A DNA stretch of 64,000 nucleotides, taken from positions 4,662-68,661 of the IMG/VR virus record IMGVR_UViG_2571042804_000002; one strand, 5' to 3'. Below, piece after piece: positions 1 to 64,000 of the stretch. The DNA comes from a virus. Lineage: Duplodnaviria; Caudoviricetes. The position numbers and the translations under genes were made by a program. The notes under the pieces are model-generated. The model was not told the DNA's origin. It was given only the letters and a program-made list of their open reading frames with translations, and did no database searches. How positions within the stretch are numbered: position 1 is the first letter of the stretch; each line of letters starts with the position of its first letter.

Positions 1-2
1 TA

Positions 3-785
3 CCCCTGTGATTTAACCCAATATAAGCCATAATCTTTATTATTTCCTACATTAACACCGTAAGCAGTATCTTGATACATATCTTGTGATTGACTTGAGC
101 CACCATATAATGCAACTTCGTGACCTGCATGTCTTAAATACTTAGCGATATTTGGTGTTATATATTTACGGATAAAATCACGTTCATTTGTTCCGTTTCC
201 GACTGCTCCAGGATCGTTATAACCATGACCGGCTACAAGCATAATTTTTTTAGGTTTAATTACTGCTTGCTTTTTGGCAGTTGCTTGCTTAATAACGCTT
301 TTAGCTTTATCTCCAACACTTACTTTATCTGGGAAATTTAATCTAATAAAATACATTGGGTCATCGTAATAATGAACATGTCTTGTAACGGTTTCGGGAC
401 CCCAACCAGGTTGCGCAACGCCATTTGTCCAACCTTTACCATTCCAATTTTGGCCAAACGATGTGAAAGTGTTTAGATTAGCGCTCTCAACAATTTCAAC
501 ATGTCCAGCTCCGCCACCATACTTTGACGGGAAAACGACAATGTCCAACTTTTGCGGTAAAAAGCTATCATAGTTTTTAATTATTTGCCCGTATTTTTCA
601 ATCCTTGCTTTATTATCAAATGGAATATTATAAGCGTATAAACCTTGTAACCTTTCGCCTGTTGCTATCATAAAAAACATATTTGCGTAATCGTAACACT
701 GAAATCCATAAAACAAATCAGGATTGAACTGCTTCCCTAATGAATTATCAAACCATTTTTCTGCTTGGTTTTTTGTTATCAACAT
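3..785 (-). CDS. Endolysin, CHAP + N-acetylmuramoyl-L-alanine amidase (partial, runs off window)
   Basis: Manual translation MLITKNQAEKWFDNSLGKQFNPDLFYGFQCYDYAN...GAGHVEIV...KKIMLVAGHGYNDPGA; CHAP Cys/His and Amidase_3 GHG motif; follows holin. Confidence 0.93.
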   Translation of the reverse strand, partial: MLITKNQAEKWFDNSLGKQFNPDLFYGFQCYDYANMFFMIATGERLQGLYAYNIPFDNKARIEKYGQIIKNYDSFLPQKLDIVVFPSKYGGGAGHVEIVESANLNTFTSFGQNWNGKGWTNGVAQPGWGPETVTRHVHYYDDPMYFIRLNFPDKVSVGDKAKSVIKQATAKKQAVIKPKKIMLVAGHGYNDPGAVGNGTNERDFIRKYITPNIAKYLRHAGHEVALYGGSSQSQDMYQDTAYGVNVGNNKDYGLYWVKSQG

Positions 786-795
786 TGGTCAACAC

Positions 796-1098
796 CTACC
801 CTAAATCATTTGTGTCGTTCATATTCGTAGGTGTCATTACTTCTTTAATTGGCGCTTGCCCTGTTGCTTTTCTATACTTGTTTTCAGCTTTATATTTCTT
901 TAGCTTTTGATTTGCCCATTTACCTTCTTGAGATGTTGGATTATCTTTATATGTAGTATATAAAGCAACAACTGTTAAGATAATCGATGAAACACTTTCT
1001 TCATCTACTGGTATCGGACTTATACCTTTATTCGCTAAAAACTGATTGACTAATGCTAAGATCAATACGATGTATCTTGTTATTACTTTTGCATCCAT
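796..1098 (-). CDS. Holin (SPP1 family)
   Basis: MDAKVITRYIVLILALVNQFL..., two hydrophobic segments, AAGGAG RBS, directly upstream of endolysin. Confidence 0.92.
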   Translation of the reverse strand: MDAKVITRYIVLILALVNQFLANKGISPIPVDEESVSSIILTVVALYTTYKDNPTSQEGKWANQKLKKYKAENKYRKATGQAPIKEVMTPTNMNDTNDLG

Positions 1099-1117
1099 TT
1101 GTTTGCTCCTTTTATCC

Positions 1118-1148
1118 AAAATAAAAAGCCAGTGCCAAAGCACTGACT
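1118..1148 (-). terminator. Intrinsic terminator-like hairpin just upstream of holin
   Basis: Minus strand AGTCAGTGC-TTTG-GCACTGGCT followed by TTTTATTTT. Confidence 0.65.
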
Positions 1149-1156
1149 CTTAACTA

Positions 1157-1219
1157 TTACTTACACTTACTAAACCAGAAACACGACCAAAAGCTATATC
1201 CTAAAATTCCCTTAAGCAT
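1157..1219 (-). CDS. 20-aa small ORF MLKGILGYSFWSCFWFSKCK
   Basis: Perfect RBS AAGGAGGTGA 5 nt before ATG; below the ORF-track size cutoff. Confidence 0.55.
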   Translation of the reverse strand: MLKGILGYSFWSCFWFSKCK

Positions 1220-1233
1220 GGTAATCACCTCCT

Positions 1234-1533
1234 TTAAATGCCAAAAATAGTTTTTAACAAGGCTATAACAAATGTACTTAGAATCGTCCCTATTAATCCT
1301 AGAATCCACATCTTGATGTCTCTAATATTTTTAGCATTTTTCTCTTTATTTTTTTCATCTTCTTCTTTGTCACGCCTTAGTTCTTCGAAATTTCTATCTA
1401 ACTTGTCATAAATTTTTTCTTGCGTTCTCAGACTGTCTTCTATTCTGTCGAATTTTTCAAACATAGTCTTATCATTTTCTTCTAATCGCGTTAAACGCCA
1501 ATCTTGTTCGTGTCGTTTGGTAAATCCAAACAT
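1234..1533 (-). CDS. Phage coiled-coil/C-terminal TM protein (DUF2951-like)
   Basis: MFGFTKRHEQDWRLTRLEE..., coiled coil plus C-terminal TM helix; usual position before lysis genes. Confidence 0.75.
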   Translation of the reverse strand: MFGFTKRHEQDWRLTRLEENDKTMFEKFDRIEDSLRTQEKIYDKLDRNFEELRRDKEEDEKNKEKNAKNIRDIKMWILGLIGTILSTFVIALLKTIFGI

Positions 1534-1578
1534 TACACCACCCACTTTATTCAAATTAAAAAGCCATAAGATTATAAC

Positions 1579-1743
1579 CTATGACTCTAGATTTTCTGGA
1601 TACTTTTCTCCTGTAATAATTGCATATTCCTCTTTATCTATAACTTCCATATCTACATACCACGCTATATCTTCTTTACTATATTCTTTCAATTGATACC
1701 ATGTTTTAATATCTTCGAATGTTGGTGAAATTAATTTAAGCAT
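1579..1743 (-). CDS. XkdX-like small phage protein
   Basis: Manual translation MLKLISPTFEDIKTWYQLKEYSKEDIAWYVDMEVIDKEEYAIITGEKYPENLES (54 aa); I-x-x-EEY-x-x-ITGE motif. Confidence 0.75.
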   Translation of the reverse strand: MLKLISPTFEDIKTWYQLKEYSKEDIAWYVDMEVIDKEEYAIITGEKYPENLES

Positions 1744-2125
1744 TTTCAGTCTCTCCTTTAACCTCTTCTAATTTTTTATTAAGTGTCACAAGTTGTTTTG
1801 CCATTAGTGCATTTTGCTTATTAACTTGCATCGATAACTTTGTACTTTGAACAACTTGTTTCTGCATACTAGCAACCATTTTTCGTAAGATGTCATCAGA
1901 AGCGACTGTGTTTTGTTCTTCACTGTCAATCTGTTGATGCAAGTCATCTTTTTCTTCTGAATAATCTTCGTTAAAAACTATTTCCCCATTTGAATATTTA
2001 AAGGCTTTAGGTCTAAAAACTTGAGAGAAATTTTCTGGTAAATTTTCAATATCAATACCTTCTTCAAAGCCACCAATGATAGCGTATGAAATTATCTCAT
2101 TACGCTTGTTAACTAATATTTGCAT
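1736..2125 (-). CDS. Phage tail-region protein (DUF2977-like)
   Basis: ORF track; position and recalled staphylococcal phage family. Confidence 0.7.
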   Translation of the reverse strand: MQILVNKRNEIISYAIIGGFEEGIDIENLPENFSQVFRPKAFKYSNGEIVFNEDYSEEKDDLHQQIDSEEQNTVASDDILRKMVASMQKQVVQSTKLSMQVNKQNALMAKQLVTLNKKLEEVKGETENA

Positions 2126-3591
2126 TATTTTCTCACTCCTATAATTTTGTTAATTGTCCCTCTATTTGCGTTCGCACCAGAGCCTCTTTGACTTCCTAAG
2201 TCGAAATAGACATCGTTTGATATAGTTAAAGATGTACGACTAGATTTAGTTAATCCAAACTCATAAACACCTCCACCATTTCCATCACCATCTGGAAGAT
2301 TTGAGGGATTCAATGAAATCTTTCCTCCTCCAAAAGGACTGCCAAACTCTGTAAAGTCACCACCTGGAAAAGTCCCATAAAAAATTAATAAAATAAATTG
2401 GTCTAAACTCTCATTTAAGTACAATGTAGAGCCCACACCATTTGCTGTTCCATCAAAAATAACCGAATACCTTTTATTAAACTTGTCATCTGCGTATAAT
2501 TTAGCGTTACTTTCGGCCATATTAGCTTTTGATTGGGCACTTTGAACAGTTTCAAAAGGTGTATTGTAATCATTAATAGCTAATTCTGACCACTCAGACC
2601 ATGAACCCGCTTCTTTTCTTTTAACAAATACTTTATTTGTACCGTTCGGTCGATAAGTCATACGCTTGTAATCTGAAGTTACTACTAAATATTCGACAGT
2701 ACCGTTAGTACTAACACCTCTTGGATAATTTATAGCTTGCGAAACATAAATAAATTGGGTTGAATCACCTATTCTTTGTTCTGGATTATTAAAATCAAAT
2801 CCAGTAATCTGCATTATCTTACCATCATCTTTAGTAATCTTAGCTTTTTGCCAATTTGAAGTAGAACCACTTGTGACTAAACCACCACTATTCACTGACT
2901 GCTTGAAGGCTTCATGTTTCTCATCCATATATCGCTTTTGCTCATCGAATGTTCTTGAATATGCTTGCGCTTTATTTTCCAAATCAGATATATGGCTATT
3001 AGCAAGTTGCTTTAATTCATCTATACTTGAAGATTTTGCTATTTGAATATCTGATAGACCTTTTTCTTTAGCTTTTTCAATCAGACTCGCATAATCTTCA
3101 CCATTTTTTATAGCCTCGTCCATTGCTTTCGCACGATCCATAATAGTTTTTTCTAATTCCTGAAATTCAACAATATAGTGTAATTTTGTTTCAGATGGAA
3201 TCATGCTAAACAAACTTTTTTCAACGTTAAATGTGATAGTTCTCTCGACAACTACCACGTCTGAATTACCTAATTCTGCAACCGAAACTTGAGCTTGATA
3301 ACTTCCATCTCGTTTAATTACATCATTAGGTAATTGAAATTTTAAAATACCTTTAAATGGATCTAATATTTCTAGTGGAGCAACTACCATGACTCCTTTA
3401 CCTCGAATCGCTATTCGTGCTTTGATATTTTCTTCACTCAATAATAACGGTTGATTATTTTTAGTGATATTAAAAAGAAGAACAGAAGAATCACTCTCTC
3501 CTGTTCTAAAAGTTATATCTAGATTTGAAATATTTTCATAATGCGCTGTGTTTTCTAAATTTATAGCTACAGATTTCTCTAAATTACTCAT
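2125..3591 (-). CDS. Upper baseplate protein BppU-like / tail fibre
   Basis: MSNLEKSVAINLEN...; N-terminal BppU-like domain, coiled coil, Gly-rich C-terminus. Confidence 0.75.
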   Translation of the reverse strand: MSNLEKSVAINLENTAHYENISNLDITFRTGESDSSVLLFNITKNNQPLLLSEENIKARIAIRGKGVMVVAPLEILDPFKGILKFQLPNDVIKRDGSYQAQVSVAELGNSDVVVVERTITFNVEKSLFSMIPSETKLHYIVEFQELEKTIMDRAKAMDEAIKNGEDYASLIEKAKEKGLSDIQIAKSSSIDELKQLANSHISDLENKAQAYSRTFDEQKRYMDEKHEAFKQSVNSGGLVTSGSTSNWQKAKITKDDGKIMQITGFDFNNPEQRIGDSTQFIYVSQAINYPRGVSTNGTVEYLVVTSDYKRMTYRPNGTNKVFVKRKEAGSWSEWSELAINDYNTPFETVQSAQSKANMAESNAKLYADDKFNKRYSVIFDGTANGVGSTLYLNESLDQFILLIFYGTFPGGDFTEFGSPFGGGKISLNPSNLPDGDGNGGGVYEFGLTKSSRTSLTISNDVYFDLGSQRGSGANANRGTINKIIGVRK

Positions 3592-5501
3592 TAACTTATA
3601 ATTCTCCCTTCGTGTAAAGTCCATGGCCCTGAACTTGTTTTACTATCATAATTTTTCAATAGTATCTCAGCAGATGCTGTAACACTATTACGAACTAGCC
3701 TATGAACAAAGCCACCTGTGTTTGAAGCTTCTACATATAAGTTCCAACCAGCTACCCCTTTACGTTCAGTTGGAAAATCTGTAAAACGTTTTGTATCATC
3801 CGTAGTTAAATAAAACGACATGCCTACTATGTTAATATCTGACATTTTTGTGATGAATGAAGGTACTCTCTCCCATTTACCACTATTTTTAGGCACATAA
3901 TTCCAGTCCGAAATGTCTCCAGTTCTTCCAGAAAGCACCCTTTCAAAAGTCATCATATTCCTTGCATAACTATTACGCGTCAATATCTGAATTACATCAC
4001 CGCCAGTTTGTGGTGGCTTAACTTCCAAGAACCAACCTGCATCACGCCATTCTCTTGGTAATGGGAAATCATCGATTTGAACTGTATGATCAGTGTATAA
4101 ATAGTAAAGACCTGGCTCTGTTAACATCCCAAGATTCTTAAGTTTATCAGGCCTCATTGGTAAAGGTTTAACTCTACCACCTGTGTCACTCATGATAAAA
4201 GGAACGCCTCTTGAGTGAAGTATTTCTAAAATACCTCTTTGCCCAATCATGAAAATACGATGTGTTCTATTTCCATCACCACCGACAGTAACACCTAGCA
4301 TCAAAGCTTTTTTACCACTATCTTTGTCATAGTATATTTGCAAACCTTCTGCTTCCGCAAATTCGCCAGGAAATGAATCTAGTGTTCCACCATAGTCAGC
4401 ATTAACCTGATACGCTTCTTCTCCTGTTTCTAAATCGAAAGCCGTTAAATAGTTTCTATTATTTGGATTACTGTCTCCTGTATACCAATACAAGTATTTT
4501 TCATCAAAAGTCACACCCTGCATTGGTTGGGTTTCGTTTGTTAGTCTCATAGGGATACTGATTTTATGCAAAACTTTATCAATATTTTTATCAACATCGT
4601 CTAAACTTCTTATCTCTATATAATTCATTGAGTTTTCAAGTTCCCACTGACTTCTAGGTCTCTCAATTCTGTATAGAATTTTATTTTCTTTTTCATTTAT
4701 GACAGGGGTGATGTAGGGTTTTTCTGGGTGTCCTGTAAATACATCTTGCATACCATACTTGCCATAGCTAATTTCCACATTAGGCGTATACTTGAAACGA
4801 ACTAATGTATTCTCATTATTACCATTTAAGATAAAACTATAAATCCATAACTCATCATCAATATATCTATAACCGTTATGTGTACCATGACCCCCACCTA
4901 CAATCAATGAGCTGTCTATAAATTGACCATTAGGTCTTAGACGACTTAGCATATAGCCATTATTTCTAGCTTGTGTCATGTATACTATGCCTGTTCTATT
5001 ATCAAACCAGAAGGATTGCATTACTGCATTTGTAAGAGGTGCAAGTTCTGTCACAAATAAAAATTCTTGCTTATCAGGTTCAAAACGATACTCGATATCA
5101 AGAATTTCTTGTTTGGTCTTATTTAATTCTCTTATAGTTTCCTCTTTATTAATTTGAGTTTTGGTTTCCCAATCGTCTAAATGTTCTTTTAATGTGTCAA
5201 AGGTTTCGCCGTTTACATTAACTCGAGCTTGAACAATCTCATTAGCACTGTTATTACGTGGTGCCACAACAAGTGCGTTAATTTGACTTTGTAAAGATTT
5301 GTTTACTGCTGCTTGCGATCTACCATTATAATAAATTTGCTCAGCGAAGTGTTGAATTGTTTTAGCTTTCTGATGCAACTTAAACTCTGTTGTCAAGCCA
5401 AGCGCAAATTGCTCTATTCTTTGTAAGTTTTGTATTTCCTTAGCTCTATAATCTCGACCTGCTAAAGCTCCCAAATCCTTTATTAAATACAAATTTTCCA
5501 T
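3591..5501 (-). CDS. Receptor-binding / minor structural protein (phi11 gp45-like)
   Basis: 636 aa; NEIVQARV stem motif, beta-propeller-like VMQSF/GGGHG/MQG/EAEG motifs. Confidence 0.8.
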   Translation of the reverse strand: MENLYLIKDLGALAGRDYRAKEIQNLQRIEQFALGLTTEFKLHQKAKTIQHFAEQIYYNGRSQAAVNKSLQSQINALVVAPRNNSANEIVQARVNVNGETFDTLKEHLDDWETKTQINKEETIRELNKTKQEILDIEYRFEPDKQEFLFVTELAPLTNAVMQSFWFDNRTGIVYMTQARNNGYMLSRLRPNGQFIDSSLIVGGGHGTHNGYRYIDDELWIYSFILNGNNENTLVRFKYTPNVEISYGKYGMQDVFTGHPEKPYITPVINEKENKILYRIERPRSQWELENSMNYIEIRSLDDVDKNIDKVLHKISIPMRLTNETQPMQGVTFDEKYLYWYTGDSNPNNRNYLTAFDLETGEEAYQVNADYGGTLDSFPGEFAEAEGLQIYYDKDSGKKALMLGVTVGGDGNRTHRIFMIGQRGILEILHSRGVPFIMSDTGGRVKPLPMRPDKLKNLGMLTEPGLYYLYTDHTVQIDDFPLPREWRDAGWFLEVKPPQTGGDVIQILTRNSYARNMMTFERVLSGRTGDISDWNYVPKNSGKWERVPSFITKMSDINIVGMSFYLTTDDTKRFTDFPTERKGVAGWNLYVEASNTGGFVHRLVRNSVTASAEILLKNYDSKTSSGPWTLHEGRIIS

Positions 5502-5516
5502 AATGCACCTTCCTTT

Positions 5517-5807
5517 CTAATAAAATAGCACTGTACCAAGTTTCCCACTATCGTCAACTGTTATTTTCCACAATTTACCGTTTGGGGATTTCTGTACAAT
5601 GCTATTTTGAATAATTCCTGCTTCGCCTATTTTTAAATTATCTAATTTATTTTTATCATTTACCGAAATGATACCGTCTTGAGGCAATCCATCAATATCA
5701 CTACTGCCTGCATAAGGTATCCCATTTATAGCTTTCCAATGTGTAGCTGGAAAATACTGTTTATCGTTTTCAAGTAGCGCTTTGATTTTAACTTCTTCTG
5801 TTGCCAT
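5517..5807 (-). CDS. Hypothetical tail-module protein
   Basis: ORF track, coupled to neighbours. Confidence 0.65.
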   Translation of the reverse strand: MATEEVKIKALLENDKQYFPATHWKAINGIPYAGSSDIDGLPQDGIISVNDKNKLDNLKIGEAGIIQNSIVQKSPNGKLWKITVDDSGKLGTVLFY

Positions 5808-7390
5808 TATATTAATACACTCCCTATATCCATTGTCTCGAAAGGAGAATTCAAAGTACTAGTGTATAAATGATTTATACGATTTGCTTGATAGTTATAT
5901 CTATTATCTTGTGCAATAACTCGTCTGTTAAGCGCTTGTTGAATTTGTACCATATCCTTTATTTCATTGCTGAAAGACACTTCATCTATTGCGTTTACAA
6001 ATGGATGTGACCTATCAAGTTTAACAACCTTTAATTCAGTGTTATATCCCATTAATTCATGAACAAAGAATACGCTATCTCTTGGCTCTATTTTTTCATA
6101 ACCTATATAATTAACATCTAATTCAGTCTTAGGAGTATCATTTATTTGCTTTTTTGCAAATTCTAACAGCTTATCCTGTGTTTCGATATCTTCATTTGTT
6201 TGCGTATTAGCATATCGAATCCCAAACTGCTTTGCACTATCTGCGACGTAGTCAACAATTGCTTTGTATTGATTGCGACCTGAGTTGTCAGCAATTAAAT
6301 TTAAGACTGTTGATTTTTCAGTTCCAACATACATACAAGGCTTAGCTTTTTTATTTGAAGATATATCAATTCTATTTTTGGGGTCTTCTCCTAAAAATAT
6401 CATTTCTAAAACGTGCTTGCCTTTATCAATATTTTTTATTAAATCTATTGTTTCAGACTGAACCGACTTAGCAAAACAAGAAATTTGCTTAATTTGCTTG
6501 CCGTCTAAAATCAACTTATATATTCCACCTTGAGAGCCCTTTTTTATTGTAAATCTAACTGTTTCATTACCATACTTGCAATCAAAGTTAATAGTAGCTT
6601 TAGACCCAATTGTTGCGGTACGATAAGTACCTTCTTTTATAAAACCATTTGAATATTTAATGTCAGTTGTTCTAATAGGATTATAATTTTTCTTTTCCTC
6701 GGCTGTGTACTTTTTCCCAAAAACTTTTATAGCTGTTCTTAATTCCAACGTACTGACAGTAGCAGACACAGTATCAGTATTATATTGATACCTTATTACT
6801 TTTTCGCTTCTTTGATAGAATGTTTCAGGAGAATAAAAACATATCTCCGTATCATTTGGATAAATAATACAACCAAACAAATCTACTGCTTCTTTACAAT
6901 ATTCTAAGCCATTTTTATTACCTAATTCATCAATTGGTATTTTTCTTTTAAAATCTCCAATTATTTTATAGGTCATCTTGACTGACGTTTTTTGATTTGC
7001 AAATCCATATCTTAAGTACTCATCTAAAGAGTATTCTGGCGTTTTACCAGTTTCGCTACTGTCGTCATCAAGCTTATTTGATTCCACTGAGTGATTTTGA
7101 AATTCATACATTATGTGATATGCCGTAACTTCAATAAAAACTTTATCACCTTCAACCTTTGGCGCTGTCTGCTTAATTGTGTATTTTTCACCATGATAAA
7201 TTATGAAGTTTTCACAAATCAATAAATCAAAAACAAAACTATTATGAGTAGTTCTATAAACTGTAAAGGTGATGTACCTAGCTTCATTCAGTTCATAATA
7301 TTCTTTAAAAGAACCGTAATCTACATCTAGTAAATTTTCACAAATCAATTCATTAAAATCCATTACTGATAAATGATCATGATAATCCAT
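5807..7390 (-). CDS. Tal-like prophage tail endopeptidase/baseplate hub
   Basis: Follows Dit; prophage-tail family features (YITFTV, AYHIMYE). Confidence 0.8.
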   Translation of the reverse strand: MDYHDHLSVMDFNELICENLLDVDYGSFKEYYELNEARYITFTVYRTTHNSFVFDLLICENFIIYHGEKYTIKQTAPKVEGDKVFIEVTAYHIMYEFQNHSVESNKLDDDSSETGKTPEYSLDEYLRYGFANQKTSVKMTYKIIGDFKRKIPIDELGNKNGLEYCKEAVDLFGCIIYPNDTEICFYSPETFYQRSEKVIRYQYNTDTVSATVSTLELRTAIKVFGKKYTAEEKKNYNPIRTTDIKYSNGFIKEGTYRTATIGSKATINFDCKYGNETVRFTIKKGSQGGIYKLILDGKQIKQISCFAKSVQSETIDLIKNIDKGKHVLEMIFLGEDPKNRIDISSNKKAKPCMYVGTEKSTVLNLIADNSGRNQYKAIVDYVADSAKQFGIRYANTQTNEDIETQDKLLEFAKKQINDTPKTELDVNYIGYEKIEPRDSVFFVHELMGYNTELKVVKLDRSHPFVNAIDEVSFSNEIKDMVQIQQALNRRVIAQDNRYNYQANRINHLYTSTLNSPFETMDIGSVLI

Positions 7391-7398
7391 TAAATCAC

Positions 7399-8223
7399 CT
7401 ACCTATAAATAAAAGGAAACTTAAATGTAGTTTTAATATCACTGACGTCTCCTTTAATCTTAAATTCATTTTTACCTGGCGCTAATGTTATAATGCCTCT
7501 ATTTGTATCAATTCCCACTCTGTTTATATCTCGATATGCATACACACCATCTAAAACAAAATCAGTGTTTTTATCTATACTTTTGTTGTACTTAAAAATA
7601 TCACCTGTTGTATAATTAACCAGTTCAAATCCTCCACTCGCATTTAAATTAATTAATATTTTCAAATCGTGCTTGAATCGTGGATTTATCGTATCAGTAG
7701 AACCGTTCCAAATAGTAAATTGATTTGATGTATGAGTATATTTAGGTGTGAAATCAAGAGGAATTCCATTTTCAAACATCCAATTAGAGTCGAATAAGAA
7801 CTCGCTATCGGTCCAATTAACTGATTCAGAATACCCTTTATAAACATTTAAACTTACTTCAATTTCAGTTGAAGAACCATCTTTTAAATTAGATGTAACA
7901 TTAGCTGTATTCACTGCATATTTAACACCAGGCATTTGAGAAGTAATAACATAATAAGGATGTCTGCGATTAAACACAGATCTAAACCAATGCTCAAATA
8001 AATTTAAATCTATAACATCTATACCATCATAGCCAAACCTTAATACTAATGAAAAAGGCGCAAAACTAATTGCGCCCGGTAAAATACCATCTACTCCGTT
8101 AATAGTTACACTGTTATCATTGGTGTTTGGACTTTCAGCCCTTGCATCTAAAAATATAAGCTGATTAAAATCTGTTATTACTTCTTCCTTGTAACCATCT
8201 ATGATTTTTACAAAAGATTGCAT
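7399..8223 (-). CDS. Distal tail protein (Dit)
   Basis: Directly after tape measure gene; C-terminal ITLAPGKNEF motif. Confidence 0.85.
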   Translation of the reverse strand: MQSFVKIIDGYKEEVITDFNQLIFLDARAESPNTNDNSVTINGVDGILPGAISFAPFSLVLRFGYDGIDVIDLNLFEHWFRSVFNRRHPYYVITSQMPGVKYAVNTANVTSNLKDGSSTEIEVSLNVYKGYSESVNWTDSEFLFDSNWMFENGIPLDFTPKYTHTSNQFTIWNGSTDTINPRFKHDLKILINLNASGGFELVNYTTGDIFKYNKSIDKNTDFVLDGVYAYRDINRVGIDTNRGIITLAPGKNEFKIKGDVSDIKTTFKFPFIYR

Positions 8224-11200
8224 TAATTAGTCAAACCTCCCATATAATTATTTGCATTTGCTCTATGCCCACTTTGTTTTGACAATATTTTTTCTAAACC
8301 TCTAATTGCATCATTAGAACCTAAGTTATTATCCTGAGAAGAAACAGTTTGAATCAACGCATCTGTTAATTTATTTCCTTTATCACTTAACATAACAATT
8401 TGTTTCAACAATTTTTCAACTGTAGAAGTATCATTATTTACAGTGATGTTATTTGGCTTGCCATCCATACCGATGATGCGCATAACCTGTTCAGTTAATT
8501 GAATTGCTCGTTTACGTCTAGTTAAAGGGATAACCATCTCCTGTTTATCTCCTTCACCCACTTCAGCAAGTTGATGCTTTGTAATCAAACCACCATTCGC
8601 ATATCTTCTTGGACCACTTGGAGACCAACCACCTCTTGGGTTAAACTGTGAGCGCCAATATCTGTTGTTAAAGAACGCTAATAACTGATCGTAACCACTA
8701 TATATATTGTTGTGACCTCTAACAGCATAATGTCTAAATGTTTGTGGGATATATTGAAGCAATCCTTTTGCTGGATTGCCCTGTAAAACGTTGATGTCTC
8801 TAAGCGAACTAGATTGAGTTATACCTGCATTTCCTCCTGATTCGTGTTGAATCAAGCTAATGATATTTCCTACGTCAGCCGAAGTAACATTAACACCCAT
8901 TCGTTTTGCTGCACGACGTATATCGCCTGCCCAAGCAGATGCAGCCTTATTAACACCTGAACCACTTCGAACGCCACTACCTTTAAGTGACTTCAACCAT
9001 TTTTCTGGATCTTTAGCTGTATCATTCCCTGGATGCGACCCTTGCATCAATTGGAAATGTAAGTGTGCTCCTCTAACGAAATTACCTGTAGCACCTGATT
9101 TCCCTATCAGTTGACCAGCTTTAATACGTTGGCCTTGTCTTGCTAATTGCTTAGATAAATGCATATACCAGTTCCATTCGTTAGCACCGGTCTTAATTTG
9201 TATAGAATTACCGCCACCGTAATCAGTCCATACTTTATCAGCTATACCGCCTTTAACAGCATAAATGTTCGTTCCTGTAGGCATACCAAAGTCGATACCA
9301 TAGTGACGACCGCCATTAAAGTTAAGTCCACCTGTGTAACTCCCAAACCTTTGCCAAATTGGATGGTCAAATAGATAGCTTCCATCGCCTCCGCCACCAA
9401 AATCTTCAAACCACGATTTTACTTTGTCTACTAATTTCTTTTTGAGCAATGAGTACGCGCCTTTAGCAATTTTTACTGTAGCGTTAGCTCCGCCTCCAAA
9501 ATTAATATTTAAACCTGACATTACTTTATTTACTAGTTTCCCTGGATGTTGTACATAATCCCACACATCGCCGATTTTATCGCCTAACCAAGATGCACCA
9601 TCTTTGATTTTATCGCCTGCCGCTTCAACCATTTCTTCTGCACCTTTTTTGATATTATGAGCTGTGTTTTTAGCTTTAGAACCGAAGTCCCCTGCTTTTT
9701 TACCAAGATTTTCAGTAACTTGTTCCATCCATTTTTTCTTTTTCGTACCACCATGGAATTTTGGCAAAACACCCATCCGCTGTAACTTCAGAGTGTCATT
9801 GGCATTTATTACACTATCTCCAACTCCTAGTGGAACAACCACATCTCGTCCTTGGGGTGCATGGAATGTTCCGTCAGCCCTGTGAATTATTTCTTGAACT
9901 CCACCACCTGGGGCGTTTCCAGAACCTCTATCATTTAATACAGCAAATGTCGGTTGCGTTAATGCTCCTGAATTATCGGTAGCTACACCCTTTCCTGCTA
10001 AAGTACCAGTAGACAATGTAGGTATTGGCTTGATGAGATTTTTATCAGTAATGGCTTTAGATATTTTATTAATACCGCCAATCATGCTATTCAAACCGCC
10101 AATAGCTTTATTAGCAACATTTTTACCTAAATCAGCCGCAGCTCTTCCCATGTCTTTACCAATATCTCTAATCCAATCATATGTTTTTGATAGCCATTTT
10201 CTAAAACCATTAAATACTGATTTAGCGTTAGACCATGCCGAACTTGAAATTGCATCAAAACGATCGTGGGCTCTTGAATACATATCCCCAGTCCAACCTT
10301 TTAAAGATTTGTATGAGTTACTAAACCATTTCGATGTTCCTTTCCAAACGGATTTTGCATTCGACCATGCTGTACTAGAAATATTATCCCATTTCGAGCG
10401 CGATTTATTAGCCATATCTGTTAGCCAACCCTTTGCACTTTTATATGCGTTGCTAAACCATTTTGATGTGCCTCTCCAAATAGATTTTGAATGCGCCCAA
10501 GCTTTATCTGAGGCATCTGAATACTTTTGCTTAGTTTGATTGTAAATACTTCCTGTAGTCGATTTAACAGATTGCCAAGCTTTTCCAAACCATTTACCAG
10601 TACTATTAGCTATAGCCTTAGTGTGATATCCTACAGAACTTTTGGCTGAGCTCCAACTTGAACTTAATTTGCTTGGAATTCCTTTGATTCCACTCCACAT
10701 TTTTTTCATTTCGCCGCCAAAATGATTAGCATTTCTGCCCATTTTACTAAAGGCTTCACCAGTTTTAGTTTTTACGCCGTCCCAAGCATTTCCAAACCAT
10801 TTCTTTATATTTTCTCTGTTTCTACGAGCTGTTTCTTCTTGTTCTTTAGCGTATTTATCACTTTTCTTCTTTTGGTCTTCTCTAAAGTTAGACCACCAAC
10901 TTTTAAGACCATTCCACCACTTTTCAGTATTTTTATATACACGTCCACTGGATAAATCCATTTCTTTATCAATATCTTTATTTTGCTTTTTAACAACGTC
11001 TACTACAGCATCTTTTTTAGATTTTGCCTTTCTTACTTCATCCTTATGTCTTTGATCAGCAATAGCTAACAATTTATCTTTTTCAGACTTAGAAAGGTTG
11101 ACGTTATTTTTTATAGCAATGACATCATCTTCATACTGCTTATCCACTTCTTTTTTTCTTGCTTTTCTTGCTTTTTCTGCTTCTTTAATTGCTTTGCTCG

Positions 11201-14200
11201 CTTCGTCTATTGAATAAGCATTTCTGTTTCTTTGCATTCTTACTAAAATACGCTCTTGCTCTTTTTCAGTCTTACTCAATTCTTTAACAGTGATGTCACG
11301 TCTTTGATTTTCAAGCTTTTCAATTTCTTTTCTTTCATTTTCTGAAATCTGACCATCACTTAAAGCTTTTTCTTTCAATTCTTTGATTTTCTGATTGAGT
11401 TCTTGCTCTTTTTTAATTCGCAAGTCATTTTTTTCTTTAGTTCTAGTTAAAATGTTTTGCTTTTCTTGTTCATCGAATGCACTATACTTATCAATAAGTT
11501 CTTGAGTTTTTTCGAGTTCCTTTTTATTTCTTTTTTCTATTTCAGCTATAAGGTTATTAGATAAATCCGCTTCAATTTTCAAAAGTTTTTTTGCTTTGTC
11601 TTCTGTTATTTGACCCGAGTTTAAACGTACTTTTTCCATGATTCTGTTGTTCTCTTCAGAATAGTGTACGTATTTTTCTAAAGCTTTTTCTGTTTCTTTT
11701 GAAACACCTTTCCCCAACACTTTTACAGTATCAGATGCTTTTTTAGAAGCTGTGCCCATGGTTTGCATAAATCCTTTAAACTTGTTGACTCCTACTTTCA
11801 GAAGGTCATCGTCACTCAAAGATTTATAACCATCTTTCATATCCTTTGAAAACTTTTCTTTGAAGCTTTTGCCTATACTTCCAAGATAATTTTTAAACTC
11901 TCCTAGCTTCCTAACAGCACCGCCAATAATTTTGCCACCAAAAAACTTTATAGTTTCTCCTAAACCGTTAATACCGTTTCTGAACCATTCCACACGATCA
12001 TATGCGGTTTTAAAAACTTTATATGCAATTGTAATAGCAGTTATTGTAGCACCTATAGGTCCTGTTAAAAACTTTAAGGCTACACCAGCAAATCTTGCGC
12101 CTCCACTTACTGCAAATAAGGATTTTGCGGCTAATCCTAAACCGTTTTTCAAAAGTTTGAACGGTAAAATTGCTAGCTTTGCAGAATTTTTCAAAACATT
12201 TATAGGTTTTAAATTAAACAACATAGCTCCGGCTAATCCTTTAAAGCCTTTTGACGTTTTTCCTGTTGTAGAACCAAGAAATAATGTTTGAAGACCTAAA
12301 GATTTCATTGCTTTTGAATTGGTATTAGAAAGAATTGTATTTTCAGCAATGCGTCTATTTAATGATGCATAGCCTTTAGCCGCGCTCCCAACTGCACGTA
12401 TTAATAAGCCACCAGCAAGAACAGCAGGACCAATAGATGCACCAAAAATTGCTAAGCCTACCGAAGCCTTTCTAACCCAACCAGGAAGATGTGTAAATCC
12501 ATCAACTAATTTTGTTAATCCTTCCGCACCTGCTCTAATCATAGGCGTTAAATCTTTACCAACTTCAATTGCTAACGATTCAAAAGCGCCACCTAATTGT
12601 TCCAGAGCACCTTTGAGGTTATCTTTCATCAAATCAGCTGCTTTTTTACTTTCACCATTAGAGTTCTTCAATGATTTGCTATAGCTATTAATTTTATCTG
12701 GACCCGCTTCAATCAAGGCTAAAAATCCACTTGCTGCTTCAGTGCCAACTATTGTAGCCACTGTTGCTAATTTTTGTTCTCTCGTCATGCCTTTCATGTT
12801 ATCTTGGAACTGTCTAATCAATTCGCCCATTCCAACAAACTCACCTTTAGCATCAGACAAATGAATACCTAATTTTTTCATTTCCTTAGCTGTACTTTTA
12901 CTTGGATTAGCTAGCCTAATAAACGAAGCTCTTAATGCAGTACCTGCTTGAGACCCCTCTAAACCTGAGTTAGATAAAACTTCAATTGCTGCAGAAGTGT
13001 CCTCTATTGAAACTCCTAATGCTTTTGCTGGAGTACCTGCATATTTTAATGCATCTCCCATATATTGAATATCTGCAGCACTATCATTTGCTGATCTCGC
13101 AAGTAAATCAGCAACATGATTTGCATCAGATGCTTTTAAACCGAAAGAGTTAATCGCTGAAGCCATTACAGTTGCAGTTGTAGCCATTTCTGCACCACTT
13201 GCTTCTGCTGCGCTGATAACACCTGGCATAGCCTCCATTGTTTGTTTGGCATTAAAGCCTAAAGCTGCCAATTCTTCCATACCTTTAGCAACTTCGTTAG
13301 CACTTTTACTTGTTTTAGCTCCTAAGTCAACCGCTTGATTAGACATGCTTTTTAAGTCTTTACTGCTTGCTTGTGCAATCGCTCCAACTCGAGACATTTG
13401 CCCTTCAAAGTCTGCACTCGTTTTTAATGCTGCACCTAAACCTAAAGTAATCGGTGTAGATACGCCCATCGTCATTGTACGTCCCAGGGAAGTCATTTTG
13501 TCTCCAATAGAACTAAATTTCTTTGACATGACATCCGCTTGACTTGCAAGTTTACCGAAATGACTTTGAGCTATCATTTGTTCTTTGTTAAAAGTCTTCA
13601 TTTCGGATGAAGCTTTATCTATTGAACGCTCCAAATTATTTAAAGCAGCTTTTTCTTTATTAACAGCTGTTTCAGCTTTTGCGACATTAGCGCTATGATT
13701 CTTAATAGTATTGTTTAAATCATTAAATTCTTTTTCTGTTTGCTTTAATTTAGTATTAGTTTTAGCGTAAGAACTTTCAATTTTATCATTTGATTTTGAA
13801 AGATTGTCATTTTGCACTTTTAGTTTTTGAACTTGATTGCCTTCTTGTTTATATTGTTCAACAAGTGCTTTATGCTTAGCGGACTGCTTCTGTACTGCGT
13901 CACTTGCTCTTTTTAGTTGTGCAGTAGTAGCTTGGTTACTATTCTTAAGCTTTTGTTCTGCATCTCTCAACTGTTTAAGTTTTTGATACGCATCTTGTTT
14001 ACGTTGATTTGTACGTTTATATTGATTTTCAGCTTTTTTAAGTTCTGTATTCGATGATTTTAAGGCTTCTTTAGATTTATCAAGAGCTAATTTTTCTTTT
14101 TTATTGGCTTCTACTAACTTTAAATATGCTTTCTCAACATCTTTTACACTGGATTTAGCTTTTTGGTAATTAGCGTTAACTTGTTTAAGCTCATCTTCTA

Positions 14201-14423
14201 CTTGAGAATACATCTTTTTTTGAACTTTAAGCCTATCATTTAACCCCTTAATTCTCGCCTGATATTTTTCCATTGATTTTTCAGACTTATCAAATGCTGA
14301 CAGATTAGCTTTCATTTCACTATTAACAACACCTAATTGTCGCTTTAAACCTTTCATGCCTTCTTGGACACCTAAATGGTCTAATTTCAGCTCCAAGGTC
14401 ATGCCTTCTACTTTTTCATTCAT
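8223..14423 (-). CDS. Tail tape measure protein with C-terminal M23 peptidase and lytic transglycosylase (SLT) domains
   Basis: 2066 aa from MNEKVEG; TP901-type core, Trp-periodic repeats, HYGIDF/HLH (M23), HESGG...GLLQ (SLT). Confidence 0.95.
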   Translation of the reverse strand: MNEKVEGMTLELKLDHLGVQEGMKGLKRQLGVVNSEMKANLSAFDKSEKSMEKYQARIKGLNDRLKVQKKMYSQVEDELKQVNANYQKAKSSVKDVEKAYLKLVEANKKEKLALDKSKEALKSSNTELKKAENQYKRTNQRKQDAYQKLKQLRDAEQKLKNSNQATTAQLKRASDAVQKQSAKHKALVEQYKQEGNQVQKLKVQNDNLSKSNDKIESSYAKTNTKLKQTEKEFNDLNNTIKNHSANVAKAETAVNKEKAALNNLERSIDKASSEMKTFNKEQMIAQSHFGKLASQADVMSKKFSSIGDKMTSLGRTMTMGVSTPITLGLGAALKTSADFEGQMSRVGAIAQASSKDLKSMSNQAVDLGAKTSKSANEVAKGMEELAALGFNAKQTMEAMPGVISAAEASGAEMATTATVMASAINSFGLKASDANHVADLLARSANDSAADIQYMGDALKYAGTPAKALGVSIEDTSAAIEVLSNSGLEGSQAGTALRASFIRLANPSKSTAKEMKKLGIHLSDAKGEFVGMGELIRQFQDNMKGMTREQKLATVATIVGTEAASGFLALIEAGPDKINSYSKSLKNSNGESKKAADLMKDNLKGALEQLGGAFESLAIEVGKDLTPMIRAGAEGLTKLVDGFTHLPGWVRKASVGLAIFGASIGPAVLAGGLLIRAVGSAAKGYASLNRRIAENTILSNTNSKAMKSLGLQTLFLGSTTGKTSKGFKGLAGAMLFNLKPINVLKNSAKLAILPFKLLKNGLGLAAKSLFAVSGGARFAGVALKFLTGPIGATITAITIAYKVFKTAYDRVEWFRNGINGLGETIKFFGGKIIGGAVRKLGEFKNYLGSIGKSFKEKFSKDMKDGYKSLSDDDLLKVGVNKFKGFMQTMGTASKKASDTVKVLGKGVSKETEKALEKYVHYSEENNRIMEKVRLNSGQITEDKAKKLLKIEADLSNNLIAEIEKRNKKELEKTQELIDKYSAFDEQEKQNILTRTKEKNDLRIKKEQELNQKIKELKEKALSDGQISENERKEIEKLENQRRDITVKELSKTEKEQERILVRMQRNRNAYSIDEASKAIKEAEKARKARKKEVDKQYEDDVIAIKNNVNLSKSEKDKLLAIADQRHKDEVRKAKSKKDAVVDVVKKQNKDIDKEMDLSSGRVYKNTEKWWNGLKSWWSNFREDQKKKSDKYAKEQEETARRNRENIKKWFGNAWDGVKTKTGEAFSKMGRNANHFGGEMKKMWSGIKGIPSKLSSSWSSAKSSVGYHTKAIANSTGKWFGKAWQSVKSTTGSIYNQTKQKYSDASDKAWAHSKSIWRGTSKWFSNAYKSAKGWLTDMANKSRSKWDNISSTAWSNAKSVWKGTSKWFSNSYKSLKGWTGDMYSRAHDRFDAISSSAWSNAKSVFNGFRKWLSKTYDWIRDIGKDMGRAAADLGKNVANKAIGGLNSMIGGINKISKAITDKNLIKPIPTLSTGTLAGKGVATDNSGALTQPTFAVLNDRGSGNAPGGGVQEIIHRADGTFHAPQGRDVVVPLGVGDSVINANDTLKLQRMGVLPKFHGGTKKKKWMEQVTENLGKKAGDFGSKAKNTAHNIKKGAEEMVEAAGDKIKDGASWLGDKIGDVWDYVQHPGKLVNKVMSGLNINFGGGANATVKIAKGAYSLLKKKLVDKVKSWFEDFGGGGDGSYLFDHPIWQRFGSYTGGLNFNGGRHYGIDFGMPTGTNIYAVKGGIADKVWTDYGGGNSIQIKTGANEWNWYMHLSKQLARQGQRIKAGQLIGKSGATGNFVRGAHLHFQLMQGSHPGNDTAKDPEKWLKSLKGSGVRSGSGVNKAASAWAGDIRRAAKRMGVNVTSADVGNIISLIQHESGGNAGITQSSSLRDINVLQGNPAKGLLQYIPQTFRHYAVRGHNNIYSGYDQLLAFFNNRYWRSQFNPRGGWSPSGPRRYANGGLITKHQLAEVGEGDKQEMVIPLTRRKRAIQLTEQVMRIIGMDGKPNNITVNNDTSTVEKLLKQIVMLSDKGNKLTDALIQTVSSQDNNLGSNDAIRGLEKILSKQSGHRANANNYMGGLTN

Positions 14424-14436
14424 ATTAACCTCCTTT

Positions 14437-14664
14437 CTAGCTTCCAAAAAGTTTTCTTAAATCCGTACCTGTAATGACTTTTTGTTCACTTTGTTTTTCT
14501 TCAGTCTCTTCTTTATTCTCTTCATTAAGTATTTCTAAAAGTTTTACATACGGCTGTTTTCTGACTTCAGTTAATGTCCACCCATACTGCTCCATACAGA
14601 AACGTTGTATTTTCTTAATGTTCGATAAAATGTCTTTTATTGAGATTGTTCTTCTGTCTTTCCC
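14437..14664 (-). CDS. gpT-like portion of tail assembly chaperone, reached by -1 programmed frameshift
   Basis: Slippery GGGAAAG at 14664..14658; -1 frame open for 75 codons to TAG at 14437, just before TMP. Confidence 0.8.
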   Translation of the reverse strand, partial: GKDRRTISIKDILSNIKKIQRFCMEQYGWTLTEVRKQPYVKLLEILNEENKEETEEKQSEQKVITGTDLRKLFGS

Positions 14665-14987
14665 ATCTCTTCTGGTTCAGTTTCTGAATCTTCTTCATCT
14701 TCACCATTGATTTCTCGAAATATATCTTGTAAGGCTTTTGTATAAGTTTTAGTACTCATCTTGTTCAGAACATCTTCTTCAGTCAATCCTTCATCTTTAA
14801 ATAAATCTACTAATAACTGTCGCTCTTTTTGTCTCATTTTTGTTGCGTTAGGTGCTTCTTTTTTATTCTCTTGATTTACTAATTCTAAATACTCATAGCA
14901 TTTTTCTGCTTCGCCCATTGTTACATCTTCTTTTGTATAGCTCTCTGTTTTTCCTGTTTTACGATCTTTAATTTCAAATTTAATCAT
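14637..14987 (-). CDS. Tail assembly chaperone (gpG-like)
   Basis: Between tail tube genes and TMP; acidic C-terminus; contains the slippery site. Confidence 0.85.
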   Translation of the reverse strand: MIKFEIKDRKTGKTESYTKEDVTMGEAEKCYEYLELVNQENKKEAPNATKMRQKERQLLVDLFKDEGLTEEDVLNKMSTKTYTKALQDIFREINGEDEEDSETEPEEMGKTEEQSQ

Positions 14988-15010
14988 TGTATTAGCTCCT
15001 TTTATTCAAA

Positions 15011-15036
15011 TAAAAAAGACGCAGATATACTGCGCC
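15011..15036 (-). terminator. Intrinsic terminator after Ig-domain tail gene
   Basis: GGCGCAG-TATAT-CTGCGTC then TTTTTT on minus strand. Confidence 0.7.
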
Positions 15037-15044
15037 TTAAATCC

Positions 15045-15500
15045 CTATCCGTTTGTTACTGTCACTGAAATTTGTCCTGACTTATCGCTTCCATCAGTAG
15101 ACGTAGCAGTGATTACTGAAGTACCTTCAGCTACACCGTGAATTGCTCCTGTATTTTCATCTACAGTAACAAATTCTGGATGTTCACTTGTATATTTCAA
15201 TATTTTATTCGTTGCTGTGCTTGGTGCAATGTTTGGCTCAACATTGTCATCGGTATTTACCATAATTGATTTAGTTTCTGGTGTAAATGATACGCCTGAG
15301 ACTAGAATTGGATTGGTTTTGAATTGAGGTACATCAACTTTACTAGATTCTTTACCATTTTCTTCCCATGCCACTTGGTAAGTACCTTTTGGATAAGTTG
15401 TATCCGCTTCTAAATTAGATAAAGTTACTGACACTTTGCCTTCACCTTGTTCAGAAGCTACGACGTCGTCTCCTTTATAAACCTTTAAAGTTTTAGTCAT
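15045..15500 (-). CDS. Ig-domain virion protein (partial FN3-like N-terminus + Big_2 domain)
   Basis: SVTLSNLEADTTY...YQV (FN3 E/F strands); VSGVSF...PSTATNK...VDENTGAIHGVAEGTSVIT (Big_2); own RBS AAAGGAG. Confidence 0.8.
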   Translation of the reverse strand: MTKTLKVYKGDDVVASEQGEGKVSVTLSNLEADTTYPKGTYQVAWEENGKESSKVDVPQFKTNPILVSGVSFTPETKSIMVNTDDNVEPNIAPSTATNKILKYTSEHPEFVTVDENTGAIHGVAEGTSVITATSTDGSDKSGQISVTVTNG

Positions 15501-15591
15501 AAATTATTCTCCTTTGATTTATTTTGAAAGCCCCTATTCTGCTGAAACTGTTGCAGATTTTGAATTAACTGCTACTTCAACATTTTGGGGA

Positions 15592-16233
15592 TTAGCTGGG
15601 TAACGAACCTGCAGAATCCTCTGAATGATCTTCACTGTCCGTGTATCCAACGAATACTTTTTTGAAGAATTCTGCTTCTCCTTCTTTACCTTCATGATAA
15701 CCGTATACAATACCTTGTGACGTTCCATCAACATCAACTTTTCTATTCATCCAGTCACCTGTTAATTTTGTAGGTTCTGGGGCTTCTGCTTTTTCACCTC
15801 GTGTTTTAAATTCAATTGAATCTAAACTAAAAGTACCTTTAAGTAAGGCTACATATACCGGCTGACCTGTTAAACCATCTTCCGATTCGCCAATTACTGT
15901 TACATACGGTGCTCTTGTATTCTCTCCTACCCAAGATGTACCATTTTTATCTTTAGTACGTCCAATAACTGTGTTTAAATCATCACTTGGAATATTGAAA
16001 ATACTCATGTCAGACTTAACTTCATTAGTACCTTGTTTTTTCATCCATACACGTTTGTTAGATGCAAACATATCTACTAAATCTGGTGCTAAACCTGTGA
16101 TATTTAGGTCAACTGTACCACCTTTTTCATCTTCCCATGTCATGCGTTTAACTACTTTTGTTGCTTCTGGGTTAAAAACTCCAACGTATAATCTTTTAAA
16201 ACCTACTTTATAAGAACCTTGTCCTTCTGCCAT
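15592..16233 (-). CDS. Major tail (tube) protein, phi13 family
   Basis: YKVGFKRLYVG N-terminus; position; strong RBS. Confidence 0.9.
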   Translation of the reverse strand: MAEGQGSYKVGFKRLYVGVFNPEATKVVKRMTWEDEKGGTVDLNITGLAPDLVDMFASNKRVWMKKQGTNEVKSDMSIFNIPSDDLNTVIGRTKDKNGTSWVGENTRAPYVTVIGESEDGLTGQPVYVALLKGTFSLDSIEFKTRGEKAEAPEPTKLTGDWMNRKVDVDGTSQGIVYGYHEGKEGEAEFFKKVFVGYTDSEDHSEDSAGSLPS

Positions 16234-16267
16234 TGCTTATTTCCTCCTTAAAAATTAAAAAGCACAC

Positions 16268-16663
16268 CTATTCGATGCGCTGATTTTTATAATATATATT
16301 TTTGGGTATGCCTTGATATCGTCTCGACATCACATAACGTTTAGTTTCTTCAAAATAAGCATCTAACTGACTAGATGCTTGAATTAAATTTTGTTGATAT
16401 AACAGGTATCTTATTCGTTTTGTTATATCAATTGTTTTCTGATTATTTGAAGATTCTACATCTATTTGAATTAAGTATTCTTCACTGAGATATTTATCAG
16501 ACATAAAGTCTGAAGGCAAATCATAAACAGGTGTAATAACAACAAAGGGTTTGGAAGTTTCAGCGTTTTCAGTGACTTTGTAATAGTATATTCTAGAATT
16601 TATATGTGTTTTGAGCTCTGCATCAGATAATAAAATTCCTTTTATGGTGTTTAATATATTCAT
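16268..16663 (-). CDS. Tail terminator/completion protein
   Basis: Position before tail tube; PFVVI and YLIQIDV motifs. Confidence 0.7.
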   Translation of the reverse strand: MNILNTIKGILLSDAELKTHINSRIYYYKVTENAETSKPFVVITPVYDLPSDFMSDKYLSEEYLIQIDVESSNNQKTIDITKRIRYLLYQQNLIQASSQLDAYFEETKRYVMSRRYQGIPKNIYYKNQRIE

Positions 16664-17065
16664 TTATCTGGCCAACTCCTTTTTTATAATTTCTCTATAC
16701 TTACGTTCGCTAGCAGCTAATGTTTTTGCAATAACTCCAAAACCTCTTGGTGTATATTTTTTTCCATCTCTTGTATAACCATGTTCATTCAAGTGAATAA
16801 TGTTTTTGCGATTCATAGGACCTACCCATTCAATTAAAACAGCCCTTTCTTGACTACCAACTTTTGTATAAGGCTTAGATTTAGTCATTTCTTCTATACT
16901 GGCACCCGTATCTTTAAAGCTCTCGAACTCTTTCTTTAAAGCCTTTATAAAAAATTCAGATGCTTCATTTAAAGCTTTATCACTCTTAGCCTGCATTGCT
17001 TGTTTACCGTATACCGATTCTAATTTATTCAACACTTCAGGTATCCCTTTAATTTCTACACTCAT
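16664..17065 (-). CDS. HK97 gp10-like neck protein
   Basis: SVEIKG...KDTGAS...HLNEHG motifs; position. Confidence 0.75.
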   Translation of the reverse strand: MSVEIKGIPEVLNKLESVYGKQAMQAKSDKALNEASEFFIKALKKEFESFKDTGASIEEMTKSKPYTKVGSQERAVLIEWVGPMNRKNIIHLNEHGYTRDGKKYTPRGFGVIAKTLAASERKYREIIKKELAR

Positions 17066-17394
17066 TTTTCTGATAAAACCACTGTATTATAGCCAATATC
17101 TGGTGTATCAATTCTTATTTCTACAATGTTGAATAATTTATCGGAATATAATGCACTGTCAATTTTAACTAAGTGATTTGTTTGTGGTAGATATTCAGTT
17201 TTAGAAGACCTGACAATTATGGTTAATCCTGATTTTGATTCAGTCGCTTTTAAAATTTCTCTATCTTTCATAGAAGGATTATAAATTTTACAAAAGCAAC
17301 TATACAATTTCATTTTTTCCTCTTCATCTGGATATGGTCCTTTGTTTATATATTGAAAAAAATACGCGCGATCTTTAAATTCATTAAATTCCAT
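17062..17394 (-). CDS. Head-tail adaptor / head closure protein
   Basis: Position and size. Confidence 0.7.
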   Translation of the reverse strand: MEFNEFKDRAYFFQYINKGPYPDEEEKMKLYSCFCKIYNPSMKDREILKATESKSGLTIIVRSSKTEYLPQTNHLVKIDSALYSDKLFNIVEIRIDTPDIGYNTVVLSEK

Positions 17395-17405
17395 TTAAAA
17401 ATCAC

Positions 17406-17684
17406 CTACCACTTTTTTAATTTCAAAATCATTTTTTGCAATCCTTTTTCATTAAACACCTTGCTTCTAGATTGGTCATTTGAGTATCCACGACTTTCAT
17501 AATCTCTTGCAATGATATATTTAATCGCTGTACAAAAAAGCGGGTATTCCAAGTCATCTTTGTCATAATCTGGAACCCCACTTAATAGTAATTCAGACTT
17601 AGCCGATTGAATGAGACCTTCAATTAAATCATTTTCGAAATTATAGTCAATTCTCAACCACAATTTAATTTCTTCTAAACTCAT
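17406..17684 (-). CDS. Head-tail connector (gp6-like)
   Basis: SLEEIKLWLRID...DLIEGLIQSA...YESR motif. Confidence 0.85.
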   Translation of the reverse strand: MSLEEIKLWLRIDYNFENDLIEGLIQSAKSELLLSGVPDYDKDDLEYPLFCTAIKYIIARDYESRGYSNDQSRSKVFNEKGLQKMILKLKKW

Positions 17685-17752
17685 TTCATCACCCCTATTC
17701 GGCTGATATTACAGCTGATTTAGCCTTAGCTGTTACATTAACCTTTTGGGGC

Positions 17753-18916
17753 TTAGCTGGGTAATGGACCTGTATTTTCTTTTGCTTTTGCAATTCTGAA
17801 TGCACTGTCTAATGTACGTTGCTGATCATACCATGCTGTTAATACAAACAAATATTCGCCTTTTTTAACATCTTTATCAGTGTCATAAGTTGTTCCATCA
17901 TAGTTAATTCCAAAATAATTGAAATCTCCCACAATAGGTTTAACTGCTGCATCTGTAAATACTACTGGTTTGCCAAATACTTTTTCTGCTGGTGTGTCAA
18001 AGAAATTTGTTGTTCCATTTGAAAGAACACTAATAATTTTGACATAATCTGCATATCGCATATAAATTGTTGCGTTATCACGGTAATCTTCATGTAAATC
18101 TGCTAAAGCGTTAATAATAGCATCATACATGTCTGCTCCCTCAACTTCTTTAACAGATCCATTATAAAATGACATGTGTTCTAATCCAGATTTAGGACTT
18201 ACTGCTAAGGCATCTTTACGCTCTTTAGCTGCTAATCCTGATTGTAGTGCGTTTTCAACCCAGTTTACTAAATCTACATCTGATCCATGAATTACAGTAT
18301 CTGAAATTGCAGCAAATACTTTGAATTTATTAGTAGTGAACTTGACTGTATCACCTTTTAATTTTAATTCTTTTGCTGTTTCTACGTCTGTAATGAAATC
18401 ATCATCGTCTAAAGTGTATGAAACTCTTGGAATCTCTAAACCTTTAATGTTAGTTAGACGAGCTTTTTCACGTAATTGGTTTTTAGCAAATGGTTCTGAA
18501 ACAATTTCTTTAGAAAGTGTTTTTGGTAAGAGCTTATCTCCACCTGAATCATTACCTGTTGGTAAAGCGTGTAATAAACGTTGTGCCTCCATTGAAGGTT
18601 TTTCAAATTCATTTGGTAAAATCGCGTGACGATAAAACTCTGCCTTAGCTTTAACCATCTTCTCATGATCATTTAAAGATTGATAAGCTTCTCCTGTGTC
18701 TTTAACTTTCGCTTTTTCTTTTTCTTCAATGTCTTGTACTTGTCTTTCAACAATGTTAAATCTTTGTTGTAAGCCTGCTTTTTCTGTTTCTAGTTGTTTG
18801 ATGTCTTCCATATCAATATTTGGATCTGTTGCTTTCTGACTCAACTCATCATTTTTATTTTTTAATTGTTGTCCAATCATACCTAATGATTGTTTTAATT
18901 CATATAATGTCGGCAT
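17753..18916 (-). CDS. Major capsid protein (HK97 fold, N-terminal delta domain)
   Basis: Start MPTLYELK with AGGAGG RBS (upstream ATG at 18961 also possible); coiled-coil N-terminus, VGDF motif. Confidence 0.95.
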   Translation of the reverse strand: MPTLYELKQSLGMIGQQLKNKNDELSQKATDPNIDMEDIKQLETEKAGLQQRFNIVERQVQDIEEKEKAKVKDTGEAYQSLNDHEKMVKAKAEFYRHAILPNEFEKPSMEAQRLLHALPTGNDSGGDKLLPKTLSKEIVSEPFAKNQLREKARLTNIKGLEIPRVSYTLDDDDFITDVETAKELKLKGDTVKFTTNKFKVFAAISDTVIHGSDVDLVNWVENALQSGLAAKERKDALAVSPKSGLEHMSFYNGSVKEVEGADMYDAIINALADLHEDYRDNATIYMRYADYVKIISVLSNGTTNFFDTPAEKVFGKPVVFTDAAVKPIVGDFNYFGINYDGTTYDTDKDVKKGEYLFVLTAWYDQQRTLDSAFRIAKAKENTGPLPS

Positions 18917-18927
18917 TTCATTTCCTC

Positions 18928-19380
18928 CTAATAACTCATTGTCATTTTTAAAATTTCGCATTCGCGTTTAATTTTTTCTCTTTTTTCTTTTTCTTCTAGT
19001 GACATACTTTCTTTAGGTGTTTCAACCAATTCAGATGTATCTACATCATCAATTTTTGTGATTTTGTCTACATCTTTCTTTAAATCTTCCGGGACGTTCT
19101 CGAAACGCTTATACTGCTCTTTAGAGATACTAGCAGCTATTTCATTAGCTCCTAAAACTTCATCTATTAAGCCAAAAGATAAGGCTTCTTCAGCAGTAAG
19201 CCATGTTTCTGCATCTAACATCTGCTTTAATTGTTCTTGATCTAAGTTTTTTGCTTTATCCAAATACGCTGAATTACTAACAGCATCTGTTTTATCAAGT
19301 AAATCCGCTGTCTTTCTTAATTCTTCTGCATTACCTACAGTCATAACCCATGAATTATGAATCATTAAAAAACTATTTTT
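18928..19380 (-). pseudogene. ClpP-type prohead protease, C-terminal part (interrupted by Tn916)
   Basis: KNSFLMIHNSW (catalytic His) ... ETWLTAEEALSFGLIDEV; joins in frame to 37421..37741 to give 257 aa. Confidence 0.93.
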
Positions 19381-19386
19381 GGGTTT
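19381..19386 (+). other. Tn916 coupling sequence GGGTTT (non-native, carried from previous site)
   Basis: Lies between target T-tract and Tn916 end; absent from the reconstructed protease gene, whose native hexamer GTGCAT is at 37421..37426. Confidence 0.88.
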
Positions 19387-19460
19387 AAAAATAGCATAAA
19401 AATCTAGTTATCCGCATAAAAACTGGACTTATCACACTTTATCAAGGTCAAAACCACTCA

Positions 19461-19482
19461 ATTTACTACTAATTTACTACTT
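19461..19482 (+). repeat. Tn916 Int arm-type direct repeats (DR-2)
   Basis: ATTTACTACT A ATTTACTACT T; related copies at about 37245..37280. Confidence 0.75.
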
Positions 19483-19580
19483 ATGAATGAGCTTTGATAC
19501 GACGATTTATCCTTGAAAAGTGAAGATATAAAGATACTTCCAATAAAATTTGAATATTTAATAGGTAGACACTTCAAAAA

Positions 19581-19700
19581 ATGAGGTGTCTATTTTTTTA
19601 CCCGATTTTGAAAGGAAGTGAACTTATGAAAACAAAAAATCAAGAATCAAAAGGTCGTTCCCCACTCTTTAAGACCATCAAACATTCATTCAGCCAATAA
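19581..19700 (+). CDS. Tn916 Orf24
   Basis: 39-aa MRCLFFYPILKGSELMKTKNQESKGRSPLFKTIKHSFSQ. Confidence 0.7.
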   Translation: MRCLFFYPILKGSELMKTKNQESKGRSPLFKTIKHSFSQ

Positions 19701-19722
19701 AAAAGAAAGGATAGGTAAAAAT

Positions 19723-20037
19723 ATGGAACTTAAATTTGTGATTCCCAACATGGAAAAAACATTCGGCAATTTAGAATTTGCTGGCGAGGATAAAGTCGTT
19801 CAGCGAAGAATCAACGGACGGCTAACTGTCTTATCAAGAAGCTATAATCTCTATTCTGATGTTCAAAGAGCAGATGATATTGTGGTGGTGCTTCCTGCTG
19901 AAGCTGGCGAAAAACATTTCGGCTTTGAGGAACGTGTGAAGTTAGTCAATCCACGTATTACCGCAGAGGGCTACAAAATCGGCACTCGTGGTTTTACAAA
20001 TTACCTTTTACATGCTGACGACATGATAAAAGAATAA
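19723..20037 (+). CDS. Tn916 Orf23 (YdcP/HelP-like)
   Basis: Recognised sequence and synteny. Confidence 0.9.
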   Translation: MELKFVIPNMEKTFGNLEFAGEDKVVQRRINGRLTVLSRSYNLYSDVQRADDIVVVLPAEAGEKHFGFEERVKLVNPRITAEGYKIGTRGFTNYLLHADDMIKE

Positions 20038-20052
20038 AGAAAGAGAGGAAAA

Positions 20053-20439
20053 ATGATGAGATTAGCAAATGGCATTGTATTAGATAAAGACACGACTTTT
20101 GGAGAATTGAAATTCTCTGCTCTACGTCGTGAAGTGAGAATCCAAAATGAAGACGGGTCGGTTTCAGATGAAATCAAGGAACGTACCTATGACTTAAAAT
20201 CCAAAGGACAAGGACGCATGATTCAAGTAAGTATTCCTGCCAGCGTGCCTTTGAAAGAGTTTGATTATAACGCACGGGTGGAACTTATCAATCCCATTGC
20301 GGACACCGTTGCTACTGCCACCTATCAAGGAGCAGATGTTGACTGGTATATCAAGGCAGACGATATTGTGCTGACAAAGGATTCTAGTTCATTCAAAGCT
20401 CAACCACAAGCAAAGAAAGAACCGACACAAGACAAATAG
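20053..20439 (+). CDS. Tn916 Orf22 (YdcP/HelP-like)
   Basis: Paralogous to Orf23; synteny. Confidence 0.9.
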   Translation: MMRLANGIVLDKDTTFGELKFSALRREVRIQNEDGSVSDEIKERTYDLKSKGQGRMIQVSIPASVPLKEFDYNARVELINPIADTVATATYQGADVDWYIKADDIVLTKDSSSFKAQPQAKKEPTQDK

Positions 20440-20467
20440 TCGCTAGGTAGAAAGGAGACTTTTTCGC

Positions 20468-21853
20468 ATGAAACAGCGTGGTAAAAGGATTCGCCCATCT
20501 GGTAAAGATTTAGTCTTTCATTTTACGATAGCGTCACTCCTGCCTGTTTTCCTGCTGGTTGTCGGACTGTTTCATGTGAAGACAATCCAGCAGATCAACT
20601 GGCAGGATTTTAACCTATCACAAGCAGATAAGATTGACATTCCCTATTTAATTATCAGTTTCAGTGTCGCAATTCTTATCTGCTTGCTGGTAGCGTTTGT
20701 ATTCAAACGGGTTCGCTATGATACGGTTAAACAACTTTACCACCGTCAAAAACTGGCAAAGATGATACTTGAAAACAAGTGGTATGAATCTGAACAGGTC
20801 AAAACAGAGGGTTTCTTTAAAGATAGTGCTGGTCGTACAAAGGAAAAGATAACCTACTTCCCTAAAATGTATTATCGACTTAAAAATGGCTTGATACAGA
20901 TACGGGTGGAAATCACGCTGGGAAAATATCAAGACCAACTCTTACACTTGGAAAAGAAATTAGAGAGTGGCTTGTACTGTGAGCTGACGGATAAAGAGTT
21001 AAAGGATTCCTATGTGGAATATACTTTGCTCTATGACACCATAGCCAGTCGTATTTCTATTGATGAAGTAGAAGCTAAAGATGGTAAACTTCGCTTAATG
21101 AAAAACGTATGGTGGGAATATGATAAGCTCCCTCATATGTTGATTGCTGGTGGTACAGGTGGCGGTAAAACTTACTTTATACTGACACTGATTGAAGCCT
21201 TGCTTCATACAGATTCAAAACTGTATATTCTTGACCCGAAAAATGCTGATCTTGCGGACTTAGGTTCTGTGATGGCAAATGTCTACTATAGAAAAGAAGA
21301 CTTGCTTTCTTGCATTGAAACATTCTATGAAGAAATGATGAAACGTAGTGAGGAAATGAAGCAGATGAAGAACTATAAGACTGGCAAAAATTATGCTTAC
21401 TTAGGTCTCCCGGCACACTTCTTAATCTTTGATGAATACGTCGCTTTCATGGAAATGCTGGGAACAAAAGAAAACACCGCAGTTATGAATAAGCTGAAAC
21501 AGATTGTCATGTTAGGTCGTCAAGCTGGCTTCTTTCTAATACTGGCTTGTCAACGTCCAGACGCAAAATATTTAGGCGACGGAATCCGTGATCAGTTTAA
21601 TTTCAGAGTGGCTTTAGGTCGTATGTCTGAAATGGGCTATGGCATGATGTTTGGCAGTGACGTACAAAAGGATTTCTTCTTAAAGCGAATCAAAGGTCGT
21701 GGCTATGTTGATGTAGGAACAAGTGTCATATCAGAGTTTTATACTCCCCTTGTACCAAAAGGATATGATTTCTTGGAGGAAATTAAAAAGTTATCCAACA
21801 GCAGACAGTCCACGCAGGCGACGTGCGAAGCGGAAGTCGCAGGTGTGGACTGA
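20468..21853 (+). CDS. Tn916 Orf21 FtsK/SpoIIIE-type coupling protein
   Basis: Two TM helices, Walker A GGTGGGKT, LIFDE, GRQAG. Confidence 0.93.
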   Translation: MKQRGKRIRPSGKDLVFHFTIASLLPVFLLVVGLFHVKTIQQINWQDFNLSQADKIDIPYLIISFSVAILICLLVAFVFKRVRYDTVKQLYHRQKLAKMILENKWYESEQVKTEGFFKDSAGRTKEKITYFPKMYYRLKNGLIQIRVEITLGKYQDQLLHLEKKLESGLYCELTDKELKDSYVEYTLLYDTIASRISIDEVEAKDGKLRLMKNVWWEYDKLPHMLIAGGTGGGKTYFILTLIEALLHTDSKLYILDPKNADLADLGSVMANVYYRKEDLLSCIETFYEEMMKRSEEMKQMKNYKTGKNYAYLGLPAHFLIFDEYVAFMEMLGTKENTAVMNKLKQIVMLGRQAGFFLILACQRPDAKYLGDGIRDQFNFRVALGRMSEMGYGMMFGSDVQKDFFLKRIKGRGYVDVGTSVISEFYTPLVPKGYDFLEEIKKLSNSRQSTQATCEAEVAGVD

Positions 21854-21861
21854 TCTTGCTG

Positions 21862-21916
21862 GCTGGTGTGGCAATAGCCACGCCAGCACTTACCCCCCCG
21901 TATCTAACAGGGGGGT
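21862..21916 (+). promoter_or_regulatory. Tn916 oriT
   Basis: ACCCCCCCGTATCTAACAGGGGGGT inverted repeat plus upstream GC hairpin, between orf21 and relaxase. Confidence 0.85.
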
Positions 21917-22030
21917 ACAAATCGACAGGAAACAGTCAAAAAAACATTAGAAAATCCTTTGGTTACAAGGGATTTACAAAATTTCAGCGTATGTCAAATG
22001 GGCTTTAAAAGTTGACATACGCCTTTTTGA

Positions 22031-23236
22031 TTGGAGGGATTTTTACTGAATGAACAAACTTGGTTACAGCATTTAAAAGAAAAACGCTTGGCTTATGGAC
22101 TATCTCAAAACCGTTTAGCTGTTGCGACTGGTATTACAAGGCAGTATCTAAGCGATATTGAAACAGGAAAAGTCAAGCCATCAGAGGATTTACAGCAGTC
22201 CCTTTGGGAAGCTCTGGAACGCTTCAATCCCGACGCTCCCCTTGAAATGCTGTTTGATTATGTAAGAATTCGCTTTCCGACAACAGACGTACAGCAGGTG
22301 GTCGAAAACATCTTACAACTGAAACTGTCCTATTTTCTTCATGAGGACTATGGTTTCTATTCTTATTCAGAGCATTATGCTTTAGGCGACATATTCGTCC
22401 TTTGCTCCCATGAACTGGACAAAGGAGTTCTGGTGGAATTGAAAGGTCGTGGGTGCAGACAATTTGAAAGCTATCTTCTGGCACAACAAAGAAGCTGGTA
22501 TGAGTTCTTTATGGACGTTTTGGTGGCTGGCGGTGTGATGAAACGCCTTGACCTTGCCATTAACGATAAGACAGGGATTTTAAATATCCCTGTACTCACT
22601 GAAAAGTGCCAACAGGAAGAATGTATCTCCGTCTTCCGCAGTTTTAAAAGCTATCGCAGTGGCGAACTGGTACGCAAAGAGGAAAAGGAATGTATGGGAA
22701 ACACCCTCTATATCGGTTCATTACAAAGTGAAGTTTATTTCTGTATCTATGAAAAGGACTACGAGCAGTACAAGAAAAATGATATTCCCATTGAAGACGC
22801 AGAAGTAAAAAACCGTTTTGAGATTCGATTGAAAAATGAGCGTGCCTATTATGCAGTCCGTGATTTACTCGTCTATGACAATCCAGAGCATACCGCCTTT
22901 AAAATTATCAATCGGTATATCCGTTTTGTAGATAAAGACGATTCCAAACCTCGTTCTGATTGGAAACTGAATGAAGAATGGGCTTGGTTTATTGGGAACA
23001 ATCGTGAACGATTAAAACTAACCACAAAACCAGAGCCTTACTCCTTCCAAAGGACGCTGAACTGGCTATCTCATCAAGTTGCCCCGACCTTAAAGGTTGC
23101 GATTAAACTTGATGAAATCAACCAGACGCAGGTTGTAAAAGACATTCTCGACCATGCGAAACTGACAGACCGACACAAGCAGATTTTGAAGCAACAGTCA
23201 GTAAAAGAACAGGACGTGATAACAACAAAAAAATAA
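22031..23236 (+). CDS. Tn916 Orf20 relaxase (MOBT/Rep_trans, N-terminal HTH)
   Basis: HTH, RLDLAIND, TLYIGS, YEKDYE, RFEIRL motifs. Confidence 0.93.
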   Translation: MEGFLLNEQTWLQHLKEKRLAYGLSQNRLAVATGITRQYLSDIETGKVKPSEDLQQSLWEALERFNPDAPLEMLFDYVRIRFPTTDVQQVVENILQLKLSYFLHEDYGFYSYSEHYALGDIFVLCSHELDKGVLVELKGRGCRQFESYLLAQQRSWYEFFMDVLVAGGVMKRLDLAINDKTGILNIPVLTEKCQQEECISVFRSFKSYRSGELVRKEEKECMGNTLYIGSLQSEVYFCIYEKDYEQYKKNDIPIEDAEVKNRFEIRLKNERAYYAVRDLLVYDNPEHTAFKIINRYIRFVDKDDSKPRSDWKLNEEWAWFIGNNRERLKLTTKPEPYSFQRTLNWLSHQVAPTLKVAIKLDEINQTQVVKDILDHAKLTDRHKQILKQQSVKEQDVITTKK

Positions 23237-23278
23237 CTCAAATACAAATTCATTGAATATAGAGAGGAGAACATTTTT

Positions 23279-23500
23279 ATGAATTTTGGACAAAACCTTT
23301 ATAACTGGTTTCTATCAAACGCTCAATCACTGGTGCTTTTAGCAATCGTTGTGATTGGCTTGTATCTTGGCTTCAAGCGTGAGTTTAGCAAACTGATTGG
23401 CTTTTTAATTATTGCGATTATTGCGGTTGGCTTAGTCTTCAACGCTGCTGGAGTAAAAGACATTTTACTAGAGCTATTCAATCGCATTATTGGTGCTTAA
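23279..23500 (+). CDS. Tn916 Orf19 membrane protein
   Basis: Two TM helices; synteny. Confidence 0.88.
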   Translation: MNFGQNLYNWFLSNAQSLVLLAIVVIGLYLGFKREFSKLIGFLIIAIIAVGLVFNAAGVKDILLELFNRIIGA

Positions 23501-23616
23501 ATAAAACCGTTCTTTTGTGGAATATAAGTGGTTTTCTTATGTTCCGCAAAGGAATGGTACACCAAACGAAGTGCGGTAGGGATTTTTGAATCTCTACAAA
23601 GAAAGGACGTGAATAT
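23501..23616 (+). other. Probable Tn916 single-strand origin region (sso916)
   Basis: orf19-orf18 intergenic region; assigned from recalled literature position only. Confidence 0.45.
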
Positions 23617-24114
23617 ATGGACGATATGCAAGTCTATATTGCGAATTTAGGCAAATACAATGAGGGCGAATTGGTCGGTGCGTGGTTTACCTTTCCCATT
23701 GACTTTGAGGAAGTCAAAGAGAAAATCGGCTTGAATGATGAATATGAGGAATACGCCATTCATGACTACGAGTTACCCTTTACGGTTGACGAATACACTT
23801 CCATTGGCGAACTCAATCGACTATGGGAAATGGTATCGGAATTACCCGAAGAATTACAATCGGAGCTATCTGCTCTGCTCACTCATTTTTCAAGCATTGA
23901 AGAACTAAGCGAACATCAAGAGGATATTATCATTCATTCCGATTGTGATGATATGTATGACGTGGCACGCTACTACATTGAAGAAACGGGTGCTTTAGGC
24001 GAAGTACCAGCTAGTCTTCAAAACTATATTGATTATCAAGCCTATGGTCGGGATTTAGACCTTTCAGGAACGTTTATCTCAACCAATCATGGGATTTTTG
24101 AAATCGTCTATTAA
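23617..24114 (+). CDS. ardA: Tn916 Orf18 anti-restriction DNA mimic ArdA
   Basis: Highly acidic; YIANLGKYNEG, YIDYQAYGRDL motifs. Confidence 0.93.
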   Translation: MDDMQVYIANLGKYNEGELVGAWFTFPIDFEEVKEKIGLNDEYEEYAIHDYELPFTVDEYTSIGELNRLWEMVSELPEELQSELSALLTHFSSIEELSEHQEDIIIHSDCDDMYDVARYYIEETGALGEVPASLQNYIDYQAYGRDLDLSGTFISTNHGIFEIVY

Positions 24115-24202
24115 ATCTGTCGGTACATTACTACTGGCAGATTTTCTATTTTACGGGGTGGCTCAATCAGCTACCCCTATTTTTTATGAAAGGATTGATT
24201 AC

Positions 24203-24595
24203 ATGAAGAAAATACGAAGCTATACCAGTATCTGGTCTGTGGAAAAGGTACTGTATTCTATCAATGATTTTAGACTTCCGTTTCCCATAACCTTTACGCA
24301 AATGACATGGTTTGTCGTGTCACTCTTTGCAGTGATGATACTTGGCAACTTGCCCCCTCTTTCCATGATAGAGGGAGCATTTCTCAAATACTTTGGGATT
24401 CCTGTGGCTTTCACATGGTTTATGTCTACAAAAACTTTTGATGGTAAAAAGCCTTATGGATTTTTGAAGTCTGTCATTGCTTATGCACTGCGACCAAAGC
24501 TGACCTATGCAGGAAAAAAAGTAACGCTTGGCAGAAACCAGCCACAAGAAGCCATTACAGCAGTTAGGAGTGAATTTTATGGCATATCCAATTAA
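24203..24595 (+). CDS. Tn916 Orf17 (TcpE/VirB3-like)
   Basis: RBS supports MKKIRSY start (longer 24089 start also open); DGKKP motif. Confidence 0.85.
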   Translation: MKKIRSYTSIWSVEKVLYSINDFRLPFPITFTQMTWFVVSLFAVMILGNLPPLSMIEGAFLKYFGIPVAFTWFMSTKTFDGKKPYGFLKSVIAYALRPKLTYAGKKVTLGRNQPQEAITAVRSEFYGISN

Positions 24596-27026
24596 ATACA
24601 TTGAAAACAATCTCGTCTGGAATAAAGACGGGGAATGTTATGCTTACTATGAGCTTGTTCCTTACAATTACTCATTTCTAAGTCCAGAACAGAAAATACA
24701 AGTGCATGATTCTTTCAGACAGCTTATCGCACAAAATCGTGATGGCAAAATTCATGCTTTACAAATCAGTACAGAATCCAGCATACGTTCTGCACAAGAG
24801 CGTTCCAAAAATGAAGTCACTGGCAAGCTCAAAGCGGTTGCCTATGACAAAATCGACCAACAGACAGACGCTTTAATATCCATGATTGGCGAAAATCAAG
24901 TGAACTACCGTTTCTTTATCGGCTTTAAGTTGCTTCTCAACGATCAGGAGTTTTCTATGAAAAGTCTTACCGTTGAAGCAAAAAATGCTTTGTCTGATTT
25001 TGTCTATGATGTGAACCATAAGCTGATGGGCGATTTTGTTAGTATGAGTAATGATGAAATCCTGCGTTTTCAGAAGATGGAAAAGCTCTTAGAAAATAAA
25101 ATCTCTCGTCGTTTCAAAATCCGCAGGTTAGATAAGGACGACTTCGGCTATCTGATTGAACACCTTTACGGACAGACAGGCACTGCCTATGAAGAGTATG
25201 AGTACCATCTATCAAAGAAAAAGCTGGATAATGAAACGCTGATTAAATACTATGACTTGATTAAGCCTACTCGCTGTTTGGTGGAAGAAAAACAGCGATA
25301 TTTGAAAATCCAGCAGGAAGATGAAACCGTCTATGTAGCTTACTTTACCATTAACAGCATTGTCGGAGAACTGGACTTCCCGTCCTCTGAAATCTTCTAC
25401 TACCAGCAACAGCAATTTACATTCCCGATTGATACGTCAATGAATGTGGAAATTGTAGCGAATCGTAAAGCCCTATCTACTGTCCGCAATAAAAAGAAAG
25501 AACTGAAAGACTTGGATAACCACGCTTGGCAAAGTGATAATGAAACCAGCTCCAATGTGGCGGAAGCTCTGGAAAGTGTGAATGAGCTGGAAACCAATTT
25601 AGACCAAAGCAAGGAATCTATGTACAAGCTGTCTTATGTGGTAAGGGTATCAGCAAATGATCTTGACGAACTCAAACGTCGTTGTAATGAAGTGAAAGAT
25701 TTTTATGACGATTTAAGCGTAAAACTGGTACGACCATTTGGGGATATGCTCGGCTTACATGAAGAATTTTTACCTGCCAGCAAGCGTTATATGAATGATT
25801 ATATTCAATACGTGACCTCTGATTTCCTCGCTGGTTTAGGTTTTGGTGCTACTCAAATGCTGGGGGAAAATGAGGGGATTTATGTTGGCTACAGCTTAGA
25901 TACTGGACGCAATGTCTATCTGAAACCTGCTCTTGCCAGTCAAGGGGTTAAGGGTTCAGTAACCAATGCGTTAGCGTCGGCTTTTGTTGGTTCGCTGGGT
26001 GGTGGTAAATCCTTTGCGAATAACCTTATCGTCTATTATGCGGTGCTTTATGGGGCACAAGCAGTGATTGTAGACCCAAAAGCAGAACGTGGCAGATGGA
26101 AAGAAACCTTGCCAGAGATTTCCCATGAAATCAATATCGTCACTCTGACTTCTGATGAGAAAAACAAAGGCTTACTTGACCCTTATGTGATTATGAAAAA
26201 TCCCAAAGATTCTGAATCACTGGCTATTGATATTCTGACATTCCTTACGGGGATTTCCTCTCGTGATGGGGAACGCTTCCCAATCCTTAGAAAAGCCATT
26301 CGTGCAGTAACCAATAGTGAAGTACGAGGGTTGATGAAAGTGATTGAGGAATTACGGGTTGAGAATACGCCACTAAGTACCAGTATAGCCGACCATATCG
26401 AAAGTTTTACAGACTATGACTTTGCACATTTATTATTCAGTAATGGTTATGTGGAGCAGTCTATCAGCTTAGAAAAACAACTGAACATTATACAGGTTGC
26501 GGACTTGGTACTTCCCGACAAGGAAACTTCCTTTGAGGAATATACCACTATGGAGCTTTTATCCGTTGCTATGCTGATTGTCATTAGTACCTTTGCTTTA
26601 GACTTTATCCATACAGACCGAAGCATTTTCAAGATTGTAGATTTAGACGAAGCATGGAGCTTTTTACAGGTAGCACAAGGAAAAACACTATCTATGAAGC
26701 TGGTTCGGGCTGGTCGTGCTATGAACGCTGGGGTATATTTCGTGACCCAAAATACAGACGACCTCTTAGATGAAAAACTGAAAAATAACCTCGGCTTAAA
26801 ATTTGCATTTCGTTCCACTGACCTTAACGAGATTAAAAAGACCTTAGCCTTTTTTGGTGTAGACCCAGAGGACGAAAACAATCAGAAGCGATTGCGTGAT
26901 TTGGAAAACGGGCAATGCCTTATCAGTGATTTATATGGTCGTGTCGGTGTGATACAGTTCCACCCTGTATTTGAAGAACTGCTCCATGCCTTTGATACCA
27001 GACCACCTGTGCGAAAAGAGGTGTAA
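24579..27026 (+). CDS. Tn916 Orf16 VirB4-like ATPase
   Basis: GSLGGGKS, DPKAE, LDEAW motifs. Confidence 0.93.
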   Translation: MAYPIKYIENNLVWNKDGECYAYYELVPYNYSFLSPEQKIQVHDSFRQLIAQNRDGKIHALQISTESSIRSAQERSKNEVTGKLKAVAYDKIDQQTDALISMIGENQVNYRFFIGFKLLLNDQEFSMKSLTVEAKNALSDFVYDVNHKLMGDFVSMSNDEILRFQKMEKLLENKISRRFKIRRLDKDDFGYLIEHLYGQTGTAYEEYEYHLSKKKLDNETLIKYYDLIKPTRCLVEEKQRYLKIQQEDETVYVAYFTINSIVGELDFPSSEIFYYQQQQFTFPIDTSMNVEIVANRKALSTVRNKKKELKDLDNHAWQSDNETSSNVAEALESVNELETNLDQSKESMYKLSYVVRVSANDLDELKRRCNEVKDFYDDLSVKLVRPFGDMLGLHEEFLPASKRYMNDYIQYVTSDFLAGLGFGATQMLGENEGIYVGYSLDTGRNVYLKPALASQGVKGSVTNALASAFVGSLGGGKSFANNLIVYYAVLYGAQAVIVDPKAERGRWKETLPEISHEINIVTLTSDEKNKGLLDPYVIMKNPKDSESLAIDILTFLTGISSRDGERFPILRKAIRAVTNSEVRGLMKVIEELRVENTPLSTSIADHIESFTDYDFAHLLFSNGYVEQSISLEKQLNIIQVADLVLPDKETSFEEYTTMELLSVAMLIVISTFALDFIHTDRSIFKIVDLDEAWSFLQVAQGKTLSMKLVRAGRAMNAGVYFVTQNTDDLLDEKLKNNLGLKFAFRSTDLNEIKKTLAFFGVDPEDENNQKRLRDLENGQCLISDLYGRVGVIQFHPVFEELLHAFDTRPPVRKEV

Positions 27027-27028
27027 AT

Positions 27029-29207
27029 GTGAAACCATCAATAGTAAACAGAATAAAATCAAACTGGACGCTGAAACGTCTAGGTAAAGTGGCAATGACA
27101 GTGGCTTTCACACTTGTGATTGCCATTTTTCTTTTAGCCATGCTGGGAACGGTGGTTCAAGCTGCGGGCTTGGTAGATGATACGGTCAATGTGGCAAATG
27201 AATACAGCCGATACCCACTTGAAAACTATCAACTGGATTTTTATGTGGATAATAGCTGGGGCTGGCTTCCGTGGAACTGGTCGGACGGGATTGGAAAACA
27301 GGTCATGTATGGACTATATGCCATTACCAATTTTATTTGGACAATCAGTTTGTATGTTTCCAATGCGACAGGTTACTTAGTACAGGAAGCCTATTCCTTA
27401 GACTTCATTTCCGCTACAGCAGATTCCATTGGTAAGAATATGCAGACCTTAGCTGGTGTGAGTGCAAACGGATTTTCAACAGAGGGTTTCTATGTTGGAT
27501 TCCTCTTACTCTTGATTTTGGTTCTTGGGGTTTATGTTGCCTATACGGGACTGATAAAGAGAGAAACCACAAAGGCAATTCATGCCATTATGAATTTTGT
27601 GCTGGTGTTTATCCTATCGGCTTCCTTTATTGCCTACGCTCCCGACTACATTAAAAAAAATCAATGACTTTTCATCAGACATCAGTAATGCCAGTTTATC
27701 ACTTGGCACGAAGATTGTCATGCCCCATTCCGATAGTCAAGGCAAGGACAGCGTGGACTTAATCAGAGATAGCCTGTTTTCCATACAGGTTCAGCAACCG
27801 TGGCTACTGCTTCAATACAACAGTTCAGACATTGAAAGTATCGGTATTGACCGTGTGGAAAGCCTGCTCTCCACCAGCCCAGATTCCAACAATGGCGAAG
27901 ACAGAGAAAAAATTGTTGCGGAAGAAATTGAAGACAGAAGCAATACCAATCTAACCATTACAAAGACCATTAACCGTTTAGGTACAGTCTTCTTCCTATT
28001 TGTCTTCAATATTGGGATTTCCATATTTGTATTCCTATTAACAGGAATCATGATTTTCTCGCAGGTACTTTTTATCATCTATGCTATGTTTCTGCCTGTG
28101 AGCTTTATTTTAAGCATGATTCCATCATTTGATGGTATGTCAAAACGAGCCATAACAAAGCTCTTTAATACCATTTTGACACGAGCTGGAATCACATTGA
28201 TTATTACGACAGCATTTAGTATTTCAACCATGCTCTATACCTTATCGGCTGGTTATCCGTTCTTTTTGATTGCTTTTCTACAGATTGTGACCTTTGCAGG
28301 AATCTACTTCAAGCTGGGCGATTTAATGAGTATGTTTTCTCTACAGAGTAACGATTCTCAAAGTGTGGGAAGTCGTGTGATGAGAAAACCTCGTATGCTT
28401 ATGCACGCTCACATGCACCGTCTACAGCGGAAACTTGGACGTTCCATGACTACTCTAGGGGCTGGGTCTGCCATTGTTACAGGTAAAAAAGGACAGTCGG
28501 GTTCGGGGAGTTCTGCAAGGACACAAGCAGATCACTCCCGACCAGACGGAAAGGAAAAATCAACACTTGGAAAACGTATCGGTCAAACCATCGGTACAGT
28601 AGCTGATACCAAAGACAGAATGGTAGACACTGCTAGTGGTTTGAAAGAACAGGTTAAAGATTTGCCGACCAATGCAAGATATGCAGTATATCAAGGAAAA
28701 TCCAAAGTAAAAGAGAATGTCCGTGATTTAACCAGTAGTATTTCTCAAACCAAAGCGGACAGAGCCAGTGGACGCAAGGAACAGCAGGAACAAAGGCGAA
28801 AAACCATTGCGAAGCGTCGCTCTGAAATGGAACAGGTCAAACAGAAAAAACAGCCTGCTTCTTCTGTTCATGAAAGACCGACTACAAGACAAGAACAATA
28901 TCATGATGAACAGACCTCAAAACAGTCTAATATTCAGACTTCATATAAGGAATCTCAACAAGCCAAACAAGAGCGTCCAGCAGTTAAGTCCGATTTTTCA
29001 AGTCCAAAAGTGGAACGCCAAGGCAATACCGTTCAAGAAAAAACCGTTCAAAAGCCAGCAACTTCAACCACTACAGCAGATAGAACTTCACAACGTCCAA
29101 TCACAAAAGAACGTCCGTCTACTGTTCAAAGAGTACCACTACAAAATACAAGAAGTAGACCACCAATCAAAACCGCCACCATTAAGAAAGTCGGTAAGAA
29201 ACCATGA
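27029..29207 (+). pseudogene. Tn916 Orf15 (VirB6-like membrane channel), frameshifted
   Basis: Split into 27029..27667 and a downstream frame; A8 at 27653..27660, where A7 restores YIKKINDF and a 725-aa ORF. Confidence 0.85.
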
Positions 29208-30205
29208 AGTTGAAAACTTTAGTGATTGGTGGTTCTGGATTATTCTTGATGGTCTTCTCACTGCTTCTGTTTGTTGCCATTTTATTTTCAGATGAACAGG
29301 ACAGCGGAATTTCCAATATTCATTATGGAGGTGTGAATGTTTCCGCAGAAGTGCTGGCTCATAAGCCTATGGTAGAAAAATATGCCAAAGAATATGGCGT
29401 TGAAGAATATGTCAACATACTTCTTGCGATTATACAGGTGGAATCGGGCGGTACTGCGGAAGATGTTATGCAGTCCTCGGAATCCCTCGGTCTTCCACCT
29501 AATTCATTGAGTACAGAAGAATCCATTAAGCAAGGTGTGAAGTATTTCAGTGAATTATTAGCCAGTAGCGAAAGGCTCAGTGTAGATTTAGAATCGGTTA
29601 TCCAGTCCTACAATTATGGTGGTGGTTTCTTAGGGTATGTGGCTAATCGTGGAAATAAATATACCTTTGAACTGGCTCAAAGTTTCTCAAAAGAGTATTC
29701 AGGTGGCGAAAAAGTGTCTTACCCCAATCCCATAGCCATACCTATCAATGGGGGCTGGCGATACAACTATGGCAATATGTTTTATGTGCAACTGGTAACG
29801 CAGTATCTTGTCACAACAGAGTTTGATGATGATACGGTACAAGCCATCATGGACGAAGCACTGAAATATGAGGGCTGGCGATACGTTTACGGTGGAGCTT
29901 CCCCGACTACTTCTTTTGATTGTAGCGGACTGACACAATGGACGTATGGAAAAGCTGGAATTAACTTACCACGAACCGCACAACAGCAATATGATGTGAC
30001 CCAGCATATCCCACTATCGGAAGCACAAGCTGGCGATTTGGTTTTCTTTCATTCTACCTATAACGCTGGCTCTTATATTACTCATGTTGGGATATACCTT
30101 GGCAATAACCGTATGTTTCATGCAGGCGACCCAATCGGTTATGCCGACTTAACAAGCCCCTACTGGCAACAGCATTTAGTGGGAGCAGGACGAATCAAAC
30201 AATGA
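29204..30205 (+). CDS. Tn916 Orf14 cell-wall hydrolase (lysozyme-like + NlpC/P60)
   Basis: QVESGG...DVMQSSES; FDCSG...HVGIY. Confidence 0.93.
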   Translation: MKLKTLVIGGSGLFLMVFSLLLFVAILFSDEQDSGISNIHYGGVNVSAEVLAHKPMVEKYAKEYGVEEYVNILLAIIQVESGGTAEDVMQSSESLGLPPNSLSTEESIKQGVKYFSELLASSERLSVDLESVIQSYNYGGGFLGYVANRGNKYTFELAQSFSKEYSGGEKVSYPNPIAIPINGGWRYNYGNMFYVQLVTQYLVTTEFDDDTVQAIMDEALKYEGWRYVYGGASPTTSFDCSGLTQWTYGKAGINLPRTAQQQYDVTQHIPLSEAQAGDLVFFHSTYNAGSYITHVGIYLGNNRMFHAGDPIGYADLTSPYWQQHLVGAGRIKQ

Positions 30206-31134
30206 GAAAGGAAGATTTAATGATGAAATTTAGAAAAAATCAGAATAAAGAAAAACAGATACCAAAGGAAAAGAAACCTCGTGTCTATAAGGTCAATCCT
30301 CATAAAAAGGTTGTGATTGCCTTGTGGGTACTTTTAGGGCTTAGTTTCAGCTTTGCGATATTCAAGCACTTTACAGCTATAGATACTCATACTATTCACG
30401 AAACAACTATCATAGAAAAGGAATACGTTGATACTCATCATGTAGAAAATTTTGTAGAGAACTTTGCGAAAGTCTACTATTCATGGGAGCAATCCGATAA
30501 GTCCATTGATAATCGAATGGAAAGTCTAAAAGGCTATCTGACAGATGAACTTCAAGCTCTCAATGTTGATACAGTACGCAAAGATATTCCTGTATCGTCT
30601 TCTGTAAGAGGATTTCAGATATGGACGGTAGAGCCAACTGGCGACAATGAGTTTAATGTAACCTACAGTGTAGACCAGCTCATTACAGAGGGAGAAAATA
30701 CAAAGACCGTCCACTCTGCTTATATTGTGAGTGTCTATGTAGATGGTTCTGGAAATATGGTACTGGTTAAGAATCCGACCATTACCAACATACCTAAGAA
30801 ATCAAGTTATAAACCAAAAGCCATTGAAAGTGAGGGGACGGTTGATTCCATTACAACCAATGAAATCAATGAGTTTTTAACGACGTTCTTCAAGCTCTAT
30901 CCTACAGCGACAGCCAGTGAACTTTCCTACTATGTGAATGACGGGATATTAAAACCAATCGGAAAAGAGTACATCTTTCAAGAACTGGTAAATCCTATTC
31001 ACAATCGTAAGGATAATCAAGTCACGGTATCGCTGACAGTGGAGTATATCGACCAGCAGACCAAAGCAACGCAGGTATCTCAATTTGATTTGGTACTTGA
31101 AAAGAACGGGAGTAATTGGAAGATTATAGAATAA
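30202..31134 (+). CDS. Tn916 Orf13 (TcpC/VirB8-like)
   Basis: Single TM plus extracellular domain; synteny. Confidence 0.9.
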   Translation: MRKEDLMMKFRKNQNKEKQIPKEKKPRVYKVNPHKKVVIALWVLLGLSFSFAIFKHFTAIDTHTIHETTIIEKEYVDTHHVENFVENFAKVYYSWEQSDKSIDNRMESLKGYLTDELQALNVDTVRKDIPVSSSVRGFQIWTVEPTGDNEFNVTYSVDQLITEGENTKTVHSAYIVSVYVDGSGNMVLVKNPTITNIPKKSSYKPKAIESEGTVDSITTNEINEFLTTFFKLYPTATASELSYYVNDGILKPIGKEYIFQELVNPIHNRKDNQVTVSLTVEYIDQQTKATQVSQFDLVLEKNGSNWKIIE

Positions 31135-31203
31135 CAAATATTGGTACATTATTACAGCTATTTTGTAATCACGTACTCTCTTTGATAAAAAATTGGAGAT
31201 TCC

Positions 31204-31232
31204 TTTACAAATATGCTCTTACGTGCTATTAT
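31204..31232 (+). promoter_or_regulatory. tet(M) promoter
   Basis: TTTACA-17 nt-TATTAT. Confidence 0.7.
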
Positions 31233-31408
31233 TTAAGTATCTATTTAAAAGGAGTTAATAAATATGCGGCAAGGTATTCTTAAATAAACTGTCAATTTGA
31301 TAGTGGGAACAAATAATTGGATGTCCTTTTTTAGGAGGGCTTAGTTTTTTGTACCCAGTTTAAGAATACCTTTATCATGTGATTCTAAAGTATCCGGAGA
31401 ATATCTGT

Positions 31409-31495
31409 ATGCTTTGTATGCCTATGGTTATGCATAAAAATCCCAGTGATAAGAGTATTTATCACTGGGATTTTTATGCCCTTTTGGGCTTTTGA
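31409..31495 (+). CDS. tet(M) leader peptide Orf12
   Basis: MLCMPMVMHKNPSDKSIYHWDFYALLGF (28 aa). Confidence 0.85.
   Translation: MLCMPMVMHKNPSDKSIYHWDFYALLGF
31432..31485 (+). terminator. tet(M) attenuator hairpin
   Basis: Perfect 21-bp inverted repeat GCATAAAAATCCCAGTGATAA / TTATCACTGGGATTTTTATGC. Confidence 0.85.
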
Positions 31496-31510
31496 ATGGA
31501 GGAAAATCAC

Positions 31511-33430
31511 ATGAAAATTATTAATATTGGAGTTTTAGCTCATGTTGATGCGGGAAAAACTACCTTAACAGAAAGCTTATTATATAACAGTGGAGCGATT
31601 ACAGAATTAGGAAGCGTGGACAAAGGTACAACGAGGACGGATAATACGCTTTTAGAACGTCAGAGAGGAATTACAATTCAGACAGGAATAACCTCTTTTC
31701 AGTGGGAAAATACGAAGGTGAACATCATAGACACGCCAGGACATATGGATTTCTTAGCAGAAGTATATCGTTCATTATCAGTTTTAGATGGGGCAATTCT
31801 ACTGATTTCTGCAAAAGATGGCGTACAAGCACAAACTCGTATATTATTTCATGCACTTAGGAAAATGGGGATTCCCACAATCTTTTTTATCAATAAGATT
31901 GACCAAAATGGAATTGATTTATCAACGGTTTATCAGGATATTAAAGAGAAACTTTCTGCCGAAATTGTAATCAAACAGAAGGTAGAACTGTATCCTAATA
32001 TGTGTGTGACGAACTTTACCGAATCTGAACAATGGGATACGGTAATAGAGGGAAACGATGACCTTTTAGAGAAATATATGTCCGGTAAATCATTAGAAGC
32101 ATTGGAACTCGAACAAGAGGAAAGCATAAGATTTCAGAATTGTTCTCTGTTCCCTCTTTATCATGGAAGTGCAAAAAGTAATATAGGGATTGATAACCTT
32201 ATAGAAGTTATTACTAATAAATTTTATTCATCAACACATCGAGGTCCGTCTGAACTTTGCGGAAATGTTTTCAAAATTGAATATACAAAAAAAAGACAAC
32301 GTCTTGCATATATACGCCTTTATAGTGGAGTACTACATTTACGAGATTCGGTTAGAGTATCAGAAAAAGAAAAAATAAAAGTTACAGAAATGTATACTTC
32401 AATAAATGGTGAATTATGTAAGATTGATAGAGCTTATTCTGGAGAAATTGTTATTTTGCAAAATGAGTTTTTGAAGTTAAATAGTGTTCTTGGAGATACA
32501 AAACTATTGCCACAGAGAAAAAAGATTGAAAATCCGCACCCTCTACTACAAACAACTGTTGAACCGAGTAAACCTGAACAGAGAGAAATGTTGCTTGATG
32601 CCCTTTTGGAAATCTCAGATAGTGATCCGCTTCTACGATATTACGTGGATTCTACGACACATGAAATTATACTTTCTTTCTTAGGGAAAGTACAAATGGA
32701 AGTGATTAGTGCACTGTTGCAAGAAAAGTATCATGTGGAGATAGAACTAAAAGAGCCTACAGTCATTTATATGGAGAGACCGTTAAAAAATGCAGAATAT
32801 ACCATTCACATCGAAGTGCCGCCAAATCCTTTCTGGGCTTCCATTGGTTTATCTGTATCACCGCTTCCGTTGGGAAGTGGAATGCAGTATGAGAGCTCGG
32901 TTTCTCTTGGATACTTAAATCAATCATTTCAAAATGCAGTTATGGAAGGGATACGCTATGGTTGCGAACAAGGATTATATGGTTGGAATGTGACGGATTG
33001 TAAAATCTGTTTTAAGTACGGTTTATACTATAGCCCTGTTAGTACTCCAGCAGATTTTCGGATGCTTGCTCCTATTGTATTGGAACAAGTCTTAAAAAAA
33101 GCTGGAACAGAATTGTTAGAGCCATATCTTAGTTTTAAAATTTATGCGCCACAGGAATATCTTTCACGAGCATACAACGATGCTCCTAAATATTGTGCGA
33201 ACATCGTAGACACTCAATTGAAAAATAATGAGGTCATTCTTAGTGGAGAAATCCCTGCTCGGTGTATTCAAGAATATCGTAGTGATTTAACTTTCTTTAC
33301 AAATGGACGTAGTGTTTGTTTAACAGAGTTAAAAGGGTACCATGTTACTACCGGTGAACCTGTTTGCCAGCCCCGTCGTCCAAATAGTCGGATAGATAAA
33401 GTACGATATATGTTCAATAAAATAACTTAG
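31511..33430 (+). CDS. tetM: Tetracycline ribosomal protection protein TetM
   Basis: 639 aa EF-G-like GTPase: [24 protein letters not shown]. Confidence 0.99.
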
Positions 33431-33527
33431 TGTATTTTATGTTGTTATATAAATATGGTTTCTTGTTAAATAAGATGAAATATTTTTTAATAAAGATTTG
33501 AATTAAAGTGTAAAGGAGGAGATAGTT

Positions 33528-33716
33528 ATTATAAACTACAAGTGGATATTGTGTCCTGTATGTGGAAATAAAACACGATTAAAGATAAGGGAAGATACTG
33601 AATTAAAAAAATTCCCCCTCTATTGTCCGAAATGCAGACAAGAAAATTTAATTGAAATAAAGCAGTTCAAAGTAACTGTGATTACAGAGCCAGACGCAAA
33701 GACGCAGAGCCGATAA
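33528..33716 (+). CDS. Tn916 Orf6, cysteine-rich KTR protein
   Basis: WILCPVCGNKTR...LYCPKC; non-ATG start after AGGAGG. Confidence 0.7.
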   Translation: MINYKWILCPVCGNKTRLKIREDTELKKFPLYCPKCRQENLIEIKQFKVTVITEPDAKTQSR

Positions 33717-33775
33717 AATGAGATTAATACAATCTCATTTTATCGGCTCTTTCCGTTATGTATGGATTCTTTTAA

Positions 33776-34129
33776 TTAGTCTTCGATGTTTCTTGCTTCG
33801 TTGATACCGCTGGCTAAAGATTCCATTAAGGATAGTTCTTTGTCTGTAAAGCTATCCATGTATTTCTCTATCTGTAATCGTCGGGTGCTTTTTACCAAGT
33901 TATTAGCAGGTAAGAAAAATTCATCAACGGAAACATGAAGTAACGATACAAGGTCATAAAGAACTTGTATGCTGGGGTGTTGCCCTTTATTTTCAATATT
34001 AGTTAAGTACCGTGGGTCAATTTCAATCAATGCTCCCACTTGTTCACGAGTTAAACCTCGTTTCAATCGAGCTTCTTTAATGGCTAAACCAAAGGCTCTA
34101 AAATCATATTTATCTTCTTTTTTACGCAT
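33776..34129 (-). CDS. Tn916 Orf9 XRE repressor
   Basis: HTH_3 motif; synteny. Confidence 0.9.
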
Positions 34130-34333
34130 AGTAGACCACCTCTATACATTTTATTGTTCCTACTGAATTAAAAACAGGTATAGAAAAACGTGTTATATGG
34201 TTTATAGGTTTATATTTAATAAAAAGCACTACTAAACGCCAATAAAAAAAACCGTTATATGGTAGTGCTATTTACGCTGTTAAAATATTGTATATTACTT
34301 CCAAATGGCGGTTTGTTGGAGGTCAACGTCGCC

Positions 34334-34405
34334 ATGAAGTACATCATATACAATAAATTTCCTTACATTGGGTTCTTGTCAAAAAAAGTCGTCTATCTGC
34401 AATAG
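34334..34405 (+). CDS. Tn916 Orf10 (small)
   Basis: 23-aa MKYIIYNKFPYIGFLSKKVVYLQ with GGAGG RBS. Confidence 0.5.
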   Translation: MKYIIYNKFPYIGFLSKKVVYLQ

Positions 34406-34633
34406 ATAAGTACGTCCACCAATGTGGTTTTATAAATCATATAGATAGAATAACAGAAGCATGTAAACAGAGAAATAAATCTGTTTATATGCTTTTTTGG
34501 CTATTCAGAACTTTTTTACAAAGTTTATTTATCAGTAATGCAACAAATCCCCCTTTCACATTGGGACTAAGAGTGAAAGGAGATAAACGAGCAAGGCTCA
34601 CTTCCTTTCCTAGACAGAAAGGGGGTGAGAAAC

Positions 34634-35056
34634 ATGAAACCATCTTCTTTTCAGACCACAATAGAAAATCAGTTTGACTATATCTGTAAACGTGCTATGG
34701 AAGACGAGCGAAAGAATTATATGCTTTATCTTTCAAGGATTGCAAAGCGTGAGGTGTCCTTTTCGGATGTTGGCGATTATCTTGTTAGCCAGTTTGCGAC
34801 AACAGATAACTATTCAACTGACTTTCAGATTTTTACACTCAATGGGTTATCAGTAGGCGTTGAAAATGATTTGTTGAGTGAAGCATTACGTGAGTTGCCA
34901 GACAAGAAACGTGAAATTCTACTGCTGTTTTACTTTATGGACATGAGCGATTCAGAAATTGCAGACCTGTTGAAATTGAACCGTTCTACTGTCTATCGGC
35001 ATAGAACCAGTGGACTAGCCTTAATTAAAAAGTTTATGGAGGAATTTGAAGAATGA
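34634..35056 (+). CDS. Tn916 Orf7 sigma-70 region 4-like activator
   Basis: LPDKKREILLL...SDSEIADLL...RSTVYRH. Confidence 0.9.
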   Translation: MKPSSFQTTIENQFDYICKRAMEDERKNYMLYLSRIAKREVSFSDVGDYLVSQFATTDNYSTDFQIFTLNGLSVGVENDLLSEALRELPDKKREILLLFYFMDMSDSEIADLLKLNRSTVYRHRTSGLALIKKFMEEFEE

Positions 35057-35283
35057 AAACACAATATCCTATGATTCCCTTTCCTCTCATTGTAAAGGCA
35101 ACAGATGGCGATACCGAAGCGATTAACCAGATTCTACATCATTACAGAGGGTACATAACGAAGCGTTCCCTACGACTTATGAAAGATGAATATGGCAATC
35201 AAAGTATGGTCGTTGATGAAGTCTTACGTGGAAGAATGGAAACCAGACTGATTACAAAGATTTTGTCATTTGAAATTAAGTAA
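35053..35283 (+). CDS. Tn916 Orf8 HTH activator
   Basis: ATGA overlap with orf7; recognised sequence. Confidence 0.88.
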   Translation: MKTQYPMIPFPLIVKATDGDTEAINQILHHYRGYITKRSLRLMKDEYGNQSMVVDEVLRGRMETRLITKILSFEIK

Positions 35284-35508
35284 TATCCTCTCTCCTTTCG
35301 TGGAAGCGTGCTAAACCATTCCACGCTTCCCGAACAGGGAGGTTTGTTATTCCACCAAAGCATATTGAGCTTTCAATGTGTTTTGATAGGCTAACGAGCC
35401 ATTGTTCTTTGAAAACTGAATAAAAGTAATCGAATACGTTTCGATAAGAAAAGAGCCAACGGAACTAACCGCCATGACCTATCTTATAAAGATAGCGAGC
35501 GATTCATG

Positions 35509-35760
35509 TTAGTGATCCGAGAAGCAATCTTTAGCAGGATTGCCTGCAACGACATTCTTATCGTGATAATGATACTCCCATACAGTCAATAGTCCGAGCG
35601 TGATAAAACCGTCGCAGGCAATGAGTATGGCTACATGAGAACCATGCAGGGGTGGAACTCCCGTGAGCTTTGCTAAAGCTGTTCGATTGCTGGTAAAACA
35701 ACTTTTATGAAATCCAAATAAGTGATTTGGAAAGGAGGATTTTATGAAGCAGACTGACAT
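35509..35760 (-). CDS. Tn916 Orf5 (hypothetical)
   Basis: Annotated position in Tn916; coding status doubtful. Confidence 0.4.
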
Positions 35761-35947
35761 TCCTATTTGGGAACGTTATACCCTAACCATTGAAGAAGCG
35801 TCAAAATATTTTCGTATTGGCGAAAACAAGCTACGACGCTTGGCAGAGGAAAATAAAAATGCAAATTGGCTGATTATGAATGGCAATCGTATTCAGATTA
35901 AACGAAAACAATTTGAAAAAATTATAGATACATTGGACGCAATCTAG
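35744..35947 (+). CDS. xis: Tn916 excisionase
   Basis: [31 protein letters not shown]. Confidence 0.96.
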
Positions 35948-36028
35948 CGTCGCCAAAGGGTCTTGTATATGATAAAATAGTATTAAGTCGTATCAAGGCT
36001 CTTTCCATAAAGGAAAGGAGCAAATGCC

Positions 36029-37246
36029 ATGTCAGAAAAAAGACGTGACAATAAAGGTCGAATCTTAAAGACTGGAGAGAGCCAACGAAAAGACGGAAGA
36101 TACTTATACAAATATATAGATTCATTTGGAGAACCGCAATTTGTTTACTCGTGGAAACTTGTGGCTACAGACCGAGTACCAGCAGGAAAGCGTGATTGTA
36201 TCTCACTTAGAGAGAAAATCGCAGAGTTACAGAAAGACATTCATGATGGTATTGATGTTGTAGGAAAGAAAATGACACTCTGCCAGCTTTACGCAAAACA
36301 GAACGCTCAAAGACCAAAGGTTAGAAAAAACACTGAAACTGGACGCAAATATCTTATGGATATTTTGAAGAAAGACAAGTTAGGTGTAAGAAGTATTGAC
36401 AGTATTAAGCCATCAGACGCTAAAGAATGGGCTATTAGAATGAGTGAAAATGGTTATGCTTATCAAACCATCAATAACTACAAACGTTCTTTAAAGGCTT
36501 CATTCTATATTGCTATACAAGATGATTGTGTTCGGAAGAATCCATTTGACTTTCAACTGAAAGCAGTTCTTGATGATGATACTGTCCCTAAGACCGTACT
36601 AACAGAAGAACAGGAAGAAAAACTGTTAGCCTTTGCAAAAGCTGATAAAACCTACAGCAAAAATTATGATGAAATTCTGATACTCTTAAAAACAGGTCTT
36701 CGTATTTCAGAGTTTGGTGGTTTGACACTTCCAGATTTAGATTTTGAGAATCGTCTTGTCAATATAGACCATCAGCTATTGAGAGATACTGAAATTGGGT
36801 ACTACATTGAAACACCAAAGACCAAAAGTGGCGAACGTCAAGTTCCTATGGTTGAAGAAGCCTATCAAGCATTTAAGCGAGTGTTAGCGAATCGAAAGAA
36901 TGATAAGCGTGTTGAGATTGATGGATATAGTGATTTCCTCTTTCTTAATAGAAAGAACTATCCAAAAGTGGCAAGTGATTACAACGGCATGATGAAAGGT
37001 CTTGTTAAGAAATACAATAAGTATAACGAGGATAAATTGCCACACATCACTCCACATAGTTTGCGACATACATTCTGTACCAACTATGCAAATGCAGGAA
37101 TGAATCCAAAGGCATTACAGTACATTATGGGACATGCTAATATAGCCATGACGCTGAACTATTACGCACATGCAACATTCGATTCTGCAATGGCAGAAAT
37201 GAAACGCTTGAATAAAGAGAAGCAACAGGAGCGTCTTGTTGCTTAG
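36029..37246 (+). CDS. int: Tn916 tyrosine integrase
   Basis: TGLRISE, HSLRH, MGH, YYAH intact. Confidence 0.97.
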   Translation: MSEKRRDNKGRILKTGESQRKDGRYLYKYIDSFGEPQFVYSWKLVATDRVPAGKRDCISLREKIAELQKDIHDGIDVVGKKMTLCQLYAKQNAQRPKVRKNTETGRKYLMDILKKDKLGVRSIDSIKPSDAKEWAIRMSENGYAYQTINNYKRSLKASFYIAIQDDCVRKNPFDFQLKAVLDDDTVPKTVLTEEQEEKLLAFAKADKTYSKNYDEILILLKTGLRISEFGGLTLPDLDFENRLVNIDHQLLRDTEIGYYIETPKTKSGERQVPMVEEAYQAFKRVLANRKNDKRVEIDGYSDFLFLNRKNYPKVASDYNGMMKGLVKKYNKYNEDKLPHITPHSLRHTFCTNYANAGMNPKALQYIMGHANIAMTLNYYAHATFDSAMAEMKRLNKEKQQERLVA

Positions 37247-37420
37247 TAGTACAAATGAATTTACTACTTATTTACCACTTCTGACAGCTAAGACATGAGG
37301 AAATATGCAAAGAAACGTGAAGTATCTTCCTACAGTAAAAATACTCGAAAGCACATAGAATAAGGCTTTACGAGCATTTAAGAAAATATAAAAAGATAAT
37401 TAGAAATTTATACTTTGTTT

Positions 37421-37741
37421 GTGCATAAAAATAGTGTCACCACTCATAGCGATAACACTAGCAATTGATGCCGCTAAGGCATCGACATAGATATTAATTT
37501 TTGCAGGATGCATTTTTAGCATATTGTATATTGCATGCCCTTCAAATACACTGCCTCCAGATGAATTTATATGAACATCTATTTCACTGATGTCTCCTAG
37601 TTCATCTAGTTTATTTTTGAAATCTGTAGCAGTTACATCACTTTCAAACCATTTATCACTTACAATATCACCATAAATAAATATTTCACCTTTACTTTTT
37701 GATTTTCTTTTCATTTGAAAATACTTAGCTTTCATTGACAT
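37421..37741 (-). pseudogene. ClpP-type prohead protease, N-terminal part (interrupted by Tn916)
   Basis: INSSGGSV, ALAASIAS (catalytic Ser), ends GDTIFMH at the junction; reads on into Tn end as KQSINF*. Confidence 0.93.
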
Positions 37742-38963
37742 TTTTATCACCACCTTTCAAAGATTTTCTTAATTCAAGTGGCGTGTCAATTGGGTATAAA
37801 TCACCGCTTATTAGCGGCTTATCTCCACCTTCAACTGGTGGTAAATCTTCCCACTCTCTAATGTCATTTATAGTGTAGTAACCACTACGAACTGCTTTAA
37901 AGTACACTTCTGCTTGTGTTGCACTATCAGCCCTTAAATAAGATTTAACGTTAAATTTAAAATACCTATTTTTTTCTCTGTCTGTTTTAGTAAGTAGTTT
38001 CCGATTAAATTCTTCTTCGTACTGTTTGATAATCGGCAATAAGGTATGTTGCAAATAGTACCGATTTAACTCTTCATTTTTCGTGAAATTTGTATTTGAT
38101 TTTGCATTTAAAAATACTGAAGGTATTTGAAAAACATTAGCAACCCTTTCTCTTGTTAAATTCTCGCTTGCTACTATATCTTCAGAGACATATTTTTTAG
38201 GTAGCGGTTCGATTTCAACGCCCGGCTCTTGAAATAAAACTCCACCATTTTCTTTGTAGTATTGTTTAAAATCTTCTAATACTTGTTGCCTTTTTTCTGT
38301 ATTTACATTGGAACCGTATTTAAGCATGAATGAATCTGGCTTTTGCATTTCTGTCAGGTTAAAGCTTCTTACTGCATTATCAAATTCAGTTGTATTTTTT
38401 AACACATCAATCGGACTAATACCTTGAACCATATTAGATGCTACAATGTGTTTGAAATGGAGCACATCCATGTTATGAACAATTAGTTTGTTACCGGTCG
38501 CAGCATGAATTGAATAGTAAAGCTCACGTGATTTGTTTTCAATCAGCATCTCAACAACATCTGGATTTAATAAGAAAAGCTTTGCAGGTTGGTGATAGAT
38601 ATCTCGTTCTATTAATACATATGCATTACCTTTTTCATTTCTAATTGTTTCAATTTGATTAATAAAATCAAAACTACTTAGAGAATTATTTGGTGACACT
38701 GTAAGTAAATCAGATACTTCTGTATTAACTACTTTATAATCTTCATACATTTTCAAGGGCAAACTAGCCATCGAATTAGATAACTTTGTAATAGCTGAAA
38801 ATATCGTTTCATTAGTTTCAAGCGTATTATTAATTACACCCCAAAAAGATTTATTTTTCCATGGGCTAAAGTCATAAAGCTTAGAAGTTGACTGATCAAT
38901 CCAATTGTCTATCAATTTTTTCTTTATGCGTGTGATAATATTCTCTTTTGCGATAACATTCAC
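37725..38963 (-). CDS. Portal protein (HK97 family)
   Basis: GNAY, VLHFK, GISPI, TINDIREWEDLPPVEGGD. Confidence 0.94.
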   Translation of the reverse strand: MNVIAKENIITRIKKKLIDNWIDQSTSKLYDFSPWKNKSFWGVINNTLETNETIFSAITKLSNSMASLPLKMYEDYKVVNTEVSDLLTVSPNNSLSSFDFINQIETIRNEKGNAYVLIERDIYHQPAKLFLLNPDVVEMLIENKSRELYYSIHAATGNKLIVHNMDVLHFKHIVASNMVQGISPIDVLKNTTEFDNAVRSFNLTEMQKPDSFMLKYGSNVNTEKRQQVLEDFKQYYKENGGVLFQEPGVEIEPLPKKYVSEDIVASENLTRERVANVFQIPSVFLNAKSNTNFTKNEELNRYYLQHTLLPIIKQYEEEFNRKLLTKTDREKNRYFKFNVKSYLRADSATQAEVYFKAVRSGYYTINDIREWEDLPPVEGGDKPLISGDLYPIDTPLELRKSLKGGDKNVNES

Positions 38964-38967
38964 CTCC

Positions 38968-40659
38968 TTAACGCATTATGTCTTTAATACTAATAAACTC
39001 TATGTTTCCTTCACCACTATCAGAAACAACTTTATTCATAATGTCTGTGTATGTGTTTAAAAACGCTGCGAATCCATCTATTTTACGATACCTACTTTGT
39101 TTTGAAGGTAACCAGTTTCCATTTCTGTCCAGTTTTAACTGAACATTATTGATATACCATTTCATTAAAGGATTGTTATTAAATATTATTTTGCCGTCTA
39201 AAAACATCTCTTTTAGATCTTTCAGTGCTGGACTTAAAGTCAAAGCCCCTTGTCTTGTTTCTTCTGTTTCAAATCCATAATTTTTTAACTCTTGATTTAG
39301 TTTGAAAGCATTGGCTCTATCATAAGTAATTTTTTCTACAACATAATGCTCATTCATCTTTATTATCCAATTAAAGACATCCTGATAATCAATATACGGT
39401 TTATCTTGAATAGTTAGTAAGCCATCTTCTTCCCATTCTCTATATGGTATTTTTTCATTTGAGTACTCTACCTTATGCTTAGGAATCCATGAATGTGTTA
39501 AGACAGCAACTTTACCATTATCTAACGCAAATGTTGCACATGCGGCTGTAAAATCTTCTGTCTCTGATAAATCGTAACCAATCGTACAAGGTCTTCCTTC
39601 CAGCTCATCTAAGGAAATAATGTCATTATTTTTTTGAAGCGTTGGATAATCAATGAAGCTCATTTCGTCGTTATTAGCAAATATATTAAATCTTTTTGTT
39701 ATAAAATCTCCTCGTTCAGCTGGTGTACGTTTAGCTTTTTCCCACTCTTCTTTCATTTCATCTAAATCGATAGAAACGCCCAGGTTAGGATTTGCTTTAA
39801 TCCAATTCGACGAATCATTTATATCATCGTCATCATCTAAAGATGCTAAATAGTAAAAAGTTCTTTCATCTTCGATGATTTGATCTAATGTGTCTCTTCC
39901 CGCTTCTACCATATCAACGAGTGGACCATCTAATTGGTAACCCGCTGTCGTAATGTAGATAAGAAGAGGTTGTAACCTTGCCGCTCTTGAGTTTTTTATA
40001 ACTGAAATCAATTTATAGTCTTTAAATTCATGGATTTCATCGAAAATGCCCATATGTGTATTTAAACCATCCAACTTATCACTGTCTGAAGCCTGTGGCA
40101 TAATTTTAGATATCGTTGCATCGTAATGAATTTCATCTCTTAAAGGCCTGAAATTCTCTCTAAGTTTTGGGCTAGCTTTTATCATAGCCTTAGATTCATC
40201 AAATAGAATCCTCGCTTGTTTCATCACATTAGCTAACAAATGAATTTCTGCACCATTTTCTCCATCTTGTGACACAGCATAGTTAGCGACACCAGAAATG
40301 GTTGTTGTTTTACCATTTTTTCGACCCATAAATATTAAAGCTTCTTTATACCTGCGCAGTTTTGTTTCTTTATGAACCCAGCCAAATAAACTACCAATAA
40401 TAAAATGTTGCCATGGCTGTAATACAAGTTGACGTTTAGATCCTTTGGAAGGTTTACAAAACTTTTCTATAAATCGAATAGGACGATGTGCTAATTCTTC
40501 ATCAAACATCCATTTACCGCCATTTTTCAAATACCTAATGTGTCTTTCACATTCTTTTTTTACATATTTACTTGTTTTTATTTTCCCTTGAATAACTTGT
40601 TCTGCATACCACGTTGTTAGTAATTTTGGTGAGGGTTCATTTAATATTTTAATAGTCAC
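38968..40659 (-). CDS. terL: Terminase large subunit
   Basis: GRKNGKT, FDEIH, ITTAG, GYDLS, KIDG; GTG start inferred. Confidence 0.95.
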   Translation of the reverse strand: MTIKILNEPSPKLLTTWYAEQVIQGKIKTSKYVKKECERHIRYLKNGGKWMFDEELAHRPIRFIEKFCKPSKGSKRQLVLQPWQHFIIGSLFGWVHKETKLRRYKEALIFMGRKNGKTTTISGVANYAVSQDGENGAEIHLLANVMKQARILFDESKAMIKASPKLRENFRPLRDEIHYDATISKIMPQASDSDKLDGLNTHMGIFDEIHEFKDYKLISVIKNSRAARLQPLLIYITTAGYQLDGPLVDMVEAGRDTLDQIIEDERTFYYLASLDDDDDINDSSNWIKANPNLGVSIDLDEMKEEWEKAKRTPAERGDFITKRFNIFANNDEMSFIDYPTLQKNNDIISLDELEGRPCTIGYDLSETEDFTAACATFALDNGKVAVLTHSWIPKHKVEYSNEKIPYREWEEDGLLTIQDKPYIDYQDVFNWIIKMNEHYVVEKITYDRANAFKLNQELKNYGFETEETRQGALTLSPALKDLKEMFLDGKIIFNNNPLMKWYINNVQLKLDRNGNWLPSKQSRYRKIDGFAAFLNTYTDIMNKVVSDSGEGNIEFISIKDIMR

Positions 40660-40954
40660 CAAATCCACCTTCTTCTTGCACTATCTTTTTCCTTTGTGCT
40701 GCAGTTAAACCCATAGACTTGAGTAAGTTATTTAGTGTTTGAACTGTTTTTGTCAGTTCAATACTTAATGGATTCTTAACAATATTACTTGCTCCAGCTT
40801 TATTGGTATGCTCCATCATCAAATCACTGTTTTTCAATTCATCCCGTAATCGACAATAAAATTCATATGTTTCTAAATATAAATTAATTAACATATCGTC
40901 AGATTTTTTGTAGTCTTCAATATATTCTTTCAGCTGTTTTTTTGTTAATTTCAT
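40649..40954 (-). CDS. terS: Terminase small subunit (P27 family)
   Basis: KNPL...MGLTAAQR motif; between HNH and terL. Confidence 0.88.
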   Translation of the reverse strand: MKLTKKQLKEYIEDYKKSDDMLINLYLETYEFYCRLRDELKNSDLMMEHTNKAGASNIVKNPLSIELTKTVQTLNNLLKSMGLTAAQRKKIVQEEGGFGDY

Positions 40955-40984
40955 AAGAAAACCCCCTTTCATGAAAAATTATCT

Positions 40985-41052
40985 GCGCTGCTCTCGTTCC
41001 TGCCTTCACCGGTTCCCGGTGTATAATGGAACTCCCCACCAGGTAGGGGGGA
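40985..41052. other. Candidate cos region
   Basis: GC-rich intergenic stretch between HNH and terS, the usual cos position in HNH/P27 cos phages. Confidence 0.55.
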
Positions 41053-41078
41053 TTAAAAATTATTTTATAATTTTTTAT

Positions 41079-41399
41079 TTAAATTTTTTCAACTCGAAAC
41101 TTTTTATTTTTATATTTATCTTTGTTTTTATCATTTGCATGAATTTTGTTATGACAACTATAACAAACTGACATTAGATTATCTAAGTCTAAAGCTTTGT
41201 TAAAATCTTCATCAACATAAATAATGTGATGTACAATGTTTGCATCTGTTACAATATCTTCGCGTAAACACATTTGACAAAGATAATTATCTCTATCTAA
41301 TGCTATCTCTCTTAACTTCTTCCATGCTTTTGAATGATAGAACCAATCGTATTGATATGACTTACGACCATGCTTATAAATGTTATTACGCTTGATCAA
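41079..41399 (-). CDS. HNH endonuclease (packaging cofactor)
   Basis: RDNYLCQMC...VHHI...NLMSVCYSCHNKIH. Confidence 0.92.
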   Translation of the reverse strand: MIKRNNIYKHGRKSYQYDWFYHSKAWKKLREIALDRDNYLCQMCLREDIVTDANIVHHIIYVDEDFNKALDLDNLMSVCYSCHNKIHANDKNKDKYKNKKFRVEKI

Positions 41400-41503
41400 C
41401 TCTTACACCTCTTTGATTGCATAACAAAAGACACACCGCATAGCGATGTGCCTCGTTTACTTATGTCGTATAACTTTTAGATAACTTTATACATCTTTCC
41501 GAT

Positions 41504-41554
41504 ACTATCATATTACTACAGATTTGTAGGCCTTTTGCACAATCTTTGCACAAT
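41504..41554 (-). promoter_or_regulatory. Probable late promoter with activator-binding direct repeat
   Basis: ATTGTGCAAA x2 (11-bp period) just after rinA stop, then TATGAT -10-like; precedes HNH-terS. Confidence 0.55.
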
Positions 41555-41555
41555 G

Positions 41556-41993
41556 TTATTTGATACCCGCATGATACGCTACCGCTTTAACAAAGTTCTT
41601 TCGTACTGTAGTAACTGTATTACGATGCATGTGACATGCATCTCCTATTTGCTCTATCTTTAGCTTCTTATCTCTATTCCAATACTTTAACCTTATTACT
41701 TTCTTATGATCTTCAGGTAACTTTAAGTATTCACTTTCAACTGCTTCGACCATTTCTTCTAGGTTTCGTAACATCTTATTAGTCAATAACCTTGTTGCCA
41801 TTAGTTCAGTTGTTCTAACTGGTTCACCTTTTTGCAACGGTCCATACACAATGTTAGTGTCTAGCTCTTTCGTTGGGTTAAGTATCTCCATTCTCAATCT
41901 ATTTATCTCTTTCTTGTTCTCTTGTAGGTTATATATCTCTGACTCAATATATTTAAATGTACCTGGCTTAATATCGTATGATGCCTTTCCCAT
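41556..41993 (-). CDS. rinA: RinA/ArpU-family late transcription activator
   Basis: FKYIESEIY...C-terminal sigma4-like HTH; position before packaging module. Confidence 0.82.
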   Translation of the reverse strand: MGKASYDIKPGTFKYIESEIYNLQENKKEINRLRMEILNPTKELDTNIVYGPLQKGEPVRTTELMATRLLTNKMLRNLEEMVEAVESEYLKLPEDHKKVIRLKYWNRDKKLKIEQIGDACHMHRNTVTTVRKNFVKAVAYHAGIK

Positions 41994-42005
41994 CTTATAC
42001 CTCCA

Positions 42006-43364
42006 TTACTTATGCTTAGCTATTCTTGCTTTAATAGCTTTCATCAATTCTTCTTGCGTTAGTTCTTTATTTTGTAAAGCTTTATATACTCTTTGATCTA
42101 TTGTGTTATCGGTCATAATGTGATGAATAATAGTCGTATGATTTTGTCCTTGTCTATATAATCTTGCATTTGCTTGTTGGTATAATTCCAATGACCATGT
42201 AAGTCCAAACCAAACAATAATGTGCCCACCTTGTTGTAAGTTTAATCCATGCCCTGCACTTGCTGGATGTGCTATAAGCAGCTTAATGTCTCCACTATTC
42301 CAACGTTCTTTATAGTTTGAATCCTCTAATGTGGTTGCTTCCTTAAACCTTTGAAGTATTCTTTCTTTATCATGTTTGAAGTTATAAAACAATAATATTG
42401 GTTGGCCTTGAGACTCCTCTATAATTTCCTCTAACTTATCTAACTTCTTATCATGTATAAGTCTTACATCTTCATCATCTGTATAAACTGCACCGTTAGA
42501 TAGTTGAAGTAGTTTTTGACTTAATGATGCCCCATTCTGAGCTACAACTGTTCCTTCTTCTTCCGATTCTAAAATATAGTTTTTTTCTAATTCTGCATAT
42601 ACTTTTCTTTCTTTTTCAGATAAGACTACTGTTTGTTTAGTATCAACTCTGTCAGGCATATTTAGATAATCTTTCGCTTTCATGCTTAAACATATATCTT
42701 CTATTCGTTCATATATCTTTTCTTCAGATCCGTCTCTTAGCTCCCAGTTAAAAACATGTTCGCTAACTTGATGTGTTGGTTTAAAGTACCTTTCTCGATA
42801 ACGACTGAATGAAGACTCAAGTCTTTCGCCTCTGTCTATCAAATAAACTTGAGCCCATAAATCCTGTAAACTATTTGGGCTAGGTGTTCCTGTTAATCCT
42901 ATAAATCTATTAATGAGTGGTAATTTCTTTTTAATAGATTTAAACCTTTGACTCTTAGGACTTTTAAATGTAGACAGTTCATCAATTACAACCATATCAA
43001 ATGGCCATTCTTTTTTATATTGATCGCATAACCATTTAGTATTTTCTTTATTGGTTACATAGATATCAGCCTCTGTGTTTAATGCATCATTTCTTTCTTT
43101 AGGTGTTCCTAAGACTAAAGACACTTTCAGATGATTTAAATGGTTCCACTTATCAACTTCATCAACCCATGTATCTTTAGCAACTTGTTTAGGTGCTATG
43201 ACTAACATTTTTTTAGTGTCTAACAACTGCAATTCACTAAATGCTGTAAGTGTTGATACTGTTTTCCCTAGCCCCATATCTAAAAACAAACCGTATTTCT
43301 CATTATCAATAACTTTATCTATTGCATACTTTTGATAGCTATGTGGTTTGAAGTCAATCGCCAA
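42006..43364 (-). CDS. SNF2-like DEAD/H helicase
   Basis: DMGLGKT, VIDELS, LTGTP, GHGLNLQ, QANARLYRQGQ. Confidence 0.92.
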   Translation of the reverse strand: MAIDFKPHSYQKYAIDKVIDNEKYGLFLDMGLGKTVSTLTAFSELQLLDTKKMLVIAPKQVAKDTWVDEVDKWNHLNHLKVSLVLGTPKERNDALNTEADIYVTNKENTKWLCDQYKKEWPFDMVVIDELSTFKSPKSQRFKSIKKKLPLINRFIGLTGTPSPNSLQDLWAQVYLIDRGERLESSFSRYRERYFKPTHQVSEHVFNWELRDGSEEKIYERIEDICLSMKAKDYLNMPDRVDTKQTVVLSEKERKVYAELEKNYILESEEEGTVVAQNGASLSQKLLQLSNGAVYTDDEDVRLIHDKKLDKLEEIIEESQGQPILLFYNFKHDKERILQRFKEATTLEDSNYKERWNSGDIKLLIAHPASAGHGLNLQQGGHIIVWFGLTWSLELYQQANARLYRQGQNHTTIIHHIMTDNTIDQRVYKALQNKELTQEELMKAIKARIAKHK

Positions 43365-43644
43365 ATGTTCCACCTACCATTCTGATAAAAGTATTTACTT
43401 GTTCTTTATTCCATAACACATATACTTTATGATCTCTATTTTCAAATTGTCTATGCACATATTTTTGTAAAGGATGCAACTTTCCTTTTTCTTGCTTCAT
43501 TTCTACAAAATATGTTTTTCCTTCTGGCATAATAATAATTCTATCTGGCACACCTCTTGTTCCAGGTGCGACCCATTTTAAACATAAACCGTTTAGCTTT
43601 GTTATCTCTTTCACTAAATATTTTTCTAATGTCGATTCTTTCAT
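43354..43644 (-). CDS. VRR-NUC nuclease
   Basis: GVPDR...FVEMK...LQ. Confidence 0.88.
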   Translation of the reverse strand: MKESTLEKYLVKEITKLNGLCLKWVAPGTRGVPDRIIIMPEGKTYFVEMKQEKGKLHPLQKYVHRQFENRDHKVYVLWNKEQVNTFIRMVGGTFGD

Positions 43645-43683
43645 TTATTCACCTTGTATACAAAATTTATATTTGTGTTCCGA

Positions 43684-43955
43684 TGTTGTATCAATTCTTG
43701 CCAAACTTTTAAAAATAGCTGTTAGAGGGTTACCCCTATACCCCTTTACTCCCTAACACTACTTTTTAAACTTTATAGTGAATTTGATGCAACATTGGAA
43801 ACAAACAGGGTTGAACCCTACAGCTAGAAAGGAAAGAGGTGTTGTATCATTTGTTGCATCAATGTTGCATCACCAAAAATGATACAACACCTACGATTAC
43901 TTTTTACACTCCCGTGTTGCATCACTCAAAAAATGATGCAACATCTGATACAACA
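43684..43955. repeat. Nine TGTTGYATCA iteron-like repeats in both orientations; probable replication origin
   Basis: Copies at 43684, 43785(rc), 43840, 43852, 43863, 43880(rc), 43915, 43934(rc), 43946(rc). Confidence 0.8.
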
Positions 43956-43984
43956 CTCTAAAATGCATATTTATTCAATATTTC

Positions 43985-46432
43985 TTATATTAAATCCTCT
44001 AAACTTTCATCTCTTACATAAGCTATCTGTACACCATAATCTTTTCCAAATCGAATTTTCCCACTTTTATTACCATCATATACAGACCAATTGTCTAATT
44101 GTCTTAAGATGTTTGAAATCTTTCTAATTTCCATAGATCCTCTACTATCTCCCTTATCTTTACCAAAACATTCAACAAACACTTCAAGCGCACAGACTTT
44201 ATTTCTTTTAACGTAATCTACATTTCCTGTTGGTAACATATCAACATCACCTTGATAAAATCGTCTTCGTTCAAAGATAGTTAAGTCATCCCAATTGCTA
44301 GGAATTGGTGTGTTAAGATATTCATCAATAATGCCTGTATATGGAGATTCCTCAGTATGTTTGCTTTGTATTGAACGCATTTCTTCTTCTAGTTCAGGGT
44401 TAAGGAATAAATCTTCTCCTTGTTCATAATAGTGTTTAGCTTCTGCCCAAATTTGGTCAATCTCATCTTTGGTTAGTTTAGACCAGTTCACTTCAACTCT
44501 CTCTGGATTTACAGTCATTGGCCAAAAACGTCTTCCACCAGTTTCATCTCTTAAGAAATCAACTTTATTAGTTGTACCAATGAAAATACATTGCCTTGGA
44601 AAATCTTCAATATAATGCCCATAAGCAACACGAAATCGGTCAACTTGTTTAGATATGAAATGCTTAATAGCTTCAACTTCAGCTTTTCTTGTAGCTGCAA
44701 GTTCTGCCATTTCCATTAGCCAAACGCCTTGTAAGGCCTCATAAGCTTCTTTACCTGTAACAGAAACTAAACTGTCAGAAAACCATGCACCACCTAATTT
44801 TTTTAGCAAAGCAGATTTACCTACACCTTGAGGACCATAAAGTGTAAGCATATAGTCAAATTTACATCCAGGCTCCATTACTCTAGCGATTCCAGCAGTC
44901 AATGCTTTTTTGGTAGTTGTTCTATTCACTTCAGTGTCTTCAACACCTAAGTATTTGATAAATAACTTTTCAAGACGTTTATGTCCATCCCACGATATTT
45001 TATTTAGATAATCCCTTACTGGATGATAAGCATTTTGCATTGCTACGCTTATAATGGCATCTTTTGTTTTACCTGAATGGTGTATGTCATAAATCTTTTC
45101 GATATAACTTCTTAAACTGCTATCATCACCGTCTTGCCATTGACGTGTCTTAAAATTAGTATTCCATGGCACTTTCCCTAAACATTCAATTTGTTTCGTA
45201 AATTCGTTAAAGGCTATTTTTCCTTTTAAATTTGGATCATTACGCAATATAATTTCTATATTTGGGATACTAGCTTTGAAAGTACCTTTCGAAGTAATTT
45301 CTAACGTCTCAGACCATGCATCATCGCTATTTTCTATTTCATCGAAATCCTGCATTGCATCAGACATTTTGTCATTAATTAATTGCTTTTTAACAACCTC
45401 ATCATTTTGCGCTCTTTGCTGCATTGCTTTATAACTAGGTAGTCGATTAACCGGAGTATCTGTTTTAGTTTCTTCATCTTGAGCACCATATAAGTGTATG
45501 CGTACTAAATCAAAACTGTTCACAAGCATACCGCTTACGGGATCCGTATTATGATGAGAATAGGCAAACTTGTTATTTTCGTATAACACCAATCCACCTG
45601 CAGTTGAACCTTCATGATAGGTATAACGGTTAGTAGAATGTTTTTCGTATAAATCAGGAATAAAAGTTTCTATAGCTTCTTCTATCGTATAGGCTCTACA
45701 AAATGCACCAACAATTCCCGGCTTTTCTTCTGGGTCGCCTTGCTTATCTGCTAATCTTTTAGTCTTACTCTCTTCCCTTGAAGACGTTGGCCATTCTAAT
45801 GTGTCAGTCCAATCAACATATTCATTTAATATTTTATCTGGGTCTAACAAAGGTAAATCTTCATAGGTAAAGAAAAATTCCGCATCGTTACTAGTTGAAG
45901 GCCAATACATTAACCTATGTGGTTGATAAGTTGTATCATCGAAGTAATCCATGCCAACGATATCTGCGACTTTACGCCCAATAGCTTCATACTCATCTGC
46001 ATTTACATTTCGTTTTAAAGGAATCACTAAACGCAGTCTTGGACTTATCTCTCTATGCTTATGTGTTGAATATAAACAATATGCAAAATCATAAAACATA
46101 GATAATATGTCAGTCATATCTTGGGCTGCATAATCGATATCAAGTGTTAGCATTGAACGATTCATGACTTGACCAGCACGTCGTTTGCCTTCTTTTAAAT
46201 ATCCGCCGACAAATCCGCCAACGTCTTTTATATCTGCTTGTTCATACTTAGACATTTTATTGTACTCAGTTAAATCTTCTTTAGTTCTAACTGTTTGTGC
46301 TAGCTTCTGCATAAAGTCAGACCAAGCCATATTGTGATTAGTCCAATGTGTAGATAAACGACTAGCAGCATAAGAATATGAGACATCACGATCATATTTA
46401 ATTGTTTCTATTTGAGTGACTTTGTCTAACAT
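43985..46432 (-). CDS. VirE/VapE-family primase-helicase
   Basis: LTLDID, YSTHKH, RLRLVIPL (AEP-like); GPQGVGKS, GTTN, GGRRFW (SF3-like). Confidence 0.88.
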   Translation of the reverse strand: MLDKVTQIETIKYDRDVSYSYAASRLSTHWTNHNMAWSDFMQKLAQTVRTKEDLTEYNKMSKYEQADIKDVGGFVGGYLKEGKRRAGQVMNRSMLTLDIDYAAQDMTDILSMFYDFAYCLYSTHKHREISPRLRLVIPLKRNVNADEYEAIGRKVADIVGMDYFDDTTYQPHRLMYWPSTSNDAEFFFTYEDLPLLDPDKILNEYVDWTDTLEWPTSSREESKTKRLADKQGDPEEKPGIVGAFCRAYTIEEAIETFIPDLYEKHSTNRYTYHEGSTAGGLVLYENNKFAYSHHNTDPVSGMLVNSFDLVRIHLYGAQDEETKTDTPVNRLPSYKAMQQRAQNDEVVKKQLINDKMSDAMQDFDEIENSDDAWSETLEITSKGTFKASIPNIEIILRNDPNLKGKIAFNEFTKQIECLGKVPWNTNFKTRQWQDGDDSSLRSYIEKIYDIHHSGKTKDAIISVAMQNAYHPVRDYLNKISWDGHKRLEKLFIKYLGVEDTEVNRTTTKKALTAGIARVMEPGCKFDYMLTLYGPQGVGKSALLKKLGGAWFSDSLVSVTGKEAYEALQGVWLMEMAELAATRKAEVEAIKHFISKQVDRFRVAYGHYIEDFPRQCIFIGTTNKVDFLRDETGGRRFWPMTVNPERVEVNWSKLTKDEIDQIWAEAKHYYEQGEDLFLNPELEEEMRSIQSKHTEESPYTGIIDEYLNTPIPSNWDDLTIFERRRFYQGDVDMLPTGNVDYVKRNKVCALEVFVECFGKDKGDSRGSMEIRKISNILRQLDNWSVYDGNKSGKIRFGKDYGVQIAYVRDESLEDLI

Positions 46433-46483
46433 GTTCGGCTCCTTTCATTATTTTAGATAGAGTAGAGAAGCCAACGCCTCTCT

Positions 46484-46684
46484 TTAGCTTTTGAATCTTT
46501 TTCTAATTCGTTCAACTTCATTTTCATAATCTTCTAAACCTTCAACACCATTATTTTTTACTAACTGCTTGAAAAGATAAGCATTCATATACTCCAATGC
46601 TTCTATGGTTTTCATCTTATGAGAAATGCTACTTAACAAGATCAATAAAAATATAGATAAAACAATTGAAATGACAATCCACAT
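46484..46684 (-). CDS. DUF1514-like phage protein
   Basis: MWIVISIVLS... N-terminal TM, GGAGG RBS. Confidence 0.7.
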   Translation of the reverse strand: MWIVISIVLSIFLLILLSSISHKMKTIEALEYMNAYLFKQLVKNNGVEGLEDYENEVERIRKRFKS

Positions 46685-46751
46685 ATTTACAACACCTCCA
46701 GTGCTATTGCTAAACACATTAATATAATTAATTCAAAAATGATAATAGCTA

Positions 46752-46904
46752 TTACCATGAAACTTCAGCTCTGATTTTTTCAAAATCACTCGGCGCTTCT
46801 ACATCATCATTAGCCGTCATCATAATATATACTTGCTCAGTTACATACTTACCTAGCTCATACATTGCTAGTAAGAATAATAATCTTAATATTTGCTTAA
46901 TCAT
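46752..46904 (-). CDS. rinB: RinB-family protein
   Basis: Manual translation MIKQILRLLFLLAMYELGKYVTEQVYIMMTANDDVEAPSDFEKIRAEVSW. Confidence 0.8.
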   Translation of the reverse strand: MIKQILRLLFLLAMYELGKYVTEQVYIMMTANDDVEAPSDFEKIRAEVSW

Positions 46905-47107
46905 TTCCCACACTCCCTTATATTTTCAAACAACTGACCTAATTTAATAACTGCACCCCTTTTAACTTGTGCCTCGTACTTCTCTTTCGCTTCTTCTTTA
47001 CTCTCCGCCTCAACAACTGTAAACGTCTGATTATCTCTAGCAGCAGTAAAATGTTCATGTGGTAGTCCTGATGAATCTTTGAATGTTGTGACTAAGTATT
47101 GTGTCAC
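46901..47107 (-). CDS. DUF1381-like phage protein
   Basis: MTQYLVTTFKDS...VEAESKEEA. Confidence 0.78.
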   Translation of the reverse strand: MTQYLVTTFKDSSGLPHEHFTAARDNQTFTVVEAESKEEAKEKYEAQVKRGAVIKLGQLFENIRECGK

Positions 47108-47143
47108 TTCCCCAAAACCTCCTTGACTCGATCTAAGATGTCT

Positions 47144-47680
47144 TTACACGTATCCTTTCCCTGCGTCTGCTGTTCCATCTTGTCTTTCATGATTCCTTTT
47201 CATTTTCTTTTTGTATGCGTCAATGAGTTGGTCGATAGAATAGTAAGTATTGGCGTACAAAAACGGCATTATTAAAACTTGTACAATGCTATTATCAATA
47301 CCTTTTACAAATTGTTCTGTTAGCGTATGCATTACATGAACAAAATAAACTGAATGTAGTTTAGGTAAAGTAACTTCATTTTCAATCAAATCAACCATAA
47401 CCTCAGTAGTCTCTTCCAAATCTTCTTCATCAACAATAGTCAGAGTTAATTGCAAACTGAAAGCTAAGTAATCAGCAATCTCATCTAATTGTGTATCTAA
47501 TGGCTTACCTGGTTGTTTCTTCCAATTTTTAAAAAACTCAAGTGTGTTAACCCACTCCGCAAATTCAATAATCATACTAGCTACTGTGTCATTTAAATTT
47601 CTAGTCGGTATTCTATCGTCGAACTTCTTTTGTATTTGTAATAACTCTTGTAACTGATCAATTGTTAACGTGTTAGTCAT
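47144..47680 (-). CDS. dut: Dimeric (all-alpha) dUTPase
   Basis: QKKFD, EFAEW, FKNWKK, DEIAD, KMKRNHERQD; at the usual dut locus. Confidence 0.87.
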   Translation of the reverse strand: MTNTLTIDQLQELLQIQKKFDDRIPTRNLNDTVASMIIEFAEWVNTLEFFKNWKKQPGKPLDTQLDEIADYLAFSLQLTLTIVDEEDLEETTEVMVDLIENEVTLPKLHSVYFVHVMHTLTEQFVKGIDNSIVQVLIMPFLYANTYYSIDQLIDAYKKKMKRNHERQDGTADAGKGYV

Positions 47681-48234
47681 TATTCTTTCTCCTTATTTTT
47701 CATTTTTTTAACCGATCTTCTAGTTTGTTTTTTTAATAATTTAGCAATGTTAATCCCCGTTTTGGTTAATTCTGCATTTTCATAAAACAAATTGTTATTA
47801 ATCATCATCTGTAATGTCGAATAAGTGATCATCGCTAAATTTTCAATTCTAAAATCTTTTTTATTTCCGTTCAAAAAGATTACTGCGTGTTTTGGTGGTA
47901 TTTCGCCATAATATTTTTCCCAAACATAGTGATGATATAATTTCCAGTTATTTCTTTGATTATTAGTTTTGTTGTCTACTTTTATTAAAACGTATCCGTG
48001 TTGACCTAATTTTTTAGAACCTATAGGCTTGTGAAGATGTCCATGTGCTTGCCTAGATCCGTATGGCGACACACCACTTTTTACACCTAAACGGTTCATC
48101 TTAGCATTGATAGCATTCTTGCTTATATTCGTACCAAATTTGTTATTAAACATATCTCTAACATCTTTTAAGTAACGACCCTTATAAATAGATTTCACAT
48201 AATCAATGTGTTTCTGTTCCCACTTAAACCTCAT
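47680..48234 (-). CDS. HNH_3-like endonuclease-domain protein
   Basis: KPIGS...GYVLIK...WKLYHHYVWEKYYGEIP...VIFLNGNK...IENL. Confidence 0.75.
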   Translation of the reverse strand: MRFKWEQKHIDYVKSIYKGRYLKDVRDMFNNKFGTNISKNAINAKMNRLGVKSGVSPYGSRQAHGHLHKPIGSKKLGQHGYVLIKVDNKTNNQRNNWKLYHHYVWEKYYGEIPPKHAVIFLNGNKKDFRIENLAMITYSTLQMMINNNLFYENAELTKTGINIAKLLKKQTRRSVKKMKNKEKE

Positions 48235-48470
48235 TTTTTATTCTCCAACATTTCAGGTAATTGATTGTTCAAGTCTAAACTTTCATCTTTAAATTTGTGT
48301 GCCTGTAAAATCAAATTACCGTTTTTAACAATACTTCTCGCTACATCAGAGATGACTTTAGCTCTTTGCAATTCTTCTTGGAGTTCATCACCTTTTATTT
48401 CTTCGTCATTAAGCCTCTCGAGTTGTGCAAATAAATGGTTATTTAAATCAACTAAAGTGTTTTTAGTCAT
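48231..48470 (-). CDS. Hypothetical phage protein (partner of HNH-like gene)
   Basis: MTKNTLVDLNNHLFAQLERL...; GAGGAG RBS; ATGA overlap with next gene. Confidence 0.75.
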   Translation of the reverse strand: MTKNTLVDLNNHLFAQLERLNDEEIKGDELQEELQRAKVISDVARSIVKNGNLILQAHKFKDESLDLNNQLPEMLENKK

Positions 48471-48726
48471 TTTCCTGCTCCTCCTCATATTTATAGACCA
48501 CTTGCCCCGTCATAATCCCTACTGCTTCATCAAGACCAATATCTTCTTTGAGTGCATCTTGCATAGCATTAGGTAAACCCTCAAGTATTTCATCAAACGC
48601 TTGCGCTTTCTTATACACGTCTTCAATCTCTTTTAGTAATCCCTCTGTGTCATTGCCGTTGTATGCGCTAGCACTTATAACGGACTGTTCAATTAGAGTT
48701 AGTACAAAGATTTTTATATTGTTCAT
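48463..48726 (-). CDS. DUF1024-like protein with apparently altered 5' end
   Basis: IEQSVISASAYNGNDTEGLLKEIEDVYKKAQAFDEI; no clear RBS at 48726. Confidence 0.65.
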   Translation of the reverse strand: MNNIKIFVLTLIEQSVISASAYNGNDTEGLLKEIEDVYKKAQAFDEILEGLPNAMQDALKEDIGLDEAVGIMTGQVVYKYEEEQEND

Positions 48727-48741
48727 CTGATAAGGTGAACG

Positions 48742-49089
48742 TCATCTCATAACCTCCAATAGCATCTCATTTTCAAAAATATTTCCAACAATTTCAATAA
48801 TATCGTCATTTTCACTTAGTAATTCAGTTACATTGCTAAAAGTTATATAAAAGGCTCCTTCTTTAAACTCGATAAAACTTACTTCTCTCGAATAACAATC
48901 TTGAACAATATCCCCTTCATAAATCTCCACACCGTGCACATCTTTAAATCCTGTGTATTGTAATAGTTTTACTTCATTGAAACTTTTATAACCTGTTGAA
49001 ATCAAAATGTACCCACTATTAAAATCGATTTCGTCAATAATACTCATAACTTTTTTATCTTTATCCCAAGCTTTAAATTTCAACATCAT
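48742..49089 (-). CDS. YopX-family protein
   Basis: KFKAWD, QYTGFKD..G.EIYEGDI, EIVGNIFEN. Confidence 0.9.
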   Translation of the reverse strand: MMLKFKAWDKDKKVMSIIDEIDFNSGYILISTGYKSFNEVKLLQYTGFKDVHGVEIYEGDIVQDCYSREVSFIEFKEGAFYITFSNVTELLSENDDIIEIVGNIFENEMLLEVMR

Positions 49090-49493
49090 ACTAGCAACTC
49101 CCCATCTTTCCAGATTAACGTCATAGTTAGGTCATCGTTTAAGATGTAGAATGCTTTGGTAGGCACACATCTGCCATATAAACATTCTTTTATACTAGTG
49201 TTCTCATATAGTGTAGAGTTATAGTCTCCTTCTTGAATCTCGAATAATTCAATCAACCTATCAACCTTAGTCTCTTCTGTGATATCTTCTTCAAATTCGA
49301 CTTCAAAAGTATCATCAGCTGATACAAAACCTTTTATGATACAATTTCTTCCGTCATAAAGAGAGAAGCACTTATAATCAATATCACTCTTGGTTTGTGG
49401 ATAAAAATTTCTTCCTGTTGCTAATCCAGGGTTATCCCATGCCCACTTAATTAATTCATCTAGTCTCATTTCTTTTTTTACTTTGATTTTCAT
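49086..49493 (-). CDS. Hypothetical phage protein
   Basis: ORF track; ELIKWAWDNP. Confidence 0.75.
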   Translation of the reverse strand: MKIKVKKEMRLDELIKWAWDNPGLATGRNFYPQTKSDIDYKCFSLYDGRNCIIKGFVSADDTFEVEFEEDITEETKVDRLIELFEIQEGDYNSTLYENTSIKECLYGRCVPTKAFYILNDDLTMTLIWKDGELLV

Positions 49494-49495
49494 TG

Positions 49496-49705
49496 TTATA
49501 TCTCCTCTTGAATAGTGAATTTATCGTTAATTGATACGTATCCAGTCACATTACATAAGATGCTATCAACATCAAAAGTCACACAACAGTTGCGTTCAAC
49601 ATCGTTTGAATAGAATCTTTTATTACCTGATAACTTGGGGTTATCCCAAGCCCATTGGATAAGTTCAGGCAAGTTCACTTCTTTTTCAATTTTGATTTTC
49701 ATCAT
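49496..49705 (-). CDS. Hypothetical phage protein, short paralogue of 49086..49493
   Basis: MMKIKIEKEVNLPELIQWAWDNP. Confidence 0.7.
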   Translation of the reverse strand: MMKIKIEKEVNLPELIQWAWDNPKLSGNKRFYSNDVERNCCVTFDVDSILCNVTGYVSINDKFTIQEEI

Positions 49706-49716
49706 TTCCATCTCCT

Positions 49717-49959
49717 CTAAAATAAAGTTAGTTGCTTCTGCTCCTCGTATTCCAAACCATGTTGCTTTATATATGTTTCAAGCTCTTCCGCTGTATCAAA
49801 TGTCTTTTTCACACCTTGCCAACCTGGTACGATATGTCCGTGAAAGTAATAAGTGCCGTTTACTACATGGATATGTGCCACTCGTTCGTTATCCTGATAC
49901 AGATATCTCTTAGATCCAAAGAATTGATTTAGGTATTCTTTACGCGCGCTATCTGTCAT
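49717..49959 (-). CDS. phiPVL ORF51-like protein
   Basis: MTDSARKEYLNQFFGSKRYLYQD. Confidence 0.75.
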   Translation of the reverse strand: MTDSARKEYLNQFFGSKRYLYQDNERVAHIHVVNGTYYFHGHIVPGWQGVKKTFDTAEELETYIKQHGLEYEEQKQLTLF

Positions 49960-49973
49960 GGTCATCACTCCTT

Positions 49974-50174
49974 TTAACAATTAGGCAGACCAAACGACAT
50001 GCATTCGTCGTATAGCTCTTCATTACTTATGCTTGCCTTATAGTTTTCAATCACATTGCTAACTTCTTTATGACTCATTGCTTTAACTTGTTCGTCTGTA
50101 TATTTTTCGCAGTCTTCTAATTCCAGTTGCTCCTGTAATGACATCACATATTCAACTTGTCTTTGGGTTGCCAT
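49974..50174 (-). CDS. Hypothetical phage protein
   Basis: MATQRQVEYV..., GGAGG RBS. Confidence 0.7.
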   Translation of the reverse strand: MATQRQVEYVMSLQEQLELEDCEKYTDEQVKAMSHKEVSNVIENYKASISNEELYDECMSFGLPNC

Positions 50175-50176
50175 CG

Positions 50177-50434
50177 TTAACCCTCCCACAAGTCAAAAGC
50201 TCTTTGGACGTAAAACTTCGCCTTTGCTAAATCCTCATGACCATTCTTTAACGGTGCTCTAGACAAGTATTTGATTGCATTACCTATTGCGAATGCTAGT
50301 TGAGGTGGATACTGTGCCGTAACCTGTTCGATAAAATCTATAATTTCAATGTCGCCGTATGTGTAGTGCGCTGGTTGCTTAACATTGTCTTGCGCTTCGT
50401 TCATATCTACTTTTCTGTTACTGATTACGCTCAT
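50177..50434 (-). CDS. DUF3310 protein
   Basis: VKQPAHYT..IEIIDFI...GNAIKYLSR..KNG.EDL.KA..Y. Confidence 0.85.
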   Translation of the reverse strand: MSVISNRKVDMNEAQDNVKQPAHYTYGDIEIIDFIEQVTAQYPPQLAFAIGNAIKYLSRAPLKNGHEDLAKAKFYVQRAFDLWEG

Positions 50435-50838
50435 TATGCTTCACTCCATTTCTTGAACATTTGGTTATAAGTGACATCGAACCAGTACGGATCACGTGAA
50501 TGTTTTTGTGGCGTTCCATCATAAAGCCATGGTCTTAATCTTCTCTTTCTTTCCTGTTCATATTCCGCTCTCACATTTCGTTGGTATCGGTTCAAAATCG
50601 CTTTTTTTCTGATTTTTTCTCTCCCTTTTTCTTCATCTTTTATTTGACTCTTCATATATTCAACTTCTTCTTTAGATTTTGAGTCCTTTCTTCCACACAA
50701 TAATTCATCGCCGCGCATTTTATGTTTGTATCTATATCTAAGAAGTTCTGGAGATATATGATATTTTTCTGAAACTTCTCTCAATGTCATTAGTTTTCCT
50801 TTAATACGCACTCTTATAACTTTTCTTCTAGCCATCAT
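50434..50838 (-). CDS. phiPVL ORF50-like protein
   Basis: N-terminal HTH-like region, PWLYDGTPQKH. Confidence 0.75.
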   Translation of the reverse strand: MMARRKVIRVRIKGKLMTLREVSEKYHISPELLRYRYKHKMRGDELLCGRKDSKSKEEVEYMKSQIKDEEKGREKIRKKAILNRYQRNVRAEYEQERKRRLRPWLYDGTPQKHSRDPYWFDVTYNQMFKKWSEA

Positions 50839-51020
50839 TCCACCTCTAAATCTAAAACCTTGATATTTATAACGTTATATTTTAATAGTTCACCTGGATT
50901 ATTAAATAAATAGTCCGCCAAATTTTCTTTTTCTTTATCAATCTGATTGTAATTAACACTTTCGACTTCTGTAGGAATTCTAATGTCAACAGAAGCATTG
51001 ATATAAGCTTGATGTTGCAT
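50835..51020 (-). CDS. DUF3113-like protein
   Basis: ORF track; recalled family. Confidence 0.65.
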   Translation of the reverse strand: MQHQAYINASVDIRIPTEVESVNYNQIDKEKENLADYLFNNPGELLKYNVINIKVLDLEVE

Positions 51021-51032
51021 GCAATCACACTC

Positions 51033-52994
51033 CTAATCCTTCATATAAAACGGAGAAGTAAACCCGTCACTATTCAAATTCAATCCTTTTGCCCAATCAA
51101 CAGGCTTATTCATGATAGTTTCGATTTCCTTAAGTCCATTTGAACCTCTAGGTATTTCTACAATTACTTCATCATGGACATGGCCAACTATTTTAAAACC
51201 TAATGCTTCAAGCCTTGCTATAGAAATCGCAAGTAAATCCCTTGCAGTTGCTTGAACAATATTCTCGACTAACTTCCCACCATACGTTTTTAACTTTGAC
51301 CATTTACGGTTAAGATCTAACCCCATAAATTCAACAACTTGACTACCCCAACTATTTTCACCAACTAAAGCTTTTGGATAAGCTAAAGCTCTTCCACTAG
51401 GCAGTTCAATCATTAGAAAACCTTTTTTCATATAAAATCTAAGTCCATGTGTATGATGCGTCTTTCGGGATTTTACAGTATTAATTGCAGCCTCTTGGCA
51501 AGCCTTCCAAAAATTAACTATGTTAGGATTTGCGTTACGCCAACTATCAACTAAACCTTGTAACTCGTTTTCTTCAATGCCCATTTCCAATGCACCCATT
51601 GCTTTTAAAGCTCCAGCGCCACCTTGATAGCCTAAAGCTAATTCGGACACTTTTCCTTTTTGTCTGAGAGGGTCGCCTTTAGTTATGCTTTCTACCGGTA
51701 CATTAAACATTTGAGAAGCCGATGCTTCATATATCTTTCCGTGTGTGTTGAATACATCTAAACGCCATTGTTCTTTTGCATACCATGCTATGACTCTTGC
51801 CTCTATTGCAGAAAAATCACTTACTGCTAGTTCATTACCTTCTTCAGCAGTAAATGTCGTCCTAACTAATTGACTTAATAAGTCTTGAGGATGAACATTG
51901 AGTAATAAATCTAAATCATCAAAACGTTGTTCTTTAATAAGATCTCTTGCTATTTCTAATTCAGTATCTGAAATATAATGCTTTGTTAAATTCTGAAGTT
52001 GTACACCTCTACCTGCCCATCTTCCAGTACCGGCACCGTAAAATTGAAACAGACCTCTTACCCGTTCATCACTGCACATCATGTCATGCATTTTGTTGTA
52101 TTTTTTCACACTGGTTTTAGACATTTGCAATCTAATTTCTAGCATTTTTTTAGCTTTTCCTGTTGCTTCTTTTAAGTACTCCTGAACCGTTTTCTTTTGT
52201 AAATTAGGTATATCTAATCCTTGTTCATCCTTTAACCAAGCCAATAACTGTGTAGGACTATTAGGATTTTCTAAACCTGTTATATGTTTAGCTTGTTTAA
52301 GCAATTCTTCTTTACTCTGCTTATCGAGCACATTAGCTCCTAACATCAATGATTTAGAAAGCTTAATACCTCTGTCGTTTATATGTTGGTCAAAAACCCA
52401 ATATGTTTGTTCAATTGCAGTTACTGGAAAGTCTTTAATTTTATTAGCAATCGCCATTTCTACTTCTACATCTCGAATACAGTAATCTATAAATTGTTGC
52501 CATTTTTCAAGATCATGTTCAGGTAGGTTTCTTGTTCTTCCTCCATTAACTTTTGTTGGTTTACAAGGTATAGAGAAATAACGAATTAAATTTTTACCTG
52601 CTTTATCTTTTTGGCTTTGTAGTCTTAAAACTTCTCCAACTTTATCAAGCGAAGCAGGTAAGCCAATACGCATTGAATTAACCATTGTGCAAATCCATTC
52701 TTCAGGTGGCATCTGTTTATTAAAATGTTTAGCAAGACAAGTTCTTTCGAAATTAGCATTGAATGCATACTTTTTTACAGCAGGGTCAAATAGAGCAATT
52801 TTAAACGTCTCATAATCAGCGTGGAAAGGCTCATTATCTACTTTAGTCATGTCAATCGCACTAATCGCTCCACCATCTATCGAATAAGCTATAATTAAAA
52901 TTTCGAAATCTTCAGCTTCTGTGTATTTATAGGCACCACATTTCGAAATATCGTTACTGCTGTATGTTTCAATATCTATATTCATAAATTTCAA
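51033..52994 (-). CDS. Phage family A DNA polymerase
   Basis: DIETYS and FNANFE (exonuclease), TGRW, DFSAIEAR, RQKGK...GYQGG, VHDE. Confidence 0.94.
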   Translation of the reverse strand: MKFMNIDIETYSSNDISKCGAYKYTEAEDFEILIIAYSIDGGAISAIDMTKVDNEPFHADYETFKIALFDPAVKKYAFNANFERTCLAKHFNKQMPPEEWICTMVNSMRIGLPASLDKVGEVLRLQSQKDKAGKNLIRYFSIPCKPTKVNGGRTRNLPEHDLEKWQQFIDYCIRDVEVEMAIANKIKDFPVTAIEQTYWVFDQHINDRGIKLSKSLMLGANVLDKQSKEELLKQAKHITGLENPNSPTQLLAWLKDEQGLDIPNLQKKTVQEYLKEATGKAKKMLEIRLQMSKTSVKKYNKMHDMMCSDERVRGLFQFYGAGTGRWAGRGVQLQNLTKHYISDTELEIARDLIKEQRFDDLDLLLNVHPQDLLSQLVRTTFTAEEGNELAVSDFSAIEARVIAWYAKEQWRLDVFNTHGKIYEASASQMFNVPVESITKGDPLRQKGKVSELALGYQGGAGALKAMGALEMGIEENELQGLVDSWRNANPNIVNFWKACQEAAINTVKSRKTHHTHGLRFYMKKGFLMIELPSGRALAYPKALVGENSWGSQVVEFMGLDLNRKWSKLKTYGGKLVENIVQATARDLLAISIARLEALGFKIVGHVHDEVIVEIPRGSNGLKEIETIMNKPVDWAKGLNLNSDGFTSPFYMKD

Positions 52995-53053
52995 ATTCTT
53001 GACACCTCAATTTCTTTAAAATTAAAGTGGGGCTAAAAACCCCACCTATTGAC

Positions 53054-53611
53054 TTATAAGAAATCCTCATCATCAGTGTCTAATTCATCAAAATCATCTT
53101 CTGCTGCACTTGCACCGCCAAGAGGTTCGCCTTTTTCTACAAGTTGAATGTTGTTCAATCCAACTGCGATACCCTTATTACCATTTGTGTTGAATGGAAA
53201 TAAATTGATTGAAGCTCTAATATAGTCACCACTTACAATAGTTCCAGAATCCGTTAATCTAATTTTGTTTTGGTCAATAATACCAGGTGCTTGTTTGCTT
53301 GATGCGTTAATAAAATAAGCGTCTTGATAATTCACATCATCTTCTCTTTCAGTATCTCCATCACGTAATGGAAGTTTCAGATTTGCAGGAACTTTGCCTC
53401 CAAACTTACTAACTTTTCCTTCTTCTTTAGCAGCTTCTATAGCTTGTTCAATGGCTTTTATCGTACTTGTATCTGATTTAGGAATGATTAAACTGATTGA
53501 ATACTTTGCTTCTTGCCCTTCTTGCATACTGTGAGGTTCAAAAATATGTGCATATGATGCTCTTACTTTTCCTGTAATCACTTTAGTTTTATTTAATACT
53601 TTTGCTTTCAT
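53054..53611 (-). CDS. DUF2815 ssDNA-binding protein
   Basis: PLRDGD, SGDY, LNNIQ, acidic tail ending in DFL. Confidence 0.85.
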   Translation of the reverse strand: MKAKVLNKTKVITGKVRASYAHIFEPHSMQEGQEAKYSISLIIPKSDTSTIKAIEQAIEAAKEEGKVSKFGGKVPANLKLPLRDGDTEREDDVNYQDAYFINASSKQAPGIIDQNKIRLTDSGTIVSGDYIRASINLFPFNTNGNKGIAVGLNNIQLVEKGEPLGGASAAEDDFDELDTDDEDFL

Positions 53612-53636
53612 GTTTATATACCGTCCTTTTTAATTT

Positions 53637-54803
53637 TTATAGTTTGTCAAAATCATCTTCAGCAGATTGCTTTATAGCTGGTCGTTTATCAGACTCGGTA
53701 GCAAGTGTTAATTTACCTTGTGGCTTTTCTATAAAGCCCTCTGTAATTTTAGAAAATGCTTTTTTACCAATTAATTTTTCTAATTTCGTAATGCTAAGTA
53801 ACTTGGTTTCTGTAATATCTTCAGGTTTATAACCCGCTTCAACTAACTTTTCAAGCGTTGCTTTTGTATCAGTTATCATTCTTCGCGAACGACCTTCTAC
53901 AAGCTTCCAACCAGGATAGTTTTTATCATTTCCTTTCGCTTGATCTAGCGCATAATGTTCTACTTCATCAGCCCATTTTTTGATATCAGGCAGTTTATAT
54001 AAAAGTTCTGCAATCTCTTCATCACTTAACAAATGTGGTGGCTTTTGAGGCACATTTTGCATGTATTCTGCACGTGTTCTACATGAATGCTTTATCTTAC
54101 AGAATCTACAATGACTACCTGCTTTAAACTCACCTTCACCGTTATAAGCAAGTCTGGCTAATGGTTTAACAAAATCGGTTCCCCATTGAAGTAATCTTGA
54201 TATTGGTAACTCTTCAGTAGAAAAGTTATCTATTCGTGGTTGTATGATAGTCATGCGAACTGTATGAATGTCATACATTAAACTAAGCAGTTCATATGCG
54301 CCCAAGCCATATAATCTAAGTTGAGGATTATCTATAGCTGAAACTTCAATGCCTTTACCGTATTTAAGGTCAATAATTTCAAGTACACCACCTGAAAATA
54401 TAATGACATCACCAGTACCAAAAGATTCAGGGACGTATTTACCTAAATCCAATTTTGTTTCAAATAAAGCTATTACATCGTCATCTCTACTCAAAGCCTC
54501 GTTATACTTTTCTTCTACATTAGCTACGTACTCTTCAACATATTCGCGCAACTCTTCACTGTAATATTGATTTCGCTTATAATTTTGAAAAGCTTTATTA
54601 AACTCAAACTGTGTTAGGCCTTCATATTTAAGACTGAAATATAACTCACTTAACTCATGAGCGAATGTACCTTCTTCAGCAAAAACTGAACTTTTATCTG
54701 CAATACCTTCACTTGCCTTAATACTCGGTGGACAGTTTAGCCATTGTTTTGCTCCACTTGCACTAAGCTTTGCATGAGCTCTATTTGAGTGATCTAGTTT
54801 CAT
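53637..54803 (-). CDS. DUF2800 Cas4-like PD-(D/E)xK exonuclease
   Basis: LSASG..W..CP, EGT.AH, GTGD, IDLKYG, QLRLY, CRFC...C. Confidence 0.85.
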   Translation of the reverse strand: MKLDHSNRAHAKLSASGAKQWLNCPPSIKASEGIADKSSVFAEEGTFAHELSELYFSLKYEGLTQFEFNKAFQNYKRNQYYSEELREYVEEYVANVEEKYNEALSRDDDVIALFETKLDLGKYVPESFGTGDVIIFSGGVLEIIDLKYGKGIEVSAIDNPQLRLYGLGAYELLSLMYDIHTVRMTIIQPRIDNFSTEELPISRLLQWGTDFVKPLARLAYNGEGEFKAGSHCRFCKIKHSCRTRAEYMQNVPQKPPHLLSDEEIAELLYKLPDIKKWADEVEHYALDQAKGNDKNYPGWKLVEGRSRRMITDTKATLEKLVEAGYKPEDITETKLLSITKLEKLIGKKAFSKITEGFIEKPQGKLTLATESDKRPAIKQSAEDDFDKL

Positions 54804-55162
54804 GCATTAATTCTCGCCTTCATGAAATCAACAATTTTTTCATAATGCTCTTCTTTGATAGTAGATAGCTTATCCGCACCAAGTTCGTTAAGTTTATTTC
54901 TAAATTCTTTCTTATCAGAAGTGTCTGCTTTTTTAAGGAACTCTTTTCCTACTGATAAAACATAATCTTTAGTCAAATCAGCAGAAGTTTCCTTAACTTC
55001 TTCAATTGATTCCAGTTGAGCTGTTTCTTCTTTTGGCATTGGTGCTTCTTTAACTTTCTCTTGTACAATTGATGAATCTACAGTTGACAGTTCAGTGTTT
55101 AACACACGTAAATTCTTATTTAATAGTTTTAATTCTTCAAAAATATCTTCTAATACTGCCAT
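54800..55162 (-). CDS. Hypothetical phage protein
   Basis: ORF track. Confidence 0.75.
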   Translation of the reverse strand: MAVLEDIFEELKLLNKNLRVLNTELSTVDSSIVQEKVKEAPMPKEETAQLESIEEVKETSADLTKDYVLSVGKEFLKKADTSDKKEFRNKLNELGADKLSTIKEEHYEKIVDFMKARINA

Positions 55163-55176
55163 TGATTAACTCCTCC

Positions 55177-55500
55177 TTAAAATTGGTTAGCTAGACGAAT
55201 CATTAACTTGATACGTTCTTCTATTTCTCTAGGGTCATCACTTTGTTCATTTAATCTTGCTAACAATTCAAATTGTTCTTCTAAAATTTCTTTTTTACGT
55301 TCGACTACACTTAAATGCAATTGCGATTCAATAACACGCCAGATACCCCAACTTTCCATTTCAATCTTTCCTTTTTTCTTAAGTTTTGAAAGAGTGGATT
55401 TTGCATGTGTTTTAGATATCCCAAAATTTTCAACAACATCATCAGAATTGAAATTGTCATATGTTGCAAAATGTGATAGTATTTTTTGTTGTAAGGTCAT
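55177..55500 (-). CDS. Winged-helix-like hypothetical protein
   Basis: FGISKTHAKSTLSKLKKKGKI...GIW. Confidence 0.7.
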   Translation of the reverse strand: MTLQQKILSHFATYDNFNSDDVVENFGISKTHAKSTLSKLKKKGKIEMESWGIWRVIESQLHLSVVERKKEILEEQFELLARLNEQSDDPREIEERIKLMIRLANQF

Positions 55501-55578
55501 ATTAATAACTCCTTATATAATTATTTAAGACAATTGCTCATCTTGCACTGTTACTTGCTCCAACAAGTAGCAGTTTCT

Positions 55579-55740
55579 TTATTCTTCATAAAAGTATTCC
55601 TTATAAAATGTGAATGTTGCGATACTTGCGAATCCCGCAATTGACCATGCTGTAGTGAAGTATAGAAACGGCATGAGTACAATCGCTAAGACTGTGAAGC
55701 ACAGTACTGCTATTAAGTAGCTTTTATAAATGTTGCTCAT
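55579..55740 (-). CDS. DUF1270-like membrane protein
   Basis: Manual translation MSNIYKSYLIAVLCFTVLAIVLMPFLYFTTAWSIAGFASIATFTFYKEYFYEE; GGAGG RBS. Confidence 0.75.
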   Translation of the reverse strand: MSNIYKSYLIAVLCFTVLAIVLMPFLYFTTAWSIAGFASIATFTFYKEYFYEE

Positions 55741-55751
55741 TTAATATCCTC

Positions 55752-56015
55752 CTAATACCATTTTTTATGCTTTCTGATCAAATACTCTTCCAATTTAGAA
55801 ATATTAATCAGAGTGCCTGTTGGTGAATAATCAATGTATAAATTTTCTACACCTAAATTATCTTTGCGGTAATATTTCAACCAGTTGTATACTGTACTTC
55901 TACATACTCCAAACAATTGATGGATTTGTGTAGGTGTTGCGTATAACTTTTTCACAAATTTTTCTTCGCCTCTATATGTGTTTTCTGGTGTTGGTGGTAC
56001 TATGATTTTTGGCAT
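55752..56015 (-). CDS. HTH protein, possible excisionase/RDF
   Basis: YATPTQIHQLFGVCRSTVYNW; early operon. Confidence 0.6.
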   Translation of the reverse strand: MPKIIVPPTPENTYRGEEKFVKKLYATPTQIHQLFGVCRSTVYNWLKYYRKDNLGVENLYIDYSPTGTLINISKLEEYLIRKHKKWY

Positions 56016-56039
56016 CTCTATCACTCCTTTCGATAAATG

Positions 56040-56255
56040 TTAAATTTTGCTATTATTCGCTCTGTATTGAAGTTCTCTATCTAATACATAGAAGACTTTG
56101 TTTATTTCTAAGTAGCTGTAATAACCTTTTTTAATACTTTCTAATATTTCCTTTCTTAGTCGACCTTCATTTTCTGTTAAAGATTCTACTGGCGCGTGAT
56201 CTCTTCTGAAAACCCTTGGTATGCTGATGTCTAACCCTTCTGATTTTTTGTTCAT
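56040..56255 (-). CDS. Hypothetical phage protein
   Basis: MNKKSEGL... with AAGGTGG RBS. Confidence 0.65.
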   Translation of the reverse strand: MNKKSEGLDISIPRVFRRDHAPVESLTENEGRLRKEILESIKKGYYSYLEINKVFYVLDRELQYRANNSKI

Positions 56256-56310
56256 TTGTTGTTCCACCTTTCGTGTATAATGTTGTTATCAACCTAAGGA
56301 GGTGATAAGT

Positions 56311-56541
56311 ATGCATAAGAGATTGCTCACTCAATATTTAGATAAAGAAAACGTTACTTCTTTAGATTTACATTTAATTAATGGTGAAGTTATTAAAGTA
56401 CAAGAACATATAAAAGATGCTGAAAGCAAAACTCTACACATCATTCATCCAAAAGATAGAGTTGTCAGTTTAGATCATGTTTTGTATTTCGACATTAACG
56501 TTAAAGGTGAAAAGAATAACGATAGTCCTTACCCATCTTAA
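56311..56541 (+). CDS. Counter-oriented hypothetical protein (possible Sm/LSm-like fold)
   Basis: TAAGGAGGTGA RBS, TATAAT at 56276..56281. Confidence 0.7.
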   Translation: MHKRLLTQYLDKENVTSLDLHLINGEVIKVQEHIKDAESKTLHIIHPKDRVVSLDHVLYFDINVKGEKNNDSPYPS

Positions 56542-56714
56542 AATCCATAGTGCTTATAGTTATTTGCTATTTGTTGACAGTTATAACTGGCAAGTCCTAC
56601 CTTGTCAGCTTGGTAACTGTATTGATTATTTACTTCATTTACTAATCGATTCCATTCGTCTCTTGGTACGTCTTCAAGAAGTAAAAGAATCATCTTTAAT
56701 TTTTCTTCGTTCAT
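56538..56714 (-). CDS. Hypothetical 58-aa phage protein
   Basis: Manual translation MNEEKLKMILLLLEDVPRDEWNRLV...HYGF; AAGGAGG RBS. Confidence 0.7.
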   Translation of the reverse strand: MNEEKLKMILLLLEDVPRDEWNRLVNEVNNQYSYQADKVGLASYNCQQIANNYKHYGF

Positions 56715-56802
56715 TTGTTGTTCCTCCTTTTAAGATCTTTGTTTATGTCCATTTGTTACATTACCTAAAAGTTATAAAAAGTTATACGAAGGTCAAAAAA
56801 AT

Positions 56803-56994
56803 TTAGACCTTTATCTGGTCTACCTCAATATCATATAACTTTGCTAAAGCGTAAACTGTAACATTACTTAAATTAGTGTCATCCTTTTCCCAATGACCAA
56901 CTGTCTTTGCATTGACGCCCAATATATCTGCTACTTCTTGCTGTTTCAAGTCCCTTACAAGTCTCCATTTTCTTACGGATAATTGTTCCGGCAT
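56803..56994 (-). CDS. cro: Cro-like XRE regulator
   Basis: LKQQEVADILGVNAKTVGHWE; divergent from repressor. Confidence 0.85.
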   Translation of the reverse strand: MPEQLSVRKWRLVRDLKQQEVADILGVNAKTVGHWEKDDTNLSNVTVYALAKLYDIEVDQIKV

Positions 56995-57017
56995 GTCGTC
57001 CACCTCCCTTTCACACG

Positions 57018-57141
57018 TATAACTTTATATTACTTTGTATTACTTGTCAACAGATAAAGTTATATTTCTTCATAAAAAGTTATAAAAAGTATTGTAAAGT
57101 AATGTCGGTTATGGTAAGTTAATATTACATTAAGTAATATT
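57018..57141. promoter_or_regulatory. Lysis/lysogeny switch with AAAGT(T/A)AT operator-like repeats
   Basis: Multiple about 10-bp-period copies in both orientations between cro and repressor; further pair at about 56767..56786. Confidence 0.6.
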
Positions 57142-57154
57142 AAAGGAGACAACT

Positions 57155-57484
57155 ATGGAGAATAATAAAGTCAGAAAAATTTTATCTGAAAACCTTCAAG
57201 AACTTATGAATGATAAAAATATTGATCAGAGAGAACTTGCTGAAGCTATTGGAGTTTCTCAACCTACAGTCTCCAATTGGATTCAACAAACTAAATATCC
57301 ACGAATTAAAAGAATTCAACAACTTGCAGATTACTTCAATGTACCGAAATCAAGAATTACTGAATCAAAAAAAGATATACATCAAGAAACAATTGCTGCT
57401 CATTTTGATAAAGAGGGATTAACTGAAGAAGAGATTGAAGAAGTAAATAGATTCATTGAATGGGTTAGAAATAGAGACAAATAA
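57155..57484 (+). CDS. CI/ImmR-like repressor (no autopeptidase domain)
   Basis: QRELAEAIGVSQPTVSNW...YPR; TIAAH cleavage-region motif. Confidence 0.88.
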   Translation: MENNKVRKILSENLQELMNDKNIDQRELAEAIGVSQPTVSNWIQQTKYPRIKRIQQLADYFNVPKSRITESKKDIHQETIAAHFDKEGLTEEEIEEVNRFIEWVRNRDK

Positions 57485-57496
57485 AGGGTGTTTATA

Positions 57497-57958
57497 TTGG
57501 GATTATACGAAGAACTTTGCATAAATAACGAAAAAATAAAGATAGAAGAAACTGACCAGCTTCCAAATTTCCAACCTGGATGCTATATGAACGGAAAAAT
57601 TTATATAAGGCGTAATTTATCAGAAGTACGTAAAGCAGAAGTGTTATATGAGGAACTTGCCCACCACAAGTTGACGTATGGCAACATTTTAGACCAATCA
57701 AAATGGATTAATAGAAAATTTGAAAATTATGCACGTAGACATGGTTTTACTTCAGCTGTACCGCTACATGAAATTGTAGAAGCTCACAACTACGGTGTTC
57801 GTAATTTGTACGAGTTGTCAGAGTATCTGCAGTTGAGTGAATCATACATACTAGAAGCTATAGAACAATATAAAAAGATATATGGTATTGGAACTCACTA
57901 TGGCGAGTATTCTATTACGTTTGAGCCGTTGAGAGTTTTTAAATATAAGGAAATATAA
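57497..57958 (+). CDS. ImmA/IrrE-family metallopeptidase (antirepressor)
   Basis: LYEELAHH...FENYAR; directly after repressor; TTG start inferred. Confidence 0.85.
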   Translation: MGLYEELCINNEKIKIEETDQLPNFQPGCYMNGKIYIRRNLSEVRKAEVLYEELAHHKLTYGNILDQSKWINRKFENYARRHGFTSAVPLHEIVEAHNYGVRNLYELSEYLQLSESYILEAIEQYKKIYGIGTHYGEYSITFEPLRVFKYKEI

Positions 57959-57975
57959 ACAAAGGAGAGATACAT

Positions 57976-58410
57976 ATGAAAAAAGTAATCGGACTGCTAC
58001 TAGTAAGTACATTAGCTTTAACAGCTTGTGGTGAAAAAGAAAAACCAAAAAAAGAAGAAAATAAAAAGTCACAAACACAAAAACACAAAGATAGCAAACC
58101 AAAAACGCAACAAGAAAAAATGAAAAAAGTTGAAGATAAAAATCCACCTAATAATAGCATACAAAATAATTCAAACAATCAAAACCAATCACAAAACAAT
58201 CAACTTAATAATAATTCAGATCCATCTAATAATACTCCTGCAAATATAAATGAAAACGATTCACAAAATACTAATTTAAATGATGAGTATGTCGTTTCGC
58301 CTGGCTGGACTAAAGATGAACAGGCTAAAGCTTTTGAAGAGTACAAAAAAGGAAAAGAAGAGGAAGCAAGAGCTGGTGCTAGCGCAGTACCAGGAGCCAA
58401 TATTAACTAA
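57976..58410 (+). CDS. Prophage lipoprotein with Lys-rich and Asn/Gln-rich linker
   Basis: Signal peptide with LTAC lipobox. Confidence 0.85.
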   Translation: MKKVIGLLLVSTLALTACGEKEKPKKEENKKSQTQKHKDSKPKTQQEKMKKVEDKNPPNNSIQNNSNNQNQSQNNQLNNNSDPSNNTPANINENDSQNTNLNDEYVVSPGWTKDEQAKAFEEYKKGKEEEARAGASAVPGANIN

Positions 58411-58438
58411 TAAAACAATATAAGAAAGAAGAGCTAAT

Positions 58439-58834
58439 ATGGAAACAAATAAAACAATCGATTTAATGAATTATGTGGAATTTCCAAAAAGATACACAGA
58501 GGCAAAAGGCAAATTAGTTGCACAACCAATAACTACTATAAATAGCGCAAGAAGAGTTGAAAATGAAGATATGACTGTTTGCTACATTTTAGATCAGGAT
58601 GATGATGTAATGGACTTTATCTTTGACAGAGATATAATTACTGTTTACTGTCCTGAAAACGGAACTGCGACTGATGAATATTTTTGTGAAATTATATTTA
58701 ACTCAGATGACACATTTACCCTAAAGCGATTATCTAATTACGTTACCATTAAAGATAGAAGCTACCCAATGTCAAAAATAAATGACGTAAACATTACGGG
58801 CAAAGTCGTCAGATTATTTAGAGATTTTAAATAA
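58439..58834 (+). CDS. Hypothetical protein, S24 peptidase-like fold suspected
   Basis: TLKRL and VNITGKVV resemble the LexA/CI C-terminal domain. Confidence 0.6.
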   Translation: METNKTIDLMNYVEFPKRYTEAKGKLVAQPITTINSARRVENEDMTVCYILDQDDDVMDFIFDRDIITVYCPENGTATDEYFCEIIFNSDDTFTLKRLSNYVTIKDRSYPMSKINDVNITGKVVRLFRDFK

Positions 58835-58944
58835 ACTTGGCTTTAATTACGATTAAAAGTACCTATATAGCGTGACGAGAAAAAGGATTAAAAAAAATTC
58901 AAAAACGCCTACTAGTGTAGACGTTGAATGGTGGTGAGAATTTT

Positions 58945-59070
58945 ATGGCGGATAAAAACAAAAAACAAGAAGCTACCCGTAGTAACCCAATAAACAAAAG
59001 TTTTGAAAAGCCGGGTGCCAGCGAAAACTTAAAAAGCACTTTATCAGAAAAAGCTAAGAAAAAAGATTAA
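58945..59070 (+). CDS. 41-aa basic hypothetical protein
   Basis: MADKNKKQEATRSNPINKSFEKPGASENLKSTLSEKAKKKD. Confidence 0.5.
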   Translation: MADKNKKQEATRSNPINKSFEKPGASENLKSTLSEKAKKKD

Positions 59071-59681
59071 TATTCATTCATTAAATATAAATCCAATTTA
59101 ATTTGTTGTTTAAGGTCTACAAGTGTATGTTTAATATACAATTCATCGTTTGACGCTAAATCAGATACTTTGAAATCTTGTCGCTCAACCTCTAGTAAAT
59201 CGAAATCGCTACCAGCTGAATTATAGGTTTTAAGTTCACCCTCTTCAATGATTCTGTTTTCAAAGTCTTTAATAACTATAAATACTGGTTTACCGTTGTT
59301 ATTAAACAACTTGTCTCTTTTGTCTAATAAGCTTATACAATCCAATTTCATAAACTTTCTGGTTATATTAATTAACCAGATAATAAATTTAACAATTAAA
59401 GGATTAAATACAAACACTGTTAAAACAAAAATAAATAGAAACAAAATATTTGCTTTTAGACCTGTAAGCAACTGAATTAAATTCAAATTTTTTAAATCAA
59501 CATTATTAAAAATTATAAAACTATAAAACCATATCAAACATGTTTCAATAGAAAAAATCAATAATACAGGAGTATTGATAACCTTGTTTTTTTCACTAAC
59601 TAAACCTATCATTGTTAGATATTTATATGGTATGTAACCTAAAACTCCTGTAAGAAGAAGCGCCCCTAGAAATTGAGTCAT
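59067..59681 (-). CDS. Multi-TM membrane protein next to integrase
   Basis: Three hydrophobic segments plus soluble C-terminus; AGGTGA RBS. Confidence 0.75.
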   Translation of the reverse strand: MTQFLGALLLTGVLGYIPYKYLTMIGLVSEKNKVINTPVLLIFSIETCLIWFYSFIIFNNVDLKNLNLIQLLTGLKANILFLFIFVLTVFVFNPLIVKFIIWLINITRKFMKLDCISLLDKRDKLFNNNGKPVFIVIKDFENRIIEEGELKTYNSAGSDFDLLEVERQDFKVSDLASNDELYIKHTLVDLKQQIKLDLYLMNEY

Positions 59682-59777
59682 CTTATCACCTACTTTTTAT
59701 TTTATTATAACATATTTAGTACCTAGTACTAAATTTGGGGTAGCCCACCTACCCTTATTATTTTTTACAAATTTACA

Positions 59778-59789
59778 GAACGTACGTTC
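59778..59789 (+). promoter_or_regulatory. LexA (SOS) box upstream of integrase
   Basis: GAAC-GTAC-GTTC, 4 nt before AGGAGG RBS. Confidence 0.6.
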
Positions 59790-59806
59790 CTACAGGAGGT
59801 ATAAAC

Positions 59807-61012
59807 ATGTGGATTGAAAAATTTAAAAACAAAAATAACGAAACTAAATACAGATATTACGAGAAGTACAAAGATCCATACACAGATAAATGGAAGCGCG
59901 TAAGTGTTGTGTTGAACAAGAATACAAAACAATCTCAAAAAGAAGCAATGTTTCGTTTAGAAGAAAAAATAAAAGAAAAACTGAACAACAAGTCGTCAAG
60001 CGAATTAAAAACTTTGACTTTTCACGCGCTATTAGATGAATGGCTTGAATATCATATAAAAACATCAGGTTCAAAGTTGACTACTCTTAATAATATAAAA
60101 ATAAGAATTAGAAACATTAAACGATACAGCTCTGAGAACTTGCTTTTAAACAAACTAGATACAAAATATATGCAGATATTTATTAATAAATTATCAGATA
60201 TCTATTCTCAAAATCAAGTAACCCGTCAACTCGGAGATATGAAAGGAGCTATTAAATATGCAGTTAAATTTTACAATTATCCAAATGAATATTTGTTAAC
60301 TAATGTCAAAATTCCTAAAAGAAGAAAAACAATAGAGGATATCGAAAAAGATGAATCTAAAATGTACAACTATTTAGAAATGAACCAAGTCCTACAGATA
60401 CGTGATCATATACTAAATGATAATAAGTTACACAAGCGAAATCGCATTTTAATTGCCAGCATCTTAGAAGTACAGGCTTTAACTGGTATGCGCATAGGAG
60501 AACTACAAGCACTGCAGGAAAAAGATATAGATTTATTAAACAAAACTATTAATATAACAGGTACAATTCACCGCATTAAATACGAGGAAGGATTCGGATA
60601 CAAAGACACTACAAAGACTATAAGTTCAAAAAGAAGTATCAGCATCAATTCTAGAACCGTAGAAATTTTTAAAAAGATAATACTGGAAAACAAAATGTTG
60701 AAAAGATGGAATTCGAGCTATGTTGACAGAGGGTTCATATTCACAACAAAAAAAGGGAATCCTTTATGTAATAATCAAATCGCCGGTGTGCTTAAGAAAA
60801 CTACAAAAGCTTTAAATATGAATAAGAAAGTTACCACGCACACATTTAGACATACACACATAACTTTATTAGTAGAAATGAATGTTTCTTTAAAAGCAAT
60901 TATGAAAAGGGTAGGACATGTAGATGAAAAAACAACCATTCGCATATATACTCATGTAACTGAAAAAATGGATAGAGAACTAACTCAAAAACTCGAAAAC
61001 ATTCCAAGTTAG
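59807..61012 (+). CDS. int: Prophage tyrosine integrase (Sa2int type)
   Basis: TGMRIGE, HTFRH, VGH, IYTH; recognised MWIEKFKNKNNETKYRYYEKY N-terminus. Confidence 0.95.
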   Translation: MWIEKFKNKNNETKYRYYEKYKDPYTDKWKRVSVVLNKNTKQSQKEAMFRLEEKIKEKLNNKSSSELKTLTFHALLDEWLEYHIKTSGSKLTTLNNIKIRIRNIKRYSSENLLLNKLDTKYMQIFINKLSDIYSQNQVTRQLGDMKGAIKYAVKFYNYPNEYLLTNVKIPKRRKTIEDIEKDESKMYNYLEMNQVLQIRDHILNDNKLHKRNRILIASILEVQALTGMRIGELQALQEKDIDLLNKTINITGTIHRIKYEEGFGYKDTTKTISSKRSISINSRTVEIFKKIILENKMLKRWNSSYVDRGFIFTTKKGNPLCNNQIAGVLKKTTKALNMNKKVTTHTFRHTHITLLVEMNVSLKAIMKRVGHVDEKTTIRIYTHVTEKMDRELTQKLENIPS

Positions 61013-61020
61013 CTTAAATC

Positions 61021-61038
61021 TGCCCTTTTTTTGCCCTT
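61021..61038 (+). repeat. TGCCCTT direct repeat, candidate integrase arm sites
   Basis: TGCCCTTTTTTTGCCCTT between int stop and att core. Confidence 0.45.
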
Positions 61039-61054
61039 ATATTTTTTACAAGCT

Positions 61055-63082
61055 TTATAAAACGCTTGAGAACACTGGCGTTAAAGCTTTTCTTGAAATA
61101 AACATATCATCATAATGTGATGGTTCAAATAACATCTGTACAATCAAAGGCTTCATGTTCTTAACAATATCATCTAAATGGTTATCTAAAATTGGTGACA
61201 CTGCTTTTAAATCATTAAGAAATGGCTCCCATTTGCCTAAAGTATTATCTAATTCTTCTAATTTAGTTTTAATATAATTACAAGTTACATTAGGAATCAG
61301 GGACAAAAATTCTTTCTTTTTTACATTTAACATTTCAATTGCATGTCTTAAATTCTTACGTATTTTGGGAATTGTATTAATCAAATATTTTATTACATCA
61401 ACAATTTTCGATGCATATTCATCATATATACTTTGAACATAGTCTGCTATTTTTTTAATACCATCATCGATATGGTCTTTTAATATTTTCATTTTTCTTC
61501 CTAAATAATTAGAAGGTATAACTAGACCCTGTACCATATTTTCGCCGCTACAATTAATTTGGAAATTCCCATCTAAAATTGTTGCATCTTGTTGTTTCAT
61601 AATACTTCTAATTTCTGCAATTTGCCTACCATAAATATCATTTTGATTTTTTATTCGCTCTATATTCTGTTTCACTACTTTCAAATGTTTCATCATTTCT
61701 TCAGATACTCCATCTCTGAAGTCGTGATCTATATTTTTGAAAATTTCTAAAATTTCATTATCTATACTATCATACACTTTTTCTATAAAAGATTTTATAC
61801 CTTTAAACAACTCATTAATTCTTTCTTTTAATGCATCCAATGCAAAATCAGGTAATAAGTGTTTAACAGCACTAATACTTTCTATTGTTTCATCTGCAAC
61901 TTCTTCAAGTGAGTTTATTTTACTAATTAAAGTTCTTTCCATTTCTTCTAATTGAAATAAGTTAATCTTATCCTTAAATCCTTCTGATAATTGTTGCTTT
62001 CTATCTGCAAAATTTTTATTTTCATTTTCTGAGATGTTAAAACTTTCATTTAAAAAGATTACGCATTCTGCTAACATACCACTAGTTTCACCAGTAATCA
62101 GTTTACTCAACGCATCAAGATTTTCTAAATTAAGTTTAATTAAAGTTCCTCTTCCAGAACGTGCAATCGAATCCCCTGTCCAAACATTTATCGGAATTCG
62201 CCCATCCATATCTAATGTTATGTTAATAGTCTTTTTTACTTTTTTTCCATTTTTAATTTCTGTATCTTTTACCGACTTAATTTTGATTAGTGGTACAGTA
62301 TCGTATGTGTTGTCTTTTCTATTTAACTTCCTTTTATAACCTACATGGCTGTCTATTAAAGCATCTAACCTGGGCACACCATCACTAATGTTAACGCGTT
62401 TTCCTGGCATATCTTTGATGAATGGATCTTGTAACCATGTTAATAAATCGTTGGTACTATTAAAACTAATCATATTATCAAAGCGTGGTCTAGCAAATTT
62501 CTGCCAAGCAGCATAAGGTACCATTGCTGGGTCAGTAGCAACAACTTTTTCATTTGGATGTTTCGCTCCTTGATATTTTGCTCCTGAACCGCCTTCCGAA
62601 TTACCGCCATCCGCCACAATGGTTTTGTTTTTGTAATTATTTGGACTAACACCATATTTTTGTGTAAAGTTATACTTACTTAATTTATTAGCGTCATTTA
62701 GTTTGTCTCTATATAAATCTGCAAATTCGTCTGATTGCTTAAGATAATCCGTTGACTTATTACTATTATCCATTAATTTCGCATTTTGTAACCAATCATC
62801 TCCGATATCTAAAGATTTTAATGGATTATTAGGGTTTATTGCCTCATTAGATGTTCCTTGATAAATCATGGTTTGTTCACCAGTTGGTTTTCCTTTTTCA
62901 TCCAACAATTCATAAATTTTTAAATCTGAGGCACCTTTTTTATTTTTATTTCCATTATCATTATATTCATCAACCTGCTTAAATCTTTTTCCGTTAACTG
63001 TAAAATCATTATCTTTATTGATGTCTTGATAAACCCAGTAACTACTCAATTCTGTTAAGTCTCTATCATTAATTTTATTCAT
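61055..63082 (-). CDS. Host SA1320-like protein: N-terminal lipase fold + helical C-terminus (putative T7SS toxin); C-terminus replaced at att
   Basis: YQGT...DDW...GNSEGG (GxSxG), NDLL, SH; long helical tail; att core within last codons. Confidence 0.7.
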   Translation of the reverse strand: MNKINDRDLTELSSYWVYQDINKDNDFTVNGKRFKQVDEYNDNGNKNKKGASDLKIYELLDEKGKPTGEQTMIYQGTSNEAINPNNPLKSLDIGDDWLQNAKLMDNSNKSTDYLKQSDEFADLYRDKLNDANKLSKYNFTQKYGVSPNNYKNKTIVADGGNSEGGSGAKYQGAKHPNEKVVATDPAMVPYAAWQKFARPRFDNMISFNSTNDLLTWLQDPFIKDMPGKRVNISDGVPRLDALIDSHVGYKRKLNRKDNTYDTVPLIKIKSVKDTEIKNGKKVKKTINITLDMDGRIPINVWTGDSIARSGRGTLIKLNLENLDALSKLITGETSGMLAECVIFLNESFNISENENKNFADRKQQLSEGFKDKINLFQLEEMERTLISKINSLEEVADETIESISAVKHLLPDFALDALKERINELFKGIKSFIEKVYDSIDNEILEIFKNIDHDFRDGVSEEMMKHLKVVKQNIERIKNQNDIYGRQIAEIRSIMKQQDATILDGNFQINCSGENMVQGLVIPSNYLGRKMKILKDHIDDGIKKIADYVQSIYDEYASKIVDVIKYLINTIPKIRKNLRHAIEMLNVKKKEFLSLIPNVTCNYIKTKLEELDNTLGKWEPFLNDLKAVSPILDNHLDDIVKNMKPLIVQMLFEPSHYDDMFISRKALTPVFSSVL
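61096..61124 (-). other. Prophage att core ACCATCACATTATGATGATATGTTTATTT
   Basis: Matches the recalled 29-bp Sa2 core; 84 bp beyond int stop; partner copy not in window. Confidence 0.85.
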
Positions 63083-64000
63083 CTTCAAATGCTCCAAACG
63101 ACACTACTTTCTTATCATCAAAACGAGCTTTTTTTGTGCCAATAAGTTTATTTCCTAATTGAGTAGTTATAGTATTCTTGATTGGCATATCTTTTGTTCT
63201 TTCAATTTTCTCGGATAAATCTATTACATTATTTATCTTTTCTTTTCTATTTTTTTATCATTCGTACTAAACAACGTTGCTACTGTATTACTATTAGCAG
63301 TATAATCTAACTCTTTTCTAGCTCGTTGCATACCCTCTTTAAATTCTTTATCATTTTTATGAATCAACGGTTCGTAATATTTACGATATTCTTTTAAGTT
63401 TCTTGATAAATATGTGATATAAAAGTATTCATTTTGATATCCAACGTTTTGTGTCTTGTTAATTGCCTCTTTTGTAAAGCCTGTATATTGATATTTCTTT
63501 TCATTTTCTTTGAAGAATTTATATAAGTTATCATACTTTTCTTTTTGCGCTCGATATTCAAAGCCACTCAGCACTGTACCCACCATCATACTCATATCAT
63601 CACCATTGTCATTACTGCGCATTGATCCTTTTTGATGGATGGCATCTTTGTACAAAGGTAGACTTGCATTAAATACAATGCCATGATCTTCGCAATGCAC
63701 ATAAACTTCTACACCATCATCTTTACCTACAACATTTGTAGCTTTAACTTTTAGTCCAAAGTTATCTTTAAAGAATTGTTCACCTACTTTTTCAAATTCT
63801 TTACGATGCTTCTTCGCAAATTCAATCGCATCTTTTTCTGCAGGTGGTTGGAAGCCTTGTCCTACATATTTTGAAGCTTCCATTTCTTCTGGTACTGATT
63901 TTGTTTCTGTATTCGTGTCTTTACTTGATTCATTTTCCATCATGGAACATCCCCCTAAAATTAATGTCGTAGCTAAAACTGATCCAATGAATTTTTTCAT
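63075..64000 (-). pseudogene. DUF1672-family lipoprotein, frameshifted near 3' end
   Basis: LGGC lipobox, YVGQGFQP; A7 at 63250..63256, where A8 restores a 308-aa ORF whose stop overlaps the next ATG. Confidence 0.75.

Follow-up and report, generated by a model that had tools for sequence, protein, structure and literature searches.

A +1 frameshift tag shared by the capsid and tail-tube genes of a Staphylococcus aureus Triavirus prophage may complete a split FN3 domain in trans

The window, i.e., the whole 64-kb stretch of DNA analysed here, carries a prophage of Staphylococcus aureus of the phi12/IPLA35-like type (Triavirus). This copy is broken by a transposon, making expression from it doubtful, and the identical sequence is present in plaque-forming phages. 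The major capsid protein gene (17753..18961, minus strand; 402 aa; Pfam Phage_capsid, E 8.3e-16) encodes a protein of the HK97 type with an N-terminal delta region, and the major tail (tail tube) protein gene (15592..16233, minus strand; 213 aa; Pfam Phage_TTP_1, E 8.6e-14) is followed by a gene for a 151-aa Ig-like protein (15045..15500, minus strand) with its own ATG and RBS (AAAGGAG, 15509..15515, minus strand). A terminator-like hairpin with a T run (15016..15038, minus strand) lies immediately 3' of the Ig-like gene, and tail assembly chaperone genes are found just downstream.

The capsid and tail-tube genes both end in TTA CCC AGC TAA and continue in the +1 frame for 21 codons, as an earlier note on this DNA had described, and the same CCC/tag layout is shared by 87 distinct sequences of related phages. 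The longer motif TTACCCAGCTAANCCCCAAAA occurs twice in the window (17744..17764 and 15583..15603, both minus strand), once where the Phage_capsid gene ends and once where the Phage_TTP_1 gene ends, and had no match in any of 100 shuffles. Read from the CCC (17759..17761 in the capsid gene, 15598..15600 in the tail gene, both minus strand), the +1 frame encodes PAKPQKVNVTAKAKSAVISAE in the former (17695..17760 with its TAG, minus strand) and PANPQNVEVAVNSKSATVSAE in the latter (15534..15599 with its TAG, minus strand), the two tags being identical at 12 of 21 residues and each closed by TAG GGG. They are separated by 17 base differences, 10 of which fall at third positions of the +1 frame. The shift codon is the sole CCC of either gene (codon 401 of 402 in the capsid gene, codon 212 of 213 in the tail-tube gene), and both genes place this rare codon near the stop at their 3' end, as in the tsh type of the Listeria phages PSA and A118. 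In this phage, unlike in the classical shifty stop, CCC is separated from the stop by one sense codon (AGC); most relatives have CCC directly 5' of the stop, and the variants of the site are CCC AGC TAA, CCC AGT TAA, CCC TAA, CCC TAG, and CCC TCA TAG. Upstream of the site, the +1 frame is shut by a stop at most 10 codons away in 10 of 12 relatives. A slip at this position would create the junction peptides ...SLPANPQNVEVAVNSK and ...LPAKPQK.

Each tag is enclosed by an RNA hairpin, which the earlier note had missed. The capsid copy (17692..17751, minus strand; MFE -23.5 kcal/mol, z -1.8) begins 7 nt 3' of the CCC and consists of an outer CCCC/GGGG helix and an inner helix of about 14 bp, and the hairpin around the tail tag (15531..15590, minus strand; MFE -19.6 kcal/mol, z -2.4) has the same architecture. 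The spacing is fixed, CCC plus 7 nt plus CCCC being found in 41 of 41 distinct sequences from relatives. A consensus structure and its covariation were computed over 30 relatives: 92.6% of cells were paired, compared to 38 to 54% with slid partners, the covariation score of 0.350 exceeded the 0.04 to 0.15 of the controls and was reached in 0 of 500 shuffles, and compensatory changes were present at 8 of 18 pairs. Such a hairpin is absent from tags that are encoded in frame and so require no slip (z +1.2, +0.15, and -0.5, compared to z -5 for two frameshift tags). The hairpin explains the invariant CCCC and TAGGGG and, as a downstream structure at short fixed spacing, is probably a stimulator of frameshifting.

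When IMG/VR was scanned with the first third of the motif only, 84 of the 95 evaluable matches (97 in total) ran on as a 21-codon +1 ORF and 83 of 95 finished in TAGGGG, far more than expected by chance. All 87 distinct tags are exactly 21 codons long before their stop, which is TAG in 86, and across this region the +1 frame alone is open, the other two being closed. The codon of Pro4 is CCC in 85 of 87 tags. Val7 is retained in 87 of 87 and Ala20 in 86 of 87, each through four codons; in the unpaired loop, Lys14 is kept in 71 of 87 and Ser15 in 82 of 87, the latter through five codons (TCT, TCA, TCG, TCC, and AGT). The retained residues V7, V9, A/V16, I/V18, and A20 show the i, i+2 spacing expected where a strand is buried. 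The +1 frame is conserved and open, and these codon patterns support selection acting on the tag as a protein. The earlier note had reached this conclusion from the synonymous differences between the two tags; selection on the peptide stands, but the hairpin confounds such differences, and the case is better rested on the unpaired loop codons of the 87 relatives.

These loop codons also bear on a reading in which the hairpin alone is functional, e.g., in stabilising or processing the mRNA 3' of two highly expressed genes, with the open +1 frame as a by-product. Its strong conservation with covariation, and its accounting for CCCC and TAGGGG, would fit such a role. We nevertheless find this reading barely credible, since the loop codons are conserved as amino acids through up to five codons, G15 and L066 encode the same peptide in frame with no hairpin around it, a terminator scan found neither a T run nor a terminator at either tag hairpin, and a published virion mass of 25,208, considered below, fits the tagged tail protein. 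Altogether, the frameshift tag is real, and the +1 slip at CCC is supported because the site is conserved, the peptide is conserved and selected, and this published virion mass fits the tail product.

The 151-aa protein encoded after the tail tag begins with half of an FN3 domain (residues 1 to ~64; 15309..15500, minus strand), the only such half domain in the window, and continues with a Big_2 Ig-like domain (residues ~65 to 151, plus stop codon; 15045..15308, minus strand). Pfam Big_2 (PF02368) was found at residues 67 to 140 with 37.6 bits, above the cutoff of 22.8, and structures matching this domain include 7quz (Z 14.7) and the Ig domain of T5 pb6 (Z 12.6); no further module able to hold the protein on the virion was found in it with Pfam. 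Modelled alone with AF2 (pLDDT 95.6), the protein has in its N-terminal domain a five-strand half FN3 with strands C to G only, as proposed earlier (C, C', E, F, and G), although the E-strand region, residues 20 to 34, was not called as strand in this lone model. The very high pLDDT of the lone half domain gives no sign of unfolding. Homologues with an unsplit FN3 exist (P0140), and with BLASTP the C-G part alone aligns to P0140. The families fn3 (PF00041) and fn3_2 (PF16893) had no match, with E values of up to 10 allowed, to the protein of the window or to its read-through form; like the P0140 alignment, this counts against the model proposed below. The N-terminal domains of relatives match these families weakly, over positions 31 to 85 of 89 for fn3_2 and 41 to 76 of 84 for fn3, with scores of 15.6 and 13.4 bits that lie below the Pfam gathering cutoffs of 27 and 25. 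A start with strands C-G followed by Big_2 is supported, and both the lone-protein model and the domain start positions in relatives describe a partner with an incomplete Ig-like fold.

When the tag was joined to the 151-aa protein in a read-through model, AF2 returned a complete FN3 followed by Big_2 (pLDDT 92.4), in which the tag forms strands at residues 8 to 11 and 15 to 20 with a block pLDDT of 91 to 96 and the E strand, too, is paired. Tag and N-terminal domain together make a seven-strand sandwich (A, B, E / C, C', F, G). Residues 1 to 95-98 of the model superpose on 1k85 (Z 10.2, rmsd 2.0, 81 aligned), and other complete FN3 domains matched include 7jgu and 4n68. The model supports a resemblance of the tag to strands A-B of FN3; as AF2 folds any contiguous FN3-like chain, it says that the pieces fit and not that they associate.

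A covalent fusion of the two pieces by read-through is excluded, as the earlier note had argued from an in-frame stop. The Ig-like gene and the tail tag share one frame with three stops between them (TAG, TAA, and TAA); the gap is 33 nt, in the same frame, in the window and most relatives, and ranges across relatives from 24 to 233 nt in all three frames, with AAGGAGG at the equivalent RBS place despite this variable gap. Tag and half-FN3 gene travel together, a co-occurrence that the earlier note had proposed to survey: a half-FN3 ORF is present at 48 of 67 tag-bearing IMG/VR loci, the flank is too short at 18, and the match is partial at 1. The domain starts at most 12 residues from the preceding stop in 47 of these 48 ORFs, and at residues 1 to 12 in about 90 of 150 profile matches listed (hand count). 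The same variable gap weighs on the reading that the tags are functionless, decaying remnants of a tail tube-FN3-Big_2 frameshift fusion, as in A118 or SPP1, later split by stops. Such an origin would be in line with the common frame and 33-nt gap in the window and most relatives, with the unsplit FN3 homologues such as P0140, and with the A118 +1 extension, which is a whole Big_2 domain. The conservation data nevertheless come near to refuting this reading, and we regard it as highly improbable, since the length of 21 codons is invariant in the 87 tags, conserved residues are kept through synonymous codons, hairpin pairing is preserved by compensatory changes, and the capsid gene is tagged, yet has no Ig gene 3' of it.

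In staphylococcal myoviruses, in-frame tags are followed by half-FN3 genes, forming a chain of three virion proteins. In the Kayvirus phage G15, a 215-aa protein ends in an in-frame tag, the next gene product consists of a half FN3, Big_2, and a further tag, and the following 75-aa protein is a half FN3 only. Three adjacent kayvirus gene products of about the sizes of this trio correspond to virion peaks in a published mass study (PMC5923470).

The same study gives peaks of 23,295, 15,871, and 25,208 as common to six Triavirus phages (PMC5923470). The tail protein of the window without Met (23,294.7) equals the first and the Ig-like protein (computed mass, 15,871.2) the second, whereas the third has no protein assignment there; the tagged tail protein without Met is predicted at 25,204.7 Da, a mass coincidence within 3.3 Da with no sequenced peptide. 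Among the products of the 893 ORF starts in the window, just one other, from an internal start, falls within 15 Da of 25,208. The tagged capsid protein has no matching mass among the published shared peaks (PMC5923470), and the 30,373 peak fits no simple cleavage of the capsid protein of the window. The published masses support the presence in virions of the Ig-like protein, an abundant component there, and probably of a tail protein bearing the tag.

We propose a model in which some of the ribosomes translating the capsid and tail-tube mRNAs would pause with tRNA-Pro on the sole CCC, the tRNA would re-pair in the +1 frame on CCA, probably aided by the hairpin 7 nt downstream, and the slipped ribosomes would add 20 further residues before halting at the conserved TAG. 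The resulting 21-residue tag, Pro counted, would form FN3 beta-strands A and B, while the Ig-like gene would be translated separately from its own RBS to give strands C-G and Big_2. Carried by a subunit of the head or of the tail, the tag would then insert into the incomplete sandwich and complete its fold. One Ig-like protein would in this way be attached to head and tail alike with no covalent bond, and would probably serve there for weak adhesion, as other Ig-like domains of phages do. We consider it probable that the tag completes the half FN3 in trans and thereby decorates head and tail, the binding itself being predicted; we likewise infer the capsid frameshift product, how efficient the shift is, and the role as an adhesin.

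Two other readings accept the frameshift. In the first, the tags would act alone, e.g., as short peptides on the surface or as signals for assembly or spacing; the Ig-like protein would reach the virion through another contact, and the likeness to FN3 would reflect ancestry only. Listeria phages do carry frameshift extensions that are not Ig-like (24 acidic residues on the PSA tail protein, SAP-like extensions on the capsid proteins of PSA and A118), the half domain is modelled confidently without the tag by AF2, and its binding to the tag is predicted. This reading is still unlikely, given the co-travel of tag and half-FN3 gene, absent only from loci with too little flank or a partial match, the 75-aa G15 virion protein that follows a tag and is a half domain only, the buried-strand pattern of the conserved residues, and the lack in the 151-aa protein of another module for virion attachment. 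In the second, the interaction would be real but transient, the half-FN3 protein serving as an assembly chaperone or scaffold for tagged subunits; in its favour, the Ig-like gene lies shortly before the genes for tail assembly chaperones, and the tag is expected on a minority of subunits only. We hold this to be quite improbable, as Big_2 domains on T5 pb6 and on phi29 and Douge capsid/tail proteins are surface decorations, judged by structure titles, and the Ig-like protein is among the proteins most often detected in intact purified virions (PMC5923470).

Paired programmed frameshifts at the 3' ends of cps and tsh are known from the Listeria phages PSA, A118, and A500, where tsh shifts +1 on a rare CCC beside the stop (CCC_UGA) and PSA cps has a downstream RNA structure, according to a review (PMC5009743). 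In the PSA record, both genes carry a ribosomal-slippage annotation, and we read the PSA and A118 sites directly. Recoding of both capsid and tail genes near their 3' ends, with +1 at CCC, is known in those phages and predicted in this one. The Listeria extensions are unrelated to the tag, being a whole Big_2 in the A118 tail protein, a 24-residue acidic peptide in the PSA tail protein, and SAP/HeH-like, by eye, in the PSA and A118 capsid proteins; here, in contrast, the same 21-residue two-strand tag is on both genes and the remainder of the domain is a separate product. In SPP1 gp17.1*, an FN3 outside the tail tube is frameshifted onto a fraction of subunits and is thought to mediate weak adhesion to cell-wall carbohydrates, according to a review (PMC8718954). 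The earlier statement that SPP1 and Listeria phages add Ig/FN3 domains in this way holds for the FN3 of SPP1 and the Big_2 of the A118 tail, and fails for FN3 in Listeria. Both SPP1 and this phage use a frameshift at the end of the tail-tube gene to add FN3 material to a fraction of subunits (predicted here), whereas SPP1 fuses a whole FN3 covalently; here A-B are fused, and C-G plus Big_2 are proposed to act in trans and to be shared with the capsid. The extension, with 21 residues and two strands, is not the complete folded domain of SPP1 gp17.1* or A118 Tsh-L.

In the donor-strand complementation of chaperone-usher pili, an incomplete Ig-like fold is completed by a strand of another polypeptide in a very stable non-covalent link, pilins missing one strand (G) that is filled by an N-terminal extension. 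The proposed completion of a partial Ig-like fold by another chain is similar, but two N-terminal strands (A and B) are missing here and would come from a C-terminal extension made only by frameshifting, in an unrelated family and context. Split Ig-like domains have also been engineered, SpyTag/SpyCatcher among them, in which a short tag rebuilds one domain with a truncated beta-sandwich and so joins two proteins, as is proposed here. Those engineered systems lock through an isopeptide bond, whereas the present split occurs naturally and gives no hint of a covalent link. In the literature, we found no paper describing a tag and split FN3 system.

On balance, we lean towards the view that numerous phages with Gram-positive hosts (kayviruses as well as S. 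aureus Triavirus and relatives) use a natural tag-and-catcher system in which a two-strand FN3 tag captures proteins that start with the five remaining strands. If so, the dose of tag would be set by hairpin-stimulated +1 frameshifting, or the tag would be encoded in frame, and head and tail could have decorations in common, which could also be exchanged or linked into chains, all with no covalent fusion.

The 21-nt motif TTACCCAGCTAANCCCCAAAA was found in two exact copies in the window, at the ends of the major capsid and tail tube protein genes, and in none of 100 shuffled sequences. As the earlier note had claimed, the +1 frame entered at its CCC codon encodes in both cases a peptide of 21 residues, hereafter the tag (12/21 identical between the two copies), followed by TAG GGG. 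This CCC codon is the only one of either gene, being codon 401 of 402 in the capsid gene (one of 14 proline codons) and codon 212 of 213 in the tail gene (one of eight).

Region comparison assigned the prophage to the phi12/3A/IPLA35 type of S. aureus, genus Triavirus, the segment 15000..18000 being 99.9-100% identical to phiSa2wa phages, SMSAP5, and phiSauS-IPLA35 and 96-98% identical to 3A and phiSLT. The minus strand carries, in order, the major capsid protein gene (17753..18961; Phage_capsid), the head-tail connector gene (17406..17684), three small head/tail completion genes lying between the connector and tail tube genes, the tail tube protein gene (15592..16233; Phage_TTP_1), the gene of a 151-aa protein (15045..15500; Big_2 at residues 67-140), the gene of a 116-aa tail assembly chaperone (14637..14987; Phage_TAC_19), and the tape measure protein gene (8223..14447). 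A 52-aa ORF after the Phage_TAC_19 gene (14437..14595) overlaps the tape measure start, where the gpG/gpGT -1 frameshift usually lies. A Tn916-family conjugative transposon was also seen inserted in the prophage at approximately 19400..37700, with an FtsK-like gene (20468..21853), a Rep_trans gene (22031..23236), an AAA_10 gene (24528..27026), a Tet(M)-like EF-G-family gene (31496..33430), and a Tn916-type integrase (36029..37246). The phage genes continue past it from 37725, with portal (37725..38963) and terminase. On its other side, the Clp-type prohead protease gene retains just its C-terminal half (18928..19365) and looks cut. Interrupted in this way, this copy of the prophage is probably defective and may make no virions. 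The finding nevertheless stands, to judge by the comparison, on sequence that is identical or near-identical in plaque-forming phages.

Relatives were gathered with two queries: the tail tube protein yielded five loci, belonging to other Staphylococcus species and to a Pseudogracilibacillus MAG, and the 151-aa protein yielded 63 IMG/VR loci at identities down to 40%. A peptide-pattern script run over these loci and the window returned 130 tag matches, and the diverged siphovirus loci carry a +1 tag after both the capsid and the tail genes, except L006 and L062, which have the tail tag only. The shift site varies among CCC AGC TAA, CCC AGT TAA, CCC TAA, CCC TAG, and CCC TCA TAG, CCC being invariant. 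At the capsid site, a stop no more than 10 codons upstream closes the +1 frame in 10 of 12 relatives, thus pinning the shift to CCC. A blind scan of IMG/VR, using a pattern confined to the shift site plus the initial third of the tag, gave 97 matches, 95 of them evaluable, with a 21-codon +1 ORF in 84/95 and the TAGGGG end in 83/95. The +1 frames, on whose conservation among relatives the earlier note had staked its proposal, are indeed conserved, the tag measuring 21 codons throughout 87 distinct sequences.

Within these 87 tags, Ser15 is kept in 82 (TCT 30, TCA 21, TCG 19, TCC 8, and AGT 4), Val7 in all via four codons, and Ala20 in 86, also via four codons, while stops interrupt the 0 frame over the tag in 87/87 and the third frame in 83/87. 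The retention of residues through synonymous codons, with the other frames stopped, argues that the tag peptide is translated and under purifying selection. The earlier note had suggested selection on the peptide from synonymous differences between the two copies in the window; that two-copy argument is weakened by an RNA hairpin, but the loop codons of the 87 tags make the case for selection.

This hairpin, absent from the earlier note, encloses the whole tag: "TAA N CCCCAAAA" and "GAA TAG GGG" form the opposite sides of an outer CCCC/GGGG helix, within which lies an inner helix of ~14 bp, and the helix starts 7 nt past the shift codon. Folding energies in the window are -23.5 kcal/mol (z -1.8) for the capsid copy and -19.6 kcal/mol (z -2.4) for the tail copy, and the hairpins of relatives are more stable (z about -5). 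A consensus structure from 30 distinct sequences comprises 18 pairs with 92.6% of cells paired, compared to 38-54% when the partners are slid; its covariation score of 0.350 (0.04-0.15 in controls) was reached by 0/500 shuffles, and compensatory changes were seen in eight pairs (e.g., UA 13/AU 12 and GC 15/AU 9). The Pro4 codon is the rare CCC in 85/87 tags and the stop reads TAG GGG in 86/87, both of which are explained by the RNA-level constraint. No hairpin was found at three in-frame tags that need no slip, two in phage G15 and one in the siphovirus locus L066 (z +1.2, +0.15, and -0.5). Intrinsic termination was considered as another function, and the terminator scan called none at the hairpins, its sole calls lying after the Ig-like gene, i.e., that of the 151-aa protein, and before the tail gene. 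We read the hairpin as the probable stimulator of the frameshift, in keeping with the RNA structure described downstream of the cps shift site in PSA (PMC5009743).

The window holds exactly one gene for the proposed half FN3 (strands C-G) and two tags. The earlier note had called for a survey of the co-occurrence of tag and truncated-FN3 gene, and among 67 tag-bearing IMG/VR loci there was a near-full half-FN3 ORF in 48, the remainder being 18 loci with too little flank and one (L098) with a partial match only. This ORF usually lies 85-140 nt past the tail tag or ~2.2 kb past the capsid tag. In some lineages (IMG/VR loci L091, L128, and L108), the half-FN3 gene was observed 2.3-2.6 kb upstream of the pattern-found tag, indicating a different gene order there. 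Could the tail tag simply be fused to the Ig-like protein by read-through or hopping? Three stops intervene in the window, the tag-gene gaps in relatives are 24, 25, 27, 28, 32, 33, 34, 36, 71, or 233 nt and fall in all three frames, and the Ig-like gene of the relatives examined for the gap always has its own strong RBS, which together exclude such a fusion, in agreement with the earlier note; the same-frame layout in the window is thus incidental. The gap of 233 nt (4268..4500) belongs to locus L063, where an extra small ORF (~68 aa) separates the two, so that the tail tag and the Ig-like gene need no adjacency.

Structure models bear on whether the tag and the N-terminal domain of the 151-aa protein make up one FN3. 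Modeled alone with AF2 and a 19-sequence alignment, the 151-aa protein had a pLDDT of 95.6. Within its N-terminal 64 residues, the model has short bridges and strands at 3-9, 12-19, and 42-47, and the segment 20-34 was not called as strand. We then used a read-through construct, running from the tail tag to the 151-aa protein with X at the three stops, with a 14-sequence alignment. In this AF2 model (pLDDT 92.4), the tag forms strands at 8-11 and 15-20 (block pLDDT 91-96); beyond a disordered linker, the formerly unpaired segment of the 151-aa protein becomes a strand (56-61). Residues 1 to 95-98 superpose on complete FN3 domains, including 1k85 (Z 10.2, rmsd 2.0, 81 of 88 residues), 7jgu, 4n68, 5x83, and others. 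The structures matched by residues 98-184 are Big_2 domains, the Ig domain of the T5 tail tube protein pb6 among them (Z 12.6). Sequence comparison is less telling. Pfam gave no fn3 match for the window's own 151-aa protein, and weak matches below threshold for the N-domains of relatives (fn3_2, 31-85 of 89, E 0.019; fn3, 41-76 of 84, E 0.09). The read-through product had Big_2-type matches only among Pfam and PDB sequences, and BLASTP aligned it with P0140, an unsplit FN3 homologue, over strands C-G only. The fold of the read-through model supports the FN3 reading of the earlier note, in that the pieces fit together. A profile search with the half domain over 1.84 billion representatives recovered 276 proteins at E up to 1e-3. 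Among the 150 matches listed, the profile begins at residue 1-12 in ~90 short proteins (hand count), and the others are mostly long, with FN3 repeated many times internally; in one small protein, P0140, strands A-B are contiguous with C-G. The half domain thus belongs, in truncated form, to an ordinary FN3 lineage, and its truncation is a trait of the family.

The in-frame tags are found in a telling arrangement in phage G15, a 140-kb Kayvirus (L069, JQ686190), with three adjacent genes at 3823..5246 of that locus. The first encodes a 215-aa protein with a C-terminal in-frame tag (PSAPKNVQVTPKEDGADVSAE), the second a 173-aa protein in which half FN3 and Big_2 are followed by another tag at the C-terminus, and the third a 75-aa protein that is half FN3 and nothing else; GenBank names the trio "Ig-like protein" and, twice, "major tail protein." Three adjacent products of 23,069, 17,718, and 7,818 Da give prominent virion peaks in a kayvirus, according to the sections of PMC5923470 used here, and the G15 ORFs have masses of 23,038, 17,733, and 7,829 Da, G15 being different from the strain measured. 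It is difficult to account for a virion protein that consists of the half domain only, with its gene directly behind a tag, other than as the partner of that tag. In L066 (4501..5022), an in-frame tag (PEEPENVEVDPNEDSADVSAE) forms the end of the Ig-like protein, suggesting one more link in a chain. In other lineages, the Ig-like protein was seen to end in acidic EEPEPEEPSTEE tails resembling the tag start.

Published virion masses support the presence of both the tagged tail protein and the Ig-like protein in particles. Stverakova et al. (2018) analyzed intact purified staphylococcal phages by MALDI-TOF, and their section 3.3 gives peaks common to six Triavirus phages at m/z 7936, 11,645, 12,598, 15,871, 23,295, 25,208, and 30,373 (PMC5923470). 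Table 3 assigns 23,295 to the major tail protein and 15,871 to an "Ig-like domain" protein; the 25,208 peak has no assignment in section 3.3 or Table 3. From the window's own sequence rather than from the phages measured, we computed masses without Met of 23,294.7 for the tail protein and 15,871.2 for the 151-aa protein, which on these published masses is an abundant virion component. The tail protein with its +1 tag is computed at 25,204.7, i.e., 3.3 Da off the 25,208 peak, which fits tagged tail protein in virions as a match of mass, not of sequence. When all 893 possible ORF starts of the window are considered, one other product, from an internal start near the window end, falls within 15 Da (25,219.0). 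The 12,598 peak may represent the 25,208 species with two charges (expected ~12,605). Among the shared peaks of section 3.3, none has the mass of a tagged capsid protein. The 30,373 peak was considered as processed capsid protein, and no simple N-terminal cut fits (nearest 30,416.9 and 30,303.7).

The C-termini of HK97-type capsid and tail tube proteins generally face outward. Drawing on the observed anatomy and conservation of the tag, the selection on it, the hairpin covariation, and the model folds, we propose that a hairpin-stimulated +1 frameshift at CCC would place a two-strand docking tag on head and tail subunits, while the rest of the FN3 domain (strands C-G) with Big_2 would be made as a separate protein and bound by the tag in trans. 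We infer this binding, the production of tagged capsid protein, and the efficiency of frameshifting at the CCC sites, and Big_2 would serve as an adhesin.

Paired capsid and tail recoding is already known from Listeria phages PSA, A118, and A500 and Lactobacillus phage A2 (PMC5009743), as are Ig-like decorations, with a whole FN3 added to the SPP1 tail tube protein by frameshift (PMC8718954). Sites read from sequence are ACA CCC TGA for PSA tsh, with an extension of 24 acidic residues, ACA CCC TCC for PSA cps, and AAA CCC TGA for A118 tsh, whose +1 extension is a whole Big_2 domain. By eye, the cps extensions of PSA (L007, 5148..5290) and A118 (L152, 6082..6240) contain a SAP/HeH-looking segment (...VAELKEEL...), different from both the FN3 tag and the Ig-like domain of the window phage. 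The PSA record annotates slippage in the capsid and tail genes; the IPLA35 record annotates both as plain CDS. The window phage shares the recoding device and its apparent purpose with the Listeria phages and SPP1, but its frameshift product would be a two-strand docking tag only, common to head and tail, with a separate protein supplying what the domain lacks. We found no publication on Triavirus capsid/tail frameshifting or split-FN3 docking, nor any description of a frameshift product acting as a mere docking tag with the remainder of the domain as a separate virion protein; the original descriptions of IPLA35 and phiSLT may mention two protein forms.

If confirmed, this arrangement would account for an abundant virion "major tail protein 2" devoid of an anchoring domain, for the 25,208 virion mass common to Triavirus phages in the published spectra, and for the puzzling set of three small "major tail proteins" in therapeutic kayviruses. 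The annotation of the window's phage group, which includes PVL-carrying phages, would be corrected as well, and a natural, dose-controlled means of protein display on staphylococcal phages would be at hand.

Follow-up and report, generated by a model that had tools for sequence, protein, structure and literature searches.

Results

Tn916 Splits the Prohead Protease Gene of a Staphylococcus aureus Prophage

The stretch of DNA analysed here (hereafter the window) comprises 64,000 nt, positions 4,662 to 68,661 of the IMG/VR record IMGVR_UViG_2571042804_000002 (Duplodnaviria, Caudoviricetes), the full record being a 68.7-kb provirus. It contains a phiSLT/JD419-type (Triavirus) cos prophage of Staphylococcus aureus, whose prohead (head-maturation) protease gene is divided by a Tn916 element into two fragments on the minus strand, both identified by Pfam matches and by alignment to the intact 257-aa protease of phage JD419. 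The N-terminal fragment (37421..37741; residues 1-107) carries the ClpP-type Ser motif and, read from 37741 to 37421, closes with Met-His codons that are the reverse complement of GTGCAT; its frame runs on for 6 codons inside Tn916 to a stop at 37400-37402, giving a 113-aa product. The C-terminal fragment (18928..19380; residues 108-257 plus stop), read from 19380 to 18928, supplies 150 residues and the stop codon, carries the His motif, and lacks its own start codon and ribosome site at the break. Of the 182 positions of the Pfam family CLP_protease (PF00574), the N-terminal fragment matches 39-98 (E 6.7e-14) and the C-terminal fragment 106-180 (E 1.8e-11).

Aligned to the JD419 protein, the fragments (100% and 97% identical to it) abut exactly at His107|Lys108, with no residue gained or lost, in agreement with the 257-aa protein that an earlier note on this DNA had rebuilt from the letters. 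In alignments with solved ClpP chains, an AAS motif (Ser at residue 92) and an MIH motif (His at residue 115) fall on the active-site motifs, and we take these two residues, from what is known of ClpP, to be catalytic. The break separates the two motifs, one per fragment, as the earlier note had also recognised. Homologues of the protein bear the source name 'head maturation protease, ClpP-related', and the gene sits with portal on one side and the HK97-type capsid gene on the other.

The portal and large terminase genes (37725..40668, minus strand; PF04860 E 4.5e-75, TerL domains) have stop-to-stop lengths equal to those of JD419 and lie upstream of the break within the phage late gene row. 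Downstream of the break, a 402-codon frame (17753..18961, minus strand; PF05065 over residues 143-391) encodes the HK97-type major capsid protein, the presumed protease substrate; in the near-identical phi12/phiSLT capsid protein, the delta domain is cut off by a phage protease (PMC5052747, excerpts). The prophage integrase is encoded at 59807-61012 on the plus strand (phrog_1 E 2e-84), and a repeat search revealed a 28-bp direct repeat (att), with one copy at 61096-61123 and the second at record base 2126, outside the window, so that the prophage keeps both att repeats along with its integrase. Stop-to-stop lengths are conserved for all large minus-strand JD419 frames with a counterpart in the window, the protease excepted (262 in JD419, 159 here). 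The rest of the prophage is thus intact, with no decay outside the protease gene. The 4.7 kb beyond the endolysin lack a leukocidin (PVL) domain; they hold two DUF1672 genes on the host side and a gene for a 295-aa phage protein.

The Recombination Module of the Element Is Unchanged

The inserted Tn916 copy spans 18,034 bp (19387..37420, plus strand), from its orf24-side end, AAAAATAG, to its int-side end, CTTTGTTT. It aligns to the copy on pCF10 in a single 18,035-column alignment that shows 33 substitutions and one gap (99.8% identity), is 99.8-99.9% identical to other plasmid-borne copies, and follows the gene order, orf24 to int, of the pCF10 annotation. Its terminal sequences are those given in PMC12229494, and all parts of a canonical junction are present: imperfect terminal repeats (AAAAATAG and CTTTGTTT), dissimilar 6-bp coupling sequences outside them, and a T-rich/A-rich target.

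Differences from the pCF10 copy are absent across 33047-37420 and at both termini. This identical stretch includes the integrase (36029..37246, plus strand; PF02920 E 1.1e-33, PF00589 E 2.9e-46), the excisionase (35744..35947, plus strand; PF09035 E 1.7e-19) and the regulatory genes recognised as open reading frames at 33776..35283, namely orf9 on the minus strand and orf7 and orf8 on the plus strand, for which the pCF10 annotation lists an HTH regulator, a sigma-70-family protein and an HTH protein. Next to them, an open frame of 644 codons (31496..33430, plus strand) with EF-G-type domains corresponds to the annotated tet(M) of pCF10, whose annotated start falls at about 31511 here. The region upstream of it (about 31379-31495) is homologous to the annotated pCF10 leader peptide and represents the tet(M) leader/attenuator; it has several substitutions relative to pCF10.

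The earlier note had judged int, xis, orf7/8/9 and both ends to be intact, which the comparison with pCF10 bears out, but it had missed a frame break in orf15. This gene, which codes for a membrane protein of the transfer machinery, spans 725 codons in one piece in pCF10 and falls here into two plus-strand frames of 212 and 536 codons (27029..29207), the frame shifting at an A-run near 27653. The conjugation module is incomplete in this respect, the remaining transfer genes being full length. Contigs of runs X1, X3 and X12 show the same orf15 length state as the window and those of X5 the other, and because the state differs among runs, a sequencing cause is possible. The variable frame suggests that most copies of this Tn916 are no longer capable of self-transfer.

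The Phage Offers Tn916 No Equally Good Target Elsewhere

The 6-mer at the int end of the element, GTGCAT (37421..37426), is the native phage target and encodes Met-His. This is evident from JD419, in which the site reads ctattttt GTGCAT aaaaatag, and from 43 uninterrupted IMG/VR sites, of which 42 carry GTGCAT and one the synonymous ATGCAT. The 6-mer at the opposite end, GGGTTT (19381..19386), is the coupling sequence imported from the previous site of the element: it is found at none of the 43 uninterrupted sites, and the donor-derived coupling sequence of Tn916 has been described to sit at the left end (PMC12084037, excerpts). On the minus strand, GGGTTT reads Lys-Pro in frame. The earlier reading of both 6-mers, wild-type Met-His for the one and in-frame Lys-Pro for the other, therefore agrees with coordinates, letters and JD419 DNA.

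According to the same excerpts (PMC12084037), the Tn916 target consensus is TTTTTA[AT]4AAAAA, whose palindromic T/A arms are separated by 6 bp. The 64-kb window contains a sole T5-N6-A5 match, CTATTTTT-N6-AAAAATAG, and it is located at the junction; its arms are identical to the Tn916 end, and in the uninterrupted target they form 8-bp palindromic arms encoded by the conserved Ile-Phe-Met-His-Lys-Asn codons of the protease. As a Tn916 target, the junction site ranks first in the phage. Because no other spot in the phage matches the preferred target of Tn916, the insertion appears to be accidental rather than an evolved switch.

The arrangement had been described as reversible in a codon-exact manner. 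The 6-mer does coincide with two codons, which chance alone would bring about in 1 case out of 3, and the frame would be kept by any exchange of six nucleotides for six, wherever these lie relative to the codons. Conservation of the frame upon excision is generic to Tn916. It is indeed textbook behaviour of the element, and in work of the 1980s on the pAD1 haemolysin, interrupted genes reportedly regained function once Tn916 had excised.

The Junctions Recur in Independent Assemblies

The junctions were checked in assembled contigs from sequencing runs marked as potential origins of this DNA. The range 18900-37800 is covered in one piece (about 47 kb each) by contigs of runs X1, X3 and X5, and contigs of run X12 bridge both junctions with 2 substitutions over 18.9 kb. 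The contigs showed no joints indicative of excision, although rare forms would escape notice in contigs. All 10 sampled junction words were present in 14 runs (8 samples, 7 studies), all of them flagged as possible sources; five further runs (X15-X19) contained 0.70 of the sampled words, and we draw no inference from them. The 113-aa fragment, Tn916-encoded tail included, occurs in exactly this form on 256 public contigs, the longest of 2.88 Mb, and the 145-aa C-terminal ORF on 249, counts that may include one isolate via several sources. Occurrence of the junction protein on 256 contigs points to a sequenced clone, and the insertion looks, as far as these sequences go, to have been inherited clonally and vertically since a single hit.

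No description of the insertion was found in searches of open-access papers, including excerpts of PMC5294865, PMC6872895, PMC5932375 and PMC10763498. A search of the supplement of PMC12229494, a catalogue of Tn916 sites, matched no phage words and no junction motifs, although the flank format of its table could mask one.

Related Phages Carry Neither Insertions nor Scars at This Site

Other Tn916 insertions at the site and two-codon scars had been proposed as traces to look for in genomes; neither was found. The junction pattern had 0 matches in viral contigs (searched in both orientations), in genome contigs and in metagenome contigs, and the 43 related IMG/VR sites, all uninterrupted, included no two-codon scar and no spacer-length variant. 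Among 120 homologue clusters, the codon pair is Met-His in 119 and Met-Tyr in one. A Lys-Pro allele was met neither in these clusters nor in the 7 listed close 257-aa proteins, which are 7 of the 2,398 members of a cluster that includes portal proteins too. Predominance of Met-His in 119 of 120 clusters implies that a Lys-Pro allele may not work, and the expectation of two protease alleles finds no counterpart in any of these three sets.

Discussion

How might this nested arrangement have come about, and what would it do to the phage? Very probably, Tn916 integrated by chance into the sole strong target of the prophage and was then inherited vertically in a sequenced clone. We envision that a full-length element landed at the T5-N6-A5 site within the protease codons. 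The insertion has three consequences: it separates the Ser and His motifs of the protease, it parts the packaging genes from those for capsid, tail and lysis by 18 kb of DNA in opposite orientation, and it stretches the distance from att to att from about 45.6 to about 63.6 kb. Together, the split protease, the interposed 18 kb and the added length would lock the prophage, and our observations support the view that it makes no normal particles while Tn916 is in place. By analogy with HK97 and phi12, the protease is presumably essential; the insertion is probably polar on the downstream late genes, and the enlarged genome would be expected to exceed the capacity of the capsid. Terminator-like sites in Tn916 number 14 where 12.2 are expected, which is chance level and speaks neither for nor against a polar block.

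The lock need not be permanent. Under the heteroduplex model (Caparon and Scott 1989, as cited in PMC5812530, excerpts), an excised site would carry either of the two 6-mers, and by relieving attenuation tetracycline is linked through the regulation of the element to its excision (PMC5812530, excerpts); both points agree with the earlier note. Since ordinary excision would leave the frame unchanged, rare cells could recover a functional phage. Such restoration is a by-product of Tn916 chemistry and not a matter of design.

The case resembles several known systems without coinciding with any of them. Classic insertional inactivation by Tn916 involves the same element (99.8%), an AT-rich palindromic target and a native plus an imported 6-bp coupling sequence, and there, too, the split gene would stay in frame after the element's own excision chemistry; compared with classic mutagenesis, the target here would by analogy be a gene that a resident prophage needs for virion assembly, such that one mobile element disables another. 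Livestock-associated S. aureus CC398 is known for long and stable chromosomal carriage of Tn916, which is absent from 5/704 isolates (PMC9239682, excerpts). As in our clone, the element was acquired once and then passed on stably by vertical descent, and in CC398 it is apparently still able to leave, but there it adjoins a core gene, whereas the one described here lies inside a prophage and additionally has a broken orf15 frame in most copies examined (PMC9239682, excerpts, for CC398). In active lysogeny, as described for phi10403S in comK (PMC7397523, excerpts) and phiSa3 in hlb (PMC6597384, excerpts), a split gene likewise becomes functional again upon excision. Those systems are site-specific, recur across strains and are linked to host cues; here, in contrast, the integrase is not site-specific, one clone is involved, and the interrupted gene belongs to the phage.

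Could selection have acted on the insertion once it had occurred? Recurrence on about 250 contigs together with an undecayed prophage could reflect selection for the lock or for occasional reversion, yet the clone could equally well be young, the contigs of X12 differing by just 2 bases. One version holds that an accidental insertion was kept since the disarmed prophage cannot kill its host, or since it offers tet(M) a low-cost harbour, or both. The roughly 250 contigs with a common junction favour this version, but clonal hitch-hiking with tet(M) fits the counts equally well, and the remaining prophage displays no relaxed constraint; on balance we regard it as unlikely. A stronger version, in which selection within a successful clone of S. 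aureus maintains the nested arrangement as a lock that can be reopened, with ribosome-targeting antibiotics indirectly licensing the release of wild-type and Lys-Pro revertants, would seem a long shot.

Less probable still is an evolved two-input gate, as entertained in the earlier note, whereby phage release needs both an SOS signal and antibiotic-stimulated excision of Tn916 and yields two protease alleles. Its logical core stands, in that phage output would require Tn916 to be lost; the phage is otherwise intact, as are the recombination and regulation genes of Tn916, the arrangement recurs on many contigs, and published regulation ties excision to tetracycline (PMC5812530, excerpts). The evolved gate itself is unsupported. 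Target preference accounts for the position, the junction was not found elsewhere in viral, genome or metagenome contigs, and neither scars nor Lys-Pro alleles occur in the 43 sites, in the 120 clusters of homologues or in the 7 close proteins listed. Moreover, excision is reported in about 0.07-3% of cells with a modest effect of tetracycline, and activated cells cease to divide and die (PMC9632896, excerpts). Judging from the orientation, late phage transcripts would also enter Tn916 antisense to int and xis, a poor design for a switch. The caveat of the earlier note, that the insertion may be accidental, is the better reading in light of target preference, lack of recurrence and lack of scars. 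Finally, that assembly joined a Tn916 located elsewhere to the phage via AT-rich ends is barely credible, resemblance of both junction arms to the Tn916 end notwithstanding, because in 4 runs independent Logan contigs reach across both junctions, for three of these runs within one piece, gene callers placed the junction-specific protein on 256 contigs including one of 2.88 Mb, and the junction is canonical for Tn916, with unlike 6-mers.

The mechanism is not new, frame-preserving excision being already known for Tn916. A corollary of practical relevance is that prophage predictors will label the 63.6-kb region an intact tet(M) phage, though as it stands the phage would be unable to package it; the 113-aa junction product provides a simple marker for the clone. 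Tn916 integration by chance, followed by vertical inheritance, would thus present a clean natural case of a human pathogen whose temperate phage is grounded by a resistance element, the combination having spread clonally.

Tn916 splits the prohead protease gene

The element, delimited at 19387-37420 by full-length alignment to the pCF10 copy of Tn916, divides the protease gene on the minus strand into a part encoding residues 1-107 (37741..37421) and a part encoding the remaining 150 (19380..18928), as read by translation. Both fragments match Pfam CLP_protease, one over profile positions 39-98 and the other over the complementary stretch 106-180, and on the natural 257-aa protease of phage JD419, whose DNA reads ctattttt-GTGCAT-aaaaatag across the insertion point, they align so as to meet exactly at His107/Lys108, with no residue lost or gained. 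In alignments with solved ClpP chains, Ser92 in the AAS motif and His115 in the MIH motif fall on the active-site motifs and, from what is known of ClpP, are presumably the catalytic residues. The break separates the two, and the proposal of an earlier note that Tn916 splits the protease with Ser and His apart is borne out. Past Met-His, the N-terminal frame runs through six Tn916 codons into a stop. GGGTTT, the 6-bp coupling sequence at the orf24 end, translates in frame to Lys-Pro, as the same note had stated. At 90% identity, the clusters holding protease fragments also take in complete proteins of other kinds, capsid (387 aa) or portal (412 aa); these mixed clusters probably stem from overlapping or fused gene calls, and their sizes are no guide to protease counts.

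The region is covered by independently assembled contigs of four public runs. Three of these span 18900-37800 in one piece, and contigs of the fourth (X12) bridge both junctions with two C>T substitutions, which implies at least two distinguishable genomes with the insertion. All 10 sampled junction words are present in 14 runs (8 samples, 7 studies), although the four contig runs and all 14 are possible sources of the window DNA and hence lend weak independent support. Stronger evidence is the exact 113-aa product (protease 1-107 plus six Tn916-end residues), which can originate only from the junction and is found on 256 contigs (up to 2.88 Mb in length); for the C-terminal ORF, 249 contigs carry the exact 145-aa sequence, some isolates possibly being counted through more than one source in both cases. 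Together, the run contigs and the junction-specific product speak against misassembly. Scans for the junction with any 6-mer in viral, species-representative genome and metagenome contigs, and for the opposite orientation in viral contigs, returned none, near-identical records possibly lying outside these scans; the other insertions at this position that the earlier note had suggested looking for were likewise absent from the three contig sets. We infer from these sequences that Tn916 inserted once and has since been passed down within a clone that is well represented in sequence data. In S. aureus CC398, Tn916 is described as stably carried by a clone (PMC9239682), at a chromosomal site, whereas here the element lies within a prophage protease gene.

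The host prophage is otherwise intact

The provirus record is 68,661 bases long, and the window takes in 4662-68661. Outside 19381-37426, the sequence belongs to a temperate S. aureus siphovirus (genus Triavirus) of the phiSLT/JD419 type. Its packaging block is 97.6% identical to JD419 and about 92% to phiSLT; its capsid block shares 98.5-99.8% identity with the 12 listed phage records and reaches at least 95% in 77 of the 80 matching records. The minus strand carries, in order, HNH endonuclease, small and large terminase, portal, ClpP-type protease, HK97-type capsid protein, head-tail connectors, tail, holin and endolysin, and the plus strand carries the lysogeny module with a tyrosine integrase (59807-61012). 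The two copies of a 28-bp direct repeat (record base 2126; window 61096-61123) enclose about 63.6 kb, of which the phage accounts for about 45.6 kb and the insert for the remainder. The repeat forms part of a 680-codon gene, at its 3' end (phrog_4512; 61055-63097, minus strand), the other side being record bases 1950-2311; the gene adjoins DUF1672 lipoprotein genes, and phrog_4512/DUF1672 genes on both sides of the prophage have a 290-bp identical stretch in common. A domain search past the endolysin found no leukocidin domain. Between the att repeat and the endolysin, the position of the PVL genes in related phiSa2-type phages, lies a 295-aa cargo protein (record 2540-3427, minus strand; phrog_9659, E 3e-190) that has no Pfam match.

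When stop-to-stop frame lengths were compared with JD419, every large minus-strand frame with a counterpart kept its length (portal 416/416, large terminase 570/570, capsid 404/404, primase 819/819, polymerase 657/657, endolysin 485/485, and the tail proteins too), with the protease, 262 in JD419 versus 159 in the window, as sole exception. The remaining differences fall in short plus-strand frames, in mosaic modules that have been replaced, or in the tape-measure gene, which runs across the origin of the JD419 record. Because the other large frames keep their lengths, the Tn916 insertion is the sole lesion visible in the phage.

What would the element do to particle production? According to PMC5052747, packaging in the cos phages phi12 and phiSLT is limited by size, and their 402-residue capsid protein carries an N-terminal delta domain that a phage protease cuts off; the window capsid frame equals that protein in length, and its capsid fold covers residues 143-391. 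With the element in place, three blocks would be expected: active protease would be missing, 18 kb of oppositely oriented DNA would split the packaging genes from the capsid, tail and lysis genes, and the cos-to-cos length would exceed the normal genome by about 40%. A scan for terminators within the element stayed at chance level, giving a polar effect no direct support.

The element and its target

Over 18,035 columns, end to end, the element differs from the pCF10 copy by 33 substitutions and one gap (99.8%), and several further copies on plasmids match it at 99.8-99.9% identity. Expected domains are present in the integrase, excisionase, tet(M), FtsK-like protein and MobT/Rep_trans relaxase. 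From 33047 to the int-side end there are zero differences from pCF10, and the termini are unchanged too; the regulatory and recombination genes are thus those of a copy annotated as whole, which upholds the view that int, xis, orf7/8/9 and both ends are intact. The ends read AAAAATAG... and ...CTTTGTTT, sequences that also appear in a 2025 survey of Tn916 ends (PMC12229494). Substitutions against the pCF10 copy are concentrated within 31126-31489 and 32137-33046, in the tet(M) leader region and two tet(M) patches, the rest being nearly identical, and these clusters look like allelic mosaicism of tet(M).

The earlier note did not mention the state of orf15 (27029-29207). A single 725-codon membrane-protein gene in pCF10, it forms two frames of 212 and 536 codons in the window, owing to a one-base length difference in an A-run near 27653. 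Contigs of runs X1, X3 and X12 share the split, whereas those of X5 are single-frame like pCF10; either real variation or homopolymer error is responsible. The split touches conjugation, not excision, and real variation would disable self-transfer. By all sequence criteria tested, the element is Tn916, bar an incomplete transfer module in the window copy.

The Tn916 target consensus published in PMC12084037, TTTTTA[AT][AT][AT][AT]AAAAA, consists of palindromic T- and A-runs six bases apart. T5-N6-A5 occurs once in the 64-kb window, at the junction (shuffled sequence mean 2.2), and the whole site, CTATTTTT-N6-AAAAATAG, has perfect 8-bp palindromic arms that equal the Tn916 end sequence. Since the motif is encoded by the conserved codons Ile-Phe-Met-His-Lys-Asn, a hotspot lies within the protease gene in every phage of the group, and target preference suffices to account for the position.

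When IMG/VR was searched for the two phage flanks separated by an arbitrary 6-mer, 43 uninterrupted sites came back, 42 with GTGCAT and one with ATGCAT, also Met-His. Because of this prevalence, GTGCAT at the int end is the phage's own and GGGTTT at the orf24 end arrived with the element, in agreement with PMC12084037, which places the donor-derived coupling sequence at the left end.

Probably an accidental insertion rather than an evolved gate

Could the insertion be a two-input gate on phage production, as the earlier note proposed? Three of its premises are published (PMC5812530): Int joins coupling sequences that differ by way of a heteroduplex, Xis is required for excision, and tetracycline relieves attenuation upstream of tet(M), raising orf7/orf8-driven expression. 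The 6-bp interval is indeed two codons, but any 6-bp-for-6-bp exchange preserves any frame, so that any Tn916 insertion would be reversible in this way and the codon alignment is a 1-in-3 coincidence. PMC9632896 puts excision in about 0.1-3% of cells (0.07% in one experiment), with a modest tetracycline boost, and reports that cells with activated Tn916 cease dividing and die. Judging from orientation, phage late transcription would run into the element antisense to int and xis.

The two codons at the site are Met-His in 119 of 120 homologue clusters (Met-Tyr in the other; identity down to 65%) and in all seven close 257-aa relatives among those listed; a Lys-Pro form would thus swap nearly invariant residues eight positions before the histidine. 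Among the 43 uninterrupted IMG/VR sites, we found neither an alternative non-synonymous 6-mer nor another spacer length, and hence none of the two-codon scars that had been suggested. One public 109-aa protease record (P0136), on a 2.97-Mb contig, is identical through Met-His and then ends after two residues and a stop; this ending suggests a frame shift exactly at the Tn916 target in a second genome, and either an imprecise footprint or a sequencing error may explain it.

An evolved gate is unsupported, nothing indicating design, and the accidental insertion that the same note held in reserve fits. As an event, the insertion belongs to a known kind, insertional inactivation by Tn916, and more broadly to mobile elements grounding a prophage; it resembles active-lysogeny switches only in outline, differing in recurrence and footprints. 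Full-text searching of open-access literature turned up no account of this insertion, nor did the supplements of the Tn916-site catalogue PMC12229494 contain the junction motifs, although the way its table writes flanks may conceal a match. Our analysis adds the native and imported 6-mers, the unique hotspot, the otherwise intact phage, clonal spread and the broken orf15. The requirement for excision and the two protease alleles stand only as a logical consequence of textbook Tn916 chemistry: phage production would require the element's departure, and either 6-mer might be left at the site afterwards.
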